Virus record (IMG/VR): IMGVR_UViG_3300015171_000003
DNA from: a virus
Taxonomy: Duplodnaviria > Heunggongvirae > Uroviricota > Caudoviricetes
Reading direction: 5' to 3' (one strand)
DNA: 64,000 nt
Both the position numbers and the translations under genes were made by a program. Under the pieces are notes generated by a model. It was not told the origin of the DNA, searched no databases, and saw only the letters and a list, made by a program, of their open reading frames with translations. Below are positions 1 through 64,000 of this stretch, in pieces; the stretch's first letter is position 1; each line of letters begins with the position of its first letter.

Positions 1-316
1 TGATAATAGCTTGTGCTTTCCACCACGACCCACAATAAACAACATTTCCTTTTGGGAATTTGACTTTCCCATCAAGATTTACAATCGAAGATTCGAGAAC
101 TTCTACCACAAGCCAAAGTCGATTTTCATCCTTGGCACGCAAAGAAAAATCACCCTGTCCCCACAACCATCCATGCAAACCATTGCCACATTCAGACGTA
201 TTTTTCCAGTCAGGACAACTCACTTCCCCCTCTTTCGGCCAAATAAACCCGCCACGACTCGTCATGTCAGAATTACATGTCCTCAACACCAATACAATCT
301 TGTCTTCAGTTTTCAT
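1..316 (-). CDS. hypothetical protein, 5' part only; the CDS continues past the left window edge. Reading from ATG (cat at 314-316) gives MKTEDKIVLVLRTCNSDMTSRGGFIWPKEGEVSCPDWKNTSECGNGLHGWLWGQGDF...
   Basis: Open minus-strand frame with no stop to the window edge, missed by the ORF track because it is truncated. It is protein-like and W/G-rich with elevated GC. The overlapping plus ORFs 11..331 and 60..323 look low-complexity and spurious. Confidence 0.4.
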   Translation of the reverse strand, partial: MKTEDKIVLVLRTCNSDMTSRGGFIWPKEGEVSCPDWKNTSECGNGLHGWLWGQGDFSLRAKDENRLWLVVEVLESSIVNLDGKVKFPKGNVVYCGSWWKAQAII

Positions 317-522
317 ATTTTAATAAAATAACACGTTCTTATAATATAGTCAATTGTTTTCTTTAAGAATTTTAATTAATTTATTTATAACAAATTCTCT
401 ACCATTCATTTCATCTTTAATTTGATTACAAATTTCTATATTTCCTTTTAATAAATTATTAGCTTTTTCTCTATTCCTTTTAATAGACACAATTTCTTCA
501 TTAATTAATGCGTGAATATCTT

Positions 523-771
523 TCATGATGCCAACTTTAATCTTATATTTTTCAAAACAGCCTGATGTTTTTTTAGATTCTCTCTCTTTCTCTGATATTC
601 TGCTCTTTTTTCTATACGAGTTACTTCCAAATCATTAAGTATATTTCTACCTTTTTTAGTAAGTAACAATTTTTGAATTTCCACTGTTCTTTTATTAAAT
701 TTATATTTTTTACAAAGAACTTCAACGGGAAGCATCATTAATTCAATTGGATCAATTTTAAAAGTAATCAC
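523..771 (-). CDS. hypothetical protein
   Basis: 82-aa ORF, K/R-rich, with a 4-nt start/stop overlap with the upstream gene. Confidence 0.35.
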   Translation of the reverse strand: MITFKIDPIELMMLPVEVLCKKYKFNKRTVEIQKLLLTKKGRNILNDLEVTRIEKRAEYQRKRENLKKHQAVLKNIRLKLAS

Positions 772-1016
772 AAAATCTCCGTTAATTTAAAACATTCTTC
801 ACAATATCTTTCATTTAAGTGTGTTTTAATTCCCCAAGAAGAAACTGGTAATGCTGTAGTCATAGTTTTCTTACCACACAGAGATCTAATAAATTTTTTC
901 TTTTCACTAAAATGATAATAAAAAGTACCTCCGATCCCCTCTGTAATTACAATTTCAGGTTTAGAATTTTCTACAGTCTTTTTAAATAAATTAAACATAT
1001 ATAAATCATACCACAA
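768..1016 (-). CDS. hypothetical protein (the track start is TTG; the first ATG lies about 18 nt downstream)
   Basis: ORF in a colinear minus-strand array containing a GIGGTFYYHF motif. Confidence 0.35.
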   Translation of the reverse strand: MWYDLYMFNLFKKTVENSKPEIVITEGIGGTFYYHFSEKKKFIRSLCGKKTMTTALPVSSWGIKTHLNERYCEECFKLTEIL

Positions 1017-1028
1017 TATTATAACAAG

Positions 1029-1574
1029 TCAAACCAAATTTGAAGAGTTTATAATAACATTATCTAATTCATTTTTTCTAATTTGAATAGCTTTCCTCAA
1101 CAATTTTATTTCATTATCTGTCCACTCAAAAATCTTATCACCAGTAATAATTTCCAATAGGCGACCAATTAAAAACCAGTCATGTTCAAAATTTCCACCA
1201 GCTTTATCATCCAACAAAATATTAAAATAAAATTTTTCATGAAAAGTTGCATAAGAAGTTTTTGGACATTCTGGATTTTTATTAACATAATCAACTTTAA
1301 CTCCGTGGTTTTTGAATAGTAAATTACAAAACTTCTTATGATTCTTTAAGTAGGAAGATGTAAAGAGAATAAGTTTTTGATCTTTTCTAATATTAATCCA
1401 TTTCAATACATTAGCAACACCAGGGTATAAATCAATTGGTACTGAATCATTATAGTGACCTTTACATAATGTTTCATGTATATCTACTGCCCAATAAAGA
1501 TATGGCCAATTCTTTTCTTTTTGCCTTTTAATTGCATTTGTAATATTAAATAAATTCATCTTCATCCTTCTCAT
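1029..1574 (-). CDS. hypothetical protein
   Basis: 181-aa ORF; no confident motif (AVDIHETL is not a canonical HAD DxD). Confidence 0.45.
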   Translation of the reverse strand: MRRMKMNLFNITNAIKRQKEKNWPYLYWAVDIHETLCKGHYNDSVPIDLYPGVANVLKWINIRKDQKLILFTSSYLKNHKKFCNLLFKNHGVKVDYVNKNPECPKTSYATFHEKFYFNILLDDKAGGNFEHDWFLIGRLLEIITGDKIFEWTDNEIKLLRKAIQIRKNELDNVIINSSNLV

Positions 1575-1809
1575 ATTTTACCATTGCTTGAACAAAAAAA
1601 TGAGAATTTTGGCAATATATTGGGGGTCCATATGGAACAAAACCTTCATTAATTTTTTCATTGATCAATTTATCAAAAACATATTCTGCCGATTTTATGG
1701 TTTTATATTCTACTATTTTCATATTTTTGTTTTTTCTAATATTAGATTCTTTTTTTGTGGCGTTTGATAGATCAATATAATTATCCATATTATTTACAGG
1801 TATTTTCAT
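1546..1809 (-). CDS. hypothetical protein; its N-terminal leader is paralogous to the next gene
   Basis: N-terminus MKIPVNNMDNYIDLSNATKKE resembles MLILVNNMKDKINLSKSTKEE of 1819..2610. The DNA at the two starts is also similar (tgtaaataatatg). Confidence 0.35.
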   Translation of the reverse strand: MKIPVNNMDNYIDLSNATKKESNIRKNKNMKIVEYKTIKSAEYVFDKLINEKINEGFVPYGPPIYCQNSHFFVQAMVKYEKDEDEFI

Positions 1810-1818
1810 AATTTTATT

Positions 1819-2610
1819 TTACCAACCAGCATCATTTGGATCAACATAAATTTGAACCTGATTTCTAATTGTGTTTGCTGGTTCTCTATAAGTTAAACTT
1901 AATCTAAAAAACAATCTCCACCCAGCTTTTACAGATGGAGTTGCTCTATGAATAGCTAACTGATTAAATTGAATAATTTCTCTTTCTTTAATTATTCTAG
2001 TATGTTTGTTATCATCTTGCATTACTTCATTATGTAGACTACCCCAAACATTGGTTGGATCAATATCATATGTTTCGCAACTAGTTATAAATTCTGTACC
2101 ACTTACTGTACATTCAGGATCTTTAGTATCACTGACAACAGTTAAATAATGAACAACATCATCTCTACACAAATTGAAATTTGGTTGTTTATACTTTTCT
2201 TCTCTAGGAACATCATCGCAATGCCAACCAGGAATAGAAGGATACTGCTTTGGCATCGTCATGGTGACTCTTGTATCAATCACCCAATGTAATCCATCAG
2301 GTTCTACACTCCAATCTATTCCACATGATTTTAATTCATTTAGAATTCTATGAGTTATTTGACAATTATTGTTTAATGCAAATCTTGGTTGTGAAGTAAA
2401 TAACATAACCTCATTTCTAATTTCTTCAAAAGTATAAATTTTATCTAAATCAAACCTTTTTAATGTTTTAATTTTTGGTAAAAACTCTACACGTTTTGTA
2501 GCATTTGTGAGATTTTCCACAACCATTTCTCCAAAAAATTTTTTTCTTTCTTCTTTAGTAGATTTGGATAGATTAATTTTATCTTTCATATTATTTACAA
2601 GTATTAACAA
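1819..2610 (-). CDS. possible 2OG-Fe(II) oxygenase (PhyH-like) protein
   Basis: HxD motif in GWHCDD, with a downstream His (AIHRATP) and Arg (GWRLFFR) spaced as in the 2OG oxygenase facial triad / 2OG-binding Arg. This is weak and not searched. Confidence 0.35.
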   Translation of the reverse strand: MLILVNNMKDKINLSKSTKEERKKFFGEMVVENLTNATKRVEFLPKIKTLKRFDLDKIYTFEEIRNEVMLFTSQPRFALNNNCQITHRILNELKSCGIDWSVEPDGLHWVIDTRVTMTMPKQYPSIPGWHCDDVPREEKYKQPNFNLCRDDVVHYLTVVSDTKDPECTVSGTEFITSCETYDIDPTNVWGSLHNEVMQDDNKHTRIIKEREIIQFNQLAIHRATPSVKAGWRLFFRLSLTYREPANTIRNQVQIYVDPNDAGW

Positions 2611-3025
2611 TTATGATGCCAATTGTTGTTATAATAGTTCCAATAATAAATTGAAAATTAATTGTGGAATTTCCCATTAAAAATAACCCAATGACAACAA
2701 AAATAATATAGGTACTTTCACACACATATAATCTTGGGATATATTGAGGATATCTTGTTATCAAATAGAACCACAATGCACTTAATGTAGCAACAAATAT
2801 AACATACATTGTTGCACTATTAAAATTTAATTGAGAAAGTTGGTTCTTAATATCCCAATTTTTTGTTATCACCATCGATGATAAATAACACACTCCATAT
2901 GACATCATATTTAATAATTGCATACTAGAAAAACAAATCGAACTTTCTCTATTAACTTTAACATATGTCAGAGCAGAAAGAGCCGTTAAAATAGGCAACC
3001 CACAAAATAGAAAAAGAATTTTCAT
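2591..3025 (-). CDS. multi-pass membrane protein
   Basis: 144-aa ORF with 4 hydrophobic segments. Confidence 0.45.
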   Translation of the reverse strand: MKILFLFCGLPILTALSALTYVKVNRESSICFSSMQLLNMMSYGVCYLSSMVITKNWDIKNQLSQLNFNSATMYVIFVATLSALWFYLITRYPQYIPRLYVCESTYIIFVVIGLFLMGNSTINFQFIIGTIITTIGIIIVNTCK

Positions 3026-3185
3026 TTTAGTTTATCTTTATTTACAAATTCCCCACAAACCGAACAATATGCTGCAATAGAAGATGGTGTGCCAACTGAA
3101 ATCAATGTGACAGATATTTCTTCACAATCAGGACATTTGTATAATTTCTTTTTATTTCCCAAAATAAATTGTTCAACCATAAAAT

Positions 3186-3518
3186 TCATAATTTTTGTTG
3201 GTGAGAAGGACCTATATTAGTATTTCTTTGTTTTTTCAAAATTTCTTCTGCTTTATATAAAATATCATTATAATCTTTTCCTTCTGGAGCAGGATCTAAC
3301 ACTATATACAAATAATACTTATAATTTGGTGTGGGACCATTTGTAATAGAATATGATCTATCAGAGTTTCTTTTAAATGAAAAGCCACCATTAATTACAT
3401 CATAATTTCCATTTCCAGAATCAACTACTAAAAAAAGATTTCCATTAAATAAAACTCCATCAAAATTTCCGCCTTGTATAATTTTCCCCAATTTTCCCCA
3501 ATTTTTTTCAATACTCAT
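3186..3518 (-). CDS. hypothetical protein
   Basis: 110-aa ORF, G/N-rich. Confidence 0.4.
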   Translation of the reverse strand: MSIEKNWGKLGKIIQGGNFDGVLFNGNLFLVVDSGNGNYDVINGGFSFKRNSDRSYSITNGPTPNYKYYLYIVLDPAPEGKDYNDILYKAEEILKKQRNTNIGPSHQQKL

Positions 3519-3883
3519 AATTTTTCGTTTTGTAAAAAATCAACTTCCGTTTTTTCAAACAATGCAAATGAACTAGACAATGATTGATATTTAAACACAC
3601 AATTCACTTCCCAATATTCAGATTCTTTAATAGGAATATCCATAACAGGACCGTCTTTTTTAGTTCTTTCTTTTTTATTATGAATCACATGATTTATATT
3701 TAGTTTACTTATACTTTTGTTATTGTTATTTAATGCTTCACATAAAAGACCCAAATCTTCCTTGTCTTGACAAGATCCAATACATTCGATAATAATTTGA
3801 GAAGACCCCTTTCTATCAATAGTTTTCTCTCTCATTAACCAATAAGGCGATGCCACTTGATCCGAAACTCTATATTTAAACAT
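3515..3883 (-). CDS. hypothetical protein
   Basis: 122-aa ORF; 4-nt overlap with the downstream gene. Confidence 0.4.
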   Translation of the reverse strand: MFKYRVSDQVASPYWLMREKTIDRKGSSQIIIECIGSCQDKEDLGLLCEALNNNNKSISKLNINHVIHNKKERTKKDGPVMDIPIKESEYWEVNCVFKYQSLSSSFALFEKTEVDFLQNEKL

Positions 3884-3926
3884 ATTATTATATTATCACA
3901 TTTATAATAATATGTCAATTTTTATT

Positions 3927-4265
3927 TTATTTTGTGTATATTTTTAGATTTTTAATATTATAAATTTTATTTTTATTGATATTAATATAACAGGAATCAC
4001 AAGTATAAACATCTTTTTCTGTTATATATTTGACTCCACCATAAAGATAAAATATACCAACAGAACATTCTTCGGCAAAAGCAGAATTAATTTTTTTTGT
4101 ATTATCTAATCTAAAATATACCCCTTTCATTATTTCAGAAGATGCATTTGTTTCAATAGATGGAATATTATATTTGTTCTGACATCTACTTGTTATATAC
4201 ATGCTAAAAATGATAATAATTAATATAATAGAAATTAAAAATAGCTTCATATTTTTATTTGACAA
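3927..4265 (-). CDS. secreted/membrane-anchored hypothetical protein
   Basis: N-terminal hydrophobic signal-like segment LFLISIILIIIIFSMYITS followed by a Cys-containing domain. Confidence 0.4.
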   Translation of the reverse strand: MSNKNMKLFLISIILIIIIFSMYITSRCQNKYNIPSIETNASSEIMKGVYFRLDNTKKINSAFAEECSVGIFYLYGGVKYITEKDVYTCDSCYININKNKIYNIKNLKIYTK

Positions 4266-4297
4266 AATAGTTTATTAGTTTAATATTTATCTTTACC

Positions 4298-4621
4298 ATG
4301 GAAACATTAAATTGGAATGATTTTGACGAAAAAATAGCAAAAATGCAAAATAATGGAATTTCTTTGCAAAATATTTCTCAAAAGTGTTTCTTGGTTTTTA
4401 ATAATTTAGTAATCAGTTTAAAATCAATTAATGACATAAAAATAGGAGATAAATTCCCCATAATAACAACAAAAGAAGGCGGTCTAATATTGTCTGTGTA
4501 TATAAATAAAATACGAACAATATTTGAAATAAATTCTAGTGGGAATATTACATTAATAATTTCGGATGTAGATACTATTAACTCATCGAAAATAGTGTCC
4601 GTTCTTGGAAAATGTTTTTAA
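4298..4621 (+). CDS. hypothetical protein
   Basis: 107-aa plus-strand ORF, isolated between minus-strand blocks. Confidence 0.4.
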   Translation: METLNWNDFDEKIAKMQNNGISLQNISQKCFLVFNNLVISLKSINDIKIGDKFPIITTKEGGLILSVYINKIRTIFEINSSGNITLIISDVDTINSSKIVSVLGKCF

Positions 4622-4798
4622 TTTTTCTTCCATCATCATCATTCTAAAATTAGAAACCGGATTTTCCACTGCATTCATTCTTTGTAAACTATTTTCTAAT
4701 TTTTCAATTTTCACCTTGAGATTATTTGAGGATTCCACTAAATCTAAATTTTTATAATATTTCATAATTTGCTTTCCATTTATGCCTCTCTTCACCAA
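4583..4798 (-). CDS. hypothetical protein
   Basis: 71-aa ORF with coiled-coil-like sequence. Confidence 0.3.
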   Translation of the reverse strand: MVKRGINGKQIMKYYKNLDLVESSNNLKVKIEKLENSLQRMNAVENPVSNFRMMMMEEKLKTFSKNGHYFR

Positions 4799-4841
4799 TA
4801 CATTTAGATGCGTCGAATATTTCTTAATTTGTCATATTATT

Positions 4842-5024
4842 TTAGTCTATCTGCACCCTCTTACAGGTTGGTACTCTGTTCCTATTCTCTTTTTTTAACG
4901 TTTGATAACTTTTTAACCCTCTCCACCCCTTAATGTTGGTAAGGTAAATAACTGCTTGATACAGATTCATACAACTATCTTTTCCGGTAAGAGCTTTCTT
5001 GGCCTGCTGTAGAAGTGATCTCAT
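4842..5024 (-). CDS. hypothetical small protein inside a GC-rich island
   Basis: 60-aa ORF in the same frame as 5031..5261, separated from it only by TGA and two codons; GC about 40% against about 25% around it. Confidence 0.25.
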   Translation of the reverse strand: MRSLLQQAKKALTGKDSCMNLYQAVIYLTNIKGWRGLKSYQTLKKENRNRVPTCKRVQID

Positions 5025-5030
5025 CTGGGA

Positions 5031-5261
5031 TCATTTCAATAATTCTAGGTTCAAGCGGGATTTGATATGATCCCGATATTTTTCATCGTCAGCTAGACCA
5101 AATGGGTCAGGAATTTTAATCAACTCATCCAGCGTGACTTCGCGATAGTCCTTTCCTTGGCATTTTTTGTCGTCTTCATACCTAATCTCTGGCCAAATTG
5201 GATTGAAAAATCCCTTTCCTTTACATACTTCGCACCAAATTTTGATGGTCATTTTGTTCAT
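5031..5261 (-). CDS. hypothetical protein (GC-rich island)
   Basis: 76-aa ORF containing CEVCKGKG; local GC is far above the window average. Confidence 0.35.
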   Translation of the reverse strand: MNKMTIKIWCEVCKGKGFFNPIWPEIRYEDDKKCQGKDYREVTLDELIKIPDPFGLADDEKYRDHIKSRLNLELLK

Positions 5262-5264
5262 AAA

Positions 5265-5405
5265 TTATTTCTTTGGTAATGTTAAAGGTTCTACAATAGA
5301 AACAGCATCAAATTTCTTCTGATAAATAACTCCACAATAAAAAATTCCCAATGCAGAACCAAATATAATAAGTGTAAGTAAAAATGCAATAATAATGTTT
5401 TTCAT
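5265..5405 (-). CDS. small hydrophobic membrane peptide (about 46 aa; coordinates within 2 nt)
   Basis: Hand-translated MKNIIIAFLLTLIIFGSALGIFYCGVIYQKKFDAVSIVEPLTLPKK; it is below the 60-aa cut-off of the ORF track. Confidence 0.25.
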   Translation of the reverse strand: MKNIIIAFLLTLIIFGSALGIFYCGVIYQKKFDAVSIVEPLTLPKK

Positions 5406-5494
5406 AAATCTTTTTGAAATTGATTGTTATTACTAAAGAACTCTTTTTCAAAAATAGAGTACAAAATATTAGGAACTACTGAGTTTCGTTTATT

Positions 5495-5821
5495 CTAAAT
5501 ATCAATATATTCTTTCATTTGTTTTGCATCTCCAGATCCAGAATAAAATAAAACCTCCTGTAATCCACCATAATCAATTTCATCATATTCTTCACAAAAA
5601 TCGGCTCGGAGACTAACACAATCTAAACAAGTTTTAATTTCAAATGCCCTAGCATTCATTATACCAGAAACAATTTCATATTTTTCACCACATTCAATTG
5701 TTCCATAACATTCGCAACACATATGCTCCTTAATAGCTTTCCTAACTTTCTTTTTGTAAAAAGCAGAATTTTCAATTGTTCTTGGTGTCCTAGATTTTTT
5801 AACATTGCCGAAATAATTCAT
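5495..5821 (-). CDS. Cys-rich putative zinc-binding protein
   Basis: CCECYGTIECGEKYEI...CLDCVSL contains several CxxC-like pairs. Confidence 0.45.
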   Translation of the reverse strand: MNYFGNVKKSRTPRTIENSAFYKKKVRKAIKEHMCCECYGTIECGEKYEIVSGIMNARAFEIKTCLDCVSLRADFCEEYDEIDYGGLQEVLFYSGSGDAKQMKEYIDI

Positions 5822-5847
5822 ATATTTATTATAATATTTTTTAAAAA

Positions 5848-6225
5848 TTAATCAATACTTTTCTTAAATTTAATATTTTTTAATTCAGACAATTTTACTT
5901 TTTTTAGTGTTGAAAAAACATTCAATATTATACTTTTTTCAGAATGATTGCAAAATTTTATTCTAAGTTCATTTGTAAGAACAATCCAATAACAATCAAA
6001 TAAATAATTTATTAAAGATCCTATTAATTCTTGATGTTCCTTCGTGTTTTTTTCTGTAAATTTTACTCTTTTATTTTCTATCAAAATATTACATGCCGAT
6101 GATGATTTCTGATAACACGTCACAATATATTTATATAAATTTTTAGTTAAAAGTCCATTATCATATGAATTCATTAAAAGTTTTGCTGCTGGATTTTTTA
6201 TAAAATTATCATATGTGTCGTTCAT
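5848..6225 (-). CDS. hypothetical protein, distant paralog of 53262..53603
   Basis: C-terminus NVFSTLKKVKLSELKNIKF resembles NLFATLKKSKLEELKIS; the two proteins are of similar length. Confidence 0.45.
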   Translation of the reverse strand: MNDTYDNFIKNPAAKLLMNSYDNGLLTKNLYKYIVTCYQKSSSACNILIENKRVKFTEKNTKEHQELIGSLINYLFDCYWIVLTNELRIKFCNHSEKSIILNVFSTLKKVKLSELKNIKFKKSID

Positions 6226-6235
6226 AAGAAGCTAA

Positions 6236-6430
6236 TCAATTAAAGATTTTTTTATTAATAGGCATATCATTATAAACATGATCAAATAGCCAATCAATTT
6301 TATTTTCATCTCCATTAATTTTTAATTCTTCACATAGAATATTAAAATAATAATCATTTAACTTTTGAGAAGTTTCTACTTCAAATTTCAACTTCTCGAT
6401 TTTATCTTTTTGTATTTTTGTTAGTTTCAT
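6236..6430 (-). CDS. hypothetical protein
   Basis: 64-aa ORF. Confidence 0.35.
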   Translation of the reverse strand: MKLTKIQKDKIEKLKFEVETSQKLNDYYFNILCEELKINGDENKIDWLFDHVYNDMPINKKIFN

Positions 6431-6533
6431 AGATTTTTAACCAGTCCTTTCAAATAAAAGTAAGTTGAGATAATAACCACCGTAGCAATGATCGTGTTCA
6501 TATTTTTTGTTTTTGTTTTATTGTTTGTTTATC

Positions 6534-6917
6534 TTAAGCATAGGCTAATTCCATTGGCATATATGGGTTTAATTTCTTTTCAATTTCCCAGGCTTCTGAT
6601 ATTCCGTTGTTTTCATTAAAATCGATTATAAATACATGACTAATATATTCATCTTTAATAATCATTTCAATATCTATATTTTTATTAATAAATTCACTTA
6701 ACATATCCTGATCAGTTTCAATTACCATCCACCTATCAATATATGGTTGTTCATTCCAATCAATATTCAAAAATAATACAGGATTTCCATTTTTGTGCAT
6801 ACGTAGAGATAAAAGTGGGCCATCATACCAAAATAAATGTTCCTTTAATGGATAATTTTCAATGGAGAAATCATAAATTTTTTTATATGGCTCCATATTT
6901 ACCAAATCTCTTTTCAT
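6534..6917 (-). CDS. hypothetical protein
   Basis: 127-aa ORF. Confidence 0.45.
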   Translation of the reverse strand: MKRDLVNMEPYKKIYDFSIENYPLKEHLFWYDGPLLSLRMHKNGNPVLFLNIDWNEQPYIDRWMVIETDQDMLSEFINKNIDIEMIIKDEYISHVFIIDFNENNGISEAWEIEKKLNPYMPMELAYA

Positions 6918-6938
6918 AATAATATATTATAATAAATC

Positions 6939-7976
6939 CTAGAGAAAGTCAATATAAAATTTCAAAAATAATTTTTTAATAGTGGCAGAATCATTAATAT
7001 CAACCGCCTCATTAAAATCAGAAAATGATTTTTTAAATGCCATTATTACTTTTCCTAATTCTTGTCCAGCTTCTAGTCCAGTCCATTCTTGTACAAGTTT
7101 ACCATTAAATTTTTTACTATTTTCTTTTTTCTTAAAGTAATCAATTTTAATAACTTCAATATCATTAATTAAATTGGGGAAATTAGCAGTAATATAAGAA
7201 AAATAATCCATCTTTATTTTTGAAAAAGTAAACTTCCTATATTTTTCCTTATCTGATTCCAATAAATCAACAAACTTTTGATAATTCTCCCGCTTTTTAT
7301 TTCTAGTTCTATTAATATGATTTAAATTTTCATAAGAAAAAATATCTGGGTCAAAAAATTCACCATCTAATACAAATTGAAATGCTTCTTCTATTGTATT
7401 AAATCCTTCTAAAACCTTATCATAATTAGTTCCTAAAAATTCCCATGCTGTTCTTGGATCTCTTGTTAAAAGTACCTGTTCCAATTGGTTTCCTTGATGA
7501 TTATAATCGCCTGTAAATAAATCTTCTCGTAATGTATAAAATAATCCGGCATGACCAAGCGAGCAGCCAAATTTATGTGCAAATCTACCTACTAAATTTC
7601 CAATAATATCATTGAATGAATAATATGTCTTTGCAAAATCAAAACATTCAGAATTAATTAAAATTAAATCTACTTGAAAACATTCTATTTCAAAAGAATA
7701 CACCATTCCATTCTTATGCACAAATGATGTTTTAAAATTATCATTAATGAATTTTGTATAATCAATGGGCATTGCTTCTACCATGTAATCAACATCACCA
7801 AATGTTTCTTTAGATCTTACATAAGGAACTTCACAATGTTTAATATTTGAAAACTTGTTATCAAATACATTCTTGATTTGATTAACTAATTCCAAATAAT
7901 CGGATTTATTAAGTCGCTTACTTTCAAAACCATACTGTTTAATTAATTTTCCGCCCATAAACAAATAATAACACAA
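6939..7976 (-). CDS. hypothetical protein, possible nucleotidyltransferase-fold enzyme
   Basis: 345-aa ORF; SKETFGDVDYMVEA resembles the Pol-beta-type [GS]x(n)DxD signature. This is weak. Confidence 0.4.
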   Translation of the reverse strand: MCYYLFMGGKLIKQYGFESKRLNKSDYLELVNQIKNVFDNKFSNIKHCEVPYVRSKETFGDVDYMVEAMPIDYTKFINDNFKTSFVHKNGMVYSFEIECFQVDLILINSECFDFAKTYYSFNDIIGNLVGRFAHKFGCSLGHAGLFYTLREDLFTGDYNHQGNQLEQVLLTRDPRTAWEFLGTNYDKVLEGFNTIEEAFQFVLDGEFFDPDIFSYENLNHINRTRNKKRENYQKFVDLLESDKEKYRKFTFSKIKMDYFSYITANFPNLINDIEVIKIDYFKKKENSKKFNGKLVQEWTGLEAGQELGKVIMAFKKSFSDFNEAVDINDSATIKKLFLKFYIDFL

Positions 7977-8051
7977 ATTTAAAAAATGTAAAGAGTTATT
8001 TTAAATATTTTTTTGTTTTGACTTTTATAAAAAATGTGATAATCTAATAAT

Positions 8052-8246
8052 ATGAATTGGATAAAATTAAATTATGATGAGAAGGGAGACATTGACTATA
8101 ATCACAATATATTCCCTGAATATGAAGAAAGAGTTTTGGTATTTCATAAAGGAGTTATAACCATATCTACTTATTTTGGATATGGAAAGTTTTCGGCTGG
8201 TAATAAACCTAGTCATTGGTGTGAAATTACACTTCCCAAAGAATAA
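8052..8246 (+). CDS. hypothetical protein
   Basis: First gene of the plus-strand block after a 75-nt divergent intergenic region. Confidence 0.35.
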   Translation: MNWIKLNYDEKGDIDYNHNIFPEYEERVLVFHKGVITISTYFGYGKFSAGNKPSHWCEITLPKE

Positions 8247-8283
8247 AATTGACTTATTATAATAATCTGATATTATTTTATAT

Positions 8284-8691
8284 ATGAAAAATGTGATTTT
8301 AACTTATAAAGTGAAATTCGATAATGAAGTTCCTGATGATGATGCAATTAATTCCACATTGGAAATTTTTAGGCAAGATAGACATTTTCCAGATGATGAT
8401 GATATTCAAATTATTCCTTTAGAACCCCCATTCGCCTTAGACAAGTGGGATGTTCAAGTTATTCAATATCTAAAGAAGACCCCAATTCCGGTAATTGATG
8501 AATTAATTAAAATTTGGGCTAAGAGAAATTCGATTGATTTGAAAGACGTTAAAATTGAATTTATTCTGTCTAGACTTTTGGAAATTTGTTCGAAATTAAA
8601 TTTGATTACTTTTGAAAAATTGTGGGAAGAAACTTCACCGGCAAATTATTGGAAGAATCTTTTTACAAAAGATGGATTCCCAAATCATTAA
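8284..8691 (+). CDS. hypothetical protein
   Basis: 135-aa ORF. Confidence 0.45.
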   Translation: MKNVILTYKVKFDNEVPDDDAINSTLEIFRQDRHFPDDDDIQIIPLEPPFALDKWDVQVIQYLKKTPIPVIDELIKIWAKRNSIDLKDVKIEFILSRLLEICSKLNLITFEKLWEETSPANYWKNLFTKDGFPNH

Positions 8692-8765
8692 AAAAATTGG
8701 TTGGGAGTTATTTGTTCCGTTCTTATACATACAGAAATTAAAAAACTTACGGGATATCCAACAAA

Positions 8766-9083
8766 ATGAACCACATGAATTACATTCCAGAACGCTGGAG
8801 AAAACAAGTACAAAGTATGGTAGATCACAAAATTGATTCTTGGAAATTAACTCCATTTACAGTTGATGATTTTATTGGTGCTGGATCTGTTATAATTAAA
8901 TATAAAGATGGTAGTGAATCTTCATTTAAAAGTTCTTTTCTCACATATAACAAATTCCTTAAAGAATATGCTATTTTTACAGAACATTGTGGATATCACT
9001 ATGTTAGTGAAAACATAGCAACTTTTATGATTTCGGATAATGAATCTATTCTATTGACAATTAATCTACCATACTTTGGATAA
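8766..9083 (+). CDS. hypothetical protein
   Basis: 105-aa ORF. Confidence 0.4.
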   Translation: MNHMNYIPERWRKQVQSMVDHKIDSWKLTPFTVDDFIGAGSVIIKYKDGSESSFKSSFLTYNKFLKEYAIFTEHCGYHYVSENIATFMISDNESILLTINLPYFG

Positions 9084-9330
9084 CAATATAGTATATTATA
9101 ATAATATGAATAAAATTTTATATTTTTTATTTCCCGGATATTTTAATCATCAAATTGAACTGATTTCAAAATTAAATCCAGAAATGTTTTCTAGTGAAGA
9201 TTTGGAAGGAATGTTATTCATGGGAAAATATATGTCAAAATTGATTTGCGAAATTAATGTCAGACAAAATAACTTTGAAAAAATTGATAATCCTAAGTCA
9301 AAAATTCAATATTATAGATTGACACTTTAG
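9076..9330 (+). CDS. hypothetical protein
   Basis: 84-aa ORF with an 8-nt overlap with the previous gene. Confidence 0.35.
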   Translation: MDNNIVYYNNMNKILYFLFPGYFNHQIELISKLNPEMFSSEDLEGMLFMGKYMSKLICEINVRQNNFEKIDNPKSKIQYYRLTL

Positions 9331-9355
9331 AAAATATATAATACAATATAATATT

Positions 9356-9547
9356 ATGTTATTAAAATGGTTTATCAAAATTGTTAGTTTTTCTGCATTT
9401 GTAGCGATTGTAGATTGTCTCTTAGTTCCTTTCTTAATGAGTCAATCCTCAACAATTGCAGTTATTATTGCTTGGATTGTTATTATCTTAACAGGATGTT
9501 TATTCTGTTTTTTTGTTGACTCCGTAATTAAAAATTGGAATAAATAA
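9356..9547 (+). CDS. small 2-TM membrane protein, possible NfeD-like partner of the SPFH protein
   Basis: 63 aa with two hydrophobic helices, ending 3 nt before the SPFH gene. Confidence 0.4.
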   Translation: MLLKWFIKIVSFSAFVAIVDCLLVPFLMSQSSTIAVIIAWIVIILTGCLFCFFVDSVIKNWNK

Positions 9548-9550
9548 TTT

Positions 9551-10444
9551 ATGAATAAAAATAGAAAAAATATTAATAAGATTCCACGGCTTATTATTAT
9601 AATTGGAATGTGTATTGTAACAATGTTCTCCTTTACTGGTTGTTCTAAAAGAATTTCTGCTGGTTATGAAGGTGTAAGATTCAACCTATATGGTGATAAT
9701 AAAGGAATTTCGGATATTCCAGTTGGTCCTGGTCAATATTGGTTAGGGTTCAATGAAGAAATTTATGAGTTTCCAGTATTCATTAAGCAATATCCTTTTA
9801 CAAAAAATGGCACTGAAGGATCTCCTAATAATGAGGAAATTGTTTTTCAAACCAAGGATGGTATGACTATCTCTTGTGACGTAGCTATTATGGCTCAAGT
9901 CATTCCAGGTAAGTCTCCATTAGTTTATAAAACCTTTCAGAAAGAGTTTGATGATATTTTGCACACAATTATGTATCAACAGATTAGAGATGCATTTAAT
10001 AGTCACGCTTCACAAATGACAGTGGATTCTGTATATGGAGAAGGAAAAAATGATTTACTTAAAAGTGTATTTGATGATGTTAAGACAAGTTCGGAAAAAT
10101 GGGGAATTGAAGTAGATAAGATTTCATATCTTTCTGAAATTAGAGTTCCGCAAGTAATTCAAGACTCGATCAATGCAAAGATTGCTGCAACTCAACTTGC
10201 TCAACAGAGAGAAAATGAAATTGCAACTGCAACTGCTGCTGCACAAAAGAAGATTGAAGAAGCAAAGGGGTCTGCAAAGTCCCTTGAAATTGAAGGAACT
10301 GCTCTAAGAGCTAATCCAGAAGTTCTTGCCCTTCGTCAACTCGAAATCAGAAGGCAAGCAATTGAAAAGTGGGATGGTAAATTGCCAGAAACTTTGATGG
10401 GTGGTAAAGATCCAATTGATGTTATTGTTCAAGCTCCAAAATAA
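9551..10444 (+). CDS. SPFH/band-7 (stomatin/prohibitin-like) domain lipoprotein
   Basis: N-terminal signal with lipobox-like FTGC; the SPFH core is recognisable (EGVRFNLYGD...QTKDGMTISCDVAIMAQV) and is followed by an Ala/Gln-rich coiled coil. Confidence 0.65.
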   Translation: MNKNRKNINKIPRLIIIIGMCIVTMFSFTGCSKRISAGYEGVRFNLYGDNKGISDIPVGPGQYWLGFNEEIYEFPVFIKQYPFTKNGTEGSPNNEEIVFQTKDGMTISCDVAIMAQVIPGKSPLVYKTFQKEFDDILHTIMYQQIRDAFNSHASQMTVDSVYGEGKNDLLKSVFDDVKTSSEKWGIEVDKISYLSEIRVPQVIQDSINAKIAATQLAQQRENEIATATAAAQKKIEEAKGSAKSLEIEGTALRANPEVLALRQLEIRRQAIEKWDGKLPETLMGGKDPIDVIVQAPK

Positions 10445-10629
10445 GATAGAGTGACGAATAACAGGGTGAGGAGCCTCATTCGTCTTTGGAAAATTATCTT
10501 TTATGGTAAAGATACTATCTGAATATCTATAATAGCTAAGCAACTATTAAAACTGCTTATTTTTATTATGAATGACAATGATTTAATCCCTAAATGGGAC
10601 ATTACATATAGCATACAACTTATTAAAAA

Positions 10630-10827
10630 TTGGAACAAATAATTATGATAAACAATTGGTTAAAATCTATTTTTAAGAAACAAGAAGATTTGAGGCTTCC
10701 AAAACCATTGGAATATTATGAAAACTCTCCGTTGAAATATGTTAATAGTAAAGGAGAAGAAACATATAATAGTTTCCAAAAATGTATTGATAGAAATAAA
10801 GAATATGATCCACAAATTTTATTTTAA
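10630..10827 (+). CDS. hypothetical protein (may be joined to the next ORF by a frameshift, or separate)
   Basis: 65-aa ORF that looks more protein-like than the overlapping 5' part of 10739..11086. Confidence 0.3.
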   Translation: MEQIIMINNWLKSIFKKQEDLRLPKPLEYYENSPLKYVNSKGEETYNSFQKCIDRNKEYDPQILF

Positions 10828-11086
10828 GTTTAGCAACAATACTCAAATCAGATATGATATTGATACAGATGCTATCAATCCATGGATAGAATCTAATATA
10901 GAGACTGATAATAAATTATTTAGTATTGGGGGAATATTAGAAGATGATAAATTATTAATAGAATGGAGTTGTTTTATTGTGAATTCTTTACATCCAGAAA
11001 TGTTTAAGATATGTTCTCCCGAACAAATAATTGAGATGTTTAATTCTCTAACAAAACAAAATACTTATGGCTTTACAGAAGATTGA
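10739..11086 (+). CDS. hypothetical protein (likely true start at ATG about 10805)
   Basis: 115-aa ORF; its 5' third overlaps the previous ORF in another frame. Confidence 0.3.
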   Translation: MLIVKEKKHIIVSKNVLIEIKNMIHKFYFKFSNNTQIRYDIDTDAINPWIESNIETDNKLFSIGGILEDDKLLIEWSCFIVNSLHPEMFKICSPEQIIEMFNSLTKQNTYGFTED

Positions 11087-11531
11087 AAATATATTAAATA
11101 AATCCAAATGTATAACTTTTGATTTTGATGAAACATTATCCTATTATGAATATTCTTATAGTGTTTATGACGCGGGATCTTTAATTGCATTTAATACTAC
11201 TGTTGATTTTTTTAAAAAACACCAGTCAGATAAAGAAATTCATATTGTCACATTTAGATCATTACATACCAAAGAACAAGTTATTGATTTTTGCAAGGCG
11301 CATGGATTAAAACCAAAATCAATTGTCTGTACAAATAATTCAAGTAAAATTCCTCACATAAAAAAGCTAAACAGTGATATACATTTTGAGGATTCTATGC
11401 ATGTATTATTGGACATTAAAAATAATAATTTAAAAACTATTCCTATATTTGTAGACATTAAAAATAATGTATTACAAATAATTAATAAAGAATATAATCA
11501 CAGTAACAATAAAAAAAGAATTAAAATATGA
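11067..11531 (+). CDS. HAD-superfamily phosphatase-like protein
   Basis: Motif I ITFDFDETL (DxDxT). Confidence 0.45.
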   Translation: MALQKIENILNKSKCITFDFDETLSYYEYSYSVYDAGSLIAFNTTVDFFKKHQSDKEIHIVTFRSLHTKEQVIDFCKAHGLKPKSIVCTNNSSKIPHIKKLNSDIHFEDSMHVLLDIKNNNLKTIPIFVDIKNNVLQIINKEYNHSNNKKRIKI

Positions 11532-12235
11532 TAATTGCTGGCCTTGATCTAGAAACTAGTGGACTAGACCCACACTCCGATGTAATTACAGAATTAGGAT
11601 TAGTCCTATGGGACACTGATAAAAATTTTCCTGTCAGAATCATATCTAGTTATGTATTTGATGATAAAATTACTCCAGATATATCACCAGAAGTAACAGA
11701 ATTAACAGGCATAGATCGTCCTATTTTAATGGAATGGGGAACTTCTTTTGAGAAAATGATGGATGCTGCTATTTCAACTTTCTCTTGTTCGGATGCAATT
11801 CTAACCCATAATGGAATTAATTTTGACATGCTATTTATGCATCAAGAGGCAAAAAGACAATCAAAAAGTATTCCTGATAAAATAGTTATAGATTCTTTGT
11901 ACGACATTCCTTTTCCTGCTAAATTTGGTACTAGAAAGCTTGATTTTCTTGCAGGATGTCATGGATTTCTTAATCCATTTCCACATAGAGCTTTATTTGA
12001 TGTTCTTTCAATGTTAAAAATAGCCTCAAATTATTCTTGGCAATCAATGATGGAGTCGGCAAAATATCCAGTTATTAAAATTAAAGCAAATGTTACATTT
12101 AATAATAATACTTTAGCAAAGAAAATGGGATACTATTGGGAACCAGCACCGACTAAAATGTGGCTTAAAGAAATACGTGCTAATTTGTTTGAACAAGAGA
12201 AAAAAGAAGCTCCATTTGAAGTTAGTAAATTATAA
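11528..12235 (+). CDS. DEDDh 3'-5' exonuclease (DnaQ/epsilon-like)
   Basis: Exo I GLDLETSGL, Exo II LTHNGINFDMLF and Exo III HRALFDVLSM motifs. Confidence 0.7.
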   Translation: MIIAGLDLETSGLDPHSDVITELGLVLWDTDKNFPVRIISSYVFDDKITPDISPEVTELTGIDRPILMEWGTSFEKMMDAAISTFSCSDAILTHNGINFDMLFMHQEAKRQSKSIPDKIVIDSLYDIPFPAKFGTRKLDFLAGCHGFLNPFPHRALFDVLSMLKIASNYSWQSMMESAKYPVIKIKANVTFNNNTLAKKMGYYWEPAPTKMWLKEIRANLFEQEKKEAPFEVSKL

Positions 12236-12239
12236 AACT

Positions 12240-12707
12240 TCACGAATCATCTTCCATTGGGAATGTTTCTGGATCTAAGATGTTTAATATATTATATAAT
12301 ATCTCTATAGAATCTTCTTTATTTATTTGTTTGTTAGATAAATTCAAAAGAATCTCTTGTTGTATATGAATTTTTAATAAATCTTGTTTGTCTAGCCCCA
12401 ATTCATTAAATAAATTTTCTATTTTTGAATCATTTGGTTTATTCTCAGAAGACTTTACTTTTTCCTTAGAATTAGATTCTGCACTGAGTTTTTGATTGTA
12501 CAATGTTCCTGGAATAGTCTCCGAAAGAATTTCTTTGGAAATAATTTGTGTGGCTTTATCTGAAATTTGCTTATCATCTGTTAATTTCTCAGTGTTCTTA
12601 ATATCTTCCTTTAATCGATTAATATCTTCATTACTTATAAATTTATTAATAGAAAATGTTAATAATATTTCGTGTTTCTGTAATAAGTGTTTGTGTTCAA
12701 CCTCCAT
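12240..12707 (-). CDS. acidic low-complexity protein
   Basis: 155 aa, rich in E/D/K/S; the stop abuts the convergent exonuclease gene. Confidence 0.4.
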   Translation of the reverse strand: MEVEHKHLLQKHEILLTFSINKFISNEDINRLKEDIKNTEKLTDDKQISDKATQIISKEILSETIPGTLYNQKLSAESNSKEKVKSSENKPNDSKIENLFNELGLDKQDLLKIHIQQEILLNLSNKQINKEDSIEILYNILNILDPETFPMEDDS

Positions 12708-12736
12708 ATAAAATATATATGGTGCCTAAAATAAAA

Positions 12737-12768
12737 AAAGCCTATAAGAGTAAAATCTTATAGGCTTT
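12737..12768 (-). terminator. intrinsic-terminator-like hairpin (13-bp perfect stem, 6-nt loop) flanked by an A-run and a T-run
   Basis: aaagcctataaga-gtaaaa-tcttataggcttt. On the minus strand it is followed by TTTTTTT and sits 22 nt downstream of the stop of 12791..13435. Confidence 0.5.
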
Positions 12769-12790
12769 TGGTTATCTTTATTAATTTATG

Positions 12791-13435
12791 TTACATGGGA
12801 GAATATTGAACATATCTCTTCCCGTCTTCCTTCACAAAATTCTTCTTATAATCTTGAAAATAGAAAAGACCTTGTTCAAACAACTCCTCAACAATTGTTC
12901 TAACACAATCATGTCCAATATTTGTGGAACCACCATCTATAGTATAGACTCCAGAATTAACAAGTTCTCTCGCTTCTGCTGTGACATCATATGCAGAAAA
13001 AGATAGTTCATCCTTATTAATGTTGAACACAATTTTGGTCACAAGTGTTTGTAGAGAAACATCTGTTGCATCAGGAGAATAAGCACCATCATCCTCATCC
13101 TGAACATCTTCAACAAAGTCAGAAGAACACCCACAATCTCCTCCACAACAAGAAGTATCTTCTACATCCTCTATTACTGGATCAGAATCAACACAATTTG
13201 GTGTAGAAATATTTGAATACACAATATAAGTTCCATATGGACCACTTGCAGACAGCTTTGATCCAGCACTGAACCAATTTTCATCAAATAGTTCGTGAAT
13301 TGTATTTCTTACCTTGTTAAAGGTGAATTCAAAATCCACATTGTTTGTTTTCAACTTTGTATAAACGTCCTTGGCAGAAACATTCTGCCCTTCTAGGTTA
13401 TACAATTCGTTCTGTACCATTTGTCTGATTGTCAT
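12791..13435 (-). CDS. acidic Cys-cluster protein
   Basis: 214 aa containing DTSCCGGDCGCSSDFVEDVQDEDDG; GC is above average. Confidence 0.45.
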   Translation of the reverse strand: MTIRQMVQNELYNLEGQNVSAKDVYTKLKTNNVDFEFTFNKVRNTIHELFDENWFSAGSKLSASGPYGTYIVYSNISTPNCVDSDPVIEDVEDTSCCGGDCGCSSDFVEDVQDEDDGAYSPDATDVSLQTLVTKIVFNINKDELSFSAYDVTAEARELVNSGVYTIDGGSTNIGHDCVRTIVEELFEQGLFYFQDYKKNFVKEDGKRYVQYSPM

Positions 13436-13493
13436 ATTTTTATTTTTTGGTTAATTTTTAACTATTTAATATTATCAAAAACAAACAAATTTG

Positions 13494-13910
13494 TCAAATA
13501 GATTCATTTAATTTCTTTTCCAAGTCTTTGATTTTATTTTGATATTTCATTTTATTTTTGTTGAGATTGTCTATTTTTTTTCTGTATATATCTAAATTCA
13601 TATCAAATTTTCTTTTTTTGTTTAAAATAATTTCATTTATTTTATCAATTTTTGCCAGTGTAGGTTTCAAATCAACATTTTCTATTGTTTTAATCCAATT
13701 TCTTACTAATTCCTCTCTTATATTTTTTTCAAGAGGATGAATATAAGGCAAGTCTTCTCTTTTAACACCTGATATGTGTACTTGTTTTTTTACCTCAACA
13801 ATATTTTCTTCTAAAAAAACTTCATCCAATGTTATATTAACTTTGGATAAGTCTATATTATTTAAGTCGGTTTCGGTAATCTGTTGCGTGTGCGTTTCTT
13901 CTGTTGCCAT
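13494..13910 (-). CDS. coiled-coil hypothetical protein
   Basis: 138 aa, K/E/N-rich heptad-like. Confidence 0.4.
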   Translation of the reverse strand: MATEETHTQQITETDLNNIDLSKVNITLDEVFLEENIVEVKKQVHISGVKREDLPYIHPLEKNIREELVRNWIKTIENVDLKPTLAKIDKINEIILNKKRKFDMNLDIYRKKIDNLNKNKMKYQNKIKDLEKKLNESI

Positions 13911-14383
13911 ATATTTCCTTTACCTACATTGTGTGTACAATTATAACAAAGTAATCTAAGATTTTCTATTGAGAAATTTTTTCTATTAGAATCTAAAAAA
14001 TCTAATATTAATGGTACAACACCATCAGTAGCTCTGCCTTCACAAAAACCACAATTTTCACATTTTCTTTCTCTTAAACCGGCTCTAATTAATTTTTCTT
14101 TTAAATGTGCTGGTTGAATATCTAATATTTCGTTTCTTAAAATTTTATCTAATGGTTTTTTAGATTTCCATGGATTCTTCCATCTAGGAACGCCATTTGC
14201 ACATACACTAGTAAATTCAGCAGCAACTCTATGAATACCATATATTTTTGCCCATTTGACATATGTTGGGTATGCTAGTCCCAAAATAGTTGCAGCTTCC
14301 ATTGCACTCTTAGAAATAGATTGTGCTGCTTCAATTTCACTTTGTAAAAATTTCCTATGTTTATTGTGTCCTCTTTTTGCCAT
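13862..14383 (-). CDS. HNH endonuclease with N-terminal HTH-like domain
   Basis: CENCGFCEG...NLRLLCYNCTH fits the HNH Cys/His pattern; the architecture resembles a free-standing homing endonuclease. Confidence 0.55.
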   Translation of the reverse strand: MAKRGHNKHRKFLQSEIEAAQSISKSAMEAATILGLAYPTYVKWAKIYGIHRVAAEFTSVCANGVPRWKNPWKSKKPLDKILRNEILDIQPAHLKEKLIRAGLRERKCENCGFCEGRATDGVVPLILDFLDSNRKNFSIENLRLLCYNCTHNVGKGNIWQQKKRTRNRLPKPT

Positions 14384-14387
14384 AAAT

Positions 14388-14687
14388 TTATGATATTAAA
14401 ATATCTTGTATATTATCTTCTTCTTCCTCTTCATCTTCGCCAATTATTACTTCATTATCTATTTCACAATATTCTAAACTATCATAATTGAATATATAAT
14501 TTCCAAATTTTGAGGTCCAGATAAATAAATAATCCTCATCCTCTTCTATTACACACATTTTTAAATTAAAAATAGAACCTTCTTTAAATTCCCCATAAAA
14601 TTCTCGTTTAAAATCCTCTTTTTTTAGTTTTTTAAGAACTTTTTTTAAATAGGCTGTTAATTGTTTAGCAGATCTTTTATCAGACAT
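14388..14687 (-). CDS. small acidic protein
   Basis: 99 aa with the C-terminal tail IIGEDEEEEEDNIQD. Confidence 0.4.
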   Translation of the reverse strand: MSDKRSAKQLTAYLKKVLKKLKKEDFKREFYGEFKEGSIFNLKMCVIEEDEDYLFIWTSKFGNYIFNYDSLEYCEIDNEVIIGEDEEEEEDNIQDILIS

Positions 14688-14688
14688 T

Positions 14689-15078
14689 TTATACTCCCAT
14701 CAATATTTTTTCATTCCTCAGATCATTCTTATATTCCTGCAAGGCAAATTTTCTTAATATTTCAGCTTGTTTATATAAACCACAATTACATAATATTTTG
14801 TAAGAATTTACAACATATTCTTTATTTTCAGTTTTTACTGTTATAACTACCGCGCCATCTTTTTTCTCTTTTTTAATACAAATATCAACAGCCAGTGTTG
14901 CAGCTTCTATAATACAATCTTCGATTGATTCAAATAGTGTGCTATTTACTTCTACTTCTTTATTCCAATTACAACAGGTAACTAAACATTTCATACAAAA
15001 TACATAGTTTATAAATATTATTTTAAATTTTGATTTCTTTATTATATTCAATATCTGATAAAGTTTTTTGCCAACCAT
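14689..15078 (-). CDS. hypothetical protein
   Basis: 129-aa ORF. Confidence 0.4.
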   Translation of the reverse strand: MVGKKLYQILNIIKKSKFKIIFINYVFCMKCLVTCCNWNKEVEVNSTLFESIEDCIIEAATLAVDICIKKEKKDGAVVITVKTENKEYVVNSYKILCNCGLYKQAEILRKFALQEYKNDLRNEKILMGV

Positions 15079-15505
15079 TAATATTTCTTAATTTTCCCAA
15101 ATTCCCCGTGCGCTCACAAAAAAAAGTAGATTTGTGTTCAAAATTATTAATTATTGTCCAATAACTTTTCTTATGAAATTCCGATATTAAATTATCATCG
15201 CCTTGCCAAGTTAGTTTTCCAAATTTTTCTTTATAAATAAAAGATTTTACCCAAGCATCTTCTTGTTTATTTTTATGTAATTCATTAATAAATTCTGTAA
15301 TAACCTCGGAAAACTCAATAGCAATATTTTTCCATCCTTTATTAAATTCAAAACCACATCTCAAATTGCATGGATTATCTGGTAATTTATATCCTTCATA
15401 TGCTGCAATAACACAGGGACTTAAATCTAAATAAATGTGAGGAAACTTATGAATTATTTCCAATTCCCAATCCTCCAAATCATTTAAACTAAATTGTGTT
15501 TTCAT
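15023..15505 (-). CDS. hypothetical protein
   Basis: 160-aa ORF immediately upstream of the SNF2 gene. Confidence 0.4.
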   Translation of the reverse strand: MKTQFSLNDLEDWELEIIHKFPHIYLDLSPCVIAAYEGYKLPDNPCNLRCGFEFNKGWKNIAIEFSEVITEFINELHKNKQEDAWVKSFIYKEKFGKLTWQGDDNLISEFHKKSYWTIINNFEHKSTFFCERTGNLGKLRNINGWQKTLSDIEYNKEIKI

Positions 15506-15546
15506 ATATTAATATTACGTTATTTGTTTAATAAATACAAATTAAA

Positions 15547-17187
15547 TTAAATAACTCTACCAATGGTCAAATCTCCATCATTAATCATATCAAGATTATT
15601 TAATTTTGACTTAACCTTTTTACAAACTTCCTCTTCTTCAGTGTTTGCTATATATACAACTTTTTGAATAGCTTTTGATTTTGCTTCATCTCTATGTATT
15701 CTCCCCAAAGCCTGTCTTAATAGCACAGCACTGTGGTTAGGCGAGATTAATGAGACTCTTGGGTATCTTCCATTCAAATCATGTAAACTTACTCCCACGC
15801 CGCCTGCTTGGATATTTAATATAATAACTCTTTCCTTATCCAATTGAAACTTTTCTATGTTATCTTCTCGTTCATTATTTTTATTATTACCCCAAACTAT
15901 ACAATTTGTATTTAATCTTTTTGATAATGCTTTTATTGTTTCCGAAAAATTAACAATAAGAACTACACTCTGATCATTTTCTAAACACTCTTCAACCATT
16001 TCAATTAATAAAGGAACTTTCAATAATTCTGCTTCTTGCCTAGCTCTTAATTTAATAACCATTTCTGCAGCAGTGTCTCTCTTCTTTTTTGCCTTTAATA
16101 AAAGCAATTCTTTTTGCATTGTCTTATAAATTTCATTCATTTTCTTTACTGATTCATCATCAATATCAAATGCATCAACTATAGTTTCACAATCTGGGAA
16201 TCCTTTAATATCTTCTTTCTTTATTCTAACACCTTTATCTAAAAATAAATCTTTATGTAATTTCTTTAATATAGTTTTATCATTATTAAATTCCATTCCA
16301 TATATTCCTTTGAAACACCCGTGTTCATATAACCATTTGTAATAATCGGTCAAATTATGCAATCCCAATATATAACCCGCCGCTCTTAATTCTAATGGAG
16401 ATATTGCCGCTGTTCCTGAACATAATAATATTTTATATCCTTGCTTCTTTGCTTGAATTGCTATTTCGGCATTTATAGTATCTCTGCCTTTTATTCGTTG
16501 ACTCTCGTCAAAAATAATTAAAGTGTCCTTAGAACATTTCCAAGTAAATACTTTTTTCTTTTTTCCTTTTGGTGCTTGTAAAATCCCAATATTTTTATAT
16601 TTTCCACCCTTAACACTTTCATAATTTAAAACAAAAGATAAATTCTTCTTCATTCCAAATTCATTTGAAATTACCTTTGTCCATGGGGTAATAACACTCT
16701 TTGGACATACGACACCTATCTTAAAACCAAGTTCTTTAGCAACTGCTACGGAACAAAAAGTTTTACCAGATCCCATCTCCGATCCATTTATTGCCGCGCC
16801 ATGTTTTATAATAGAAGAACATATTGCCTCTGTCATTGGAATTTGAAATTCCCTAAGAATATTTTTAATTTTATCGTCCTTTAATGAATATGGGGGAAGA
16901 TCACTTTTAGTAAAATCTATTTTTGAATAATCTATAGGAGATTCTGTTTTATCAACAGACCCTTTAAATTCTTTTGGATGACTAACAATTTGTTCAAAAA
17001 CCCATTTGCCTTCTTTATTTTTTTTGACGGAAAATCCTTGTAATCTTAAAACTATTTTTTTAGATTGATAAAATGTCCAAAAAGATTTTACAATATCTTT
17101 ATCATCAGGTAATACCCAATATCTGCTCCATTTAAATCCAGCAGAAGTAGAGTATTTTTTTGGTTCTGACCAAATTATATTTAGCAT
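15547..17187 (-). CDS. SNF2-family DNA-dependent ATPase/helicase
   Basis: Walker A GSGKT, motif II IIFDESQRIK, motifs V-VI ILNIQAGGVGVSLH...QALGRIHR. Confidence 0.8.
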   Translation of the reverse strand: MLNIIWSEPKKYSTSAGFKWSRYWVLPDDKDIVKSFWTFYQSKKIVLRLQGFSVKKNKEGKWVFEQIVSHPKEFKGSVDKTESPIDYSKIDFTKSDLPPYSLKDDKIKNILREFQIPMTEAICSSIIKHGAAINGSEMGSGKTFCSVAVAKELGFKIGVVCPKSVITPWTKVISNEFGMKKNLSFVLNYESVKGGKYKNIGILQAPKGKKKKVFTWKCSKDTLIIFDESQRIKGRDTINAEIAIQAKKQGYKILLCSGTAAISPLELRAAGYILGLHNLTDYYKWLYEHGCFKGIYGMEFNNDKTILKKLHKDLFLDKGVRIKKEDIKGFPDCETIVDAFDIDDESVKKMNEIYKTMQKELLLLKAKKKRDTAAEMVIKLRARQEAELLKVPLLIEMVEECLENDQSVVLIVNFSETIKALSKRLNTNCIVWGNNKNNEREDNIEKFQLDKERVIILNIQAGGVGVSLHDLNGRYPRVSLISPNHSAVLLRQALGRIHRDEAKSKAIQKVVYIANTEEEEVCKKVKSKLNNLDMINDGDLTIGRVI

Positions 17188-17292
17188 TAATAATTTCTAT
17201 TTATCTTTATTAAAATATTGGTAATAAAAGGATAAAACGACCAATATAAAGCATTTTTTAAATATGAATAACAATTAATAATTTTATTATTT

Positions 17293-17619
17293 TTAATCTC
17301 CATAACTTTCTTTATTTTTTGAAAATCTATCGGCATCAAATATATTAGTTCTAATTGGTGTACTATCTGCTCGAATGACACCGATATTAAAATATTCACT
17401 TAGACTCTCAACAAAAACTCTTCCTGCACTATCATCAGCACCATATCCGATATTCTCCATATCAAACATATATTCTTTACGAGACTTTCCAAATTTTCGT
17501 TGACAAGTTCCTTCTAAATGAGTTACTAATGCTGGAATAGTTGGAAAAACATAAGTAGCACTTTGACTTTTGTTTTGTTTGTTTTTAACAGTAGGATCTA
17601 CAAGGTAATAGTTTGACAT
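17293..17619 (-). CDS. hypothetical protein
   Basis: 108-aa ORF; the overlapping 17187..17399 ORF is likely spurious. Confidence 0.4.
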   Translation of the reverse strand: MSNYYLVDPTVKNKQNKSQSATYVFPTIPALVTHLEGTCQRKFGKSRKEYMFDMENIGYGADDSAGRVFVESLSEYFNIGVIRADSTPIRTNIFDADRFSKNKESYGD

Positions 17620-17652
17620 ATTTAATATATAATGGACATTTGTTATAAAAAA

Positions 17653-18189
17653 TCATCTATATTGATTTTTCAATAATCTCCAACGAGTATTATCTATTTC
17701 AATCTTACCACTATCAATACCCTCGATTTTTTCAAAAAGTTCTTCTAAGTTATTATAAATATTTTCATGATTTATTGTGCCAAAAATCCAATAAGGAGTG
17801 CATTTCTTCCCACCTTCAACTACTAAAAATATTTGTTTCTTTGCGCGATTTGCTGTGAAAAATTCCTCGTAACTTCCACATGTATGAACTTTGGGATTTA
17901 AATAAAAAATAATAAAGTCACTTCTATCTACCAGATTTAAATCAAAAGATCTAAATTCCCTACATAAGATACTCAATTCATCATATCTCTCTTCTAAACG
18001 CATATTAGTTAGCTTAACATGAAACTCTGGAGATTCATCAAATGAAAAAAGAAAAGGCTTATTATATGGATCGAAACATGTTATACCAATCTTAGAAAAT
18101 CTATCTTTAACTAAATTTCTCCAAGATTCTCCATTTTGATATTCCATTGATCCAATAAGGTAACATGTTGTCCTATTTAATAAATTCAT
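17653..18189 (-). CDS. nucleoside 2-deoxyribosyltransferase-like protein
   Basis: CYLIGSMEY...W N-terminal motif and DRSDFIIFYL...TCGSYEEFFTANRAKKQIFLVV fit the NDT/Rcl family pattern. Confidence 0.5.
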   Translation of the reverse strand: MNLLNRTTCYLIGSMEYQNGESWRNLVKDRFSKIGITCFDPYNKPFLFSFDESPEFHVKLTNMRLEERYDELSILCREFRSFDLNLVDRSDFIIFYLNPKVHTCGSYEEFFTANRAKKQIFLVVEGGKKCTPYWIFGTINHENIYNNLEELFEKIEGIDSGKIEIDNTRWRLLKNQYR

Positions 18190-18190
18190 A

Positions 18191-18985
18191 TTATCTTTTA
18201 GGAATTAAATTTTGTAATCTTGTTGGATCTTTAGTAAATACCCAAGCAGGTTCTAATTGAAATGTTGGACGATTAACTTTTACAATTTCATTCTTATGAT
18301 TAATTGTTTCAATCTCTCTATCCTTTTTAGAAATAATTCTTCCAAATTTACATTTTGGGTCATAATTTTCCCAATCAATTATTTTTGCTTCTATCATTGG
18401 AATAATTTCTTCACAAGATTTATCCATTAATTCTTTGTGGGAATATAAAGATCTAGCTACCATTTGAACTGCATTTCTCATACAATCTCGATTCCTCCAA
18501 ACAACATTATTATAAACTTCAATCCAATCGGGAATTGAAAAAACTCTTGCGTCAAAATGTGCATATTCAAGAATTGTAATGTTGTGGTTATAAGCTTGAT
18601 TAACTCTATACTCATTAAATATAGCAGTAGCCATACTAGCACCTACACTAACAATTTTTTGAATATTACCACCAAACCATATTTGTGTTTCTTCTGATTG
18701 AATATCAGTAAACACAATAGTAATTTCATCTGATTGAACATATGATAATACAACACCTTGAATTTGTTTACAAAGTGTGATTGCTGTATGATCCATAGCT
18801 TCATTAAAATATTTGTCGAATGGTTTATCAAGTAATCTTGTATAAGAATGAAATGCTTTACCATCTATTCTTAAAATAAAATAATTATTCTTTGTAAGAT
18901 ATTGTCTATAAACATTCTCGTAACTTTTCATGCGATTTCCCAAAAGGTCTTCTTTCATTTGTTCTCCCAACACACATCTCTCCAT
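18191..18985 (-). CDS. Thg1-like protein (tRNA-His guanylyltransferase family)
   Basis: N-terminus KSYENVYRQY...YFILRIDGKAFHSYTRLLDKPFD matches the Thg1 KFEYVKxFE...RIDGRxFHKFT...KPND signature; the length (264 aa) also fits. Confidence 0.5.
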   Translation of the reverse strand: MERCVLGEQMKEDLLGNRMKSYENVYRQYLTKNNYFILRIDGKAFHSYTRLLDKPFDKYFNEAMDHTAITLCKQIQGVVLSYVQSDEITIVFTDIQSEETQIWFGGNIQKIVSVGASMATAIFNEYRVNQAYNHNITILEYAHFDARVFSIPDWIEVYNNVVWRNRDCMRNAVQMVARSLYSHKELMDKSCEEIIPMIEAKIIDWENYDPKCKFGRIISKKDREIETINHKNEIVKVNRPTFQLEPAWVFTKDPTRLQNLIPKR

Positions 18986-19155
18986 TCACCATAAAAACCA
19001 GTATATTCTTTTCTTATCATTACAAATTCCAACCATCTCCATTCTAATCTAGAATCACAAAAATTATTTGATATTGCTAATGTTTTTGGAAAATATAAAT
19101 ATTTCTTTACTATTTTAGTGTCACCTATTTTAGGCTTGATTATTTCTTTTCTCAC
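18955..19155 (-). CDS. hypothetical small protein
   Basis: 66-aa ORF. Confidence 0.25.
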   Translation of the reverse strand: MRKEIIKPKIGDTKIVKKYLYFPKTLAISNNFCDSRLEWRWLEFVMIRKEYTGFYGEWRDVCWENK

Positions 19156-19415
19156 ACAAATTCATATTCCTTTGATCCATCTGAAAATAAAATAATTTTA
19201 ACATCTTTAAAATCGAAGCGAAACGTTTTTTCTGAAGCTACTGAATATGGACTATCTTTATGATATTTTATACTGGGCGAGACTTTTTTATCTCCATAAT
19301 AATATTTATCTAATTCATAATTTGCTATTACTTCATGTCCGCGTTTATCTATAGAAAAATCACAACTTTTTATAAATTCCCCAATTTTTACTTTATCCAT
19401 CATATATTTTATCAA
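19152..19415 (-). CDS. hypothetical protein
   Basis: 87-aa ORF. Confidence 0.35.
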   Translation of the reverse strand: MIKYMMDKVKIGEFIKSCDFSIDKRGHEVIANYELDKYYYGDKKVSPSIKYHKDSPYSVASEKTFRFDFKDVKIILFSDGSKEYEFV

Positions 19416-19480
19416 TTACTTCATAATCAATAATACGAGATTTGTTTAAATTTTCAAGTTATTTTATTAATCTTGTCAAA

Positions 19481-19501
19481 TCTAATCTAATCTAATCTAA
19501 T
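19481..19501. repeat. pentanucleotide microsatellite (ATCTA)x4 at the 3' end of 19492..19914
   Basis: aatctaatctaatctaatcta read directly from the sequence. Confidence 0.6.
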
Positions 19502-19914
19502 TCAGTAGTCGATGGTTTTTTATTGAAATCTGGGTAACAACACATACAGATCACATTATCAGAATCAGGTCTAAAATTTTTTGGAATGTTTTTTGTATTT
19601 TTATAAAAAGTAACATTAACTTTTGTTGATACTATTGATAAAAAAAGATAATCATGGTGAAGAGCATCATATAAAGTATTTACATGTCCTGCTGGGCGAC
19701 AACTATTTTTACTCAAAATTGTGAATACACGAAAGTAAGTTTTTCCTTCTTCACTACACCACGTTTTCTTATCGCAAACACATGAAATTAAAACCCATTT
19801 ATATTTTGGTTTCTTTTGTTTCAAATATTTCTCAACACCATTTTTAGCAAATACTTCTGCCTTTTTATATTTTTCAATAATTTCTGGACTTCTATTATCA
19901 ATTGTGTTGTACAT
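19492..19914 (-). CDS. hypothetical Cys-rich protein
   Basis: 140-aa ORF. Confidence 0.4.
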   Translation of the reverse strand: MYNTIDNRSPEIIEKYKKAEVFAKNGVEKYLKQKKPKYKWVLISCVCDKKTWCSEEGKTYFRVFTILSKNSCRPAGHVNTLYDALHHDYLFLSIVSTKVNVTFYKNTKNIPKNFRPDSDNVICMCCYPDFNKKPSTTELD

Positions 19915-19917
19915 TTT

Positions 19918-21162
19918 TTAATAACACTCAATCAAGTACTTAAGATTAATTTGATTTTCTTTATAAACAATCATTTCATCATTAAGAATACCAGAAATAT
20001 TTGGTTTAGCCCAACAAGAATGATATTTTCCACATTTTGGTAATGACTCACCATATTTTGGAATATATACATTACCCATTTCAATATCGGCCACAAATAA
20101 AAAGACATTATTAACTTTTGATTTTGACCAATATCCACAAGAATAATTTAATGATTTTGTAGAATCACTAGAAAAATACGCACCGTTTCCAAATAATTTT
20201 CCTGTAATATTTGCGGTAGATGGAGGAGAAATTTTTAATCCACTATTAAGAATCGAAAGAATATTAGCAACATTAGAACCATGCCATAATTCCATAATAT
20301 TTGATGGATTAATATTACATTCAGAAAAAGACTTCTTCATCTTATTAAGTTGAATTGTATAAATCTTTTTAATTTTCAAATGTTTAGAAGAATGATGTTC
20401 ATGCTTTTTAGTCTTTTCAAACTTAGTATTAATACGATTATATTCAGGAGAACTATTATCAAGAATATCCAAGGCGATATCCAAAAGAGAATCCTCCTGT
20501 TTTTTAGTAGAATCTGGTAATGGAGTTTTTGTAATAGTATTCCACGAAATTTCCAAGGAATCTAAAATATCCGACTGTTTCTTAATAAAATTCTTATCGC
20601 TGAACACACTTATATCAAATTTCTTCATCCCAAATGACTGTGGGACCAATCGGAGATATTGATTAACATCTTTTACCACAATCTTATTAAATAGATTGTC
20701 TAGGAGGCTCCTGGCTTCAGTAATAGAGTCTAACGTAATTATTCCCAATGGAGTTGTGAATAAATTGCTATTCTTATCATAAGAAATGTTTGTGGTAGAA
20801 ACAATATTATGAATATTTGTTTCAATTAGCAATTCAACAAGCTTATCAAGTTCTGAATTTTGAGAAGAAACCTTTTGCTTTACAATTTCTTTTAGATCCT
20901 TCTTTTGAATAGATACTGAAGAAATATTATCCTTAATTACTTTAAGTTCATGATACCCCTTTTTAATCTTTTCCTTAATCTTTTTTTCAAGAAAACGTTC
21001 GCCTCCGCGAGATGAATCATAAGTTTCGGTTTGTCCAGAATATCCTACACGACCATATTCAACATCAATCTTACCATCATCATGTAAAATAGCATTCCAA
21101 TACTTGTTGTGATTCGAATCAACATCCGAATTGATCAACTTAATTTCTCGCAAAATACTCAT
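19918..21162 (-). CDS. PARP-like protein: WGR domain plus poly/mono(ADP-ribose) polymerase catalytic domain
   Basis: N-terminus EYGRVGYSGQTE (WGR-like). C-terminus LWHGSNVANILSILNSGL...GKLFGNGAYFSSDSTKS...DEMIVYKENQINLKYLIE matches the PARP H-G-S / G-x-FGxGxYF / NEYIVY pattern. Confidence 0.6.
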   Translation of the reverse strand: MSILREIKLINSDVDSNHNKYWNAILHDDGKIDVEYGRVGYSGQTETYDSSRGGERFLEKKIKEKIKKGYHELKVIKDNISSVSIQKKDLKEIVKQKVSSQNSELDKLVELLIETNIHNIVSTTNISYDKNSNLFTTPLGIITLDSITEARSLLDNLFNKIVVKDVNQYLRLVPQSFGMKKFDISVFSDKNFIKKQSDILDSLEISWNTITKTPLPDSTKKQEDSLLDIALDILDNSSPEYNRINTKFEKTKKHEHHSSKHLKIKKIYTIQLNKMKKSFSECNINPSNIMELWHGSNVANILSILNSGLKISPPSTANITGKLFGNGAYFSSDSTKSLNYSCGYWSKSKVNNVFLFVADIEMGNVYIPKYGESLPKCGKYHSCWAKPNISGILNDEMIVYKENQINLKYLIECY

Positions 21163-21200
21163 ATATTATAAACTATCACATTTTATAATAAATGCAAGAA

Positions 21201-21482
21201 CTATTTTTTAAAAAGTAATTTAATCAAACAAAAAATTAAAAAAGCAATGGCACAAACAATTATTCCAATAATAACTGCTAAAATAAAAAATGATATTATT
21301 AAGAATATTATCAAACAAACTATAGCTGAAACTGCAATTGGTAAATATAACATTAATGTTGCCCAAAACCATGACATTGAAGTATATCCTAACAATTTTG
21401 CAATTAAAACTCCTATTGCAATCGCCCAATATAAAAATGGGACCATAGAACGATCTTTAATTACAATTGTTTCTTTTTCCAT
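21201..21482 (-). CDS. small multi-TM membrane protein
   Basis: 93 aa, almost entirely hydrophobic. Confidence 0.4.
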   Translation of the reverse strand: MEKETIVIKDRSMVPFLYWAIAIGVLIAKLLGYTSMSWFWATLMLYLPIAVSAIVCLIIFLIISFFILAVIIGIIVCAIAFLIFCLIKLLFKK

Positions 21483-21485
21483 AAA

Positions 21486-21785
21486 TTATTTTCTTTTTTC
21501 TGGTTCTCCACAGTAAATACAAAACTCATGCATGTCATCTGATTTTTCATATTCACAATATTTTTTTGGAGAATTTTTACACCAATAACCTTTCCCATCG
21601 CCACAAATAAAACAAATACACGAACAATTGTATTTATAAACTTTTAAACAAAAACAACTATGCTTAGCATTATATAAATTTTTCTCTCCTTGTGTAATTT
21701 GTGTTTTTAAATTTAAAATTAATGTTTGTAAATGATGTTCATTTTCTTCCAATTCAGGAAGTTCTTGGTTTTTTAAGATGTTCAT
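21486..21785 (-). CDS. Cys-rich small protein
   Basis: 99 aa with many Cys pairs (CSCICFICGDGKGYWC). Confidence 0.4.
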   Translation of the reverse strand: MNILKNQELPELEENEHHLQTLILNLKTQITQGEKNLYNAKHSCFCLKVYKYNCSCICFICGDGKGYWCKNSPKKYCEYEKSDDMHEFCIYCGEPEKRK

Positions 21786-21824
21786 AAAACAATATTATAA
21801 TAATTTAAAGATAATTGCAACTTA

Positions 21825-22211
21825 TTATAATTTAAAGAATGAATATATTTGACCCAAAACAGTATTAAAATTTTGACAGTGAACACCTTTAATAACAATT
21901 GTTGGTGCATAAACAGGTTCTTTATCTAAAAATAATCCATCTACCTTTTCAACATCGGGGAATACAAAATCATCAGCAAAATCTAATAAACCTTGCTTTT
22001 TATACTTTTTATAATAAAAATCTCTTTTATCCTTATTACAGAAATATAATATTTCATAATTTAATCTAGATTTTACTATGAGTGTCAACAATCTTAGAGA
22101 CAAAGGTTCTGTTGGCTTATTAACCAATGATGCTTTAATTAAAATCGTGTGTGGGATTGATCCCATATATATTAAATATGGGAATATAAACATTAAATCC
22201 TTATTTACCAA
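21825..22211 (-). CDS. hypothetical protein
   Basis: 128-aa ORF. Confidence 0.4.
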   Translation of the reverse strand: MVNKDLMFIFPYLIYMGSIPHTILIKASLVNKPTEPLSLRLLTLIVKSRLNYEILYFCNKDKRDFYYKKYKKQGLLDFADDFVFPDVEKVDGLFLDKEPVYAPTIVIKGVHCQNFNTVLGQIYSFFKL

Positions 22212-22250
22212 AAGATAAATAAGGATTTAATGTTAGATATTTATAACAAT

Positions 22251-22499
22251 TTATACTGATCCAGAAACCGAAACTAATCCACTAACAGTAGTTGACCCAC
22301 TCACAACTGAACCACTATGTTCATGTTTATTAGAACCAGAATGATGTAAAAAAGCTCCTACTTCACTAACAAGATTCTTAACTTCATTCACCAATAAACC
22401 CGCTTCTTTTTCCACTGCTACAACACTTTTAGAAACAATTGTTTCCACTTCATTTACTACATTTGACATATTTTTCTCCTGATTTATTTTTGACTTCAA
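22251..22499 (-). CDS. small Ser/Gly/Val-rich protein
   Basis: 82 aa with a low-complexity C-terminus SGSTTVSGLVSVSGSV. Confidence 0.35.
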   Translation of the reverse strand: MKSKINQEKNMSNVVNEVETIVSKSVVAVEKEAGLLVNEVKNLVSEVGAFLHHSGSNKHEHSGSVVSGSTTVSGLVSVSGSV

Positions 22500-22583
22500 T
22501 TTATATATACAATTGAAAATTTATAAAATACTAATTATATTACTTATCTATATTTTTTGCTTTGCTATTATCTACCGGTTGAG

Positions 22584-22606
22584 GACAAGAGAGCCCATAG
22601 GTCTTT
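22584..22606 (+). repeat. IS left-end subterminal hairpin (8-bp stem, 7-nt loop)
   Basis: Seen directly; the loop tctttag is identical to the right-end hairpin loop. Confidence 0.75.
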
Positions 22607-22678
22607 AGCCTATGGGATGAATTGTCCACTTTTAAAGTAATCATATTATTATAATTTTCAAATAAATCAAGAAAATTT

Positions 22679-23095
22679 TTATCCACCTTGATTTTTTATG
22701 TAGTTTTCTATCATTTTATCACATGCATCTCCAACAGAACAAACAAAGTAACCATCACTCCAAAATGTATTTTCTTTCCAGAAATGTTTCTTCAATAAAA
22801 TTTTATTAGTTTTCCATATTTGATAAGTACTTTGTTGTTTTAATTTCCTGATTATTTGGGTAATAGAAATCTTAGGATCATAACTAATTAATAAATGTAT
22901 ATGATTCGTTTCACTTTTAACTATTTCTATCAAAAAATCTCCTTTTATTAAATAAAAAGAATTAATTATTGTTTCATCTATTGTTTTGTACCTCAATAAC
23001 GGTTTTCTATATTTTATTGTCAAAATTATATGAGCTTTCATCAAAAATCTCCTTCTGTTTTTAGTAAAATACTTATTTTTATCACTTATTTTCAT
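22679..23095 (-). CDS. tnpA: IS200/IS605 Y1 (HuH) transposase TnpA
   Basis: HuH motif HIHLLIS, catalytic Tyr context STYQIW, and a length of 138 aa typical of IS200 TnpA. Confidence 0.8.
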   Translation of the reverse strand: MKISDKNKYFTKNRRRFLMKAHIILTIKYRKPLLRYKTIDETIINSFYLIKGDFLIEIVKSETNHIHLLISYDPKISITQIIRKLKQQSTYQIWKTNKILLKKHFWKENTFWSDGYFVCSVGDACDKMIENYIKNQGG

Positions 23096-23169
23096 ACTTT
23101 TTAAATTATTTTAACATTTTATATAGATTTCTCAATTAATTATACTAAATAACTATTATAGTAGATTAT

Positions 23170-24465
23170 ATGAAGTTAGAAAATCAAAGAATTTTAACAA
23201 AGAAAACCACGGCACTCCGAAGGAGTTCCATGGATGTTAAATGCTTTGAAACTAAAATTATAGAAAATAAATTGAAGAATAACCAATATAATAAATTAAA
23301 AGAAATCTATAAACAAGCAAAATATCTAGCTAATGATATTATTGGTTCTGATGATATCTTCGCTTACGATACTAAAATTAAACAAGTTAAAGTTCAATGG
23401 ACAGATAAAGATGGTGTTGAACAATCAGAGTTTAGAACCATTGAAGATCTAAATGCTCAAGTTAAACAATCTATTTTAACTGGTATCATTACTGATATAT
23501 GTAACTTAGCTAAAGCTAAGAAAAAAGGATTGAAAATAGGCAAATTGAAGTTTAAAAAAGAAATTGTTTTATTGAATTTTAAACAATATAAAGGTAATTG
23601 GTATATTAAATCTGGTAATAACCAACTACACCTAGCTGGTTTAGGTAAAATTAAAGTCTCAGGATTAGATCAACTCCCGAAGAATGTTACGGAATTTGGC
23701 CCTGCTAAATTAATCAGAAAACCCTCCGGTTACTACGTTCAAATAACATGTTACTCTAATAAACCAGAATTACCACAAATTAAAGAAGAAATTAATTCAA
23801 CAAATATAATTGGAATAGATATGGGTATTAAAGACCATATTGTTCTATCTAATGGGGAAAAATATAATTTTAATTATGATATTAAAAAGATTCAAAAGAG
23901 TCATCAAGAATTAAGTAGAAAAGTAAAAGGAAGTAAAAATAGATATAAACAATTATGGAGATTAAAGAAAAAATATGAAGAATTAATGAATAAGAAAGTT
24001 AATGATACTAACCAGTTTGTTAGTGATTTAACAAAGAGATTTAAATTAATATGTGTTCAAGATGAAAACATTAGAGGATGGAAAAGTGGTCTGTTTGGAA
24101 AACAGGTTCATGGATCAATATTAGGTAGGATAAAAAGCAAGCTTAATAAGCTTAGTACTACTTTAATTGTACCAATGAATAAACCAACTACTAAATTATG
24201 TCCTAAATGTGAGAAATTAAACATATTAAGTTTAAGTGATAGAACATATGAATGTAGTTGTGGATTTAAAGAGGATAGAGATATTAAATCAGCAAGAACA
24301 ATAGTTTGTATGGCTTTAAACAATTATGTACCTACGGAACGTAGGGAATTTACGCCTGTGGAGATTTTAACCTCTGGTTTAACTGATAAGTATGAACTAC
24401 TTTTTAGTGAAGCTAAGTTAGAATTGTTGAAACAGGAAGCCCATGAGTCTTTAGCTCATGGGTAG
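23170..24465 (+). CDS. tnpB: TnpB (OrfB_IS605) RuvC-like RNA-guided-nuclease family protein, apparently intact
   Basis: RuvC-I IIGIDMGIKD, RuvC-II LICVQDENIRGW, RuvC-III DRDIKSARTI, and zinc finger CPKCEKLN...YECSCG; the C-terminal codons are encoded by the right-end hairpin. Confidence 0.85.
   Translation: MKLENQRILTKKTTALRRSSMDVKCFETKIIENKLKNNQYNKLKEIYKQAKYLANDIIGSDDIFAYDTKIKQVKVQWTDKDGVEQSEFRTIEDLNAQVKQSILTGIITDICNLAKAKKKGLKIGKLKFKKEIVLLNFKQYKGNWYIKSGNNQLHLAGLGKIKVSGLDQLPKNVTEFGPAKLIRKPSGYYVQITCYSNKPELPQIKEEINSTNIIGIDMGIKDHIVLSNGEKYNFNYDIKKIQKSHQELSRKVKGSKNRYKQLWRLKKKYEELMNKKVNDTNQFVSDLTKRFKLICVQDENIRGWKSGLFGKQVHGSILGRIKSKLNKLSTTLIVPMNKPTTKLCPKCEKLNILSLSDRTYECSCGFKEDRDIKSARTIVCMALNNYVPTERREFTPVEILTSGLTDKYELLFSEAKLELLKQEAHESLAHG
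24440..24462 (+). repeat. IS right-end subterminal hairpin (8-bp stem, 7-nt loop) overlapping the tnpB stop
   Basis: Seen directly; it mirrors the left-end hairpin. Confidence 0.75.
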
Positions 24466-24605
24466 TTCACTATTAATTCAATGTGCGTGTAATTTTTCTT
24501 CATTGTACAATCTTACAACAAAAAATAAAAACTAACAACTTATTTTAATATTAAAAAGAAAATCTTTGGTTAATATAAAATCAACCAAAGATCATGTTTA
24601 ATAAT

Positions 24606-24755
24606 TTATAAAGGTCTTTGGCCAGAAATAACTCTGACCAAAATCATCACTATTGCGATGACAAGAAGTAGGTGGACAAATCCTCCGATTAGAGTTCCTG
24701 TGATAAGTCCTAGTAACCACAAGATAAGTAGAATAATAGCAATTGTATATAACAT
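24606..24755 (-). CDS. small hydrophobic membrane peptide (49 aa)
   Basis: Hand-translated MLYTIAIILLILWLLGLITGTLIGGFVHLLLVIAIVMILVRVISGQRPL; it is below the ORF-track cut-off. Confidence 0.3.
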   Translation of the reverse strand: MLYTIAIILLILWLLGLITGTLIGGFVHLLLVIAIVMILVRVISGQRPL

Positions 24756-24814
24756 AATTTTTAGTTAGTTGCGTTGTTTTTAAATTTATTAAAACAACAA
24801 TTTATTTTTAAATA

Positions 24815-24849
24815 TTTTGTTCATCAATTATTATAGTTGATGAACAAAA
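24815..24849. terminator. 13-bp perfect inverted repeat (9-nt loop) between the IS right end and the convergent minus-strand genes
   Basis: ttttgttcatcaa-ttattatag-ttgatgaacaaaa; it is positioned as a bidirectional terminator. Confidence 0.4.
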
Positions 24850-24870
24850 ATTAATTCGAAACATAGAATA

Positions 24871-25056
24871 TTATTCTACATATTCTCGCACAATTGATTT
24901 TGATTTTCTTCCACGGTAATAAATTCCATCATCTTGATCATTCTCATTAATTCCATAGATATAATCTCGAATTCTTTTATTTTTATTACTGATTTTATCT
25001 GTATATTTAGGCCATTGTATATTAGTCATATGTTTTGTTTTTCTTTGTGAGGTCAA
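24871..25056 (-). CDS. hypothetical protein
   Basis: 61-aa ORF. Confidence 0.35.
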   Translation of the reverse strand: MTSQRKTKHMTNIQWPKYTDKISNKNKRIRDYIYGINENDQDDGIYYRGRKSKSIVREYVE

Positions 25057-25147
25057 GGTTATTCCAAGTTCACAACAATAATCATATGATATATGAAAGA
25101 ATATATCAATGGGGTGTATACCCTATCTTAATAAAATTGATATTGCA

Positions 25148-25432
25148 TTAGTCGTTATCAGGAACATAATGTCCCTGAATATTTTCTATTGCATATCTAT
25201 TTGGAACAAAAATTGTATTATCTGGTTGGGTAATTAAACAACCATCTTTATAACCTATAACTTCTTCATCTGGAAAAGTTACAACAAAAGGCTTATCATT
25301 GACAAACACTCTACCATGTTTAACAGAAACTTTATCATTTTTAGTTAGTTTGGTTGATGCAAAAGTTTCACCTTCTGCTTTTGTGAATTCAGAAAGAACT
25401 TGTTCTAAAATTCTTTTTAAACTGATTTTCAC
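25148..25432 (-). CDS. hypothetical protein
   Basis: 94-aa ORF. Confidence 0.4.
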   Translation of the reverse strand: MKISLKRILEQVLSEFTKAEGETFASTKLTKNDKVSVKHGRVFVNDKPFVVTFPDEEVIGYKDGCLITQPDNTIFVPNRYAIENIQGHYVPDND

Positions 25433-25434
25433 TA

Positions 25435-25941
25435 TTATTTAATAACATTTCTTTGTTTGATACACTGTCCTAATGTATAAAACCCTCCATGCTTTTTGAT
25501 ATGAGATACTTTATAAAACAATGCTCTATCTTTTCTAACAATAATAATATCATCTCCATTTATAATAACTGGAAATTTACATTCGTCATCAGTAAAAGAA
25601 TCTTGGCGCAATCTATTTACAAAATCTTCTTCAGTCTTAAATTCTTGAAAAGTTCTTTTCCATATAGGAGTGCTGTCTTCATTAACTTCTCTTAATAATT
25701 CAGATACTACATCTTTTAATTTAATTTTGGGAGACTCGGCTATATTTTGGTTATTAGAAACATAATATGTATATGTATCGCTTCCCATATTTTCCATAGA
25801 AGCACATTTTTCTGCTTCATCTCTTGTTGAAAATGAATTTATTATTCTTTTATAATCACCTTTATATTCAATAACTTTATATTTCTTGTCTAATGTGACT
25901 GCCTCAGAAATTTTATCTGGATTTATTTGTTTGTTATTCAT
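25435..25941 (-). CDS. hypothetical protein
   Basis: 168-aa ORF. Confidence 0.45.
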   Translation of the reverse strand: MNNKQINPDKISEAVTLDKKYKVIEYKGDYKRIINSFSTRDEAEKCASMENMGSDTYTYYVSNNQNIAESPKIKLKDVVSELLREVNEDSTPIWKRTFQEFKTEEDFVNRLRQDSFTDDECKFPVIINGDDIIIVRKDRALFYKVSHIKKHGGFYTLGQCIKQRNVIK

Positions 25942-26144
25942 GATCTATTAAATCCTTTAAGATAACCTTCAATAAAAATTTGTATTAGGCAATTTCTAGT
26001 TACGTTATAATTAATATCATTTTTTGGAAAGTACATGTTAAAATAATCATTTGCTTCTTTTTCTAATTCATTGCAATCAACTTTTTGAATTCCTTCCATA
26101 ACTTTAATATCAGTATTCACTTTCACCAATAACCTCATTAACAA
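25938..26144 (-). CDS. hypothetical protein
   Basis: 68-aa ORF. Confidence 0.3.
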   Translation of the reverse strand: MLMRLLVKVNTDIKVMEGIQKVDCNELEKEANDYFNMYFPKNDINYNVTRNCLIQIFIEGYLKGFNRS

Positions 26145-26643
26145 TATCCTTCATTGATATTTTGCCCTCGTGTGTTTCTTTGGGATTTAATTGAGCATCT
26201 ATTTCAACTAATGATTTTGCAAGCATCATTGTTACTTTTGAAGAAATAATACTTACAATACCTTTATAATCTTTATCTTTAAGTAATTTTATAGCATGTG
26301 TTAAATTAACTAAAAGCTCCCTTTCAATAGAAGAAAATCTTAAAACACCATATCCATTAATATATACTTCTGGATTCTTAGGATCTGAAGTTACTTTATT
26401 GATAACTGCTGTCGTATGATCTTCATTAGATTCATGTAATTCATCAATCATATCCTTCATTGATATTTTACCTTCATCTTTTTTATCCTTTTTTTGAGAA
26501 GGAGGAACTGAATCTAATCCTTTTTTATCTAAGACTATAACATGTGTATTTTTAGGAGCATCTGCATACACCTTTCCTTGTTTTTTCGCGTCGTGAGATT
26601 TGTTGTATGGATCGTAGATTACTTTATAATATTTTTTGCTCAT
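26110..26643 (-). CDS. hypothetical protein with an internal duplicated motif
   Basis: (D/H)EGKISMKD(M/I)(I/V)(D/N)E(L/V) occurs twice within the protein. Confidence 0.4.
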   Translation of the reverse strand: MSKKYYKVIYDPYNKSHDAKKQGKVYADAPKNTHVIVLDKKGLDSVPPSQKKDKKDEGKISMKDMIDELHESNEDHTTAVINKVTSDPKNPEVYINGYGVLRFSSIERELLVNLTHAIKLLKDKDYKGIVSIISSKVTMMLAKSLVEIDAQLNPKETHEGKISMKDIVNEVIGESEY

Positions 26644-26658
26644 GGGAATAAATATACA

Positions 26659-27045
26659 TTAACCATTTAATAATTGTTTTTTTGAAACAAAATTTTGTTT
26701 AGCTTCTTCTCTAATCCCCATTTTCTTTTTAATCATCTCTAAAGTGGCTTTTGGCGACATCCTACCAATTGGAGGACATATTAAATTATACTTCATACAA
26801 AATTCTTGTAATTCAATATAATCATTAGCATCATAATTTATAACTTCTGGCAATTTATCCTCTAAAGGATTTACCCCAGAGTGTTTCCTTTTAACCATCA
26901 TTGCATGAATAGGATCATTTTCAATTGGTTGAATCTGTCCTGTTAGTTGATTCATTAAACTTGATGCCCCTGCTCCATGTTTTAATGAATTAGTATTCAT
27001 AATATTCATTGAGGGATATTCATTATAATCGGTAGAATTCTGCAT
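26659..27045 (-). CDS. hypothetical protein
   Basis: 128-aa ORF. Confidence 0.4.
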   Translation of the reverse strand: MQNSTDYNEYPSMNIMNTNSLKHGAGASSLMNQLTGQIQPIENDPIHAMMVKRKHSGVNPLEDKLPEVINYDANDYIELQEFCMKYNLICPPIGRMSPKATLEMIKKKMGIREEAKQNFVSKKQLLNG

Positions 27046-27087
27046 GTTAATTGAAGTTTTGTGGGTTAATAGGTAGAATTGTGCGTG

Positions 27088-27774
27088 TTAAGTAATTTTT
27101 AAGAAAGTATCCAAATCATTTACTCTGTTTAGCCATCCATCCAAATACCTTACATCAGTACTATTATTATTTGCTAGTCTTTTATAAAAAGATCTTCTTA
27201 AATTATTATATTCCTTTGGAGAACTTGCTGATAAAAACTGTTTTGCCCTTGTTGGTCCGGCATTAATCTGACAATCTAAATAACAATACACCAATGGATC
27301 AGATAATGTTGAACATAATGATAATTTATAATTGTTATTCCAATAAATAGACATTGCTTGTTCTGCCGTTAAATTTTTAATATAATCAATTGCTTGATCC
27401 ATTGTAAATCCATATGTAGCTTTTAAAAAATCATAATTTCCACTAATATCAATTCCTCGCATAGTCCAACTACCATTATCATTTGGGTCATGTTCTACAA
27501 CTACATATTTTTCATCTCCCCAATGTCCTTTAGCATAGGAATTCTCATGTGGAAATACAAAGTTTGTTATAAAATTTTCAAATGAATCAGGCCAAGGATT
27601 TTTGGGAACTATTGGAACAATTGGTAAAGTAACTGTTTTTGGAGTTGTATTGGTACTCGGCGCAACATTTTGTATTGGTTGAATGGATGATACAGGAGCC
27701 TGTTGTATTTGTTGTACAACAGGTAATTGTTTCGGTGTTTCTTTTTTACTAAACCAAGAAAATATTTTCCACAT
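27088..27774 (-). CDS. GH108-family muramidase-like endolysin with a Pro/Gln-rich N-terminal region
   Basis: FPHENSYAKGHWGDEKYVVVEHDPNDNGSWTMRGI...LTAEQAMSIYWNNNYK...DCQINAGPTRAKQFL matches the GH108 pattern HEGGYxxDPxDxGGxTxxGIT...LTxxxAxxIYxxxYW...NxGxxxAxKxLQ. Confidence 0.55.
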   Translation of the reverse strand: MWKIFSWFSKKETPKQLPVVQQIQQAPVSSIQPIQNVAPSTNTTPKTVTLPIVPIVPKNPWPDSFENFITNFVFPHENSYAKGHWGDEKYVVVEHDPNDNGSWTMRGIDISGNYDFLKATYGFTMDQAIDYIKNLTAEQAMSIYWNNNYKLSLCSTLSDPLVYCYLDCQINAGPTRAKQFLSASSPKEYNNLRRSFYKRLANNNSTDVRYLDGWLNRVNDLDTFLKIT

Positions 27775-27776
27775 AA

Positions 27777-28175
27777 CTATTCAATATTTCCATTATCTAT
27801 GTGTTTTGGTCTAACTTGTACTGGTGCATATACACCAGTTAAATTAATATTTTCTGTAATATCCTCTTTTTTCTCTTGTACATAAGAATCTGAATGGGTA
27901 TTTGTAGTTTCTACATTATTTGCAGATTTCCATTCAACAAAACTTTGTCCAGTTATCATAGCACCTCCAACAGAACCTATTAATACAAACATTAAATTTG
28001 CAACAGTAACTATATAACTTGCTGAAACTGGAAATATACATACGAGACCAACAGATGATCCATATACAATTAAGCCAACAACCATTGTTAATATAGCAAT
28101 AGTTGCTTTTTTGGATTGTCCAATTGTTTTGTGTGAATTGTAAGCCATATTTTTATAATGATCCAGAAGCAACAA
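27777..28175 (-). CDS. holin-like 2-TM membrane protein
   Basis: 132 aa with two hydrophobic helices and a charged C-terminus; it sits between the endolysin-like and spanin-like genes and overlaps the spanin-like gene. Confidence 0.45.
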   Translation of the reverse strand: MLLLDHYKNMAYNSHKTIGQSKKATIAILTMVVGLIVYGSSVGLVCIFPVSASYIVTVANLMFVLIGSVGGAMITGQSFVEWKSANNVETTNTHSDSYVQEKKEDITENINLTGVYAPVQVRPKHIDNGNIE

Positions 28176-29004
28176 TAGATCCAGTTACAGGAGATGAACT
28201 AATAGAAGAAGTGGCAGAAGTTTTATTTTGAATACTGCCAATAATTTCTTTCTCAACAAATCCAGCGGCAGCAAAAGCTCCTGGTATAATAAATTTTATA
28301 CCACTCAAAACCACACCACCGACAGTTTTAAATCCACTTAAAATAGTGTTGAATATTGGAGAAATATTTAACCCACTTAATACTCTTATAGCAAAGAATA
28401 TAACAGTTCCTCCTACAGCAAACCAAATCGCAGACATAAATAATCTCTTAAATCCGTCAATGATTTCATAAATTCCAAACCATTTGTGTAAATTATCAAG
28501 TTCCTTTTCGGCAGTATCCGCTTTAGCTAATAGCACAGTTGTTTTATCTGTAAATTCTTTTTGTTGTTTATTTAAATCAACAACCATTTGATCTATTTGT
28601 TTTTGATTATTAGATATTTGCATATCCTTTTTTGATAGTAAAGCATCACCTATTTTTTGCTGAGCAACTAATTCAGATGTCAAATTATCAACTATGTCAG
28701 TGATTTCTAAAACTTGATTTTTGTCTGGCAATCCCACTATGGCTTGAATTCTATCATTAAGTTTCTTAATAGTTAAATCAATTTGAGATGGTTGTTTTCC
28801 TTTAAGTAAGGCCAAATTTTCCCCATAACAAAATTCAGAAACATTACTTTTAATATTATTGAATTGTTTTTGCAAAACTGTTAATTGGCTTGTAGTAATT
28901 TGTAATTTATCTTTTACATATTTTAGTTCCAAGTCATCGTCACATCCCGTTAGTGATAAACACAAAACTCCTACTAATATCCAAATAAACTTAAATTTTT
29001 TCAT
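28153..29004 (-). CDS. unimolecular-spanin-like outer-membrane lipoprotein (lipobox + coiled coil + C-terminal TM)
   Basis: Signal plus lipobox LSLTGC followed by DDD; a long coiled-coil middle; a C-terminal hydrophobic segment FMSAIWFAVGGTVIFFAI... Confidence 0.5.
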   Translation of the reverse strand: MKKFKFIWILVGVLCLSLTGCDDDLELKYVKDKLQITTSQLTVLQKQFNNIKSNVSEFCYGENLALLKGKQPSQIDLTIKKLNDRIQAIVGLPDKNQVLEITDIVDNLTSELVAQQKIGDALLSKKDMQISNNQKQIDQMVVDLNKQQKEFTDKTTVLLAKADTAEKELDNLHKWFGIYEIIDGFKRLFMSAIWFAVGGTVIFFAIRVLSGLNISPIFNTILSGFKTVGGVVLSGIKFIIPGAFAAAGFVEKEIIGSIQNKTSATSSISSSPVTGSIVASGSL

Positions 29005-29037
29005 AATAATGCCTTTATAGCATACATAGTAAGAAAT

Positions 29038-30288
29038 TTATAAAGAACTTAATTCTTGTTCTAATAAATGCAATATTTTTTCTGAAACTGTAGAATACCA
29101 AGCATCAGAGACAATATCTGTATTTGAATCGCCATTATGAAAAGCACCAATAGCATCACAATTAACCAAAGCTTTTAACAATTTAATAATTGATTCATTT
29201 ACTTTGACTTCATTTTTGATTTGAAGACCTTCATTAAGGTATATACGATATTTTTTAAGATCATTAGTTACAATTCTTTTAATTTCTGCTAAGTCAACTG
29301 TTGGGTTCATATTTTTATTATCAGTTAAATATCTATCTAATCCAGAATAATAGTGTGGATCTTGTTTAATTTTATTAATTGCTCTCGATTTGGCTTTTGT
29401 TTTTTCGGGAATTTCCATTCTTTCCATCTCATACTTAATACCCTGCAAAAGTTCGTCTTTATCTATTCCTGGAACATCAGTATCTTTATCATCAACCGTG
29501 TTATAATCGTATGAGATTACGTTTACAGGAGGAAAACTAGTTCTAGTATATGATACCTGTGGATCTGGTGTAGATGCTTGTCCTAGTGGTGCTGTAGCTC
29601 CACCAGCAGCACTTCCATATCCACCACCACCTAAGTTATATGCTAAATACTCTTTAATTGTCTCTTCTGGAACAGGATTTTTTGGATTTTGGGGAGTTAT
29701 TGGTTGTTCTGGCTCTGGAATTTTTGATTCTGGTTTTTCTTCTGGAGTTTCTTCTTTGTCGGGAACATCACTAACCTTCTTAAAATTAATCCATTGTTTT
29801 TTTGTTCCGGCTTCCCCAAATACACCTTTCTTAAATAAAAACTTTTTACCAAAAAATGTTCTATCTCCAATAAAATTGTCACCCATCCCCTTTTTGACAT
29901 AGGCTAATGTTAAATGTGGTTTATAGTCATTATACTTATTTTGATATGGTACTTTACTTCTTATTTCTTCATTCAATTTAGATAAAGCAGGACTATCAAT
30001 ATCTATTTTAATAACATCAAAATCATTATTATTATCAAATAAAGTAATTTCTTTTAGAACTATTTCTACTGGAAGAGTTTCTGAATAAATTTTCTTAACA
30101 GCATCTAAATATTTATTACTTTTAATTCCATAAAGAATTGTTATGTGAGATTCATATTCTTTTGGATCATCAATAACATCAGGGAAATCTGTGGCTAAAA
30201 TGTTATCAGGAATATTGTCATCAATATACTTCTTGAAAATGAAGTTGTTCTTAAAATAAATGGCGGAAATACAATCGTACATATCCAT
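29038..30288 (-). CDS. 2H phosphoesterase (LigT/CPDase-like) N-terminal domain fused to a large C-terminal region of unknown function
   Basis: Two HxT/Sx motifs (HITILYG and HLTLAYV) about 80 aa apart, followed by a Gly-rich linker and an unknown C-terminal region of about 200 aa. Confidence 0.55.
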   Translation of the reverse strand: MDMYDCISAIYFKNNFIFKKYIDDNIPDNILATDFPDVIDDPKEYESHITILYGIKSNKYLDAVKKIYSETLPVEIVLKEITLFDNNNDFDVIKIDIDSPALSKLNEEIRSKVPYQNKYNDYKPHLTLAYVKKGMGDNFIGDRTFFGKKFLFKKGVFGEAGTKKQWINFKKVSDVPDKEETPEEKPESKIPEPEQPITPQNPKNPVPEETIKEYLAYNLGGGGYGSAAGGATAPLGQASTPDPQVSYTRTSFPPVNVISYDYNTVDDKDTDVPGIDKDELLQGIKYEMERMEIPEKTKAKSRAINKIKQDPHYYSGLDRYLTDNKNMNPTVDLAEIKRIVTNDLKKYRIYLNEGLQIKNEVKVNESIIKLLKALVNCDAIGAFHNGDSNTDIVSDAWYSTVSEKILHLLEQELSSL

Positions 30289-30327
30289 ATAAATATATGA
30301 AACTATGCGATTCGATCAAAATGTAAC

Positions 30328-31191
30328 TCAAATTAATTTAGATAAAAGTTCTATATTTTTTGAAAATCTATCTGTTCTAGGCATTTTTGATTTTATATAT
30401 TCATCTTTTGCAACAGAAAAATTATTGTTTTTTATAGCAGATATGAAATTCTTGAATTTTAAAAACCCATTTGTTCCCAAATTATATATCAAATCAAAAC
30501 AAACTAATTGAACTTGGCTTGGCAATGAATCATAATTTGGTATTATTTTTTCTAATTCATTATGGAATTCTTTTTCATATTGTTTAAATACTTCGTACAT
30601 TCCTTTATCTGTTATTCCCTTATTCCCCAATTTAATTTGTTCAAAATCTTCTAACGAAATACCTGCCGCCAGAAAACATTTTTTTGCAAGTGGTTGTTCT
30701 AAATTAAAACCAATTCCTATTGTCCAATGACCTTTAGTATCTCTATATCTAAAATTTTTAGATCCTTCATTTTCTTTCTCATAAGAAATTAAATCATTTT
30801 GATAATTTATATTTTGTGTATTTGCTGGAGGAAAATCTAACAACTCTTGTAAAGATATTTTTTTATCAAATCCATTGGTTCCTCCATGATTATCCATAGA
30901 ATTTCTTGCTGCAACACACGCTTTAAATGATTTAGATTTATCAAACCATGCTTCACAAAAATCCTGTATAGTATCAAAATTACTAATGAGTTCATTTTTT
31001 CTATAAAAACCAATAGATCCACCACTAAATTCTATAAGTTTACAATTCTTTAGAATATTTTTTTCATTTTCATTTTTACTATTATCTATATCATCATCTA
31101 TAACTTCTTTTGGAAAAGGAATAATATGTGATACAGATTCGTTCAATTTTTTTCTATTTCGTATGTCTCGCAAAATATTAATTAATTTCAT
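30328..31191 (-). CDS. T4-type (GH24) lysozyme domain protein with an N-terminal extension
   Basis: FRYRDTKGHWTIGIGFNL matches T4 lysozyme KIYKDTEGYYTIGIGHLL, with an upstream Glu in YEKENEG. Confidence 0.6.
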   Translation of the reverse strand: MKLINILRDIRNRKKLNESVSHIIPFPKEVIDDDIDNSKNENEKNILKNCKLIEFSGGSIGFYRKNELISNFDTIQDFCEAWFDKSKSFKACVAARNSMDNHGGTNGFDKKISLQELLDFPPANTQNINYQNDLISYEKENEGSKNFRYRDTKGHWTIGIGFNLEQPLAKKCFLAAGISLEDFEQIKLGNKGITDKGMYEVFKQYEKEFHNELEKIIPNYDSLPSQVQLVCFDLIYNLGTNGFLKFKNFISAIKNNNFSVAKDEYIKSKMPRTDRFSKNIELLSKLI

Positions 31192-31225
31192 AATTTATAA
31201 GTATTAAATATGTACAAAAAAGGAA

Positions 31226-31657
31226 TCAATCAGGCAAGTGAATCAATTCTATATCCCATTCTTTCGCTAATTCCTTAACATATTCATTATCATAAACAGA
31301 AGTTGTACTTTCTTCTAAATAAACTATTTTTTGGATTCCAAAGTTTACTAATTGTTTGAAACAATCTAAACATGGAAATAATGTTGTAGCAGCTATGTAA
31401 CAATCTCCAGGAATACAATACGGCGCAGCAAATTTAATAGCATTAGATTCTGCGTGTATAACTTTGGGTCTTCTAGTTGATCGGCAACTATAGTCCAATT
31501 GTTTTTTTGAAGGTGCTCCATTAAATCCAGTTGATGCAATTGAATTATTTTTTCTTAAAATACAGGCACCAACTTTCATCCAAGGATCAATACTTTTTAT
31601 AGATGCTGTTTTTGCTATTTCTAATGCATATTCTTCCCAACTAATTTTATTTTCCAT
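31226..31657 (-). CDS. dCMP deaminase (CMP/dCMP deaminase zinc-binding family)
   Basis: HAESNAI and PCLDC zinc-binding motifs; 143 aa. Confidence 0.75.
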   Translation of the reverse strand: MENKISWEEYALEIAKTASIKSIDPWMKVGACILRKNNSIASTGFNGAPSKKQLDYSCRSTRRPKVIHAESNAIKFAAPYCIPGDCYIAATTLFPCLDCFKQLVNFGIQKIVYLEESTTSVYDNEYVKELAKEWDIELIHLPD

Positions 31658-31661
31658 AACA

Positions 31662-32306
31662 CTATTTTATATTAAAAATGGTTTTATAATATTCATATCT
31701 ATTATCATAAATATTTTTTTTCTTAATTTCTCTACAATTAATACAACACCCATTAATTTTTTCCTGTCGATTCCTCACCCACCCACAAGAATATTGCATT
31801 TCTTTTTTACAAATTGGACAATTTCTTAACCATATTAATTTACCATCAATAGTTTTTACTGTTAATTCTTTATAAAGAAAATTATTTTTTATTAATGTAT
31901 TTCTTATTTTATTTTTAACTTCTTGTGATAATTTTATATTTCTTTTTGGTGATATTTTTCCTAATAATGAATTTCTAATTTTTTCTCTACAAACCAAAGA
32001 TACAACATGTCCTTTTTTAGAACAACTTCTACATACAGAATTTTCTTTTATTGCTCTTCTTAATTTACATTTACTAGTATATATTTTTTCCGCTCCACAT
32101 TTGGGACATTTTCTAGACAGACTTTTCTTTTTAGATTTATTTATTAATTGACAACAACATACACACTTACTATTTTTTCTTATAGCAATATTAAGATTTT
32201 TTTCTGATTTATAATTTTGTTCTTTATTACATTCGGGACAATTTTTTGTCCACTTTTTTATATCTATTTTTGTTTTTTGTTCTAACAACTTCTTTGTTTC
32301 GTTCAT
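31662..32306 (-). CDS. Cys-rich multi-zinc-ribbon protein
   Basis: Multiple CxxC pairs (CPECN, CVCCC, CPKCG, CRSC, CPICK, CINC). Confidence 0.45.
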   Translation of the reverse strand: MNETKKLLEQKTKIDIKKWTKNCPECNKEQNYKSEKNLNIAIRKNSKCVCCCQLINKSKKKSLSRKCPKCGAEKIYTSKCKLRRAIKENSVCRSCSKKGHVVSLVCREKIRNSLLGKISPKRNIKLSQEVKNKIRNTLIKNNFLYKELTVKTIDGKLIWLRNCPICKKEMQYSCGWVRNRQEKINGCCINCREIKKKNIYDNRYEYYKTIFNIK

Positions 32307-32324
32307 GATAAAAAATGTGATAAA

Positions 32325-32528
32325 TTATTTATATATTTTAGTAAATTTTTTTGAAGGCGACATATAATCATTTACTAATCCATTAATAAAATCAGATGTT
32401 TCTTCATTTGTACAATAATGTAAATATTGAGGAATTAATCTATCAATTTGTATTTTTAAATATTTAGATTTTTCTTTGTTTGATGAAGAATCAAATATAT
32501 CAATATTTTCCTGTGCGTCAGATGTCAT
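32325..32528 (-). CDS. hypothetical protein
   Basis: 67-aa ORF. Confidence 0.3.
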   Translation of the reverse strand: MTSDAQENIDIFDSSSNKEKSKYLKIQIDRLIPQYLHYCTNEETSDFINGLVNDYMSPSKKFTKIYK

Positions 32529-32534
32529 AACATT

Positions 32535-32999
32535 TTACTTTTCATAGTACTTCAATTTCTTCGCAAGATCAATTAATTCTTCAAGTGAATCAACTTGTTT
32601 GATATTATAGTTTTCACAAACAATATCAACATTTCCTTTTTTCCAATATCCCTTTGGACAACAAACAATAATATTGAAATCATGACAATGAATTCCCAAT
32701 TCGAGTAAAGAAATTGGTGCCTTTGATTCTGGTGAGAAATAAAGTAGAATCCAATGACACTTATTCATTGCATTTAATTCCCAATTTACTTGTTCATTAA
32801 AATAAGAATCTTTTATATCTTCAACACAATCTTTCCAATCTAATCTTCTTGGATTTAATATAATACAATCTTCATCTTTAAGACCATTTGCTACTTTAGT
32901 TTGCCACTAAACAGCTTTTCCTTGATCTATTGATCCAGCAAGAAATAAAGAAATTTTATCTAATTTTGGAAGTTTATTAGGAGCGTATACAATTTTCAT
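32535..32999 (-). pseudogene. nucleoside 2-deoxyribosyltransferase-like gene interrupted by one in-frame TAG (codon 31, at 32907-32909). It is either a pseudogene or a read-through/recoded gene.
   Basis: Hand translation from ATG 32999 gives MKIVYAPNKLPKLDKISLFLAGSIDQGKAV*WQTKVANGLKDEDCIILNPRRLDW...NAMNKCHW, which runs in frame into track ORF 32535..32768. LFLAGS and SLLELG are NDT-family motifs. Confidence 0.45.
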
Positions 33000-33007
33000 A
33001 GTGAATA

Positions 33008-33295
33008 TTATATTTTAAATATTGCATTAAATTTCTTTATAACTTCATTAACCATATCAATCTGTTCTTTATTAAAATGTTGAGTATATACTTTTTGACA
33101 AAGTTCATTTGATTTGGAATAATGCAAATAAAATTTATATCCTTTTGTTGTATGTTCTATTTTAGCTCCATCTCTAATAGCAGAAATAACATCTTCAGGA
33201 TGAATTCCATCTCTAGATTCCCATGTATCCAAACCTTCTTTTCTATCTTGTGGTCCAAATTCCGACATTCTTCGTTCGCATGTTTGTTTATTCAT
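33008..33295 (-). CDS. hypothetical protein
   Basis: 95-aa ORF. Confidence 0.4.
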   Translation of the reverse strand: MNKQTCERRMSEFGPQDRKEGLDTWESRDGIHPEDVISAIRDGAKIEHTTKGYKFYLHYSKSNELCQKVYTQHFNKEQIDMVNEVIKKFNAIFKI

Positions 33296-33621
33296 AAATT
33301 TAATTCTAATTGATTAACATCTACAGATTCTTTATTATCTTTATCAACACATTCTTTAATAAAGTTTGAAATATTAATAGCATTTTCTTCTGAAATAATC
33401 ATATAATCATTCCACACTTCTTTATTCCAAAGAATTTGCCAGCACCATCTTAATCTTTCTTTTAATGAGCATTGAATACTATGTGGATCTCGTTTAAAAA
33501 TTGATACATCATATGTTCTATAAATGTCCTTTGAGATTTTTAATATTCCACAATCACAATCACAAGAAATATATAATTCTTCCTTCTTCTTTAATAACTG
33601 ATAAAATTGATTCATTGTCAT
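33292..33621 (-). CDS. hypothetical protein
   Basis: 109-aa ORF. Confidence 0.4.
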   Translation of the reverse strand: MTMNQFYQLLKKKEELYISCDCDCGILKISKDIYRTYDVSIFKRDPHSIQCSLKERLRWCWQILWNKEVWNDYMIISEENAINISNFIKECVDKDNKESVDVNQLELNL

Positions 33622-33762
33622 ATTATTTTTCCGTTTTAGCAGAAGAATATTTTAAATCCTTCTTTAATGTTTCCTTTGTTTGCAAAATCCAAATTGTTTC
33701 TACTTGTCCCACCCAAGTTTTTGCTTTTATAGGAGATAATCCATAATATGTGTTATTTTTCA

Positions 33763-33951
33763 TTATGATTTATTTTTAACTGTTTTTTTACTTTCTTCCA
33801 ACATTTCCCATGTTATATATGGAATTTTGCCATCTCTAAGAACATCTATTAAAGATTCTAAACAATTCAACATTCCTTGTTCGTAAGAATCCTTACATAA
33901 TTTTTTTAATTTTTCACCAAAAGTATCTTTTAATTCATCGGGAATTTCCAT
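33763..33951 (-). CDS. hypothetical protein
   Basis: 62-aa ORF. Confidence 0.35.
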   Translation of the reverse strand: MEIPDELKDTFGEKLKKLCKDSYEQGMLNCLESLIDVLRDGKIPYITWEMLEESKKTVKNKS

Positions 33952-33957
33952 ATTAAA

Positions 33958-34347
33958 TTATTTATTCAAAATTTTTGTAAAATCTGGTTTTCTATATCCA
34001 ATGCCCTTTAAAACTTTTCCAAATTCATTATAAATTGGATTTCCATCCTCATCTAACTTTGAAAGATTAGAAGCATGTACTTCTTCAAGACCCGCCTGTT
34101 TATGTTTATGAAGTCCTAATGATAAATATGCACCATCTAGAACATATTGAATATCAGTTAATGCATCAAGTGCTTCTACAACATCTCCTGTTTCTAATGC
34201 TTCTTTTAATTCATTTAGTTCTTCTTGAATCAAATCAATTCTCAATTTATTGATAGCAGGATTAGATAAATCCGGCTCATCTTTGATTGGCTGTCTATAA
34301 ATTGTGTGGAACTCCTGTACCATTTCTAATGATGTTTTTTTATTCAT
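33958..34347 (-). CDS. MazG-like nucleotide pyrophosphohydrolase
   Basis: EELNELKEALETGDVVEALDALTDIQYVLDGAY matches the all-alpha NTP-PPase EExxE...EAxDxxxDxxY pattern. Confidence 0.6.
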   Translation of the reverse strand: MNKKTSLEMVQEFHTIYRQPIKDEPDLSNPAINKLRIDLIQEELNELKEALETGDVVEALDALTDIQYVLDGAYLSLGLHKHKQAGLEEVHASNLSKLDEDGNPIYNEFGKVLKGIGYRKPDFTKILNK

Positions 34348-34348
34348 T

Positions 34349-34549
34349 TTATTTTCTTATTTTTTTTATTTTTTCTAAATCAATTTGTGTTTGAATTTCG
34401 AATGCTTTATCCATCTTATATTCTCTTCCATCTAAATCAACAAATTTATGGTCACTATCATTATACCCCCATCCAGAAGAAATTAAATATCTATAAATAT
34501 TCATTGATGTATCAATTGTTGGTAGTTCTTCTTTAGTCATGCAAACCAA
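34349..34549 (-). CDS. hypothetical protein
   Basis: 66-aa ORF. Confidence 0.3.
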   Translation of the reverse strand: MVCMTKEELPTIDTSMNIYRYLISSGWGYNDSDHKFVDLDGREYKMDKAFEIQTQIDLEKIKKIRK

Positions 34550-34916
34550 CTTTCTTTTGATTTCTTATATTTTCTAAATTAATTTGTGGGCGAATTACTT
34601 TCAAAGTTTTTGTATAATCTTCGAGAAATTTAACATAGTCTTGCTGTGACCTAGCATTCATGAGTTGTTGACATAACTTCAGTAGATGCTGCTCATGATG
34701 TGCGGCTTTCTTAGGAATGGTATCAGTCCGATCTTCAGAAAATAAATATCCCTTTTCTTCCAATGCTAATGACAAATCTTCAGCAACTTTAATTGCATCA
34801 CCATAAGCAACAGTCAAAAGTCCATCGGTACAAACTTTTATAATAATCTGACTGGAGATATTTTGTATAAATTCTGTTTTATTCATGAACAAATATAATA
34901 TCAAATATAATCCCAA
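34533..34916 (-). CDS. hypothetical protein
   Basis: 127-aa ORF with higher GC than its neighbours. Confidence 0.35.
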   Translation of the reverse strand: MGLYLILYLFMNKTEFIQNISSQIIIKVCTDGLLTVAYGDAIKVAEDLSLALEEKGYLFSEDRTDTIPKKAAHHEQHLLKLCQQLMNARSQQDYVKFLEDYTKTLKVIRPQINLENIRNQKKVGLHD

Positions 34917-34924
34917 TGGTAAAT

Positions 34925-35458
34925 TTATTTTAACTTAATTCTCAAAACAAAATCATTTGATGAATATGTCACATTATTATTTTCTCCATAAACTTCTTTT
35001 GAAGTTCCCAAATATTCAAATCCACACTTGACATAAAAATCTTTGGCGTTATCTGTGAAAACATAGAGATATTCATAATCAAACAATCCTTTTAAAATAT
35101 AAATTGTTTCTTGTAATATTTCTTTACCAATTCCCATTTTTTGATATTTTTCAATAATACCAAACCAACTAAGCCACAATGTATAATTGTCGCCTATTTT
35201 CCATAAATACCAACCAGTGATACCAATAGGAATTAATGGCTTTGTATTATACTCATAAACAATTCTTTGCTCCCAAGATACAGCATATTTTGGATCTATT
35301 GAATAACAAGGACATGTGTCTTTTTTAGTACTCATAGGAATTAATCCTATATATTTTGCACAAGATAACACAAATTGCCCTTGATCTCCAAAATCAATTC
35401 CTCTAATAATAGGATCATATTGATTAAACTCTGTGGGTTGTATTAAAAGATATTCCAT
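34925..35458 (-). CDS. GNAT-family N-acetyltransferase
   Basis: Motif A QKMGIGKEIL. Confidence 0.6.
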   Translation of the reverse strand: MEYLLIQPTEFNQYDPIIRGIDFGDQGQFVLSCAKYIGLIPMSTKKDTCPCYSIDPKYAVSWEQRIVYEYNTKPLIPIGITGWYLWKIGDNYTLWLSWFGIIEKYQKMGIGKEILQETIYILKGLFDYEYLYVFTDNAKDFYVKCGFEYLGTSKEVYGENNNVTYSSNDFVLRIKLK

Positions 35459-35462
35459 ATTT

Positions 35463-35966
35463 TTAGTTTTTATTTAAATCGTATTCCATAATAATATTGT
35501 TTTCTCCATTATATTTTGCAACATCAATTTGATTCCACCCATGTTTTTTGTGATATGAAAAAGCATCTGTTGTGTCTAAATAAACTTTTTCAAATCCCAA
35601 AGATTTTACATAATCCAATCTTACTTTAGTTAATTTTTCTCCAAGTTTATTTCCTCTATATTTTGGTTCTACCCAAAGAAGAAAAAACCATGGAGAATAA
35701 TTAGGAACTTTATTCCAAGTTAAAGAAAACATTCCTGTTCCAATAGGATCTTTTTCTGTTTCTGTTCTAAGACAGAAAATTCTTTCACTAGTTTTTGTTG
35801 GAATAAAATTTTCAATTTCTTTATCAGCATCTTCTTTAGAATAATCCCACCTTATTTGTATAAGATTGGATAAATATGGAATATCTTTTTCTGTTGCTTT
35901 TGTTATAATAAAATCCATATTAATCCAATAAAGCTTTTCCAATAATAGGAGCAACACTATAAACAC
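35463..35966 (-). CDS. GNAT-family N-acetyltransferase
   Basis: Motif A YRGNKLGEKL; tandem with the previous GNAT. Confidence 0.6.
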   Translation of the reverse strand: MFIVLLLLLEKLYWINMDFIITKATEKDIPYLSNLIQIRWDYSKEDADKEIENFIPTKTSERIFCLRTETEKDPIGTGMFSLTWNKVPNYSPWFFLLWVEPKYRGNKLGEKLTKVRLDYVKSLGFEKVYLDTTDAFSYHKKHGWNQIDVAKYNGENNIIMEYDLNKN

Positions 35967-36873
35967 TCATAAATGAATGTCTACAATCAGAATATATCAT
36001 CTGAGCATATGTATTAGGATGTGTATTAGTCATTGCAATTTTATTGATTACATCATCTTTGTGTCCTGCTAACTTTTCATACCAACCTTTAGTGAGAACA
36101 CCATGACTCATTACAGCATAAATTTTATTAGCACCTTCTCTTTTATAAATTTCAGCAGCTTTAATCAAAGAAGATCCAGACCGCAACATGTCGTCATAAA
36201 TCACTACAATCTTATCCTTAACATCAGCATTAACTCCTGTGATGTCAGTACTAGATCCTGAATTACGTCGCTTATAACAGAAAGCAGACTCTATCTTATA
36301 ATCTTCTGAATAGGATCTAGATAAGTATTCAACATTCTTTGCTCTACCCACATCAGTTGTTGCAATAACATATTCTTTAGTTCCGGCAATTTCATTGCAC
36401 ATTTGTTGAATTAATGATGTTGTATTGATTTGTGAAGTGTATACACCTCCTTCAAAGAATTCTGTAATAACTGGGGTATGTAAATCCAAGAAATAAAATT
36501 TATTACCATAAGCTGCTCTTGGAATATTAGAAAGCATTGTTGCTCTAATTTTAGCAGCAATAATTTCACCATTCTTAGTTGCGCGTTCCATTGTGGCATA
36601 TCCATAATAAGGAATAACAATATTTAATCTCTTTGCTCCCATTGTAACTAATGTAGAACAAATACTAATCAATTCAACAATATCATCATTTGTTTGGGTC
36701 CCAGCTATTACACAACAAACTTCTCCATCTACTTGTTCTAAAATTCTAAGATAAATTTCTTGGTCTGGAAATTGTTCTCTTTCAATTTTCCCACATTTAA
36801 ATGAATTGGGATATTCCTTTAGAATCTCATCTTTGAGATAATCATATTTTTCAGTTGAAAATAATAATTTCAT
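35920..36873 (-). CDS. prs: ribose-phosphate pyrophosphokinase (PRPP synthetase) family protein; a PRPP synthetase and an ADP-ribose pyrophosphokinase (Adps-type) homolog cannot be told apart by eye
   Basis: C-terminal PRPP-binding region VIYDDMLRSGSSL...KIYAVMSHGV; 317 aa. Confidence 0.7.
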   Translation of the reverse strand: MKLLFSTEKYDYLKDEILKEYPNSFKCGKIEREQFPDQEIYLRILEQVDGEVCCVIAGTQTNDDIVELISICSTLVTMGAKRLNIVIPYYGYATMERATKNGEIIAAKIRATMLSNIPRAAYGNKFYFLDLHTPVITEFFEGGVYTSQINTTSLIQQMCNEIAGTKEYVIATTDVGRAKNVEYLSRSYSEDYKIESAFCYKRRNSGSSTDITGVNADVKDKIVVIYDDMLRSGSSLIKAAEIYKREGANKIYAVMSHGVLTKGWYEKLAGHKDDVINKIAMTNTHPNTYAQMIYSDCRHSFMSVYSVAPIIGKALLD

Positions 36874-36901
36874 AATTTTTTTCTATCTCTTCGTGCATCA
36901 A

Positions 36902-37108
36902 TCATAATTCATTTTCATTGATTGTTTTTTGCATAAAATATTTTTCAATAATATCTAAAATACAAGAGTCTTCATATACATGAATTGTTATTCCATTAAA
37001 TAAAAGATCAGATGTTTTATACTCAGAATCTTTTGCAATTTGTTTTACTCGAATAAATGCATTAAAAATATCTTCGCCTGTATTAGAATCATATAGTTCA
37101 TCACTCAT
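36902..37108 (-). CDS. hypothetical protein
   Basis: 68-aa ORF. Confidence 0.3.
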   Translation of the reverse strand: MSDELYDSNTGEDIFNAFIRVKQIAKDSEYKTSDLLFNGITIHVYEDSCILDIIEKYFMQKTINENEL

Positions 37109-37716
37109 AAATTTATATTATATTCTTTGATTTCACAATTTTGCGGAGTTTTCATTTTATCAAATTCAGATGGTGTTAATTTATTAATGTACATATCAAT
37201 TACATTCATTAAAAATCCATGAGTAACTAGTAAAATTGGACCGGAAATTTTTGTAGATAAATCGAAATTTCTCAAGTAATTAAAAAATGTTGTGACTCTT
37301 TGATAACAGTCCACTCCATTCTCACCATTTTTATACTTGAAATAGAATTTACTTCCATATTCTTTCAATTCATTAACATATTGTGGGAAATCAATTGAGT
37401 TATAAAAATAATAACAAGTATGTTCAATTAACAATGGATTAACTTCGAAATAATTAATATTAATATCAGCTTTTTTTAAATATAGTTCTAACAAATCAAA
37501 TGTCTGTACAGTTCTTAAATATGGTGAACAAAAAACATTTATATGGCTTATATCTTCACCAAAATTCTCAATTATTTTTGGAGCTTGTGTATGAAAATAT
37601 TCAATTCCTTCTACAGATAAAGGAACATTTTCATCTTTCATTGTGTCATAAACATGTTTATTATGTCCATTTGCAATACTTCTTGCGTGCCTTAATGTAA
37701 AAATAGGGACAATCAT
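37105..37716 (-). CDS. histidine phosphatase superfamily (PGAM-like) protein
   Basis: RHG-type motif LRHARSIANG near the N-terminus and a distal LVTHGFLM. Confidence 0.55.
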   Translation of the reverse strand: MIVPIFTLRHARSIANGHNKHVYDTMKDENVPLSVEGIEYFHTQAPKIIENFGEDISHINVFCSPYLRTVQTFDLLELYLKKADININYFEVNPLLIEHTCYYFYNSIDFPQYVNELKEYGSKFYFKYKNGENGVDCYQRVTTFFNYLRNFDLSTKISGPILLVTHGFLMNVIDMYINKLTPSEFDKMKTPQNCEIKEYNINL

Positions 37717-37982
37717 AAAACTGATTTCAAATATGGAGAATCCTTATATTCATCCAAACTCATTCCAAGTAACCATGGATGTACAACATTTAAAAAAGCT
37801 GGGTTACTAACAATCATTCTTGAAAATTCAAATCCACTAGGAATATAACTTCTACCAAAAAATTTATGTTCAAATAAATAATAAAATACATCTACATCCG
37901 TATCATAATCAGTCCAATATATCTTTCCTTGAATAACAGCAACCAATTTTCCTCTAAACAATTTCCTAAAAATATTTTTCAT
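37713..37982 (-). CDS. hypothetical protein
   Basis: 89-aa ORF. Confidence 0.3.
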   Translation of the reverse strand: MKNIFRKLFRGKLVAVIQGKIYWTDYDTDVDVFYYLFEHKFFGRSYIPSGFEFSRMIVSNPAFLNVVHPWLLGMSLDEYKDSPYLKSVL

Positions 37983-38707
37983 ATTAACCTTTTTAATGAA
38001 ATATTACAATAATCTTCATTTTTGTCAATCCCAATATAGTTTCTTCCCAAATTTTTTGCAGCTAAACATGTAGTGCCACTACCCATACAATTATCTAATA
38101 TCAATGCATTTTCATTAGAATATGATTTAATTAAATATTCCATTAATTCAATTGGTTTTTGGGATGGATGCAATCGTTTATCAGAATTATTATTAATATT
38201 ATTAATTTTTAATATAGAAGTAGGAAATCTTTCAGTAGACCCGCCTTCATTATACACAGAATTCACTTCGCCATATGTATTACTTTTATCAGTTCTTTTA
38301 CATGGATGTACTGGAGTATGTCCAGAAGTTTTTTGAGGATTAAATACTCCAAATTTTTTATAAAATACTAATATAGATTCGTGTTTTCTTAATGGTTGTT
38401 TGTTAGCATTTAAAAATCCCGTGGAATAATTCTTTTCCCATATTAAATCATATCTGAAATTCTTAATATTAGAAATAATTAATTTTGTTCTGAATGGTTC
38501 AATCGCAGTCAATATAACATTTCCTTTTAATTTAATTATTCTGTTGTAACTTTCCCACAATAAATCTAATGGAATCATAACATCCCATTCTTGTCTGGCA
38601 GTTGTTCCATATGGTAAATCACATAAAATTAAATCAATTGATTCATCTGGTATTTGTTTCATTAATTCTAAACAATCTCCGTGATATAATTTGTTAATTT
38701 CTAACAT
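37979..38707 (-). CDS. beta-class N6-adenine/N4-cytosine DNA methyltransferase (orphan)
   Basis: Motif IV DLPY near the N-terminus and motif I DNCMGSGTT near the C-terminus; no adjacent restriction endonuclease. Confidence 0.8.
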   Translation of the reverse strand: MLEINKLYHGDCLELMKQIPDESIDLILCDLPYGTTARQEWDVMIPLDLLWESYNRIIKLKGNVILTAIEPFRTKLIISNIKNFRYDLIWEKNYSTGFLNANKQPLRKHESILVFYKKFGVFNPQKTSGHTPVHPCKRTDKSNTYGEVNSVYNEGGSTERFPTSILKINNINNNSDKRLHPSQKPIELMEYLIKSYSNENALILDNCMGSGTTCLAAKNLGRNYIGIDKNEDYCNISLKRLI

Positions 38708-38708
38708 A

Positions 38709-39137
38709 TCAATGAACTGTATTCATTCTACGAATTACTTTATCAGCAATTTCTTTTGTTAATCCTTCTCTAATTTCAGTTTTAACTACAATATCTTCCA
38801 TCCAATCATCACTTATATCATCAATAGCAACATATCTGTCTGGTGCATACATCTTGATCCATGCATAGATCTCTACACCACGATCAACCCCCATCCACTT
38901 TCCATTATATTCTTTTCTCAAATCGGGTATACATCCAAATATAGTTCCTGTGAATCCATTAATCTTCAAAAGTTCTCTAAGTGCATCTACCCCATGACTA
39001 ATTCTCCAACTAGAAGAAACAACAACCATAGAATTTGTTTCATGTACAATTCTATTAAGCTGTTCTATACATTCTGGAAGCCAATATCCTTTAGGTGTAT
39101 TTAAAACCCCGTCAAAATCTAAAAATATAATATTCAT
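38709..39137 (-). CDS. HAD-like phosphatase (PNK-phosphatase / 5'-nucleotidase-like)
   Basis: Motif I IFLDFDGVLNT. Confidence 0.5.
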   Translation of the reverse strand: MNIIFLDFDGVLNTPKGYWLPECIEQLNRIVHETNSMVVVSSSWRISHGVDALRELLKINGFTGTIFGCIPDLRKEYNGKWMGVDRGVEIYAWIKMYAPDRYVAIDDISDDWMEDIVVKTEIREGLTKEIADKVIRRMNTVH

Positions 39138-39149
39138 ATGATATTTTAT

Positions 39150-39569
39150 CTATTCACAATCTTTAAATTTTTCTCTTAATTCCAAGTATTTTTGATATTC
39201 ATCACTTTTCTTTTTTTCTTTAATTTTCTCATCCATTTCTTCTGCTAAAGCATCTTCTTTCTTTTTAAGATCCAGTTTATTTTTAACAATATCGTTAACA
39301 TTTCTCCATAAATTTGACAAATCAAAAAGATGACAATCATTAACATAGTCTCCAATATTACTGAAAATTATTTCTCCATAACAAAGAATTGTAAATTGCA
39401 AATCTTGTGTAGATTTATTTTTTAAAATTTCATTTTCAAATTCAAATTGAGAAATTTTTTCAACAAGAGAATTAAATTCATCTGTTTGAAATATTTCTCC
39501 AAATGAGATGCTTATATTACTTCCATCATAATAGCCATCGGGTCTATATACAAAAACAGTGTATTTCAT
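39150..39569 (-). CDS. hypothetical protein, tandem paralog of 39584..39910
   Basis: Both start MKYT(V/L)F(V/Y)YR and share the GEIFQ(T/S) motif. Confidence 0.4.
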   Translation of the reverse strand: MKYTVFVYRPDGYYDGSNISISFGEIFQTDEFNSLVEKISQFEFENEILKNKSTQDLQFTILCYGEIIFSNIGDYVNDCHLFDLSNLWRNVNDIVKNKLDLKKKEDALAEEMDEKIKEKKKSDEYQKYLELREKFKDCE

Positions 39570-39583
39570 AAAATAATGATATA

Positions 39584-39910
39584 TTAATTGTTATAATAAT
39601 TTTTATAATTTTTAAATACCTCATAATTAATTCTATCATATAAATTTTTTAAAGTCAAAAAATATTCATCAGAAAGATCTTCTTTAATATAATCACCATC
39701 AATCTCAGTACAAACTATTTGGGCATCAAACATTATTGTAATATCAGATACCGCAATTTCTGGTCCACTATTCATATTTTCACATTTAATCTCAATAATC
39801 TTATTTGTAAATTCTTCAAAATTTAAACTCTGAAAAATTTCTCCTTCGGAATTACTGGATTTATCTTCACAAGAACAATTCTTTCTATAATAAAATAATG
39901 TGTATTTCAT
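39584..39910 (-). CDS. hypothetical protein, tandem paralog of 39150..39569
   Basis: See 39150..39569. Confidence 0.4.
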   Translation of the reverse strand: MKYTLFYYRKNCSCEDKSSNSEGEIFQSLNFEEFTNKIIEIKCENMNSGPEIAVSDITIMFDAQIVCTEIDGDYIKEDLSDEYFLTLKNLYDRINYEVFKNYKNYYNN

Positions 39911-39918
39911 ATTTTTAA

Positions 39919-40887
39919 TTATTTTACAATAATTTTTGACATATTTTTAAACAACATATTAAGCAAAACATGGTGTTCCTTAACAATTAATTCTTCACCC
40001 GCACCATTGCGACAAAGATCATCAAAATCAAACCATTTAACTTCGGAGATGTCATCTGATGCTTGAGGTCTACCAAATAACAATTTACAATAGAAAAATG
40101 CAGTTTTAATACAATCTTCTCCATCTTTAGGGTATCTCCAGTCCAAAATTTTAGTACTTCCAATATAAACAGGATCACTAATTTCACATAATCCAGTTTC
40201 CTCCATCACTTCTCTTTTAGCATCATCTTCCAAAGAATTACTTCTAGGGTCACTAAAACCTCCAATAAATCTATGTTTATCTTCCTTTGGTTTCTTACCA
40301 AGAAGAATCTTAGTAAAGTCTTCATTAAAGATTGCTACATCTACAGTTTGATAAGCAGTAGGATATCTACTCTGAGTAGAATAAATCACGCCTGCCCTGA
40401 ATTCTGGCGAAGCAATGGTCTTTGCAGATATAGTCTTGCGCATCTCAGTTCCAGAAACAAAAACATCGCTTTCTAATTCAATTGTTTTATTTTTTCCATT
40501 ATAATATTGAATAAAACTATCTCTACTTCCATATAAAGTTATTGTTTGGCCGGGATTTAAATGTTTTGAAATTTGATCATCTAAATTTTTACTCCAATCA
40601 GAATCATCTTTGACATCATTAATATAATGAATCTCCAAATCATCTTTGGGAAATTCTTCGATTAACATTTGTTTGCGAGCATTAAAATCTAATGGATTCT
40701 TTTTTGTGTTTCTTACTTCACTCAATCCCAAAAAAATAATAACTCTTTTGTGATTATTAATTACAGTTTGAATTAATTTTCTATGAGCGTCATGTAATTT
40801 ATGCACTTGCATTCTACAAACCAATCCACCAACAACAGTATTTTCTTTTACTTCTTCCTTAACCTTCAATACATTTTTAGTAGTCAT
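39919..40887 (-). CDS. nadM: bifunctional NMN adenylyltransferase / Nudix hydrolase (NadM-Nudix, NatV-like)
   Basis: N-terminal nucleotidyltransferase motif RMQVHKLH (compare NadM RFQPFHKGH) and C-terminal Nudix box GGFSDPRSNSLEDDAKREVMEETGL. Confidence 0.65.
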   Translation of the reverse strand: MTTKNVLKVKEEVKENTVVGGLVCRMQVHKLHDAHRKLIQTVINNHKRVIIFLGLSEVRNTKKNPLDFNARKQMLIEEFPKDDLEIHYINDVKDDSDWSKNLDDQISKHLNPGQTITLYGSRDSFIQYYNGKNKTIELESDVFVSGTEMRKTISAKTIASPEFRAGVIYSTQSRYPTAYQTVDVAIFNEDFTKILLGKKPKEDKHRFIGGFSDPRSNSLEDDAKREVMEETGLCEISDPVYIGSTKILDWRYPKDGEDCIKTAFFYCKLLFGRPQASDDISEVKWFDFDDLCRNGAGEELIVKEHHVLLNMLFKNMSKIIVK

Positions 40888-40888
40888 A

Positions 40889-42289
40889 TTATTTTAATTC
40901 TGCGTTTTTACGAATATCTTCAAATTTTTGATCAATCAATAATTCGCCATTTTCATAAACAGTTACTAATTGATCTTCAAGTTCTGGATATTGATCTTCA
41001 TTAACAGTAGTATATACTCCATCAATAATAACCAACTTCAAACGACCTTTTTTACTTATCTTTCCCTGATCTGTAATTGGATCTTTATAAACATCTCTAC
41101 CTTCGCCACCAACCTTTGCCCAACAGCATTTTGTCGCAAATTTTAATGTATCTCTATTTAAATCCTGCAAAAGTTTTCCACCACAGCCAAACAAAATATT
41201 GTCTGTACTATATCCACTATTAGTAATATTATCTAAAATATCTCCAATCGATTTGTAATTAACAGAGTCTCCATAAATAACACCAACCTTTGGATTTAAT
41301 GTTTTATAACCCTTTTCATTTACAGTCGTTCCGAAATATTTTTCAAGATTTTGAATTACTTCAAGACTCATTTTCACAGGATCTCCACTATCTGGGCGAA
41401 CAACCAATTTTGCAAATCCCGTCTTTTGTCCACGAGCAAGAATTTTATCTTTGAGAGTAGTTCCAAACATTTTGATTGCTTCGTAAATGTTATAAGAATC
41501 ACTTACCAAAGAAATAATTCCTTCTGGACATTCATCAATAAATGTTTCATACGCTTTACACTCATTTTCCCTACCATAAATAGTAGTTGTGCTATGTTCC
41601 GTAGCAAATACAGAATGTCCGCACACCCCACTATTATAGTATCCCATAGCAAGTTTAATCCCCGCAAAATTATCTGTTCCCAAGAAATTTATTAAATGTG
41701 CTGCTCCTCCAAGACCAGCACTTTCGGGAGAACTAACACCTCTAAATCCAAAATCATTTAAATGAAATGGACTAAGTTTACATCCAGTTTTATCAGCATA
41801 AGTCTTAATTCTCTCTTTAATTTTTCTACTAAGAGTTGCTACTGTTGTCGGATACCAAACTTCAAGCAATAGTGTTTCAAGAAAATTTGTTAGCCAAGGA
41901 ACTTTTTCATCAGTATTTTCAATAGTAAACAAAACATTTTTAGTAGGAACAACCGAACCTTCTATTACGGATTTTATTCGAATAGGCAGAGCACCTTCAT
42001 ATTTGTTAAGGATATATTCCCAACCTTCTCTGTTAAAAAAATCTTTTGTTCCAAATACTTGTTGACAAAACTCATCAGCTTCATCAATAAATTTTTGATT
42101 TACAATTTTTCCACTCAAATAATTCTTTAAAAAATATTGTAGTCCAAAGAATACAGTATAATCAAAAACTCCTCCCCTAGATTCTAAATAAGAATATACA
42201 ATTTGTGTGTTTTTGGGGTACTGCCTGAAATGGCACATTTTATAAGCATCACTATTTAAAATAGCATTATCAAATACATTCTTCATCAT
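40889..42289 (-). CDS. nadV: nicotinamide phosphoribosyltransferase (NAMPT/NadV)
   Basis: ILNSDAYKMCHFRQYPKNTQIVYSYLESRGG matches the NAMPT N-terminal signature (LLATDSYKVTHYKQYP...VYSYFE); 466 aa. Confidence 0.85.
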   Translation of the reverse strand: MMKNVFDNAILNSDAYKMCHFRQYPKNTQIVYSYLESRGGVFDYTVFFGLQYFLKNYLSGKIVNQKFIDEADEFCQQVFGTKDFFNREGWEYILNKYEGALPIRIKSVIEGSVVPTKNVLFTIENTDEKVPWLTNFLETLLLEVWYPTTVATLSRKIKERIKTYADKTGCKLSPFHLNDFGFRGVSSPESAGLGGAAHLINFLGTDNFAGIKLAMGYYNSGVCGHSVFATEHSTTTIYGRENECKAYETFIDECPEGIISLVSDSYNIYEAIKMFGTTLKDKILARGQKTGFAKLVVRPDSGDPVKMSLEVIQNLEKYFGTTVNEKGYKTLNPKVGVIYGDSVNYKSIGDILDNITNSGYSTDNILFGCGGKLLQDLNRDTLKFATKCCWAKVGGEGRDVYKDPITDQGKISKKGRLKLVIIDGVYTTVNEDQYPELEDQLVTVYENGELLIDQKFEDIRKNAELK

Positions 42290-42387
42290 TATATCTTTCT
42301 TTTATGTTAATTTCCAATTTCTCATCTAAATCGAGATTTCAGAAAATAAGCAATTTTAGTTGCTTACAAATATATATTACTCAATTT

Positions 42388-43029
42388 TTAAGAAAACGTC
42401 AACTTTTTTTCATTTTTATATTTTTCAATGGAATTATAATCTAATTTCAAAATTCTTCTTTTCTTAAAATTTCTATACCCCGAAGGAATAATTGTCACAA
42501 CAGTATTATTTTCTACAAGTGCCAAATGATTATTTTTTATTGGTAAATTACAAGTTTTTAAAGTCTGTATCAATTTCAAATTCCCATTTGTAAAAATTTC
42601 TGATCTGATTTTGGAATCATCCATTCCCAATTCTTTCTTACAATATTCCAAATAACTAAAATCACGATCTTGTTTAGTTTTCCCATCAAACTTTTTTGAA
42701 ATACCACAAACTCTTTGCAAATATCTAATTTTAGCATGTAATGAAATAGTCGGAATTTTACTCAATTTATTAGTTATCTCTCTTTTTTTATCTCGCAATT
42801 CATCTAATTTCAAATTAAAATCATTTTTAATTTTCTGAAATTCTTTATATTCTTCCACATCTTCAGACTTTAATTCAATCAATAATTTATCTATTTCAAT
42901 AACATTATTCCACAAAATCGACATTTTATTATCAACTAAATCCAATTCAGATTTCAAATCTAAAACTGGATCTAACATTTTAATATTTTCCATACAAAAG
43001 AAATATAACAAATATTTATAAAAAGTCAA
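42388..43029 (-). CDS. hypothetical protein (the track start is TTG directly after the upstream stop; the likely ATG lies about 36 nt downstream)
   Basis: 213-aa ORF. Confidence 0.4.
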   Translation of the reverse strand: MTFYKYLLYFFCMENIKMLDPVLDLKSELDLVDNKMSILWNNVIEIDKLLIELKSEDVEEYKEFQKIKNDFNLKLDELRDKKREITNKLSKIPTISLHAKIRYLQRVCGISKKFDGKTKQDRDFSYLEYCKKELGMDDSKIRSEIFTNGNLKLIQTLKTCNLPIKNNHLALVENNTVVTIIPSGYRNFKKRRILKLDYNSIEKYKNEKKLTFS

Positions 43030-43308
43030 TTACTTATTTTTACTTTTTGATTTATTTATTCTCAAGCATTTGTTTTTAGAAGTGAATATATTTTTGATAT
43101 TACTTTTCTCATAAATTAGTTCCAAAATATTTCCACTAGTAGCACTAAAAGGCAATTCCGTATCAATTGATATTTTATATTGACTTTCTAAATTCCATCT
43201 TTCATAAAAACATACTATTGATGGATTCATCTGCACAACATTATATTCATCACACAATTTATGTAATTTCTCAAAAAATTCCGTTTCTTTTTTAATAGAC
43301 TTTTTCAT
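43030..43308 (-). CDS. hypothetical protein
   Basis: 92-aa ORF. Confidence 0.35.
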   Translation of the reverse strand: MKKSIKKETEFFEKLHKLCDEYNVVQMNPSIVCFYERWNLESQYKISIDTELPFSATSGNILELIYEKSNIKNIFTSKNKCLRINKSKSKNK

Positions 43309-43312
43309 ATTT

Positions 43313-44026
43313 TTATTTTGGTAATATCAAATAATTTATATCAAGAATGGTTTTCTCAAATTTATAATCAATAGACTCTACAAATTCTTCATAATCCGAA
43401 AAGGATGTTTTAAAGAAATCTTGAAATTGTTCTTCATATTCAAATATAATTGGCATTTTATTTCTCAGAATAGTTTTCTTCGCACCTTTCATTGCTAATA
43501 AATCACATCCCTGAATATCGATTTTCATGAAACCAATTTTCTTTTGAATATCAAGACTGTCTATAGTGATTGTTTTTACTACCACATCTCCATTAGAAGG
43601 ATCTTTTGTTGGTTTTAATCCAAATGCACCATATGATCCATACGAACGATCCATATGATGACTAGGAAAAATTACTTCTGATTTTGTGTCATCATATACA
43701 GCACCATAAAATGGAATAATATTTTGTATATCATTAGCATTAATATTTTTAACTAAAATACTAAAAATAAATTCTTGTGCCTCAAAACTATAAACCATTC
43801 CTGTTTTGCCGCACATTTTTGAAAACAAAATACTCATCTGTCCTAAATTTGCTCCTATATCTAAAACAACATCACCTTCTTTTATATATTCTTTTGCAAC
43901 ATCCACTATTTCTTTTTCAAAAATAATTCCATTTTTAATGTTATCTTTTATAACATCTCTATGTAAAAAAGTAGGAATATAATAACTTCCATGTGCAGTT
44001 TGTACAAAATCAAGATCACTCATCAA
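43313..44026 (-). CDS. FkbM-family SAM-dependent methyltransferase
   Basis: VVLDIGANLGQMSILFSK. Confidence 0.6.
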   Translation of the reverse strand: MMSDLDFVQTAHGSYYIPTFLHRDVIKDNIKNGIIFEKEIVDVAKEYIKEGDVVLDIGANLGQMSILFSKMCGKTGMVYSFEAQEFIFSILVKNINANDIQNIIPFYGAVYDDTKSEVIFPSHHMDRSYGSYGAFGLKPTKDPSNGDVVVKTITIDSLDIQKKIGFMKIDIQGCDLLAMKGAKKTILRNKMPIIFEYEEQFQDFFKTSFSDYEEFVESIDYKFEKTILDINYLILPK

Positions 44027-44478
44027 ATTTTACTAAGAAGTTTCAATTGAGAACGATAAATTAAAGATTTAGCTTCTTCATTAGAAACCCAACGAAATTT
44101 ATCATTTTCGGGATATTTTGTTCCATCAATAAGAGATTTGCAATGTAATTTCTTTGTTCTTAGCATACCAAACTCGTCACTTAGATAATACACATAAACA
44201 ATTTTCTTTTCACCCATACTATGATAATGCAAAACATCTATGGGAGAATTACTTATATTAAATCCTAGTTTTTTAAGATCCAATCCAGTTTCTTCATGAA
44301 CCTCGCGATATGCAGCATCTTTTGATGATTCATTACCATCAATTTTTCCTTTTGGAATACCCCATCTGGTATGTTCATAATTAATTTCCTTACCAGAATC
44401 AAGTCCCTCCACATCAGTTGAATGACATAGTAATATCTTCCCATCACTTATAATTAATACACCAGCAGATTCGATCAT
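44023..44478 (-). CDS. Nudix hydrolase
   Basis: Nudix box GKIDGNESSKDAAYREVHEETGL. Confidence 0.75.
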   Translation of the reverse strand: MIESAGVLIISDGKILLCHSTDVEGLDSGKEINYEHTRWGIPKGKIDGNESSKDAAYREVHEETGLDLKKLGFNISNSPIDVLHYHSMGEKKIVYVYYLSDEFGMLRTKKLHCKSLIDGTKYPENDKFRWVSNEEAKSLIYRSQLKLLSKI

Positions 44479-44517
44479 TTTAATATTTTATATTAAATAA
44501 ATAAAAAAGTCAATAAT

Positions 44518-44985
44518 TTATTTATTAATTTCGGAAAGCTCTCCATATAATTCTATATCCATTTGCCTATATTTAATATCCCACAATTCATCAAATATAT
44601 CAAAATCTCTCCTGCAACACGATCCATTTTTTACAACATTTGCCCAAGTTGGATTTATCTTTTCATCAAAACATTGTTGATAAAGTTTGCGCAACCTATT
44701 ATATTTTTCATAAAAAAATAAAAAAACTATTCTGTTATCATCTTCTGTTTCAAAATTTAAATGTGGAAGAAGTTTATTTATAGCAATATTTCCCAAATTA
44801 AAATATCCTTGTGTTGCCTTTTCATTAATAGATAATCCTGTTTTTGGATCGACCCCAAAATAATTTTTTAGATTTTTGAATGCAAAAGAATAAACTAATT
44901 CTTCTATTGTAATTGATAAATCGTGAATTTCAAGTTCACAAATAAAATCTTCAAATGGTTTGTCTGAATATGAGTCGTCTAACAT
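44518..44985 (-). CDS. hypothetical protein
   Basis: 155-aa ORF. Confidence 0.4.
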   Translation of the reverse strand: MLDDSYSDKPFEDFICELEIHDLSITIEELVYSFAFKNLKNYFGVDPKTGLSINEKATQGYFNLGNIAINKLLPHLNFETEDDNRIVFLFFYEKYNRLRKLYQQCFDEKINPTWANVVKNGSCCRRDFDIFDELWDIKYRQMDIELYGELSEINK

Positions 44986-44991
44986 ATGATT

Positions 44992-45297
44992 TTATTCATA
45001 ATTATTTTCTATATATAACAAAAGTTCTGGAATATGATTGTCAATAATTATGTTTAGTGCAATATCTTTCATATCTCTATGTCGTATTAACATGAATTCA
45101 AAAAACCTTTTCATTTGAAATACACAATTAATTAAATTTTGTTTTAATGAAACACCATTATAAAAAACTATAATTTCAAATTTTTTATTAACAATTTCTT
45201 CTTTTATTGTAAAAAGAGCCTCCAAATTTCTTTTTCTTATATATAAATAATATTCTCTATAATCATTTATCTCTGTTGTAGTCATATATTTTTCCAA
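44992..45297 (-). CDS. hypothetical protein
   Basis: 101-aa ORF. Confidence 0.35.
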   Translation of the reverse strand: MEKYMTTTEINDYREYYLYIRKRNLEALFTIKEEIVNKKFEIIVFYNGVSLKQNLINCVFQMKRFFEFMLIRHRDMKDIALNIIIDNHIPELLLYIENNYE

Positions 45298-45560
45298 TCC
45301 TCACCATTTTCATTTTTAATAACCCAATCATTTCCTAAATGAATTCCATCAGAAGATTTAAATTTTACTGTTTCTGAAAAAATGTCACCGCCTATTGATA
45401 TAACATTTCCATTAGGATCGCATGTTCCCCAAGACCCAATAACTTTGTGATCCCCATATCTTTCTAAAACAGTTTCTCCACCAGTAAATATTGGTTTGGG
45501 GGTTCTATTAAATAAATTATAGAAATATGTCTTTACTTTATTAAATATATTTTTCATCAC
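45282..45560 (-). CDS. hypothetical protein
   Basis: 92-aa ORF. Confidence 0.35.
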   Translation of the reverse strand: MMKNIFNKVKTYFYNLFNRTPKPIFTGGETVLERYGDHKVIGSWGTCDPNGNVISIGGDIFSETVKFKSSDGIHLGNDWVIKNENGEDWKNI

Positions 45561-46087
45561 AAATTTTTATATAAAATTTTATCATTTAAATGAAAAGATA
45601 TTTTATCTGAAGAAATTCCTTTGTCAATTAATTCTTGTGTCGTTCCAAGTAATATAAACCCATTTTTAATATAAAAATTTTCAGAAGTATCTGTAAACAA
45701 ATATAAATTTTTTGCGTTATTATTAATTTCTTTTAATTTTTTAATAGCTAGAGATAATATCATACTACCAAATCCTTTTTTCTGATATTGTTTTTTTACT
45801 CCAAACCAAGAAAGCCAATCAACTAACTCATTTTCTTTTAAAATGTGATTGTATAACCCGAATGTTCCAATTAATGTTTCTCTAAACCTATTTCCAACAA
45901 TTAATGTTTTATCATAGACCAAATATTGTTTCCGATAATCTCCAAATTTTAATTTCTTTTCTAAAATTCCACAATATTTTGCCATTGACAAAATAAAACG
46001 ATCATGATCCTTTCCAAAATTAATATTTTTTATTAAAGAAACATAATCTTCAAAATCTTTAGATTCTTTTATTATAAAATTATTCAC
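45557..46087 (-). CDS. GNAT-family N-acetyltransferase
   Basis: Motif A QKKGFGSMIL. Confidence 0.55.
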   Translation of the reverse strand: MNNFIIKESKDFEDYVSLIKNINFGKDHDRFILSMAKYCGILEKKLKFGDYRKQYLVYDKTLIVGNRFRETLIGTFGLYNHILKENELVDWLSWFGVKKQYQKKGFGSMILSLAIKKLKEINNNAKNLYLFTDTSENFYIKNGFILLGTTQELIDKGISSDKISFHLNDKILYKNL

Positions 46088-46880
46088 AACAATTTTTCAA
46101 ATTTAAATACAACTCATTCATTTTAATATCATCTTTCACAATGCCGCTCATTTGTCCATCATTTATTTCTATCAGTATCCAATCACCTGCTTGTGTTTTT
46201 GCAATATCAATTACAAAGAAATCAACATGGTCAGAAATAATATCAGCAATCTTTTTTGCAAATGACATTCCTTCATCATCTAATAATCCAACTTTTTCAC
46301 TATTTGACCAATAGAAAAAATTAGTAAGCATTGTCTTTTTATAAAAGAAAAATCTGTGTTCATTAGAGAATGGAAGTCCACTTATAGAAATTTCCAAATT
46401 TTCTAATGGAACAAAATCTCTAACAATAATTCCTTGACTAGAAATCATAGGATCATCCATCAATTCATGATAAACATCAACAACTCTTTTATATCCTTTT
46501 GCAAACATTTTAGTGTTCCACTTATGTTTAGAGGAATTTGTCCTTCCTTTGACCACAAAAGATTTATCTTCATCCTTTGGAACTTCAACTAAATTAAAAT
46601 AAGTTTTTGGAGTAAAATCCTTTACATGTTCATAATAATCAAAATTGGCAATGTAAGTATGTTAACTAAATGTATTAATCAATTGACATCCATGTTTTAT
46701 CAAGTCAATCTCTAATTCTTTGTAAAATGGCCGAACGGAATATCTCCCAATAACTAATTGCTTTTTACAATCTATTCTACTATTGACTACTTCAAAATAT
46801 TTCTTGGCAACAAAATATTCTTTATCTGCTTCATAGATATTATCTACAAGATTTCTGTATAGTATAATTGGAGATTTCAT
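46080..46880 (-). pseudogene. ATP-grasp enzyme gene interrupted by one in-frame TAA (at 46662-46664). It is either a pseudogene or a read-through gene.
   Basis: Track ORFs 46662..46880 and 46080..46556 are in the same frame, and the 35 codons between them have no other stop. The inter-ORF codons encode the ATP-grasp P-K-T / FVVKGRTNSS lysine region; the C-terminal part is WILIEINDGQMSG; the downstream track start is GTG. Confidence 0.5.
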
Positions 46881-48094
46881 TCAAATATTTCATTTTTACA
46901 AACTACTAATTCATTTGATCTATTCAACCATTTATTAATCTTCAAGGTAAAACAACCAAATTCAAATTCACCAAGATGATCATCAACAGTAGAACCAGCT
47001 TCAATAACATTCTTTGTCATATTAACAATCTCATTAAAATATTCTTTGAACTTACTTCTAAACTGATTCATGTCAATCGTCAATTCAATATCATGTGGTT
47101 GAATATCTTTTATTGATTTTACTCTCGTTGTTAAATCCCATTTAGTATGTGGTTGTTCCATTTTAATATATTCACTTAATAATTCATCATTATCTAAATA
47201 AATTGTACTACAAAATTGTTCTGTGTTGTATACAATATTTAAATCTTCTTGTTTACATCCTACTAAATTAAATGATATATCAAATACGTGAGGAATTATG
47301 GGGCGAGACTCATTGTCTATCATGACCCAATTATGCCAACGCCTAAGATAATTTCTAGTCGATTGTGTTTGTTTATATTTAAATTCATCTGTGTCATTAC
47401 CTATGCCAGTTTTTGCCCATCCACGATGCGCCCGACATGTCCAATGAAAAACTGTGGCACTCCAAATTTGCTGGATATTATAACCAGCTAAAATAAATCT
47501 TTGAAACAAGTCGCTATCTTCTGTAGGATATCCGTAAGGCCAGTGACCTCCTATCTTAATCATATCTTCAACAAATATCATCCATGGAGCAAATATTCCT
47601 GTTGTGATTTTATTTTTGTTTTCTTCAATTAATTTTTTTGAATAATCTATAAAAGCAGTTTCATTAAAATCTATAGCAGTCATACCAAAATTTTTAATAA
47701 TTTTTGCTGAATCTTTGGGATGTATAGGCGGCTCAATACGAGTCCCACTACAAACTCTACCACGAATCATGTGTTTAGAAAGTTGATTTATATAATCAAA
47801 TCCAGAACACATATCAGAATGAAAAATAGTACCTATTTCATTTTTTGCCATTTTAAATCCAATATCATATAACTTGGGATGTCCAATATGTGGTTCATTA
47901 AATCTCTTATATATCAAATTAGGATCATCTTTTATACTTTCAAAAAAAGATTGTGTGTCATCATCAGAATTATCATCCAAAACAATTATTTCGTGATCTT
48001 TAGAATTATATTTTCTTAAAGAATTATATGCTATTTTTACAAAAGAATCCGTATTCCATGTAGGCATTATTATACTAACTTTAATATCACTCAT
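46877..48094 (-). CDS. family-2 glycosyltransferase (GT-A fold) with a large C-terminal domain
   Basis: VSIIMPTWNT...EIIVLDDNSDDDT. Confidence 0.6.
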   Translation of the reverse strand: MSDIKVSIIMPTWNTDSFVKIAYNSLRKYNSKDHEIIVLDDNSDDDTQSFFESIKDDPNLIYKRFNEPHIGHPKLYDIGFKMAKNEIGTIFHSDMCSGFDYINQLSKHMIRGRVCSGTRIEPPIHPKDSAKIIKNFGMTAIDFNETAFIDYSKKLIEENKNKITTGIFAPWMIFVEDMIKIGGHWPYGYPTEDSDLFQRFILAGYNIQQIWSATVFHWTCRAHRGWAKTGIGNDTDEFKYKQTQSTRNYLRRWHNWVMIDNESRPIIPHVFDISFNLVGCKQEDLNIVYNTEQFCSTIYLDNDELLSEYIKMEQPHTKWDLTTRVKSIKDIQPHDIELTIDMNQFRSKFKEYFNEIVNMTKNVIEAGSTVDDHLGEFEFGCFTLKINKWLNRSNELVVCKNEIFE

Positions 48095-48107
48095 TACTTA
48101 TTTTTCT

Positions 48108-48407
48108 TCATTCATAATATGTTACTACTTTTGTTTTTTGAAATACTTCAGTCCAATCATTATGCCATTCTGTTCCGTCCCAAGAATTGTAATATCCCGT
48201 TGTTTGTACATAAATAAAATTATTTTGTTGGTCGATTATTTTAAAAACTGCATACATATTATCCACACCACCTTCTTCTCCAATATATCCATCCACAAAT
48301 TCAATTTGATAATCTCCCAATTTTATACTTTTTGCTTTCGTACCCCAGACAAAATCACTAATTGATCCAACTTTTTTAAGCAATCCAATAATTTCTTGTT
48401 TATTCAT
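48108..48407 (-). CDS. hypothetical protein, tandem paralog of 48410..48742
   Basis: Shared Y..(S/T)(S/G)YY(N/S)SWD..(E/D)W..(D/E) core. Confidence 0.4.
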   Translation of the reverse strand: MNKQEIIGLLKKVGSISDFVWGTKAKSIKLGDYQIEFVDGYIGEEGGVDNMYAVFKIIDQQNNFIYVQTTGYYNSWDGTEWHNDWTEVFQKTKVVTYYE

Positions 48408-48409
48408 AA

Positions 48410-48742
48410 TTACTTTCTATATTCTACGATTACTTTTTCATGTGGGTAAACTCGATACCAACCTTCTTCATTCCAATCAGAATCGTCCCATGAACTATAA
48501 GATCCATCAATCTTATAATATTCTAATTTATCATCATATTTAACTTCAATAACTTTAGACATATGTTCTCCACCACCTTCACACCCACCGTCTTCTTCTA
48601 CAAGAGTAATATTCAATCCTTCATATTCAATAGATTTATCTAAATCTAACTTATAAATTAATTCCCAATATGAGTTGTAGTCATCCCCGTATCTACTAGG
48701 AATAGTTTTATCATTTAAAATTTCTAGCACTTTGTTTGACAT
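48410..48742 (-). CDS. hypothetical protein, tandem paralog of 48108..48407
   Basis: See 48108..48407. Confidence 0.4.
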   Translation of the reverse strand: MSNKVLEILNDKTIPSRYGDDYNSYWELIYKLDLDKSIEYEGLNITLVEEDGGCEGGGEHMSKVIEVKYDDKLEYYKIDGSYSSWDDSDWNEEGWYRVYPHEKVIVEYRK

Positions 48743-49500
48743 AATTTTTCTTTCAAGTTTAATTTTTTAACATTGGTTATTTCTTTTATATTTTCAACAA
48801 TGAATCTCGGAAACCACCCAAAACTCATAGAAGTAACTAAATGTTTTAATGCTTTATGAAATGCAGCCTTTTCATTTGCTACAAAATCATTTGGAATTAA
48901 ATATCTTTCCAAGGCAACAACAAAAATTTCTTCTCTACACAATTTAATCTTATCCTCAAATGACAAATCTGTAAACATTTTATAACTACAATTTGCTTTA
49001 TTTAAATCTGGTTTAATTCTTTCATATAATGGGCGATCATAATGTGCCACTAAAATATGTAATTCATCATGTTCATATTCTCTTTTAACATTATCCTTAA
49101 AAAATTCATCATTATTTTTATTAAGATTAACTTTCTTCTTTCCATGAACCAATTTCCATTCATTCACTAACATTTTATAAAGAACTTCATCTGCCTGACA
49201 ACCTTTGTTCTTTAAAAAAATAATGTCGTAAATGGTCTTATCCCACTTAACATCCCAAAAACTATGGCTCAACTTAATCGTGTATAAAAAATTTGGATCA
49301 ACAAATTTAAAATCTATATTATTATCAAGAATATATTGAAAAGAATTTAACCAATATTTTTCAACTTTTCCTTTTAAATAATTAAATCCAAAATATTCTA
49401 AAATATTTTTTTCAAGAGGAGATTGAATAATGTCAAAATCTTTTGGCTCTCTACTATCAGGAAACCAATGATGCAATGCTGTAGAACCAATTATTAACAT
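48724..49500 (-). CDS. LicD-like nucleotidyltransferase-fold phosphotransferase (candidate)
   Basis: IIGSTALHHWFPDSREPKDFDII resembles the LicD GTLLGAVRHxGFIPWDDDIDI motif; the gene sits inside the glycan island. Confidence 0.4.
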   Translation of the reverse strand: MLIIGSTALHHWFPDSREPKDFDIIQSPLEKNILEYFGFNYLKGKVEKYWLNSFQYILDNNIDFKFVDPNFLYTIKLSHSFWDVKWDKTIYDIIFLKNKGCQADEVLYKMLVNEWKLVHGKKKVNLNKNNDEFFKDNVKREYEHDELHILVAHYDRPLYERIKPDLNKANCSYKMFTDLSFEDKIKLCREEIFVVALERYLIPNDFVANEKAAFHKALKHLVTSMSFGWFPRFIVENIKEITNVKKLNLKEKLCQTKC

Positions 49501-49502
49501 AT

Positions 49503-49832
49503 TTATCCATTATAGCCATCCGAATCAAAATTTCCTTTAATTTCAGAGGGGTTTTCAAAATCTTCATTCCAATATTCTTTATCTTTTTTAAGTAATTCCA
49601 AATAATTTCTTTCAGATTGAATAATATATGCCAAATCAATTCTGTGTAACATTCCATTTATTGGATCTATAACATATCCTATACATTCCATGGGTTGTCT
49701 ATTAAAATCTGGTTCTTCCCAACCAGACAAAACCAAATATTTTCTAATTGATTTATAAGTTTCTTCTAATGCAGCACTAATTTCTTTATTTCTCATATCC
49801 ATGATGGTTTTCTTGTGGGATCTTTTGTCCAT
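49503..49832 (-). CDS. hypothetical protein
   Basis: 109-aa ORF. Confidence 0.35.
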   Translation of the reverse strand: MDKRSHKKTIMDMRNKEISAALEETYKSIRKYLVLSGWEEPDFNRQPMECIGYVIDPINGMLHRIDLAYIIQSERNYLELLKKDKEYWNEDFENPSEIKGNFDSDGYNG

Positions 49833-50290
49833 TTTGCAAATCCAAGTTTTTCACCAATATAATATTGTCTATAAGCTTTGACTGCATCACCTTCTACTTT
49901 ATATTCATCTGGCATACATTGTGCAAAATCTTTTAAATCAAGTGGCCTTGGATATCCTGTAATACTAATAAAATGCTTAGGAACATTTTTAGAACACCAG
50001 TCAAATGTAAATGAACATTTATGTATTTTATTATATCTGTGGGTATATTCTCTTAATAAAGATACTCCATGTCTCAATAACCATAAATAATTCCCCAAAC
50101 ATTCTCTTGTCCAAATAGAACATGGATGATTTTTATGTGTCAATTTATATGGAATATCTTTTGATTCAGATAAAACATGATTTGCTCCACAAAGTAACTG
50201 AAATGTTTCGAGAATCATTTTAACTACATGCTTATCACACAACATTTGTGCTGCCATTCGCGGATCTTCATCTAAAACAAATATATTCAT
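49793..50290 (-). CDS. hypothetical protein; weak resemblance to the pyrimidine-dimer DNA glycosylase (T4 endoV) N-terminus
   Basis: MNIFVLDEDPRMAAQMLCDKHVVKM versus endoV [24 protein letters not shown]; this is unconfirmed. Confidence 0.35.
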   Translation of the reverse strand: MNIFVLDEDPRMAAQMLCDKHVVKMILETFQLLCGANHVLSESKDIPYKLTHKNHPCSIWTRECLGNYLWLLRHGVSLLREYTHRYNKIHKCSFTFDWCSKNVPKHFISITGYPRPLDLKDFAQCMPDEYKVEGDAVKAYRQYYIGEKLGFAKWTKDPTRKPSWI

Positions 50291-50291
50291 A

Positions 50292-50789
50292 TTAATGACT
50301 AAACATTATAGCTATTGTCATTAAAATAATAGCCAATTGTCCAAGAAACCATTGCCAAATAACAGGAAAATCACTATAATGAGTCTCTATTTTTGAAGAA
50401 TATCTAAATTGTGCAATTGAAAATGAAATCCAAATAATAGATAATACACATAATAGAAAAAATCCAACAAATACTTGCACAAAATCCTTACCAATTACCT
50501 TATAAGCAACAATAAACATTGTCCATTTTCCCAATCTTGTGTCAGCAAAATCAGAAGCATTCTTTGTTAATGCAGTCAATGATGAATTAACAGCTTCACC
50601 AACTTCCTTGCCAACTCCAACCCACTCTCCAACTTTTGTAATAGCCTGTTTGTCTTTAATTTTAGCAAGAACATCTGGCGGAAGATCTGAAGCATTTACA
50701 GTAATAGTTTCTGTATTAGTAGTTTGTTGAGAAAATACTGGAGATACACACAAAAACAATCCAACGATAGTTAACAATAGTTTATTCAT
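50292..50789 (-). CDS. secreted/membrane protein with signal peptide and C-terminal TM helices
   Basis: N-terminal signal LLLTIVGLFLCVSPVFSQ and two C-terminal hydrophobic segments. Confidence 0.45.
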   Translation of the reverse strand: MNKLLLTIVGLFLCVSPVFSQQTTNTETITVNASDLPPDVLAKIKDKQAITKVGEWVGVGKEVGEAVNSSLTALTKNASDFADTRLGKWTMFIVAYKVIGKDFVQVFVGFFLLCVLSIIWISFSIAQFRYSSKIETHYSDFPVIWQWFLGQLAIILMTIAIMFSH

Positions 50790-50816
50790 AGTTTAATAAA
50801 TTTATTTTATAAAAAG

Positions 50817-51047
50817 TCAAATGTCAATATTTAATCTATCATAATGTGTTTGACACAATTCTTTTGCATCACTTAAAAGATCTCTCTCATAATGAAATTT
50901 AACAAACTCATCATTATAAATCAAAAAATTTAGCCCAGTTGCCTCCACTACATATCCTTCCTTACAATGATATTTTCCAGTTGGTTGATATGGTATTGGA
51001 TTTGGTGCATAAGCAGTGTATTCCCATTCTAATAGATTATTTTTCAT
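50817..51047 (-). CDS. hypothetical protein
   Basis: 76-aa ORF. Confidence 0.3.
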   Translation of the reverse strand: MKNNLLEWEYTAYAPNPIPYQPTGKYHCKEGYVVEATGLNFLIYNDEFVKFHYERDLLSDAKELCQTHYDRLNIDI

Positions 51048-51134
51048 AAGTTATAATTTTACATTATAAAAAATCTATTGTCAAGATTTATTTTAATCGA
51101 TCTTCTACTAATTTTATTGTTTTTTCCCAAAATT

Positions 51135-52028
51135 TTAATATTTTCCTTTAATATGTTTAAAATATCTTTCTCTCATTTGTGGAGATACTTTAGTGAATCC
51201 AACTTCATCAAATAATGGAGGTTCCCCCCATTTATCAATAAATGCTTTGTAATTAATAGATTCCCATTTTTTTCTATCCGAAAACTTTGATATGTCATCA
51301 TTCAACCACGTGCTTGACCTTGAACCAAAATGATATACCAAAGCCTTGCTGGTTACACAAAATTTAAAATCTTCCAAAACCATTCTGGTATGAAGACAAT
51401 AATCTTCCATAAAAGCTTGTCGAAAGCTCTTTGAATCATTGCCGCCAATATAATCCCAATCTTTTTTCCTCATAACATATTGACAACCTTCGATTTTACG
51501 AAACTGAATGTTATTATCTAAAATAAATTGATTGGCAAATTGTTCGAAATATACAGAATCAAACTCATTCCAATACAATCCAAATCCCCCGTCCTCTTTT
51601 TTAAGAGGAGACATGGTTGTTCCTAATCGAGAACTTTGTTGATAAATATTCGGTTCTAATCGCCAACTAGATACCACGCTTTTTTCACCCATAGATTTAC
51701 AAAGATCCAATAATACCTTATCATAATCTTTTGCAATATACATGTCTGTATGAATCAATGAAAAAAATTCCGTTTCAACTCTTGAGATGGCTTCGTTTCC
51801 TCCTCCACCAATACCTTTGGGTTCTTCATTAAATTCAATAATTGATTTAATGTCGGGCTGTGTTGCTAACCACTCATTAGTTCCTTCACCAGGATGATTA
51901 TTTTCAGAATATACAATGATTGGAGCATCTTTATAATATCCATTCTTTCTAATTGATTCTACTGCTAACTTTAAATAATTGCTTGTATTGAATGCATTAA
52001 TACACCAAGTTAATTCTGGTTTACTCAT
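51135..52028 (-). CDS. glycosyltransferase-like protein (GT-A-like)
   Basis: N-terminal TWCINAFNTSNYLKLAVESI...PIIVYSEN resembles a GT2 start; a possible DxD lies in HTDMY. Confidence 0.45.
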   Translation of the reverse strand: MSKPELTWCINAFNTSNYLKLAVESIRKNGYYKDAPIIVYSENNHPGEGTNEWLATQPDIKSIIEFNEEPKGIGGGGNEAISRVETEFFSLIHTDMYIAKDYDKVLLDLCKSMGEKSVVSSWRLEPNIYQQSSRLGTTMSPLKKEDGGFGLYWNEFDSVYFEQFANQFILDNNIQFRKIEGCQYVMRKKDWDYIGGNDSKSFRQAFMEDYCLHTRMVLEDFKFCVTSKALVYHFGSRSSTWLNDDISKFSDRKKWESINYKAFIDKWGEPPLFDEVGFTKVSPQMRERYFKHIKGKY

Positions 52029-52165
52029 ATTTTATTTTTCTTTTTTACTTCAAATCTTCTAAAATTTTCTATTAATTATTAAATTTTTATTTATTTCAAT
52101 CTTTGTAGGATAATATCATAATATTTTTGTTCCAATTCTATTCCTATAAAGTTTCTCAAACATGA

Positions 52166-52348
52166 CTATCCTTTCTCCTCATATTTAACCATTGTAGCAA
52201 ATCCCATCATATCATGAGTAGAATTATTCAATTGTGTAATTTGGACTGGTCCTTGTAAAGTAAATCCTTCTTTAGAGTAATTTAAAACTTGTTTTTCTAT
52301 TTCAGTCAAATCTCCTTGAACTACTCTAATATCTTTAATTGGTTTCAT
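52166..52348 (-). CDS. hypothetical protein
   Basis: 60-aa ORF. Confidence 0.3.
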   Translation of the reverse strand: MKPIKDIRVVQGDLTEIEKQVLNYSKEGFTLQGPVQITQLNNSTHDMMGFATMVKYEEKG

Positions 52349-52349
52349 T

Positions 52350-52916
52350 TTATAATTCAGTTAAAATTTTTTCTCTAGCATTCCCCAACGCAATTCCCAA
52401 CCAATTAGTCCCCCATTTATCCTTTTCATTAAAAACATTTACATCATCTTCAAGATAACCAATACCCCAAATTCTATCATATGGAGAAGCTTCAATTAAA
52501 ATATATGGATCAGTTAAAATAATAAGTTCTTTAAATTTATCATTGCTAATAAATTTTTTGTAATTTGAATATGAAACAAAATTCACAACATTTTCTTCCC
52601 AAACAGATTGGTCAAAGTTTTTTACTTTTTTACCCAAAGCTTTTTGATCTTTTGGTGATGTTGATTGTAAAATTTTCTGAAAAGATTCTTCATCATTAAA
52701 AACACTTGCTTTATATAACATCATTGCTTGTTCAGCGCAATTTACTCTATATTCAGAATTATTAATTGTTACTGTATATAAACATGGATGCCATTGAGAA
52801 AATATCCCATTCCAAAAAAGAATAGATTTTTCTTCTGGATATAATGTGGCATCTAAAGATTTAATTTTGATTTTTCTCATGATTTTAATTTTACAATAAT
52901 TAATTATTTTGATCAA
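52350..52916 (-). CDS. NADAR (DUF1768/YbiA-like) domain protein
   Basis: ILFWNGIFSQWHP...NCAEQAMMLYKA...PKDQKALGKKV...LIEASPYDRIWGIGY matches the NADAR consensus FFWGG..SNF...E..fq..K.....P.......W......L.E..p.D..WG.G. Confidence 0.55.
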   Translation of the reverse strand: MIKIINYCKIKIMRKIKIKSLDATLYPEEKSILFWNGIFSQWHPCLYTVTINNSEYRVNCAEQAMMLYKASVFNDEESFQKILQSTSPKDQKALGKKVKNFDQSVWEENVVNFVSYSNYKKFISNDKFKELIILTDPYILIEASPYDRIWGIGYLEDDVNVFNEKDKWGTNWLGIALGNAREKILTEL

Positions 52917-53261
52917 CTTATTTCAATGGACGATTCCAACAAACATTCTAAAACACCGTTCTGATAAACTTACAAAAATCTAAATTCATACTTTTAAATA
53001 ATAAATTGTTGACTCTTTGTTATCTTCTTGTTTCTTCGGTATCACTTTTTTCCGAATTGCTCCAGACCAAGAGGTGATGTCTCCACAAGCGTTAATTCCC
53101 GTAGAACTTACGGTATTTTGTCTTAAAAATTCTTCTCCACGTGGGGAGTTTAACAGATTCACATATACGTCTATTATCAAATTTATATTTCTTACCAACA
53201 AACTTTTTTATAAGGTTTCCCATTTGGTCCACATTTATTCCACATTAAATCACTCACATTT

Positions 53262-53603
53262 TTAAGAAATTTTTAATTCTTCGAGTTTGCTTTTTTTCAA
53301 AGTTGCAAACAAATTTAAAATTTTTGACCCATGTATTTGATTACAAAGCCACAAATTTAAAATTATTAATACATCTCTATAATGACTATTTATTAAAATT
53401 CTAGAATGTTTCATATTCAATTTATTTTTATTCAATACATACATTTTTATTATATAATTAAAAATTTCAGAAGTTTCTCTATATTTTGTAGTAATATATC
53501 TAAATTGACGATCAGTTATTTCTCCATTATGATATAAATCTGTAATATATTCAGAAACTGGGCTTCTCAAAAAATTATAAACTTTTTTATTATTTTCATT
53601 CAT
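53262..53603 (-). CDS. hypothetical protein, distant paralog of 5848..6225
   Basis: See 5848..6225; its 5' end lies in a duplicated segment. Confidence 0.4.
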   Translation of the reverse strand: MNENNKKVYNFLRSPVSEYITDLYHNGEITDRQFRYITTKYRETSEIFNYIIKMYVLNKNKLNMKHSRILINSHYRDVLIILNLWLCNQIHGSKILNLFATLKKSKLEELKIS

Positions 53604-53712
53604 AAAAATTCACATCTCATTTATTCTCAATTTCTACTACTTTACATTTTAATCCTGTAGTTGGATGCTATGGTTCAACATGTAATAAAATATGAATTAA
53701 TCTACTATAAAT
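53600..53712. repeat. copy 1 of a direct repeat of about 110 nt (copy 2 at 54022..54130); it contains a decayed duplicate of the 3' end of gene 54032..54277
   Basis: The aligned DNA is about 80% identical; minus-strand translation of copy 1 gives ...HVEP*HPTTGLKCKVVEIENK versus the intact ...SIEPRYPKTGLKYKVVEIENNES. Confidence 0.6.
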
Positions 53713-53751
53713 ATTTTTCATATTGATCTATTCTATAATTCCCAGATCTAA

Positions 53752-54051
53752 TCAAACAACAGGTTTCAATGCTTCGTCCACTACTTTTACAATTGTTTTC
53801 TTTAAATCTACCAAATTCAATTTTTCAATATTATTTAAATTATGTTGATTTTTCAAAATAAAAAATAATTCATCAATAACTTTTTTCTTAGAAAGTCCAG
53901 CAGCAATTAAATCATGAATTAATTCTATTTTAAATTTTAATATTGGGGAAGTGTTTATTTCTACAATTGGCGATTTCCATGATTCTTTTTTATTAAATAC
54001 TATTTTATATTGCATATCTTTTTCAAAATTTTCATGACTCATTATTCTCAA
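53752..54051 (-). CDS. hypothetical protein (flanked by the direct repeats of about 110 nt)
   Basis: 99-aa ORF; the track start is TTG and an ATG lies 12 nt downstream. Confidence 0.35.
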   Translation of the reverse strand: MRIMSHENFEKDMQYKIVFNKKESWKSPIVEINTSPILKFKIELIHDLIAAGLSKKKVIDELFFILKNQHNLNNIEKLNLVDLKKTIVKVVDEALKPVV

Positions 54052-54277
54052 TCTCCACTACTTTATATTTTAATCCTGTTTTTGGATACCGTGGTTCAAT
54101 AGATAATTCTGTATGAATTAATCTAAGTTGCTCAGAAGTTTTTTGTAAAATTGCTGACAATCCTGCTTCAAATAATTTATACTCGTCTGGATATTTTGGA
54201 GGATGATTCTTAAAGTTCATCACATATGTGTCTAACTCAAAAATTAATTGTTCAATCTTTTCTTCGGGTGTTTTCAT
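54032..54277 (-). CDS. hypothetical protein
   Basis: 81-aa ORF; its 3' end is the source of the duplicated segment. Confidence 0.35.
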   Translation of the reverse strand: MKTPEEKIEQLIFELDTYVMNFKNHPPKYPDEYKLFEAGLSAILQKTSEQLRLIHTELSIEPRYPKTGLKYKVVEIENNES

Positions 54278-54621
54278 TTATCTGGACAACCAATAGTACA
54301 CATGGCTTGTTTTGATTTCTCTCTCAGCTTTTTTAACCAATCTAAATCACATCTTGATCTTATTGGTAGGTTTCCATATTGAACCCTATAAAGCCTTGGC
54401 TGGATGATTAAAAATGTCAAATCAGATAATGGTTCTAAAATATCAATGCCTTTTGAGTGCTTATTTATCTCCTCGTCAATATCCTCTATTGTCATGTAAC
54501 TTCCACAGACTCCACTCACTGAAAATAAAACAAAATTCAATTCATCTGGAGTAGGATCTTCGTATATAGTACCAAATAGTTCATGTATTCTTTCCCACCC
54601 ATTTTCAAGATATATACTCAT
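54274..54621 (-). CDS. hypothetical protein
   Basis: 115-aa ORF. Confidence 0.4.
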   Translation of the reverse strand: MSIYLENGWERIHELFGTIYEDPTPDELNFVLFSVSGVCGSYMTIEDIDEEINKHSKGIDILEPLSDLTFLIIQPRLYRVQYGNLPIRSRCDLDWLKKLREKSKQAMCTIGCPDK

Positions 54622-54649
54622 TTTTTTATTTTTATTTTAATTGTTTTAT

Positions 54650-55402
54650 TCATGAATATAACTCTGCTTCTTTTTTCAATTTTTTCCATTCTGTTAATAG
54701 TCCAAGTTCATTAAACATATTATGTTGTTCTTTTTCGGAGAATTGGCAATACTGTTGCATATTAATTCCCGAAACTCCCTTTTTAACTGTTAATGAATTT
54801 AAATGTAATGCGGAAATATAATCAACAACACCAATTCTCCAACGATTTTTTTTACATATATAAGAAAATAAAAAATCTATTCCCCATCCTCTAATATTAT
54901 TTACAACAATTTCACTGTAATTATATTGAAATTCTTTTAGTAATTTTCTAGATAATAAAGGCATCTGAAAATCAATATAAGGAACATTTCTAATTTCTTT
55001 TGTATTATTCCCCAACATCATTTTCCAATGGCATTGAGCATTCCAACCTTCCATATTAAAAAATGTTCCACTTAATAAATCATAACCTCCGATATCAGCT
55101 TCATAAACTAAAGATTTAACAAAATTATTTCCATTGATAACCAAATCATTGTTCATGAAAAGTAAATAATCTGCATTTGTCTCTAAAAACATATCTACAC
55201 AAGCACAAAATGCGCCTCCAAAAAAGAAATTTTGTTCTAAATAATGAGTTGTATATTTTGATTGAAGGTCTTCTTTGCTTCCATTATCAAGAACCCAGAT
55301 TTCATAATTATCTCTATCCGAATATGGTTGTAATGATTCCACAAGTTTATCTGTCTCTTGTGGTAAATTATGATTCAAAACTGAAACTACTATTCTACTC
55401 AT
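54650..55402 (-). CDS. family-2-like glycosyltransferase
   Basis: VVSVLNHNLPQ...YEIWVLDNGSKED. Confidence 0.5.
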   Translation of the reverse strand: MSRIVVSVLNHNLPQETDKLVESLQPYSDRDNYEIWVLDNGSKEDLQSKYTTHYLEQNFFFGGAFCACVDMFLETNADYLLFMNNDLVINGNNFVKSLVYEADIGGYDLLSGTFFNMEGWNAQCHWKMMLGNNTKEIRNVPYIDFQMPLLSRKLLKEFQYNYSEIVVNNIRGWGIDFLFSYICKKNRWRIGVVDYISALHLNSLTVKKGVSGINMQQYCQFSEKEQHNMFNELGLLTEWKKLKKEAELYS

Positions 55403-55585
55403 TTAACAATTAGAATGAATTGAATCTACTTGTTCTTTATTTAAAAAACAAAGAAATCCTTCTTTTAAACACAATAATTTCTTCAAAGATTCTGCTTCTT
55501 TTTTATTATCTGATGGATGAGATAATACAGTAATTTCTTTCTTATCCTTAAATAAATAATAGATATTATAATCTGTTTTTTTCAT
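55403..55585 (-). CDS. hypothetical protein
   Basis: 60-aa ORF. Confidence 0.3.
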   Translation of the reverse strand: MKKTDYNIYYLFKDKKEITVLSHPSDNKKEAESLKKLLCLKEGFLCFLNKEQVDSIHSNC

Positions 55586-55693
55586 ATTTTTTGTTTTTTG
55601 TTATTGGTTTATTTAATTTATCCCATGTTTTTATATAAAAATTTTTAACTTTAGAATTAACGATCAAATCTCTATTTAATTTTCTATTCTTAA

Positions 55694-56131
55694 TTAGATG
55701 GACAACATCAGCAAAATCTTGAACTCGTTCTGTTTTTTTTTTAAAAATGTTGCAAGTTTCATTGAAATTAAATCTTCAATATTTGCTATAATTGGGGTTG
55801 GTGAAACTTTTTTTGGAACTGGATAATTTAATAATGAAGGTCCTACAGATTTACCCCCCGGCAATAAATCAATAATATAATCTGGATTTTCTCTATCTAC
55901 TAATTGCATCGTCGTTCCTCTAACTTCTTTAAATCCATTCATTGATAATTTATCTCTAGCATATTCAATGTCTGGGACAACAACATTTAAATCAATTGTG
56001 GTTCTGGCATAGCCATTACGTTGCACAGCATATCCACCATAAAATATATGAGGAATTTTAAACATTGCCAAAATCTTTGTTAATTTATTTGCTATCTTAT
56101 CCAATGGTATTCCCATAGATTCTTGGATCAA
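55694..56131 (-). CDS. possible nucleotidyltransferase-fold protein (LicD/MNT-like)
   Basis: FYGGYAVQRNGYARTTIDLNVVV resembles GxxxGxxRxxxxxxxDhD; the track start is TTG and the ATG is at MGIPLDK. Confidence 0.3.
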   Translation of the reverse strand: MIQESMGIPLDKIANKLTKILAMFKIPHIFYGGYAVQRNGYARTTIDLNVVVPDIEYARDKLSMNGFKEVRGTTMQLVDRENPDYIIDLLPGGKSVGPSLLNYPVPKKVSPTPIIANIEDLISMKLATFLKKKQNEFKILLMLSI

Positions 56132-56174
56132 GCTCGCATTTTTTTGTATTTTTGTAAATTGATTCGATCCATAT

Positions 56175-56207
56175 TTTAATGCTTTTTTTCAAGTATACCA
56201 TTCCCAA
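56175..56207. repeat. 33-nt direct-repeat copy of the 3' end of the GMP-reductase-like gene (the other copy, at 56405..56437, is the real gene end)
   Basis: ttaatgctttttttcaagtataccattcccaat versus ttaatgtttcttttcaagaataccattcccaat (29/33 identical). Both copies encode IGNGILEKKH-stop on the minus strand, and together they bracket the small ORF 56208..56402. Confidence 0.6.
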
Positions 56208-56402
56208 TTAAATAGTTTTTTCTACTTCTAGTATCGGGATAGTTTCCCATTCACTCCAACTTTGTTCGTCACCTTCTATATTATCAATAATATATTTGAT
56301 TTGTAGTTCCACATCTGATATAAAAATATCTTTTCCAAAAAACCAAGATTTGCCAATATTATATTTTGTCTTGAGCCATCGGAGTTTTAATTTAGGTTTC
56401 AT
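56208..56402 (-). CDS. hypothetical small protein inserted between the 33-nt direct repeats
   Basis: 64-aa ORF. Confidence 0.3.
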   Translation of the reverse strand: MKPKLKLRWLKTKYNIGKSWFFGKDIFISDVELQIKYIIDNIEGDEQSWSEWETIPILEVEKTI

Positions 56403-56404
56403 AT

Positions 56405-57382
56405 TTAATGTTTCTTTTCAAGAATACCATTCCCAATAAAATCTGTCAAGCTTAAATAACCAGAATAACTAACACCACTAGATATTCCTCCAACTAAATC
56501 ATCAACTAATTCTTTTAATGGTCTAATCTTATTCTTGTCCACCTCTATCACAGTACCTTCGCTATGACGTTTAGCAGTACCGTAGTGCAATTTTTGTTGA
56601 TGATTCGAGGCACCACCCCAATACTTAAAATTTTTATCTATAATTGATTGAGATTCTTCTGCATGAGAAAAATATCCACCAAGCATAACTTTTGTTGCTC
56701 CCACGGAAAATGCTTTTGTTGCACAGCCCGAATCTTTTATTCCTCCATCAGCAATAATATTAATTGGATAATTATGATCTTTACAAAAATCAGAACATTC
56801 TATTAATTCTGTTATCTGGCCTCTTGTGTAACCAGTCATGTCTTTTGTTGTGCAGACGACCCCATTTCCAATGCCAACACGTACAGACAATCTATTTAAA
56901 CAAGGAATATCATTTTTATAATTAACAAATATATCGGGTGTATGAACATTACCAATTATTAAATTTACATCCATCAATAAACATCTAGCAAAATCAATTA
57001 CATTTTGTTGATATCCATTCGCCACATCAATAATAAAATTTTTAACTCCTATGGCACTTAATGAATGATATCTATCCCAATCATTTAATCCAATACAATA
57101 CCATAATTTATCACAATCAAACTTTTTAACTAAATTAACTTGCTCTTCAATAGTACAAAATCTATGTAAACAAACATGTATACCAGTTTCTATTGCTGCT
57201 CTTATGAATGATTCACCAACTATAGCTGCCATTGGAGAAACAATTATTCGTTCTCTAATATCAGTTATATCTTTTCTTGATTTCAACTCAGTGTGTTGAG
57301 CAATCAAATTTACATCATCATAATATATGGATGTGGATTTTAATATCGTCGCCATATTTTTACCACACAACTTCAAAATCAA
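56405..57382 (-). CDS. guaC: GMP reductase / IMP dehydrogenase family (GuaC-like) TIM-barrel enzyme
   Basis: Catalytic-Cys loop VGIGNGVVCTTK (compare GIGPGSVCTTR) and IADGGIKDSGCATKAFSVGATKVMLGGYFSHAEES (compare IADGG...GDVAKAFGAGADFVMLGGM). Confidence 0.65.
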   Translation of the reverse strand: MILKLCGKNMATILKSTSIYYDDVNLIAQHTELKSRKDITDIRERIIVSPMAAIVGESFIRAAIETGIHVCLHRFCTIEEQVNLVKKFDCDKLWYCIGLNDWDRYHSLSAIGVKNFIIDVANGYQQNVIDFARCLLMDVNLIIGNVHTPDIFVNYKNDIPCLNRLSVRVGIGNGVVCTTKDMTGYTRGQITELIECSDFCKDHNYPINIIADGGIKDSGCATKAFSVGATKVMLGGYFSHAEESQSIIDKNFKYWGGASNHQQKLHYGTAKRHSEGTVIEVDKNKIRPLKELVDDLVGGISSGVSYSGYLSLTDFIGNGILEKKH

Positions 57383-57629
57383 ATGAACCCATTACACCCT
57401 CTTTAATTTTATATATTAATACGCCTGTAATTGTTGTCTTTTTATCATATTCCAATTTTTCAACAATAAATCCACATTCTTTTACTTTGTTTTTTATAAT
57501 TTCAAATGCCTCTGGAATTGGCTCGAATCTAACACTTTCAATAATTGTTTTTAATTTTTTCTGTGCTTTAGTTTTTGTTGTATTTGATAATAAATCCACC
57601 AATTCTTTTTCTACAGTTTTTGTTTTCAT
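57360..57629 (-). CDS. hypothetical protein
   Basis: 89-aa ORF. Confidence 0.35.
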   Translation of the reverse strand: MKTKTVEKELVDLLSNTTKTKAQKKLKTIIESVRFEPIPEAFEIIKNKVKECGFIVEKLEYDKKTTITGVLIYKIKEGVMGSFDFEVVW

Positions 57630-57631
57630 AA

Positions 57632-58474
57632 TTAATATTCCTTTGGTAAGCCACTACTTGACTGCATTACTACCCCAAGATAATTGTCTGCAATTTGATT
57701 TAATGTTATTCCTTTTTGTTTATATTCAACGTACTGTTGTAAGTAATGGAATACTTTAAATAAAGGTTCTCTTGGATAGAGTGGATGTATTCCGCTAGCC
57801 AAAAAAGCTTCTCCATACCAAGTAAATTCACTAGCATGTTTATAAAATAAATTATATACACTAATATTAGCATCTTTACAGTATTCATTTAGAAGAAATT
57901 TCCACACTTTAGTTGAACAAATAATTGGTATTGGACCAAAATCATAAGATAAAGATTTATTATCAAATATATTTTTGATTGGTTGTCTTGACTCCTCAAA
58001 TGACTTTTTAGCATTAAATGAAAATAAATTTTTGTTAATAGAAAACCACGAAAACAAATCTTTCTGTTCGTGGCAAATTGTATATGGATGTTCTATTTTA
58101 TTACCATCCATTATAAAGAAATCTTTTAGATAAAAATCTCTAATAAAAATAGAATCTGAATCAATCATTATAAAATATTCTAAGTCTTTTAATACTAAAT
58201 GAGGAAAAGATTTAAATAATTGTTGATTAATCCAACCATTGCTATATCCACTTGGAATATTTAATTCATTTGAAATAGCTTCATCCGAAAGAAATTCATA
58301 AGTTTTTAACCCGACTTGACTCTGTAACTCATAAAATCTATCTAATTTATCAATAGCATAAAATGGAATATTGTCTTTATTATATTTTTGGATAGATTCG
58401 TATAAAACCTTAAATCTATCTTGGTCCTTATGATAAGTCTTGCAGATAATTGCTACATTCTTCATTAAGTACAA
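57632..58474 (-). CDS. glycosyltransferase-like protein
   Basis: N-terminal VAIICKTYHKDQDRF and IMIDSDSIF (DxD-like) suggest a GT-A fold. Confidence 0.4.
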   Translation of the reverse strand: MYLMKNVAIICKTYHKDQDRFKVLYESIQKYNKDNIPFYAIDKLDRFYELQSQVGLKTYEFLSDEAISNELNIPSGYSNGWINQQLFKSFPHLVLKDLEYFIMIDSDSIFIRDFYLKDFFIMDGNKIEHPYTICHEQKDLFSWFSINKNLFSFNAKKSFEESRQPIKNIFDNKSLSYDFGPIPIICSTKVWKFLLNEYCKDANISVYNLFYKHASEFTWYGEAFLASGIHPLYPREPLFKVFHYLQQYVEYKQKGITLNQIADNYLGVVMQSSSGLPKEY

Positions 58475-58515
58475 ATATTTTATTCTATAAAATTATTTAT
58501 GGCAATATATTTTAA

Positions 58516-59085
58516 TTAAGGAAGTATATCACTTGATGGCCAATCTTTAATTATTCCCAATTCTTTTCTAATAATATTTTTGTGTGGAGTATAACATTGT
58601 TCGTGTGGTGTAAAAACAATTTTTGAATTGGTTGGTATTTTAAAAAAAGGAATGACTTTTGTTCTAATAAAAGATTCAGGAACTTCGTTTCCATTAAGAA
58701 TATCAAAATCATTTTTATCTCCCTCAATTCTTCCTCTAGGAAAAGCAAGGAAACAATTTTTTAATTTATTTATAAGTTCCTCTTTTTCTTTTAACGACAT
58801 CCCAAATTTATAATAATTAACTACTGCTGGTAATACTGTTTTTTCCCAAAATTTTCCATGTAATCCCTGATCATCTAATAAATCGGAATTTCTATTTCCA
58901 TAAAATCCCCAAGTTCCTCCCAAAAAAGGAGCATAATATAATCCAGCAGAAGCATTTCCCAATTGTGTAGTATCTTCAGAAAGAATTCCTTCATTCTCTA
59001 ATTGTTTTCTATAAAGAATTGATTTCATTAATCCTGGATAAATTTTCTTCACTATTTCTCCCATTTTTATTTTTGTTTCTTCCAT
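58516..59085 (-). CDS. hypothetical protein
   Basis: 189-aa ORF. Confidence 0.4.
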   Translation of the reverse strand: MEETKIKMGEIVKKIYPGLMKSILYRKQLENEGILSEDTTQLGNASAGLYYAPFLGGTWGFYGNRNSDLLDDQGLHGKFWEKTVLPAVVNYYKFGMSLKEKEELINKLKNCFLAFPRGRIEGDKNDFDILNGNEVPESFIRTKVIPFFKIPTNSKIVFTPHEQCYTPHKNIIRKELGIIKDWPSSDILP

Positions 59086-59089
59086 AATA

Positions 59090-59887
59090 TTAAACTTGAT
59101 AACTTATATTTTTAGAAAATTCTCTCTCTCCCAAATAAAAATTTGATTCTATAGGAGATACTTCTAAAATTCTGGGAACATCTAATGAATTTGCTATTGC
59201 AAAAGGAGAAGATTGATTACCAATGAACTTCTTACATGAACTAATTAATGTAAAATTCTCAAATAATGTTAAATTTCCCCAGCGAATTACTTTATCTTTA
59301 TAAGGAAACATATCATATTCATCATCACTACCCATCAAAATAAAATTTTTTTCTTCTCTAAATAATTTATCCCAATTAAATAGTGGATCATATCTAACAG
59401 ATTTATTACTCCTATGAATTACTACATAATCTTTTAAAGTAATATTTTTATATTCAAAATTAATCCACGCATAATCATTTGGAACATCTAATTCAAATGT
59501 ATCACACATTATTTTAGTCCAGGTTGTTTTATACAAATTTGGATGTTGTCTAAAAACATTTAAATTTACTAAATCTTTAGATTCCCTCTGACCTTTGTAA
59601 ATATTAAAACTGTGTATATAATCTTGTTTAGTAATTATAGAACACAATTCTTCATATGTATTTTTCAACCCATTTCTGAAAATATCTCCACCAAATGAAT
59701 GATCATCTGTGATATAAAGTTCGGCTTTTGTTCCTAATTTCTTACAAATATGCTTTACAGCAAATAATGAATGAATAAAATCTCCTAAATATCCCCCAGA
59801 GATAAATGGAGTAATTGGGCTAAGATTGTTTTCCATAAACTTTTGTAGAACCTTGGCCATAAAGTTTGACTGGTTCTCTACTAACAA
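59090..59887 (-). CDS. GT9-like (heptosyltransferase-like) glycosyltransferase candidate
   Basis: ISGGYLGDFIHSLFAVKHICKKLG resembles the GT9 N-terminal GDvl...p motif. Confidence 0.35.
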   Translation of the reverse strand: MLVENQSNFMAKVLQKFMENNLSPITPFISGGYLGDFIHSLFAVKHICKKLGTKAELYITDDHSFGGDIFRNGLKNTYEELCSIITKQDYIHSFNIYKGQRESKDLVNLNVFRQHPNLYKTTWTKIMCDTFELDVPNDYAWINFEYKNITLKDYVVIHRSNKSVRYDPLFNWDKLFREEKNFILMGSDDEYDMFPYKDKVIRWGNLTLFENFTLISSCKKFIGNQSSPFAIANSLDVPRILEVSPIESNFYLGEREFSKNISYQV

Positions 59888-60074
59888 TCATTTTATTAAT
59901 AGTTTCATCAATCTCTTGAATTAAATCATTTCTAAGTTGATTAAGAGTATTTGTTTTTCTTGTTGCATTTGCTACTAACTTATCATCAGAAGAATCTCTT
60001 TTAAGATCTTCTAAATGCCAAATTTTTAAATTTGTTACTGTCAACTTATCTATTAAATTTCCTACTGTTTCCAT
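59820..60074 (-). CDS. hypothetical protein
   Basis: 84-aa ORF. Confidence 0.3.
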   Translation of the reverse strand: METVGNLIDKLTVTNLKIWHLEDLKRDSSDDKLVANATRKTNTLNQLRNDLIQEIDETINKMIVSREPVKLYGQGSTKVYGKQS

Positions 60075-60078
60075 ATTT

Positions 60079-60948
60079 TTATTTTACTATAATCCGCTCT
60101 GGTACACATAATTGATACATCGCCATGGCTTTTACTTCTAGGAATGTTTGTTCTTGTATTCTTATATAATTAGAATTATCTTTATATTGTGTGTCCAATT
60201 TAAAATCTATTCCAGTCTCTTTATAAGCTTCTTTATATTCTGGATGGAGTCTTAACCACCCATGATGATAAAATTGCAACGGAATCCTACCTGTAATCTT
60301 TCCTTGGCCGTGTATCCAATCATTATAACCATGCATTCCAGGTCCAAGACCACCAGCATCTAAAAATTTAAGTAATTCGGAAGATCTAACTGTATAATAC
60401 CATCCATCTGTTGGCATTTGATAAAATCCTTTAATATTAGATTCAGGAACATCGGTTGTGTGAATAAATCCATTCGAATATGGAAGCATTGGTTCAAAAT
60501 CTACTGATACGGCACCCACTTGTGAATTATGTTCTAATATATCGGTTAAATCATTCAACCAAAGAGTTTTATTTATTTTCAAACTCATATCAAAATCTGT
60601 CAGGGAAACATATTCATAATCAGAAATGAGTTTCTTTATACTATAATGTGAAAGAAGTCTCCAAATATTAGAAAAATAATTTTCATCACAATCATAAAAT
60701 CTCAATATTCTTTTATCTTTCAATAATTGAGAACAATATCTTAATATACTATCATATCTCGATGATTTATTTTCTAAAACAATAATATCCGAAATTTCTT
60801 GTTGATGCCACAAACTATGTAATGTTGGAATCAAAAACTCAACAAACTTCCATGTTCTGCCAACGACTAATACTTTTTTCTTACTCATATGGAATTTCTT
60901 TTGTATAAAAATCGTTGACTCCATAGCGCAATACTCTAAAATATCCAA
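60079..60948 (-). CDS. hypothetical protein, possible glycosyltransferase
   Basis: 289-aa ORF inside the glycan island; no firm motif. Confidence 0.35.
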   Translation of the reverse strand: MDILEYCAMESTIFIQKKFHMSKKKVLVVGRTWKFVEFLIPTLHSLWHQQEISDIIVLENKSSRYDSILRYCSQLLKDKRILRFYDCDENYFSNIWRLLSHYSIKKLISDYEYVSLTDFDMSLKINKTLWLNDLTDILEHNSQVGAVSVDFEPMLPYSNGFIHTTDVPESNIKGFYQMPTDGWYYTVRSSELLKFLDAGGLGPGMHGYNDWIHGQGKITGRIPLQFYHHGWLRLHPEYKEAYKETGIDFKLDTQYKDNSNYIRIQEQTFLEVKAMAMYQLCVPERIIVK

Positions 60949-61519
60949 TATTAACTAAATAATCTACGACTTCTGGTTCATCAAAATTATTTTCAATTAC
61001 TAGAAGCTTCGGGGAATATTTATTAATATCAAATCCTTTTAATACATCCAATTCAGTTCCTTCTGTGTCAATAGAAACAATATCTAATTCTACTTCGAAA
61101 TTATTTTCTTTAATAATCAAATCCAATGTCTTACATGGAACTTTGACTGTATGAAATTTTGGATTATATTGTTTGTGAGATTCAACTAATCTTTGGTCAA
61201 CATTTAAACCACTAATTGCTGTTTGATTCCCATCATGTAATGTACATACTTGAAATTCTAAATCTACCCCAGATATATTTGACACAGCATTCCAAACAGT
61301 ATTCTTTCTAACTAATTTACATTTTTCGTAATTTTCTGGATTAGCTTCAATACACAAACAATTCCAACCTAATTCTTCAAAATGTTTTGTGTTAGAACCC
61401 ATAATTCCGTCTGCAGCACCAACTTCAATACAATTTCCGATATAACCTTCTTCGAAAAACTTTTCTATAAATCTATCAGTTTCCCCTTGGCCATGTTCTG
61501 CACCATAATATCTACTCAT
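60881..61519 (-). CDS. FkbM-family SAM-dependent methyltransferase
   Basis: CIEVGAADGIMGSNTKHF...CLCIEANPENY. Confidence 0.6.
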   Translation of the reverse strand: MSRYYGAEHGQGETDRFIEKFFEEGYIGNCIEVGAADGIMGSNTKHFEELGWNCLCIEANPENYEKCKLVRKNTVWNAVSNISGVDLEFQVCTLHDGNQTAISGLNVDQRLVESHKQYNPKFHTVKVPCKTLDLIIKENNFEVELDIVSIDTEGTELDVLKGFDINKYSPKLLVIENNFDEPEVVDYLVNIGYFRVLRYGVNDFYTKEIPYE

Positions 61520-61558
61520 ATATAAAATTCTTTCTTCATAAGATCATCATAAACTATC

Positions 61559-62131
61559 TCATTTAAACACAATCATTCCTGTACCAGTCCAATGTCCAAT
61601 AGCAGTTAAATCATACTTTTCAATTTCAAGAGAATTAAAGAAGTAAGTTATATTTGCATTTAAATGTATATCATCAAACAAAACATATCCCTTATATCCA
61701 ATCTCAACCAAAAAATTATAAAGGTCATATTCATAACTTCCATCATGAACAGTATCTACATATAAAAATGGAGAACTTAAAATAAGATCCTTATTATTAA
61801 TTGGATCATCTTTAATAAAATTAACATTGTCCTTTTTTAATGTAATCTGTTCCACTATATCAAATGTATTAATTTTATTGTTAGCATTAAAAGATAAAGC
61901 TAATGCACTATCTCCATAGGCTGTCCCAATATCTGTTAAAATAGATCCTTCAAATTTAGTTGAAAAATAGGCAAGTAATCTATAAATTTCTCTTCCAGGT
62001 TCTCCAAAAAAGAAAGGTTGCATTTGTGGAGAGACTTTGTCAGTTAAACTAGAAATATCTAATTTGGCAACCTCATCAAAATTAAAATCTATATCATTAA
62101 TTATCATATTATTAAAAAGAAACTGATTCAA
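61559..62131 (-). CDS. class-I SAM-dependent methyltransferase-like protein
   Basis: Motif I-like TDIGTAYGDSALAL. Confidence 0.4.
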   Translation of the reverse strand: MNQFLFNNMIINDIDFNFDEVAKLDISSLTDKVSPQMQPFFFGEPGREIYRLLAYFSTKFEGSILTDIGTAYGDSALALSFNANNKINTFDIVEQITLKKDNVNFIKDDPINNKDLILSSPFLYVDTVHDGSYEYDLYNFLVEIGYKGYVLFDDIHLNANITYFFNSLEIEKYDLTAIGHWTGTGMIVFK

Positions 62132-62591
62132 ATTTTAATGAAATGCCGAAGTCTGAATTACCAACAAAATCTTTTTTGGCATATCCAGAAGATACATAAT
62201 TTATAATTTCACAATTTTTATAATTGTGTGTTTCGATGAGTTTTGAATTTTCATCACAAATATTAACTATAATATCTCTTTTACTGGAATGTATCTTTTT
62301 AAAATTTACCAATTTATCTAATACATTAAAATCTACTCTTTCTTCTACTGTTAGAATAAATGTATTAAGATTTGGTGTGTATTTTGTTATTAATTCTGAT
62401 GGAATATAATCATCTATAAATTTAACTTGAAAATTTCCATTATATCTTTTTTTAGATACCTCCGATTTTTCTTCTTTTTGAATATTCTCTGTTTTGTTAA
62501 ATAAATCTAATTTTTCTTCTTTTTGGACACTCTCTGGTTTGTTAACCGAACTCTCTATTTTATTAATCGCACTCACTGTTTTAGTACTCAT
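62112..62591 (-). CDS. hypothetical protein
   Basis: 159-aa ORF. Confidence 0.35.
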   Translation of the reverse strand: MSTKTVSAINKIESSVNKPESVQKEEKLDLFNKTENIQKEEKSEVSKKRYNGNFQVKFIDDYIPSELITKYTPNLNTFILTVEERVDFNVLDKLVNFKKIHSSKRDIIVNICDENSKLIETHNYKNCEIINYVSSGYAKKDFVGNSDFGISLKFESVSF

Positions 62592-63364
62592 TGTCTTATA
62601 TTTTCTTTATGTGTAAACATTTCATTATAAAATGTATTTTGTTTTACTTGTCTTTCAATTGTTTTTGGATGATATAATGCATAATCAAATTCTTTTGGTA
62701 ATAAAGAATATTCCTTATACCCCACAATATTTTCATGTAACTTTCTATCCCATTTAATTTTCGGAGAATTTCTATACAATCTTCCTTGATAATCTCCGGT
62801 CCCCCAATTTATTAATGGCAAATTATGTTGTATCCATTCCTTATTATCTTTGACAATAAAATCATGTTTCTTTAAAAATGTTAATTGTTCAAAATTTAAT
62901 TCGGAAATCTTACTATCTACTAAAAATGAAGATTTTGAAATTTCCCACCCCCATTTTAATATTTCCTTTTCAGAAAGTCCATATATAATATTTATTCGTG
63001 GAAAACAAAACAAATCGATTGATGGATTAGTGTCGATAATATCAATTATGTTATCTAACAAAAATTCAGAAGGGTACTCGTCTGCATCAATTTGCCATAT
63101 ATATTCCGATTTACATTGTTCATTTCCAAATTGTTTGTGACCACCAAAATCATTATCTAATTTGTGTTTAACTATCACATACTTTGAATTGTTATCATAC
63201 TTTTTTAACAAATCCAATGTATGAATATTAGTTGAATAATCATCTAACAACACTACTTGGATGTCATTTTTCTCAACAAAATCTTTGGTGGCTGTTAATA
63301 AATGATCTAATTCAACATCTTCGTTGTGAACAGTAATTAATAATGATAATTTCATTTTTAACAA
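62588..63364 (-). CDS. family-2 glycosyltransferase
   Basis: LSLLITVHNEDVELDHLL...VVLLDDYSTN and a DxD motif in QIDADEY. Confidence 0.6.
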   Translation of the reverse strand: MLKMKLSLLITVHNEDVELDHLLTATKDFVEKNDIQVVLLDDYSTNIHTLDLLKKYDNNSKYVIVKHKLDNDFGGHKQFGNEQCKSEYIWQIDADEYPSEFLLDNIIDIIDTNPSIDLFCFPRINIIYGLSEKEILKWGWEISKSSFLVDSKISELNFEQLTFLKKHDFIVKDNKEWIQHNLPLINWGTGDYQGRLYRNSPKIKWDRKLHENIVGYKEYSLLPKEFDYALYHPKTIERQVKQNTFYNEMFTHKENIRQ

Positions 63365-63654
63365 TAAACAGAATCAATAATTTCTTCTATTTCTTTTTTA
63401 GACTTCTTAAAAATAAGATCGGAATGAGTATAAACTTCAGTAACTCCTTCTTTTACAATTTCTACAATAAAATATATTTTCTCCCAAGTATTATGTGGAG
63501 CTTCGTGAATTTGTCTAAATAAATTTTCATGATGATCTTTTCTTAGTTTATATTCACCAGATTTCTTTTCATAATGTTTAACTAATTCATCCAACGTACC
63601 TTCATTAGCATTATGATGCTCAACTTTTATTGTCTTGTCTTCGTATACATTCAT
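63358..63654 (-). CDS. hypothetical protein
   Basis: 98-aa ORF. Confidence 0.35.
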   Translation of the reverse strand: MNVYEDKTIKVEHHNANEGTLDELVKHYEKKSGEYKLRKDHHENLFRQIHEAPHNTWEKIYFIVEIVKEGVTEVYTHSDLIFKKSKKEIEEIIDSVYC

Positions 63655-63655
63655 A

Positions 63656-64000
63656 TTATATTACCTTCTTTTTAAATTTAGGAAGAATTACTTCAACCTT
63701 TTTAGCAAATTGAGGAATATATCTATCCAATACATTATGAAATAATACATCCATTGCTTCAAATGAAAACTTGTTTTTATTTTCCGATCTAGCACGTTCA
63801 CCAATTTGTTTATACTTCTTGTAATTGTTAAAAACATCCTCCATTACCTTAGATGCCACAGAATAATTTACTGTTGCCCATTGAGAACCTTCTAAAAGCC
63901 ATTCATTAGAAGCTGATTTAGTAATCTTTTCTAATTTTACTGGAAGTAATACGGAATTATCCTTGTGTAAAAAATCTAGTTGCCCACTCCAACCAGTTGC
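63656..64000 (-). CDS. hypothetical protein, 3' part only; the frame stays open to the right window edge
   Basis: The track ORF 63656..63859 starts at GTG, and the same frame continues stop-free upstream to position 64000 (...EGSQWATVNYSVASKVMEDV...). Confidence 0.35.
   Translation of the reverse strand, partial: ATGWSGQLDFLHKDNSVLLPVKLEKITKSASNEWLLEGSQWATVNYSVASKVMEDVFNNYKKYKQIGERARSENKNKFSFEAMDVLFHNVLDRYIPQFAKKVEVILPKFKKKVI

Follow-up and report, generated by a model that had tools for sequence, protein, structure and literature searches.

A phage ATP-grasp gene of the R2K clade interrupted by a single in-frame TAA

Within the stretch of phage DNA analysed here, which is 64,000 nucleotides long and is called the window below, the minus-strand frame 46880..46080 is one ATP-grasp gene with a premature TAA. 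The sequence showed one gene, one stop, a one-step origin for that stop and an intact remainder. We consider it likely that the phage, which is large and AT-rich, carries here an accessory R2K ATP-grasp gene in which a nonsense (ochre) mutation arose not long ago. We infer that a true mutation, and not a consensus error, underlies the stop, that function is lost through it, and that the enzyme has the biochemical role outlined below. The window gene is a divergent, nonsense-cut member of a known phage and bacterial ATP-grasp family, with no more than 63% identity to any protein in the databases searched.

One gene with one in-frame stop

The frame 46880..46080 comprises 266 codons with a single in-frame TAA at codon 73. 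It opens with an ATG (46880..46878) that overlaps the TGA stop of the upstream GT2 glycosyltransferase gene in the form ATGA, the gene being part of a chain of overlapping ORFs. After 72 codons (46665..46880) the ochre codon is reached (46662..46664, minus strand, context AGT TAA CAT), and 193 sense codons follow it up to the normal terminal TAA (46080..46082). This terminal codon is overlapped by the downstream GNAT acetyltransferase ORF (45557..46087, minus strand), which has a GTG start at 46087..46085. In the list of open reading frames the gene appeared as two pieces, one of 72 aa with an ATG start (46662..46880) and one of 158 aa with a GTG start (46080..46556), the latter GTG being codon 109 (46556..46554). 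A first-pass annotation, made from the sequence alone, had placed both pieces in the same frame with 35 stop-free codons between them and had noted the lack of an ATG near the start of the downstream piece, and its coordinates and description were borne out. The 35 sense codons (residues 74-108, beginning HTYIANF and ending EDKSF; 46557..46661, minus strand) contain no ATG, GTG, TTG or stop, and the first in-frame ATG past the stop is codon 125 (46508..46506). These 35 codons are translatable only via read-through of the TAA.

To search for homologues, we joined both pieces into one query in which the stop was masked. The joined sequence returned 455 matches in a search of 5.8 billion proteins, the best of them being 63% identical (E 3e-101). 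Of the 120 matches listed (of the 455), nearly all were single proteins of 256-290 aa that covered 90-100% of the joined query, and these end-to-end single-protein homologues ruled out a chance juxtaposition of two genes. In an alignment of 38 sequences, the stop occupied one column without any indel. AlphaFold2, run on that alignment, folded the joined 266 aa into one compact three-domain model with a pLDDT of 95.1 and a pTM of 0.91. When the family profile was compared with PDB chains by sequence, no match was found even at E <= 10, and the fold comparison was therefore carried out with the predicted model. Foldseek aligned the joined model over its full length with DcsG, ArgX/LysX, DdlB, RimK and synapsin at E values of about 1e-9 and a probability of 1.00, with TM scores of about 0.55-0.64 over about 300 aligned columns. 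The earlier proposal that this is functionally one ATP-grasp gene carrying a TAA at 46662-46664 was thus upheld by homologues that align straight across the stop, by a single confident fold and by full-length structural matches. By the same three results the proposal also withstood the test set in that annotation, in which failure of the joined protein to align across the stop to a single ATP-grasp template was to count against the proposal.

Judged from the sequence and the model, codons 1-72 encode essentially the whole pre-ATP-grasp N-terminal domain, which in the model consists of strands 3-7 and 41-44 and helices 20-28 and 53-62, and residues 43-57 of this piece, VIGRYSVRPFYKELE, are the second most conserved stretch of the family. 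Residues 74-108 form the linker helices and the approach to the first strand of the central RAGNYA domain, again according to the model and the sequence. Codons 109-266 (46083..46556, minus strand) encode the catalytic module, that is the central RAGNYA domain and the kinase-like C-terminal domain, as indicated by the sequence, the Pfam matches and the motifs. The first-pass annotation had taken the 35 codons of the gap for the most conserved ATP-grasp segment and had placed the ATP-binding Lys strand there, and on both points the alignment gave a different answer. The mean frequency of the top residue was 0.58 in the gap (residues 74-108), with 4 columns conserved at >= 90%, compared with 0.76 and 8 such columns for residues 109-125 and 0.75 and 13 such columns for residues 219-247. 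The four most conserved windows of 15 aa start at residues 234, 43, 165 and 107. The Lys strand, VVKGRTNSSK (VVKGRTNSSKHKW), which carries K111 and K118, sits inside the 158-aa ORF.

Family assignment and state of the interrupted copy

The joined protein matched two Pfam models of the R2K clade above their gathering cut-offs: PF14243 (R2K_3) at E 4e-18 and 66.5 bits (cut-off 26.3), and PF18299 (R2K_2) at E 6e-12 and 46.1 bits (cut-off 26.2). The R2K_3 match lies almost wholly within the 158-aa ORF, which alone gave an E value of 8.5e-18, and the 72-aa piece alone had no Pfam match. By these Pfam results the family is the R2K clade, and not RimK, GshB or ATP-grasp_4, which had been named as candidates before.

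ATP-grasp superfamily members are recognised by a Lys in strand 2, an Asp and an ExN at the end of the last conserved strand, and in the R2K clade a second Lys or Arg in the loop after the strand-2 Lys takes the place of the classical linker Lys (PMC4431377). The Lys of RAGNYA strand 2 is K111 (46550..46548), and the second Lys, in the following loop (K111-G-R-T-N-S-S-K118), is K118 (46529..46527). The ExR motif is represented by E174-H-R176 within NEHRFFF (46361..46353), the Asp in strand 4 of the kinase-like domain by D225 (46208..46206), and the ExN motif by E238-I-N240 (46169..46161). All of these lie on the minus strand, and K111, K118, E174, R176, D225 and the ExN are invariant in the 38-sequence alignment. 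Judged by these motifs, every predicted catalytic residue of the R2K clade is present in the window copy. Within the linker (residues 74-106) only T90 is invariant and F80 and Y83 almost so; an invariant Lys is lacking. The classical linker Lys thus appears to be absent from the window protein.

The R2K.3 family has ExGD instead of ExN in its final strand, and R2K.2 is phage-associated and has been equated with the old DUF4343 model (PMC4431377). The window copy and its homologues have ExN followed by D-G (IEINDGQMSG) and lack ExGD, so that, despite the Pfam label "R2K_3", the protein is not R2K.3 by the published criterion. Its motifs look more like the description of R2K.2 than that of R2K.3.

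In several respects the window gene resembles the members of the R2K clade described in the literature, including the versions from jumbo phages. It shares with them the Pfam match, the three-domain fold, the Lys pair, the ExR, the Asp and the ExN, as well as a sporadic occurrence in large phages and a GNAT gene directly downstream (PMC4431377, PMC7824862). Linkage of GNAT genes to R2K genes has been reported for some bacteria (PMC4431377), and it has been suggested that the linked GNAT may cap the product of the ligase (PMC4431377, PMC7824862). R2K enzymes are predicted to join amino acids or peptides to proteins in conflicts between phage and host; the functions given for phage and bacterial R2K.2 and R2K.3 are predictions, with no tested substrate reported (PMC4431377, PMC7824862). 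What sets the window copy apart from the other R2K members examined is that it is cut by a TAA at codon 73. LysX/ArgX, RimK, D-Ala-D-Ala ligase and DcsG were the best structural matches to the joined model, and by analogy with them the enzyme presumably forms an acyl-phosphate intermediate and then an amide bond. The sequence identity to these structural matches is only 9-15%, and the R2K arrangement replaces the glycine-rich loop and the linker Lys of the classical members (PMC4431377).

Apart from the stop, no damage to the copy was found. The window copy retained 36 of the 36 columns that are invariant in the 38-sequence alignment, and it departed from the consensus at 1 of the 54 columns conserved at >= 90%, which equals the median of the intact homologues. 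Downstream of the stop, departures were seen at 3 of the 60 columns conserved at >= 80%, compared with a median of 5 for intact homologues. Because the copy carries no further damage, the stop is either very recent, or a base or consensus error, or suppressed. An intact remainder would be predicted equally by a very recent mutation, a consensus error and efficient suppression.

The surroundings of the gene are those of a large, AT-rich phage genome. The window has about 27% G+C and a coding density of about 92%, with small genes mostly on the minus strand. Matches to PHROGs included a helicase, a DNA-polymerase-like protein, a DNA methyltransferase and a Thg1-like tRNA-His guanylyltransferase. 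The window also encodes NAMPT, NMNAT/NUDIX, PRPP synthase, a PARP with a WGR domain, TnpB, a 2H-phosphoesterase or Acb1-like protein, an IMPDH/GMP-reductase-like protein, glycosyltransferases, an FkbM methyltransferase, NUDIX and GNAT proteins, a NADAR protein and a pyrimidine-dimer glycosylase. A megablast search with positions 44000-50000 against 50,697 GenBank phage records returned no match, that is no relative at the nucleotide level among these phages; the adjacent GT2 had no entry in an exact-protein look-up; and a 46-mer spanning the stop, in which the first base of the stop codon was set to N, had no match in viral, metagenome or genome contig collections. None of these searches turned up a second, near-identical copy of the sequence. 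A syntenic relative was found in an ENA metagenome scaffold (L003), in which NAMPT is 81%, PRPP synthase 82% and the NDT-like protein 78% identical to those of the window, and within the 20 kb of L003 that were fetched there was no close ATP-grasp ortholog. Homologues of the ATP-grasp gene lie mostly on contigs of large or huge phages of 40-570 kb, including the 485-kb LR745208.1. When 16 neighbouring window proteins were compared by tblastn with all of the fetched loci, no recurring neighbour was found among 80 loci. With no conserved neighbour, with no close ortholog in the 20 kb of L003 and with a best database identity of 63%, the ATP-grasp gene is dispensable and patchy in its distribution.

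Origin of the stop and other damaged genes

To see what the stop replaces, we compared 82 related loci (80 IMG/VR contigs, LR745208.1 and one Logan contig) by tblastn. At the site of the stop, Gln was found in 50 loci, Glu in 23, Asp in 3, Asn in 3, His in 2 and Ala in 1, and among 116 database homologues there were 60 with Gln and 46 with Glu. The two closest relatives have Gln. No stop was present at this site or elsewhere within the tblastn match in any of the 82 loci. The match to one locus, L087, was returned in two tblastn segments. Two short database homologues were also seen, one truncated at a contig end and the other starting at the equivalent of residue 51, and neither breaks at codon 73. 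Recurrent interruption in the relatives was ruled out by these observations, since all 82 loci lack the stop and the short entries break elsewhere.

Codon usage in the window makes the step to TAA a short one. CAA accounts for 82% of the Gln codons and GAA for 87% of the Glu codons; given that the site is mostly Gln or Glu and that these two codons dominate, a single C-to-T or G-to-T change suffices to produce TAA. About 40% of the sense codons in the window can become a stop by a single substitution; in the ATP-grasp gene this holds for 100 of 265. AT-rich genomes are a large target for one-step stop mutations. Codon 73 would have been turned into TAA by a single substitution, most likely a C-to-T change in CAA (Gln), with GAA (Glu) as the alternative. 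In these respects the gene is like ordinary nonsense pseudogenes, such as ochre or amber alleles of non-essential phage genes, with a single one-step stop in an otherwise intact, dispensable gene of an AT-rich genome, and nothing in the data on the window copy sets it apart from them.

Two further genes in the window are damaged. The first-pass annotation had mentioned a TAG-interrupted NDT gene as another enzyme gene cut by a stop, and this was confirmed: the NDT-like gene (32999..32535, minus strand) matches PF15891 and carries an in-frame TAG at 32909..32907. The residue at this site is Asp in most homologues and Asn or Arg in a few, the closest relative has GAT, and the gene retains all of the residues that are invariant in its family. 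The third damaged gene is an AbiEii-like nucleotidyltransferase ORF that is frameshifted at an A10 run (55733..55742); the frameshift may be due to a true indel, to slippage during transcription or translation, or to a sequencing error, homopolymers being classic sites of such errors. Over about 15 kb of synteny with L003, only the NDT-like gene is disrupted. An apparent stop in the match of NMNAT/NUDIX to L003 was rejected as a disruption: it lies two codons upstream of the ATG of the window gene (40887), and the window protein simply has a shorter N-terminus.

The damaged genes bear on whether the TAA is real at all. If it had come from an error in sequencing, assembly or consensus calling, or from a minority allele taken up as the consensus, codon 73 would in fact be CAA or GAA and the gene would be functional, and the gene is indeed otherwise indistinguishable from its intact homologues. 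The third gene, broken at the A10 homopolymer, also shows that the assembly may not be free of errors. Against this, consensus substitution errors are rare compared with homopolymer indels, and the TAG of the NDT-like gene differs at two bases from the GAT of the closest relative, so that a single miscall is an unlikely source of that stop. We regard an error at codon 73 as unlikely. The overall pattern in the window fits sporadic inactivation of dispensable accessory genes, or base errors, and does not fit systematic recoding.

Genetic code and decoding of the stop

Whether the stop codons reflect read-through or recoding, and not gene decay, had been raised in the first-pass annotation, and stop usage, coding density, a tRNA search and RNA folding gave no support for recoding. 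Among the 127 ORFs of the window, 75 end with TAA (59%), 40 with TGA and 12 with TAG. The coding density was 91.7% in code 11, and 88.8%, 92.3% and 90.8% when TAA, TAG and TGA, respectively, were read as sense. Global recoding was ruled out by the stop usage and by the densities under the four codes, and there is no code reassignment in the window. The window shares with recoded phages (Crassvirales and Lak megaphages, with TAG read as Gln in table 15 and TGA as Trp in table 4) the presence of in-frame stops within conserved genes, and suppressor-type tRNAs occur on some contigs that carry ATP-grasp homologues. Those phages have many in-frame stops, TAG or TGA, whereas the window has TAA as its main terminator and contains one in-frame TAA and one in-frame TAG. 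Reassignment of TAA is not known from phages. Recoded phages reach a density of about 67-70% in code 11, and the reassignments described for them are of TAG and TGA, with no mention of TAA (PMC11210395); the window, unlike these phages, has a density of about 92% in code 11 and gains nothing from reassignment.

Decoding of this one stop could be brought about by an ochre suppressor with a UUA anticodon, probably derived from a Gln tRNA and encoded outside the window, or by host-dependent read-through, and might perhaps serve as a throttle on expression. A suppressor with a UUA anticodon would read both UAA and UAG, and the same suppressor would then rescue the TAG-interrupted NDT-like gene as well. 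Both interrupted genes keep all of their family-invariant residues, and the TAA stands at a site where most homologues have Gln. In addition, the contigs L002 and L009 encode amber-suppressor-type tRNAs (anticodon CTA) about 1.1 and 2.3 kb from their ATP-grasp homologues, so suppressor tRNAs do exist in phages with this gene family. A tRNA with a CTA anticodon reads UAG, not UAA, and no recoding signal was found in the L002 and L009 stretches. The Thg1-like enzyme in the window and the CCA-adding enzyme encoded by L003 make a set of tRNAs elsewhere in the genome plausible.

Several observations stand against decoding, which seems to us decidedly improbable. First, TAA ends 59% of the ORFs in the window, and efficient ochre suppression would extend most of the proteins of the phage; reading TAA as sense also lowers the coding density. 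Second, ARAGORN found no tRNA gene within the 64-kb window, and RNA folding revealed no stimulatory structure downstream of the stop: the 111 nt that surround and follow it fold more weakly than shuffled sequences (z +1.6). Third, the stop is present in no other homologue, and the TAG of the NDT-like gene aligns with Asp or Asn and not with Gln. Fourth, the reassignments described in phages, of TAG and TGA, do not include TAA (PMC11210395). The more specific form of this explanation, in which an ochre suppressor derived from a Gln tRNA outside the window partially reads both the UAA of the ATP-grasp gene and the UAG of the NDT-like gene, has in our estimate very little probability. If it were true, enzymes related to conflict would be made only at a low level, or only once the suppressor is expressed, and this would be the first phage with UAA as its main terminator in which functional read-through of UAA serves regulation.

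A deliberate split of the gene is hardly probable at all. Under that scenario the 72-aa domain and a separately initiated C-terminal fragment, starting at the GTG of codon 109 or the ATG of codon 125, would both be made and would act jointly or each on its own; the stop does lie at a domain boundary in the model, and an R2K domain is still recognised in the 158-aa ORF by itself (E 8.5e-18). There is no start for 35 codons, so that a separately started fragment would lack the linker helices and the segment leading into the first RAGNYA strand, and the codon-109 GTG has no Shine-Dalgarno-like motif at a suitable distance. A division into two genes by an internal promoter or terminator was rejected, because promoter-like sites were no commoner than in shuffled sequences and no terminators were found. 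In addition, none of the 82 loci or the 120 listed homologues is split at codon 73.

Under the favoured explanation, a young nonsense mutation, translation from the ATG would be coupled to that of the upstream glycosyltransferase by the ATGA overlap and would end after 72 residues. The product released would be only the non-catalytic pre-ATP-grasp domain, while the 193 downstream codons, which hold all of the predicted catalytic residues, would be left without a usable start close to the stop. The enzyme would not be made, save for a trace that may arise from basal read-through of UAA. The gene would then have become a pseudogene only very recently, or its knock-out allele would have been fixed in the population that was sequenced; with it, the 64 kb probably contain three or more accessory genes with sporadic damage. 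Because translation would stop early, its coupling to the GNAT ORF may be weakened as well. The intact enzyme is predicted to be an ATP-dependent carboxylate-amine ligase that would attach amino-acid or peptide tags to proteins in phage-host conflict.

The importance of the finding is small unless the stop is decoded, and decoding found no positive support here. An annotation should join the 72-aa and 158-aa ORFs into a single interrupted gene instead of giving two proteins, and should leave the 158-aa piece out of any count of stand-alone R2K enzymes.

Further interrupted reading frames in the window

Codon 31 of the NDT-like gene (32535..32999, minus strand) is an in-frame TAG (32907..32909) that interrupts the gene, which matches Pfam PF15891 with an E of 2e-26. 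Most homologs carry an Asp at this site and a few carry an Asn or Arg. In the closest relative, protein P0121 of the ENA metagenome scaffold L003, which is 78% identical, the codon is GAT. Because TAG and GAT are two bases apart, a single miscall is unlikely. In the window copy, one residue is also deleted and the DWDSSW region is changed at several places.

An AbiEii-like ORF on the minus strand (about 55600..56131) is frameshifted at an A10 run (55733..55742). The ORF ends in ...KLATFLKKKQNEFKILLMLSI* and, across the run, the -1 frame goes on as ...TERVQDFADVVHLIKNRKL...; the joined sequence gave a weak match to AbiEii nucleotidyltransferase that extends across the junction, with an E of 0.0015 and a score short of the Pfam cut-off. 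A single protein would result if the run had 11 or 8 A, if ribosomes slipped by -1 on A_AAA_AAA, or if slippage occurred during transcription. The break may be a true frameshift or a site of programmed slippage, or it may stem from a sequencing error in the homopolymer.

tRNA-processing genes and amber-type tRNAs

The window encodes a Thg1-like tRNA-His guanylyltransferase (18191..18985, minus strand; PHROG 4717, E 5e-76), and the relative L003 encodes a CCA-adding enzyme (L003 11189..12628). These two genes suggest that the phage has its own tRNA set elsewhere in its genome, which bears on the hypothesis that an ochre suppressor tRNA encoded outside the window would decode both the TAA of the ATP-grasp gene and the TAG of the NDT-like gene. 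Two phage contigs with ATP-grasp homologs, L002 and L009, carry tRNAs with the anticodon CTA, which is of the amber-suppressor type (L002 8845..8919 and L009 3596..3666; both called 'tRNA-Pyl' by ARAGORN). These tRNAs lie about 1.1 kb (L002) and 2.3 kb (L009) from the ATP-grasp homolog, and one of the two contigs carries P0001, the closest homolog of the window gene. Reading TAG as sense gave no gain in coding density in the L002 or L009 stretch.

Gene neighborhood

Downstream of the ATP-grasp gene, a GNAT acetyltransferase ORF (45557..46087, minus strand) begins with a GTG that gives an 8-nt overlap with the ATP-grasp stop. R2K is reported to be linked to GNAT in some bacteria (PMC4431377). 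Among the 80 viral ATP-grasp homologs examined, neither GNAT nor any other window neighbor was recurrent beside the gene.

An IS200/IS605-type element lies within the phage genome (22679..24465), comprising a TnpB/OrfB_IS605 gene (23170..24465, plus strand; Pfam PF01385 and PF07282) and an adjoining small ORF that looks like TnpA (22679..23095, minus strand); this region is among the few plus-strand islands of the window.

The window also holds a gene cluster for NAD and ADP-ribose metabolism (35920..42289, 19918..21162 and 52350..52916, minus strand), which encodes NAMPT (40889..42289), a protein with NMNAT-like and NUDIX parts (39919..40887), a PRPP-synthase-like protein (35920..36873), NADAR (52350..52916), a protein that combines PARP catalytic and WGR domains (19918..21162) and a 2H-phosphoesterase or Acb1-like protein (29038..30288). 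This set resembles phage gene sets for NAD+ reconstitution and counter-defence. The NAMPT, NUDIX and PRPP-synthase genes are syntenic with L003.

Follow-up and report, generated by a model that had tools for sequence, protein, structure and literature searches.

The glycan genes of the region

The window analysed here is a stretch of 64,000 nt from an uncultured large bacteriophage, for which a preliminary description had proposed a glycan-biosynthesis island of about 17 kb at 46877-63364. The glycan genes are clustered, but the island is not contiguous, as denV, NADAR, DUF7275 and GMP reductase genes and about 12 small unknown ORFs lie between them, and it continues past the window end. Within the first 46 kb, no glycosyltransferase appeared among the available Pfam annotations, which covered approximately 5.5-27 kb and 36-46 kb through precomputed gene calls, plus scans of selected larger ORFs; the clustering of the glycan genes therefore looks non-random. 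All the genes located below are encoded on the minus strand.

The three GT2 signatures regarded as clear in the preliminary description were confirmed with PF00535, whose Pfam gathering score is 23.3 bits. The first belongs to a 405-aa glycosyltransferase (46877..48094; 60.8 bits) with a conserved, uncharacterised C-terminal half; at least 219 IMG/VR contigs encode full-length relatives of this hallmark protein, and 80 loci were kept for comparison. The second is a GT2/DUF707-like enzyme of 250 aa (GT2-250; 54650..55402; 32.4 bits), with orthologues in 43 of the 80 viral loci and 72% identity to its counterpart in L004, a relative of 217 kb found in other samples. The third, of 255-258 aa (GT2-258; 62588..63364; 45.7 bits), has orthologues in 30 of these loci and matches gp178 of the Flavobacterium phage immuto. 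A weaker candidate at 51135..52028 also proved to be a GT2 enzyme, of 297 aa (GT2-297), scoring 25.1 bits against the gathering 23.3; its orthologues (37-50% identity) occupy a distinct position in 26 of the 80 loci. At the window end, 63656..64000 holds the C-terminal 115 codons of a GT4-like (GT-B) glycosyltransferase of 427 aa, the remainder lying past the edge; the gene scores 23.7 bits with Glycos_transf_1, slightly under the gathering score, and has orthologues at 44-46% identity in 27 viral loci, immuto gp180 included.

Two other weak candidates were recognised through AF2 models, since neither matched a Pfam domain. The product of 60079..60888 (269 aa) is a divergent GT-A-fold glycosyltransferase of a rare family, with only 19 relatives among 1.8 billion representatives, some remote ones carrying GT2; ENxS and TDxD motifs are conserved in the family, and the model (pLDDT 85.6) has SpsA, TarP, GtrB and heparosan synthase as top Foldseek matches. 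The product of 59090..59836 (248 aa) is a GT-B-fold, GT9-like glycosyltransferase from a family of about 40 metagenomic members, whose model (pLDDT 93.8) finds the GT9 heptosyltransferases WaaC, WaaF and TibC at probability 1.0. Close relatives of this enzyme occur in Pithovirus and Klosneuvirus (TM 0.86, 28-35% identity), and another phage encodes it fused to FkbM. The last of the weak candidates, at 57632..58465, is a DUF6492 protein of 277 aa (PF20102, 39.5 bits), which we keep as a candidate transferase only: DUF6492 is found alongside GT2 genes in 28 of the 80 loci, its D-S-D motif is invariant and 4 of 16 members match Stealth_CR2 weakly, but profile comparisons matched it to neither GT-A enzymes nor PDB chains.

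The methyltransferases anticipated for the region were all recovered. An FkbM methyltransferase of 212 aa (60881..61519; PF05050, 63.8 bits) is 77% identical to its counterpart in L004. The class I SAM-dependent O-methyltransferase-like protein of 182 aa at 61559..62107 did not match Pfam directly, and was recognised by remote homologues with a PF01596 or PF13578 domain (E = 7e-9 to 9e-8); its identity to the L004 counterpart is 60%. The second FkbM gene (43313..44026; PF05050, also 63.8 bits) lies 3 kb outside the interval of the island, and has as its sole match an FkbM in the locus L008 (26%); it is a plausible, putative member of the same pathway.

Three small genes lie among them. An 84-aa DUF4254 protein (59820..60074; PF14063, 43.2 bits) reaches into the start of the GT9-like gene, directly upstream of which it is found in L003, L004, L005 and L009; with 86% identity to L004 and 62-65% to L008 and L009, its conservation is far above that of the GT9-like gene. 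The 189-aa ORF at 58516..59085, without a match in Pfam and PHROG searches, is 60% identical to a counterpart at the same position in L004, and the 159-aa ORF at 62112..62591 gave no Pfam or PHROG match and no homologue in L004. Both belong to a tightly packed sub-cluster in which genes overlap at start and stop codons, in the order GT2, unknown ORF, O-methyltransferase, FkbM, GT-A, DUF4254, GT9-like, unknown ORF and DUF6492.

Embedded genes probably outside the glycan pathway

GMP reductase, denV, NADAR, DUF7275 and an R2K/GNAT pair are neighbours outside the glycan pathway. The gene at 56405..57376 (also given to 57382) encodes, as anticipated, an enzyme of the IMPDH/GMPR family of GMP-reductase type (PF00478, 122.7 bits). 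Its best NCBIfam match is GMP reductase, below the cutoff, and among solved structures GMP reductase 1 comes closest; the segments DVANGY, GIGxGxVCTT, ADGG and MLGG align with human GMPR1 (2ble). Because these hallmarks are kept, a role in nucleotide metabolism suits the enzyme better than the supply of nucleotide sugars formerly suggested, and the gene is probably one of nucleotide metabolism rather than of glycan synthesis. Nor is it a recent random insertion, the other proposal, because L004 keeps it in the same position with 72% protein identity.

The gene at 48724..49500, previously taken for a LicD-like phosphotransferase, encodes a DUF7275/DUF7277 protein (Pfam 196 and 35 bits) without a LicD match, and the phosphocholine or ribitol-phosphate decoration that depended on that call falls with it. 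Its PHROG matches, phrog_6944 and phrog_2141, have no assigned function. The protein turns up in 714 phage records, including those of T4-like coliphages, and is not specific to glycan loci. Next to the hallmark GT2, at lower coordinates, an R2K.3 ATP-grasp gene (46080..46880, with the ATP-grasp at 46080-46556; R2K_3 65.5 bits) is present as described. Frame analysis shows it to be split by one in-frame TAA (46662-46664), and it overlaps by 8 nt a GNAT gene (45557-46087). Operons that join R2K.3 to a GNAT have been described and linked to the modification of peptides or proteins (PMC4431377), and the two genes form a separate two-gene unit, which argues against the glycan acylation once attributed to the GNAT.

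A conserved module and its relatives

The region holds an expanded version of a glycosyltransferase module that large aquatic tailed phages have in common. Seven genes make up its core, namely two GT4-like, three short GT2, DUF6492 and the 405-aa GT2; the window contains five of them, and the other two are located at its edge or past it. Many of the 80 IMG/VR loci carry these five together with the two GT4-like genes on a single strand and with little change of order, in a span of 5-10 kb, and at least four of the five were present in 18 loci. In the window, unrelated genes (denV, NADAR, DUF7275, GMP reductase) stretch the module to about 17 kb, and the GT9-like, DUF4254, GT-A, FkbM and O-methyltransferase genes are a lineage-specific addition; the sub-cluster is syntenic in L004 at 48-86% identity. 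Unrelated accessory genes have pulled the core apart in this lineage, which has also gained the packed sub-cluster. The accessory enzymes of the relatives vary and include C-methyltransferases, epimerases, aminotransferases and a sulfotransferase.

As glycan loci are typical of bacterial genomes, the island could in principle be a bacterial polysaccharide locus joined to phage sequence by contamination or chimeric assembly, a doubt already voiced in the preliminary description. However, composition is uniform (GC 0.282 and GC3 0.178 in glycan genes, 0.290 and 0.173 in other genes), and GC skew and strand bias are alike inside and outside the island. The locus L003 is identical to the window across an overlap of 10,890 nt, Logan contigs (sample ERR4837132) show no difference in the 10.9 kb that were compared, and the block is syntenic in the 217 kb relative. 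Moreover, orthologues exist in IMG/VR contigs and in a cultured phage, and the phage-typical denV and DUF7275 genes are interleaved with the glycan genes. We consider contamination effectively refuted, and the glycosyltransferases and sugar-type methyltransferases a genuine viral glycan-building set.

The closest cultured relative of the module is found in immuto, where four of the seven core genes have orthologues: gp169 (36% identity to the 405-aa GT2), gp178 (32% to GT2-258), gp180 (46% to the 427-aa GT4-like protein) and gp181 (46% to a 319-aa GT4). As in the window, the immuto genes lie on one strand, encode soluble products and belong to the non-structural arm of a large phage genome; in immuto this arm serves replication and nucleotide metabolism, and the DNA polymerase, RNR and Que genes share the strand of the module. 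Unlike the window, immuto lacks orthologues of GT2-297, GT2-250 and DUF6492 and the GT9-like/DUF4254/GT-A sub-cluster, has enzymes that modify nucleotide sugars (WecE-type aminotransferases, an epimerase and an acetyltransferase) and are absent from the window, and keeps its cluster compact (about 11 kb) rather than interrupted. We found no published functional test of the immuto cluster in the literature searched.

The conserved block in the IMG/VR loci and immuto, the synteny of the sub-cluster and the FkbM-GT9-like fusion support a functional link among the dispersed genes. A different reading is that there is no single pathway, and that several glycosyltransferases work independently, for instance in counter-defence with proteins of the host, small molecules or nucleotide-derived signals as their targets, the island being a build-up of accessory genes in a hyperplastic region. 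Unrelated genes are indeed interleaved with the glycan genes, the GT4-like genes match 'GT4-conflict' weakly with a SIR2 gene recurring beside them in three lineages, and NAD/ADP-ribose counter-defence genes abound in the surrounding window, NAD-salvage and counter-defence genes being the neighbours of the module. Nevertheless, a compact block of fixed order in many other phages, the start/stop-codon overlaps of the sub-cluster and the known FkbM-GT fusion make this reading unlikely.

Proposed assembly and acceptor of the glycan

The gene set falls short of a complete polysaccharide pathway, contrary to what had been claimed. Genes for nucleotide-sugar synthesis, including the cognate ones whose search had been suggested, for an initiating phosphoglycosyl transferase, a flippase, a polymerase or an exporter were found neither in the island, nor in the 4 kb beyond, nor in the annotated part of the window. 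No glycosyltransferase or methyltransferase of the island has a transmembrane segment, and 40-64 kb encodes a single membrane protein, from an unrelated ORF of 165 aa; across 25 modules, none of 332 genes has two or more transmembrane-like segments. All the glycan enzymes are predicted to be soluble. As none of them makes nucleotide sugars or exports glycan, cytoplasmic assembly from host nucleotide sugars and SAM is the most likely course: during infection, the soluble enzymes would draw on these host pools and build a methylated hetero-oligosaccharide stepwise in the cytoplasm.

The acceptor would not be DNA. Pathways of DNA hypermodification, in which a methylated oligosaccharide on 5hmC, 5hmU or another base would allow restriction evasion, do offer a precedent, because phage GT-A (TarP-like) and GT-B enzymes akin to those of LPS and teichoic-acid synthesis, sometimes acting serially, put mono- to trisaccharides, heptose included, on 5hmC (Pyle et al., bioRxiv 10.1101/2023.12.21.572611). 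Nucleotide-metabolism genes also surround the module, and the window encodes a dCMP deaminase and a MazG-like protein. However, such clusters usually adjoin base-modifying genes (5mYOX/TET, C5-methyltransferase or thymidylate-synthase-like) and add at most three sugars (bioRxiv 10.1101/2023.12.21.572611), whereas the Pfam annotations available for the window include no ThyS-like hydroxymethylase, 5mYOX/TET or C5-methyltransferase, and its nine transferases and three O-methyltransferases are far beyond any known DNA glycan. In addition, LC-MS of the DNA of immuto, a phage with no more than four of the seven core genes, detected only dA, dC, dT and fdPreQ1 (PMC10516641), and hence no glycosylation. 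We regard a DNA acceptor as very improbable.

Decoration of the virion and remodelling of the host surface are the two leading options. We tentatively favour cytoplasmic assembly of the methylated oligosaccharide on an acceptor other than DNA, and infer that virion proteins of the phage itself are the likeliest candidates, by analogy with giant viruses and mycobacteriophages. A phage-intrinsic acceptor fits the conservation of the core at 35-46% identity across many phages, and the relatives of the GT9-like enzyme in Pithovirus and Klosneuvirus, together with its structural neighbour TibC, a protein heptosyltransferase, make us lean towards phage proteins. Viruses that glycosylate their virions (mycobacteriophages, chloroviruses, mimivirus) likewise use soluble, virus-encoded cytoplasmic transferases without export machinery. 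Methylated sugars are typical of chlorovirus and mimivirus glycans. The capsid and tail tube of mycobacteriophages are glycosylated (Freeman et al., 2023, cited in PMC12619734). Mycobacteriophage glycosyltransferase genes adjoin structural genes; there is no structural gene near the module.

The close rival of virion decoration, in our estimate only somewhat less probable, is remodelling of the host envelope at its cytoplasmic face, through altered undecaprenyl-linked LPS/O-antigen, capsule or Bacteroidota general O-glycan intermediates. Host flippases and ligases would export the altered glycan, which would block superinfection or prevent the adsorption of new virions to debris and to cells already infected. 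Clusters of several glycosyltransferase genes in large phages, such as the cyanophage 'LPS' clusters, are usually interpreted in this way (PMC7824862, section 3.4.10). It must be said that 25 modules without initiating transferase, flippase, polymerase, ligase or transporter speak against it, and that a seven-enzyme core present in very divergent phages would have to suit the export machinery of each host. We know of no lytic phage for which remodelling of the host envelope through such a cluster has been demonstrated by experiment.

Several observations point towards the envelope and count against a phage-protein acceptor. A bacterial homologue of the GT9-like enzyme lies in a Chitinophagaceae envelope-glycan locus with YfhO, GT4, GT2, an epimerase and two FkbM genes, and the canonical acceptors of GT9 enzymes are LPS cores. 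The early-type gene surroundings, here and in immuto, fit host-directed functions better than late virion maturation, and the sugar-modifying accessory genes differ among relatives in a manner that resembles O-antigen-like diversification.

The cyanophage 'LPS/capsular polysaccharide' clusters (jumbo and T4-like phages, e.g., P-SSM2) resemble the window in that large lytic phages carry multiple paralogous glycosyltransferases, drawn from several families, and O-methyltransferases in accessory regions, and their function has only been inferred (Iyer et al., 2021, PMC7824862). They are, however, sporadic and polymorphic and hold full sugar-activation sets of epimerases/dehydratases, kinases and nucleotidyltransferases (PMC7824862), in contrast to the seven-gene core kept across hundreds of contigs, with no sugar-activation gene in the window. 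By description, the 'Moraphages', large aquatic phages associated with Bacteroidota, come near as well: four putative glycosyltransferase orthogroups are among those present in at least 80% of their genomes, and DNA modification, serotype conversion and virion glycosylation are listed as possible roles with no decision among them (PMC12619734).

The glycosyltransferase module and its distribution

The glycan genes scattered over 46877-63364 are parts of one conserved seven-gene module that is stretched in this phage. Its GT2 members were recognised by PF00535, a GT-A fold profile with a Pfam gathering score of 23.3, and are named here by the length of their products in amino acids: GT2-405 (46877-48094; 60.8 bits), GT2-258 (62588-63364; 45.7 bits), GT2-250 (54650-55402; 32.4 bits) and GT2-297 (51135-52028; 25.1 bits, barely over the gathering score). 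The preliminary description had taken the first three for clear GT2 enzymes and the last for a weaker glycosyltransferase candidate, and the profile scores bear out these calls. The gathering score was not reached by 60079-60888 or by 57632-58474, which had been listed with 59090-59836 among the remaining weaker glycosyltransferases; structure models now support a GT-A fold for 60079-60888 and a GT9-like one for 59090-59836, and the third gene stays a candidate.

This third gene (57632-58465) encodes a DUF6492 protein, in whose family a D-S-D motif is invariant in an alignment of 16 members (the window protein and 15 orthologues). Stealth_CR2, a hexose-1-phosphoryltransferase family, gave weak matches in four of the 16 (best E = 0.004), a hint that DUF6492 might make a sugar-phosphate linkage. 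We regard the protein as a candidate transferase. It could not be placed in GT-A, as hhalign against the GT-A-269 profile gave 1% probability, and the family profile found no meaningful match in the PDB.

A GT2-405 orthologue of 36% identity is encoded by immuto, a cultured Flavobacterium phage, inside its annotated glycosyltransferase cluster gp169-gp181. We searched IMG/VR with a pattern built from the alignment of three GT2-405 orthologues and found full-length relatives encoded on 219 viral contigs, from which 80 loci were kept; all island proteins were compared with these loci by tblastn and every region was given to its best query. Separate and co-oriented orthologues of GT2-250 were found in 43 of the 80 loci, of GT2-258 in 30, of DUF6492 in 28 and of GT2-297 in 26, and all five genes occurred together in at least 14; as contig ends truncate many of the loci, these counts are minima. 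The usual order is GT2-258, GT2-297, variable genes, DUF6492, variable genes, GT2-250 and GT2-405, within a span of 5-10 kb. In those loci, and in this phage, the block is preceded by two GT4-like genes, GT4-427 (its last 115 codons at 63656-64000) and then GT4-319, past the window end; their orthologues (44-48% identity) occur in 18-27 loci, including immuto gp180 and gp181.

All seven members are present here, five within the window and two at or past its edge in L003, a Logan contig that is identical to the window over a 10.9-kb overlap and extends 3.6 kb beyond its end. The order is kept except for the relocated GT2-297, and the module covers about 21 kb with the two edge genes (about 16.5 kb for the five window genes) against 5-10 kb elsewhere, being interrupted by denV, a membrane ORF, DUF7275, NADAR, a GMP reductase gene and small unknown ORFs. 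We consider it highly probable that the glycan genes form a functionally linked module of transferases and methyltransferases that assembles a glycan; that the glycosyltransferase genes have independent functions appears improbable.

Multi-glycosyltransferase clusters have been noted in large phages for twenty years, and we know of no experimental proof of their targets. Known clusters of this kind include the cyanophage 'LPS' clusters (PMC7824862) and the four glycosyltransferase orthogroups common to most moraphage genomes (PMC12619734). The annotated cluster of immuto, the closest cultured relative of the module, which infects Flavobacterium and carries a reduced version, is also of the known kind, and the window holds a new member of it, unusually dispersed and augmented. 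What the comparison adds is that the window genes are one widely conserved, purely soluble module, found in hundreds of aquatic phage contigs.

Lineage-specific enzymes: the GT9-like gene, its small neighbour and the methyltransferases

The tight stretch at 59090-62131 (GT9-like, DUF4254, GT-A, FkbM and O-methyltransferase genes) lies outside the common core, and only 1-5 of the 80 loci have it; L004, a syntenic relative on the 217-kb ENA contig GROS21 scaffold_82, shares it at 48-86% identity. The proteins at 59090, 60079 and 61559 had no Pfam, PHROG or PDB sequence match, and single-sequence phmmer against the PDB gave nothing useful for these three, for 48724 or for 57632. Of ten island proteins scanned against PHROGs, seven were left without a family, and only DUF7275, the GMP-reductase-type gene and GT2-405 gave matches.

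Only 19 relatives of 60079-60888 came out of an exhaustive HMMER search through 1.8 billion representatives, and some of the remote ones carry GT2. The family keeps the motifs ENxS and TDxD, with T97, D98 and D100 of the latter, as well as N40 and S42, invariant or nearly so. The AlphaFold (AF2) model (pLDDT 85.6) has SpsA, TarP, GtrB and heparosan synthase as its top Foldseek matches (E = 1.5e-5, probability 1.0), and for this reason the protein is predicted to be a GT-A enzyme: the modelled structure has the single Rossmann-like alpha/beta/alpha domain of that fold, and the family its conserved DxD metal and nucleotide-sugar motif.

The GT9-like gene (59090-59836) belongs to a family of about 40 metagenomic proteins. 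Its AF2 model (pLDDT 93.8) predicts a GT-B fold of two Rossmann domains, and the top 29 PDB structure matches were WaaC, WaaF, a Veillonella GT9 enzyme and TibC (E = 4e-6 to 2e-4), the nearest structures being GT9 heptosyltransferases. There was no Pfam match at E <= 0.1, Glyco_transf_9 included, the score against TIGR04372 was below threshold (18 bits against 45), and the family profile found no GT9 chains in the PDB. In addition, the protein is about 250 aa long against 320-350 aa for WaaC and WaaF, some 80 residues shorter. Because of its failure with the GT9 profiles and its shorter length, we call it GT9-like rather than a GT9 member. Genes for the synthesis of ADP-heptose, the donor of GT9 heptosyltransferases (GmhA, HldE and GmhB), were not found in the Pfam annotations available for the window (in its first 46 kb, gene calls at about 5.5-27 kb and 36-46 kb, plus scans of selected larger ORFs).

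Preceding and overlapping the GT9-like gene is a gene for an 84-aa DUF4254 protein (59820-60074, minus strand), with counterparts at 14278-14532 in L004 and in two further related contigs (L008 1010-1261 and L009 7760-8014). Its identity to the relatives is 86%, and 62-65%, compared with 48%, and 35-38%, for the GT9-like enzyme. Such strong constraint on the small partner suggests a specific role as subunit, acceptor or carrier; the literature searched held essentially nothing on the function of DUF4254, DUF6492 or DUF7275. The pair recurs in other phage-like contigs beside genes for epimerases/dehydratases, sugar C-methyltransferases, FkbM, GT2, GT8, an acetyltransferase and a sulfotransferase, and these contigs also carry dUTPase, PhoH and DNA-polymerase exonuclease genes.

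The methyltransferases of the preliminary description were confirmed: its two FkbM enzymes (60881-61519 and, upstream of the block, 43313-44026) each score 63.8 bits with PF05050 (gathering score 22.7), and its class-I methyltransferase at 61559 (61559-62107) is homologous to the O-methyltransferases of PF01596 and PF13578. The clusters of the relatives contain a gene of the sugar C-methyltransferase type of about 410 aa (Methyltransf_13/23/14; L004 11365-12603, L008 2777-3994, L009 10634-11854), as well as SDR epimerases/dehydratases and aminotransferases, none of which is in the window. From the presence of C-methyltransferases and epimerases there and their absence here, it is probable that the outer sugars added to a shared core differ between related phages.

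Candidate acceptors of the glycan

The preliminary description had seen in the island a complete set for building a methylated, acylated polysaccharide, and this does not hold. Neither the Pfam annotations available for the window nor those of the 3.6 kb beyond it show genes for nucleotide-sugar synthesis or modification, or for an initiating phosphoglycosyl transferase, flippase, polymerase, chain-length regulator, ABC transporter or ligase. The island accordingly lacks what marks an O-antigen or capsule locus, that is, an initiating transferase with Wzx/Wzy or an ABC transporter, and nucleotide-sugar genes. No transmembrane segment was predicted in any glycosyltransferase or methyltransferase, all of which appear soluble, the one membrane ORF in 40-64 kb being unrelated; across 25 related modules, none of 332 genes had two or more TM-like segments. 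Without membrane, export and nucleotide-sugar genes this is not a complete polysaccharide pathway, and, judged from its gene content, the module is most likely a purely cytoplasmic assembly line that would have to draw on nucleotide sugars and SAM of the host.

DNA is a very improbable acceptor. The base-modifying genes that adjoin glycosyltransferases in a cluster for sugar hypermodification of DNA (5mYOX/TET, C5-methyltransferase and thymidylate-synthase-like hydroxymethylase) are absent from the Pfam annotations obtained for the window, and the DNA of immuto, which shares four core genes, contained by LC-UV-MS/MS only dA, dC, dT and fdPreQ1, and no glycosylated nucleoside (PMC10516641). The absent partner genes and the immuto DNA composition together make DNA unlikely, and with DNA unlikely in immuto the question narrows to virion proteins or the host envelope.

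That the glycan is placed on virion or other phage proteins is a possibility that we favour tentatively. A phage-encoded acceptor would fit the 35-46% identity of the core over many phages, and wholly soluble, self-contained machinery would be in line with glycosylation of virion proteins. The relatives of the GT9-like fold would also favour a phage protein: they include proteins of the giant viruses Pithovirus LCPAC304 (A0A481Z895; 35% identity, TM 0.86) and Klosneuvirus (A0A1V0SJ77; 28% identity, TM 0.87), and A0A6J5NY32 of an uncultured Caudovirales phage (467 aa, annotated FkbM) contains the fold in what is a methyltransferase-transferase fusion. A protein acceptor would be favoured as well by the presence of TibC, a protein heptosyltransferase, among the structural neighbours. 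Giant viruses are a precedent for virion glycosylation encoded by the virus itself, and mycobacteriophages are cited as another in PMC12619734.

Remodelling of the host envelope by the module enzymes, which is the standard hypothesis for such clusters (PMC7824862), seems to us somewhat less probable but a close rival, and several observations speak for it. A bacterial homologue of the GT9-like gene belongs to a Chitinophagaceae locus for envelope glycans that also has YfhO, GT4, GT2, an epimerase, an acetyltransferase and two FkbM genes; in immuto the module is placed in the arm of replication and nucleotide metabolism, and here among accessory genes of early type; and the accessory sugar-modifying genes differ between relatives.

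Glycosylation of virion proteins could be put more broadly, and we offer this version with greater reserve: large tailed phages of aquatic Bacteroidota-type hosts might coat their own virions with methylated glycans by means of a conserved, self-contained cytoplasmic machinery, consisting of the seven core transferases and of lineage-specific additions, for example the GT9-like/DUF4254/FkbM set. Such machinery would give bacteriophages an equivalent of the chlorovirus and mimivirus systems, with at least one enzyme family in common with giant viruses. To our knowledge, virus-encoded glycosylation is so far known from giant viruses and mycobacteriophages, and glycans on these virions would extend it to a large group of environmental phages, with consequences for the stability, host recognition and antigenicity of the phage. 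The literature searched offered no experimental study of virion glycans in flavobacterial phages; the choice between virion and host envelope is now directly testable in the existing immuto phage-host pair.

Neighbouring genes and genome setting

Several genes within or beside the block probably have little to do with glycans. The gene at 48724-49500, earlier described as a LicD-like phosphotransferase, encodes a protein with DUF7275 (196 bits) and DUF7277 (35 bits), and no LicD (E <= 0.1), NCBIfam or PDB match was obtained; the DUF7275 family is present in 714 phage records under hypothetical annotations, phages without glycan clusters among them. The GNAT (31.4 bits) had been assigned to acylation of the glycan. 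Its gene overlaps by 8 nt that of an R2K.3 ATP-grasp enzyme (R2K_3, 65.5 bits; 46080-46880, minus strand), and R2K.3-GNAT operons are described as pairs that modify peptides or proteins (PMC4431377), which makes a glycan acyltransferase unlikely. As noted earlier, the ATP-grasp gene is interrupted: one in-frame TAA at 46662-46664 divides it into parts of 72 and 193 aa, the split is also present in the Logan gene calls, and the product may therefore be inactive. Recoding was considered and rejected because TAA is the commonest genuine stop in the window (24 of 39 genes), and the interruption looks like a nonsense mutation or a split gene.

The gene at 56405-57376 scores 122.7 bits with PF00478 over residues 21-315, a TIM-barrel IMPDH/GMPR domain without CBS insert. 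Aligned to human GMPR1 (2ble), its best solved match, it keeps DVANGY, VGIGNGVVCTT (GIGxGxVCTT, with the Cys of the GxGxGxxCTT loop), ADGG and MLGG, the domain and motifs of GMP reductase (GuaC). With this full motif set kept, we rejected a nucleotide-sugar enzyme, considered because an epimerase holds the equivalent position in the related locus L010, and with it the earlier proposal of a nucleotide-sugar precursor supply. The score remains below the NCBIfam equivalog cut-offs (best PRK05096 GMP reductase, 116 bits against 397, with IMP dehydrogenase models scoring similarly), so that the activity is likely rather than assured. The alternative that the gene was simply inserted also fails in the sense of a recent event, as it occupies the same place in L004, between DUF6492 and GT2-250, at 72% identity and is thus a stable resident. 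Conversion of GMP to IMP, and hence towards AMP, would be a sensible function for a phage of 27% GC, and we treat the gene as one of nucleotide metabolism that happens to lie in the block.

Two direct repeats were seen in the region. The first (39 nt, 90% identical; 56175-56213 and 56404-56442) duplicates the last 11 codons and the stop of the GMP-reductase gene beyond a 64-aa ORF (56208-56402); it has the look of a small insertion that duplicated its target and spared the reductase ORF, and points to local insertion activity. In the second (84 nt, 82% identical; 53621-53704 and 54042-54125), the 3' end of an 81-aa ORF (54032-54277) is copied into the gap downstream of a 99-aa ORF (53752-54051), probably as the remnant of a duplicated small gene.

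The gene content of the window is that of a large tailed phage, with nearly all genes short, tightly packed and on the minus strand, about 27% GC throughout and a consistently negative GC skew. It includes a NAMPT gene (best matches 45-51%, in jumbo phages), a T4 denV-type pyrimidine-dimer glycosylase, NADAR, NUDIX, PARP+WGR, an SNF2-type helicase, a 2H/Acb1-like phosphoesterase, PRPP synthetase and a lysozyme. An origin of the island in host contamination, which the preliminary description had proposed to check by composition, was rejected: GC and GC3 are equal in glycan and other genes, strand bias and skew are continuous, phage-typical genes are interleaved, and the block is found again in viral contigs, a cultured phage and the syntenic relative. 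Exact copies of window proteins were found on Logan contigs of sample ERR4837132; megablast against 50,697 phage records gave no match to the island and no near-identical DNA. Scans for sigma-70 promoters (151 against 140 +/- 10) and terminators (3 against 3.7) showed no excess over shuffled sequences, and no tRNA genes were found.

PARP+WGR, PRPP synthetase, a histidine phosphatase, HAD_SAK_2, a 322-aa NUDIX-containing protein adjoining NAMPT, a second NUDIX and NADAR make up a gene set at 19918-21162, 35920-36873, 37105-37716, 38709-39137, 39919-40887, 40889-42289, 44023-44478 and 52350-52916 that looks like NAD+ salvage and ADP-ribose counter-defence. To this set also belongs a SIR2 gene beside the GT4-like genes just beyond the window end (L003 1359-2018), and SIR2 adjoins the glycosyltransferase module in two other viral loci (L034 and L043). 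Other accessory genes are Thg1-like, the 2H/Acb1-like phosphoesterase (416 aa), dCMP deaminase, MazG-like pyrophosphohydrolase, two further adjacent GNATs and an N6/N4 DNA methyltransferase (18191-18985, 29038-30288, 31226-31657, 33958-34347, 34925-35966 and 37979-38707). The phage genome also carries an IS200/IS605-type element, with a Y1 TnpA (22679-23095, minus strand) and a TnpB/Cas12f-like protein (23170-24465, plus strand), the latter having no close relative in 185,579 bacterial and archaeal genomes.
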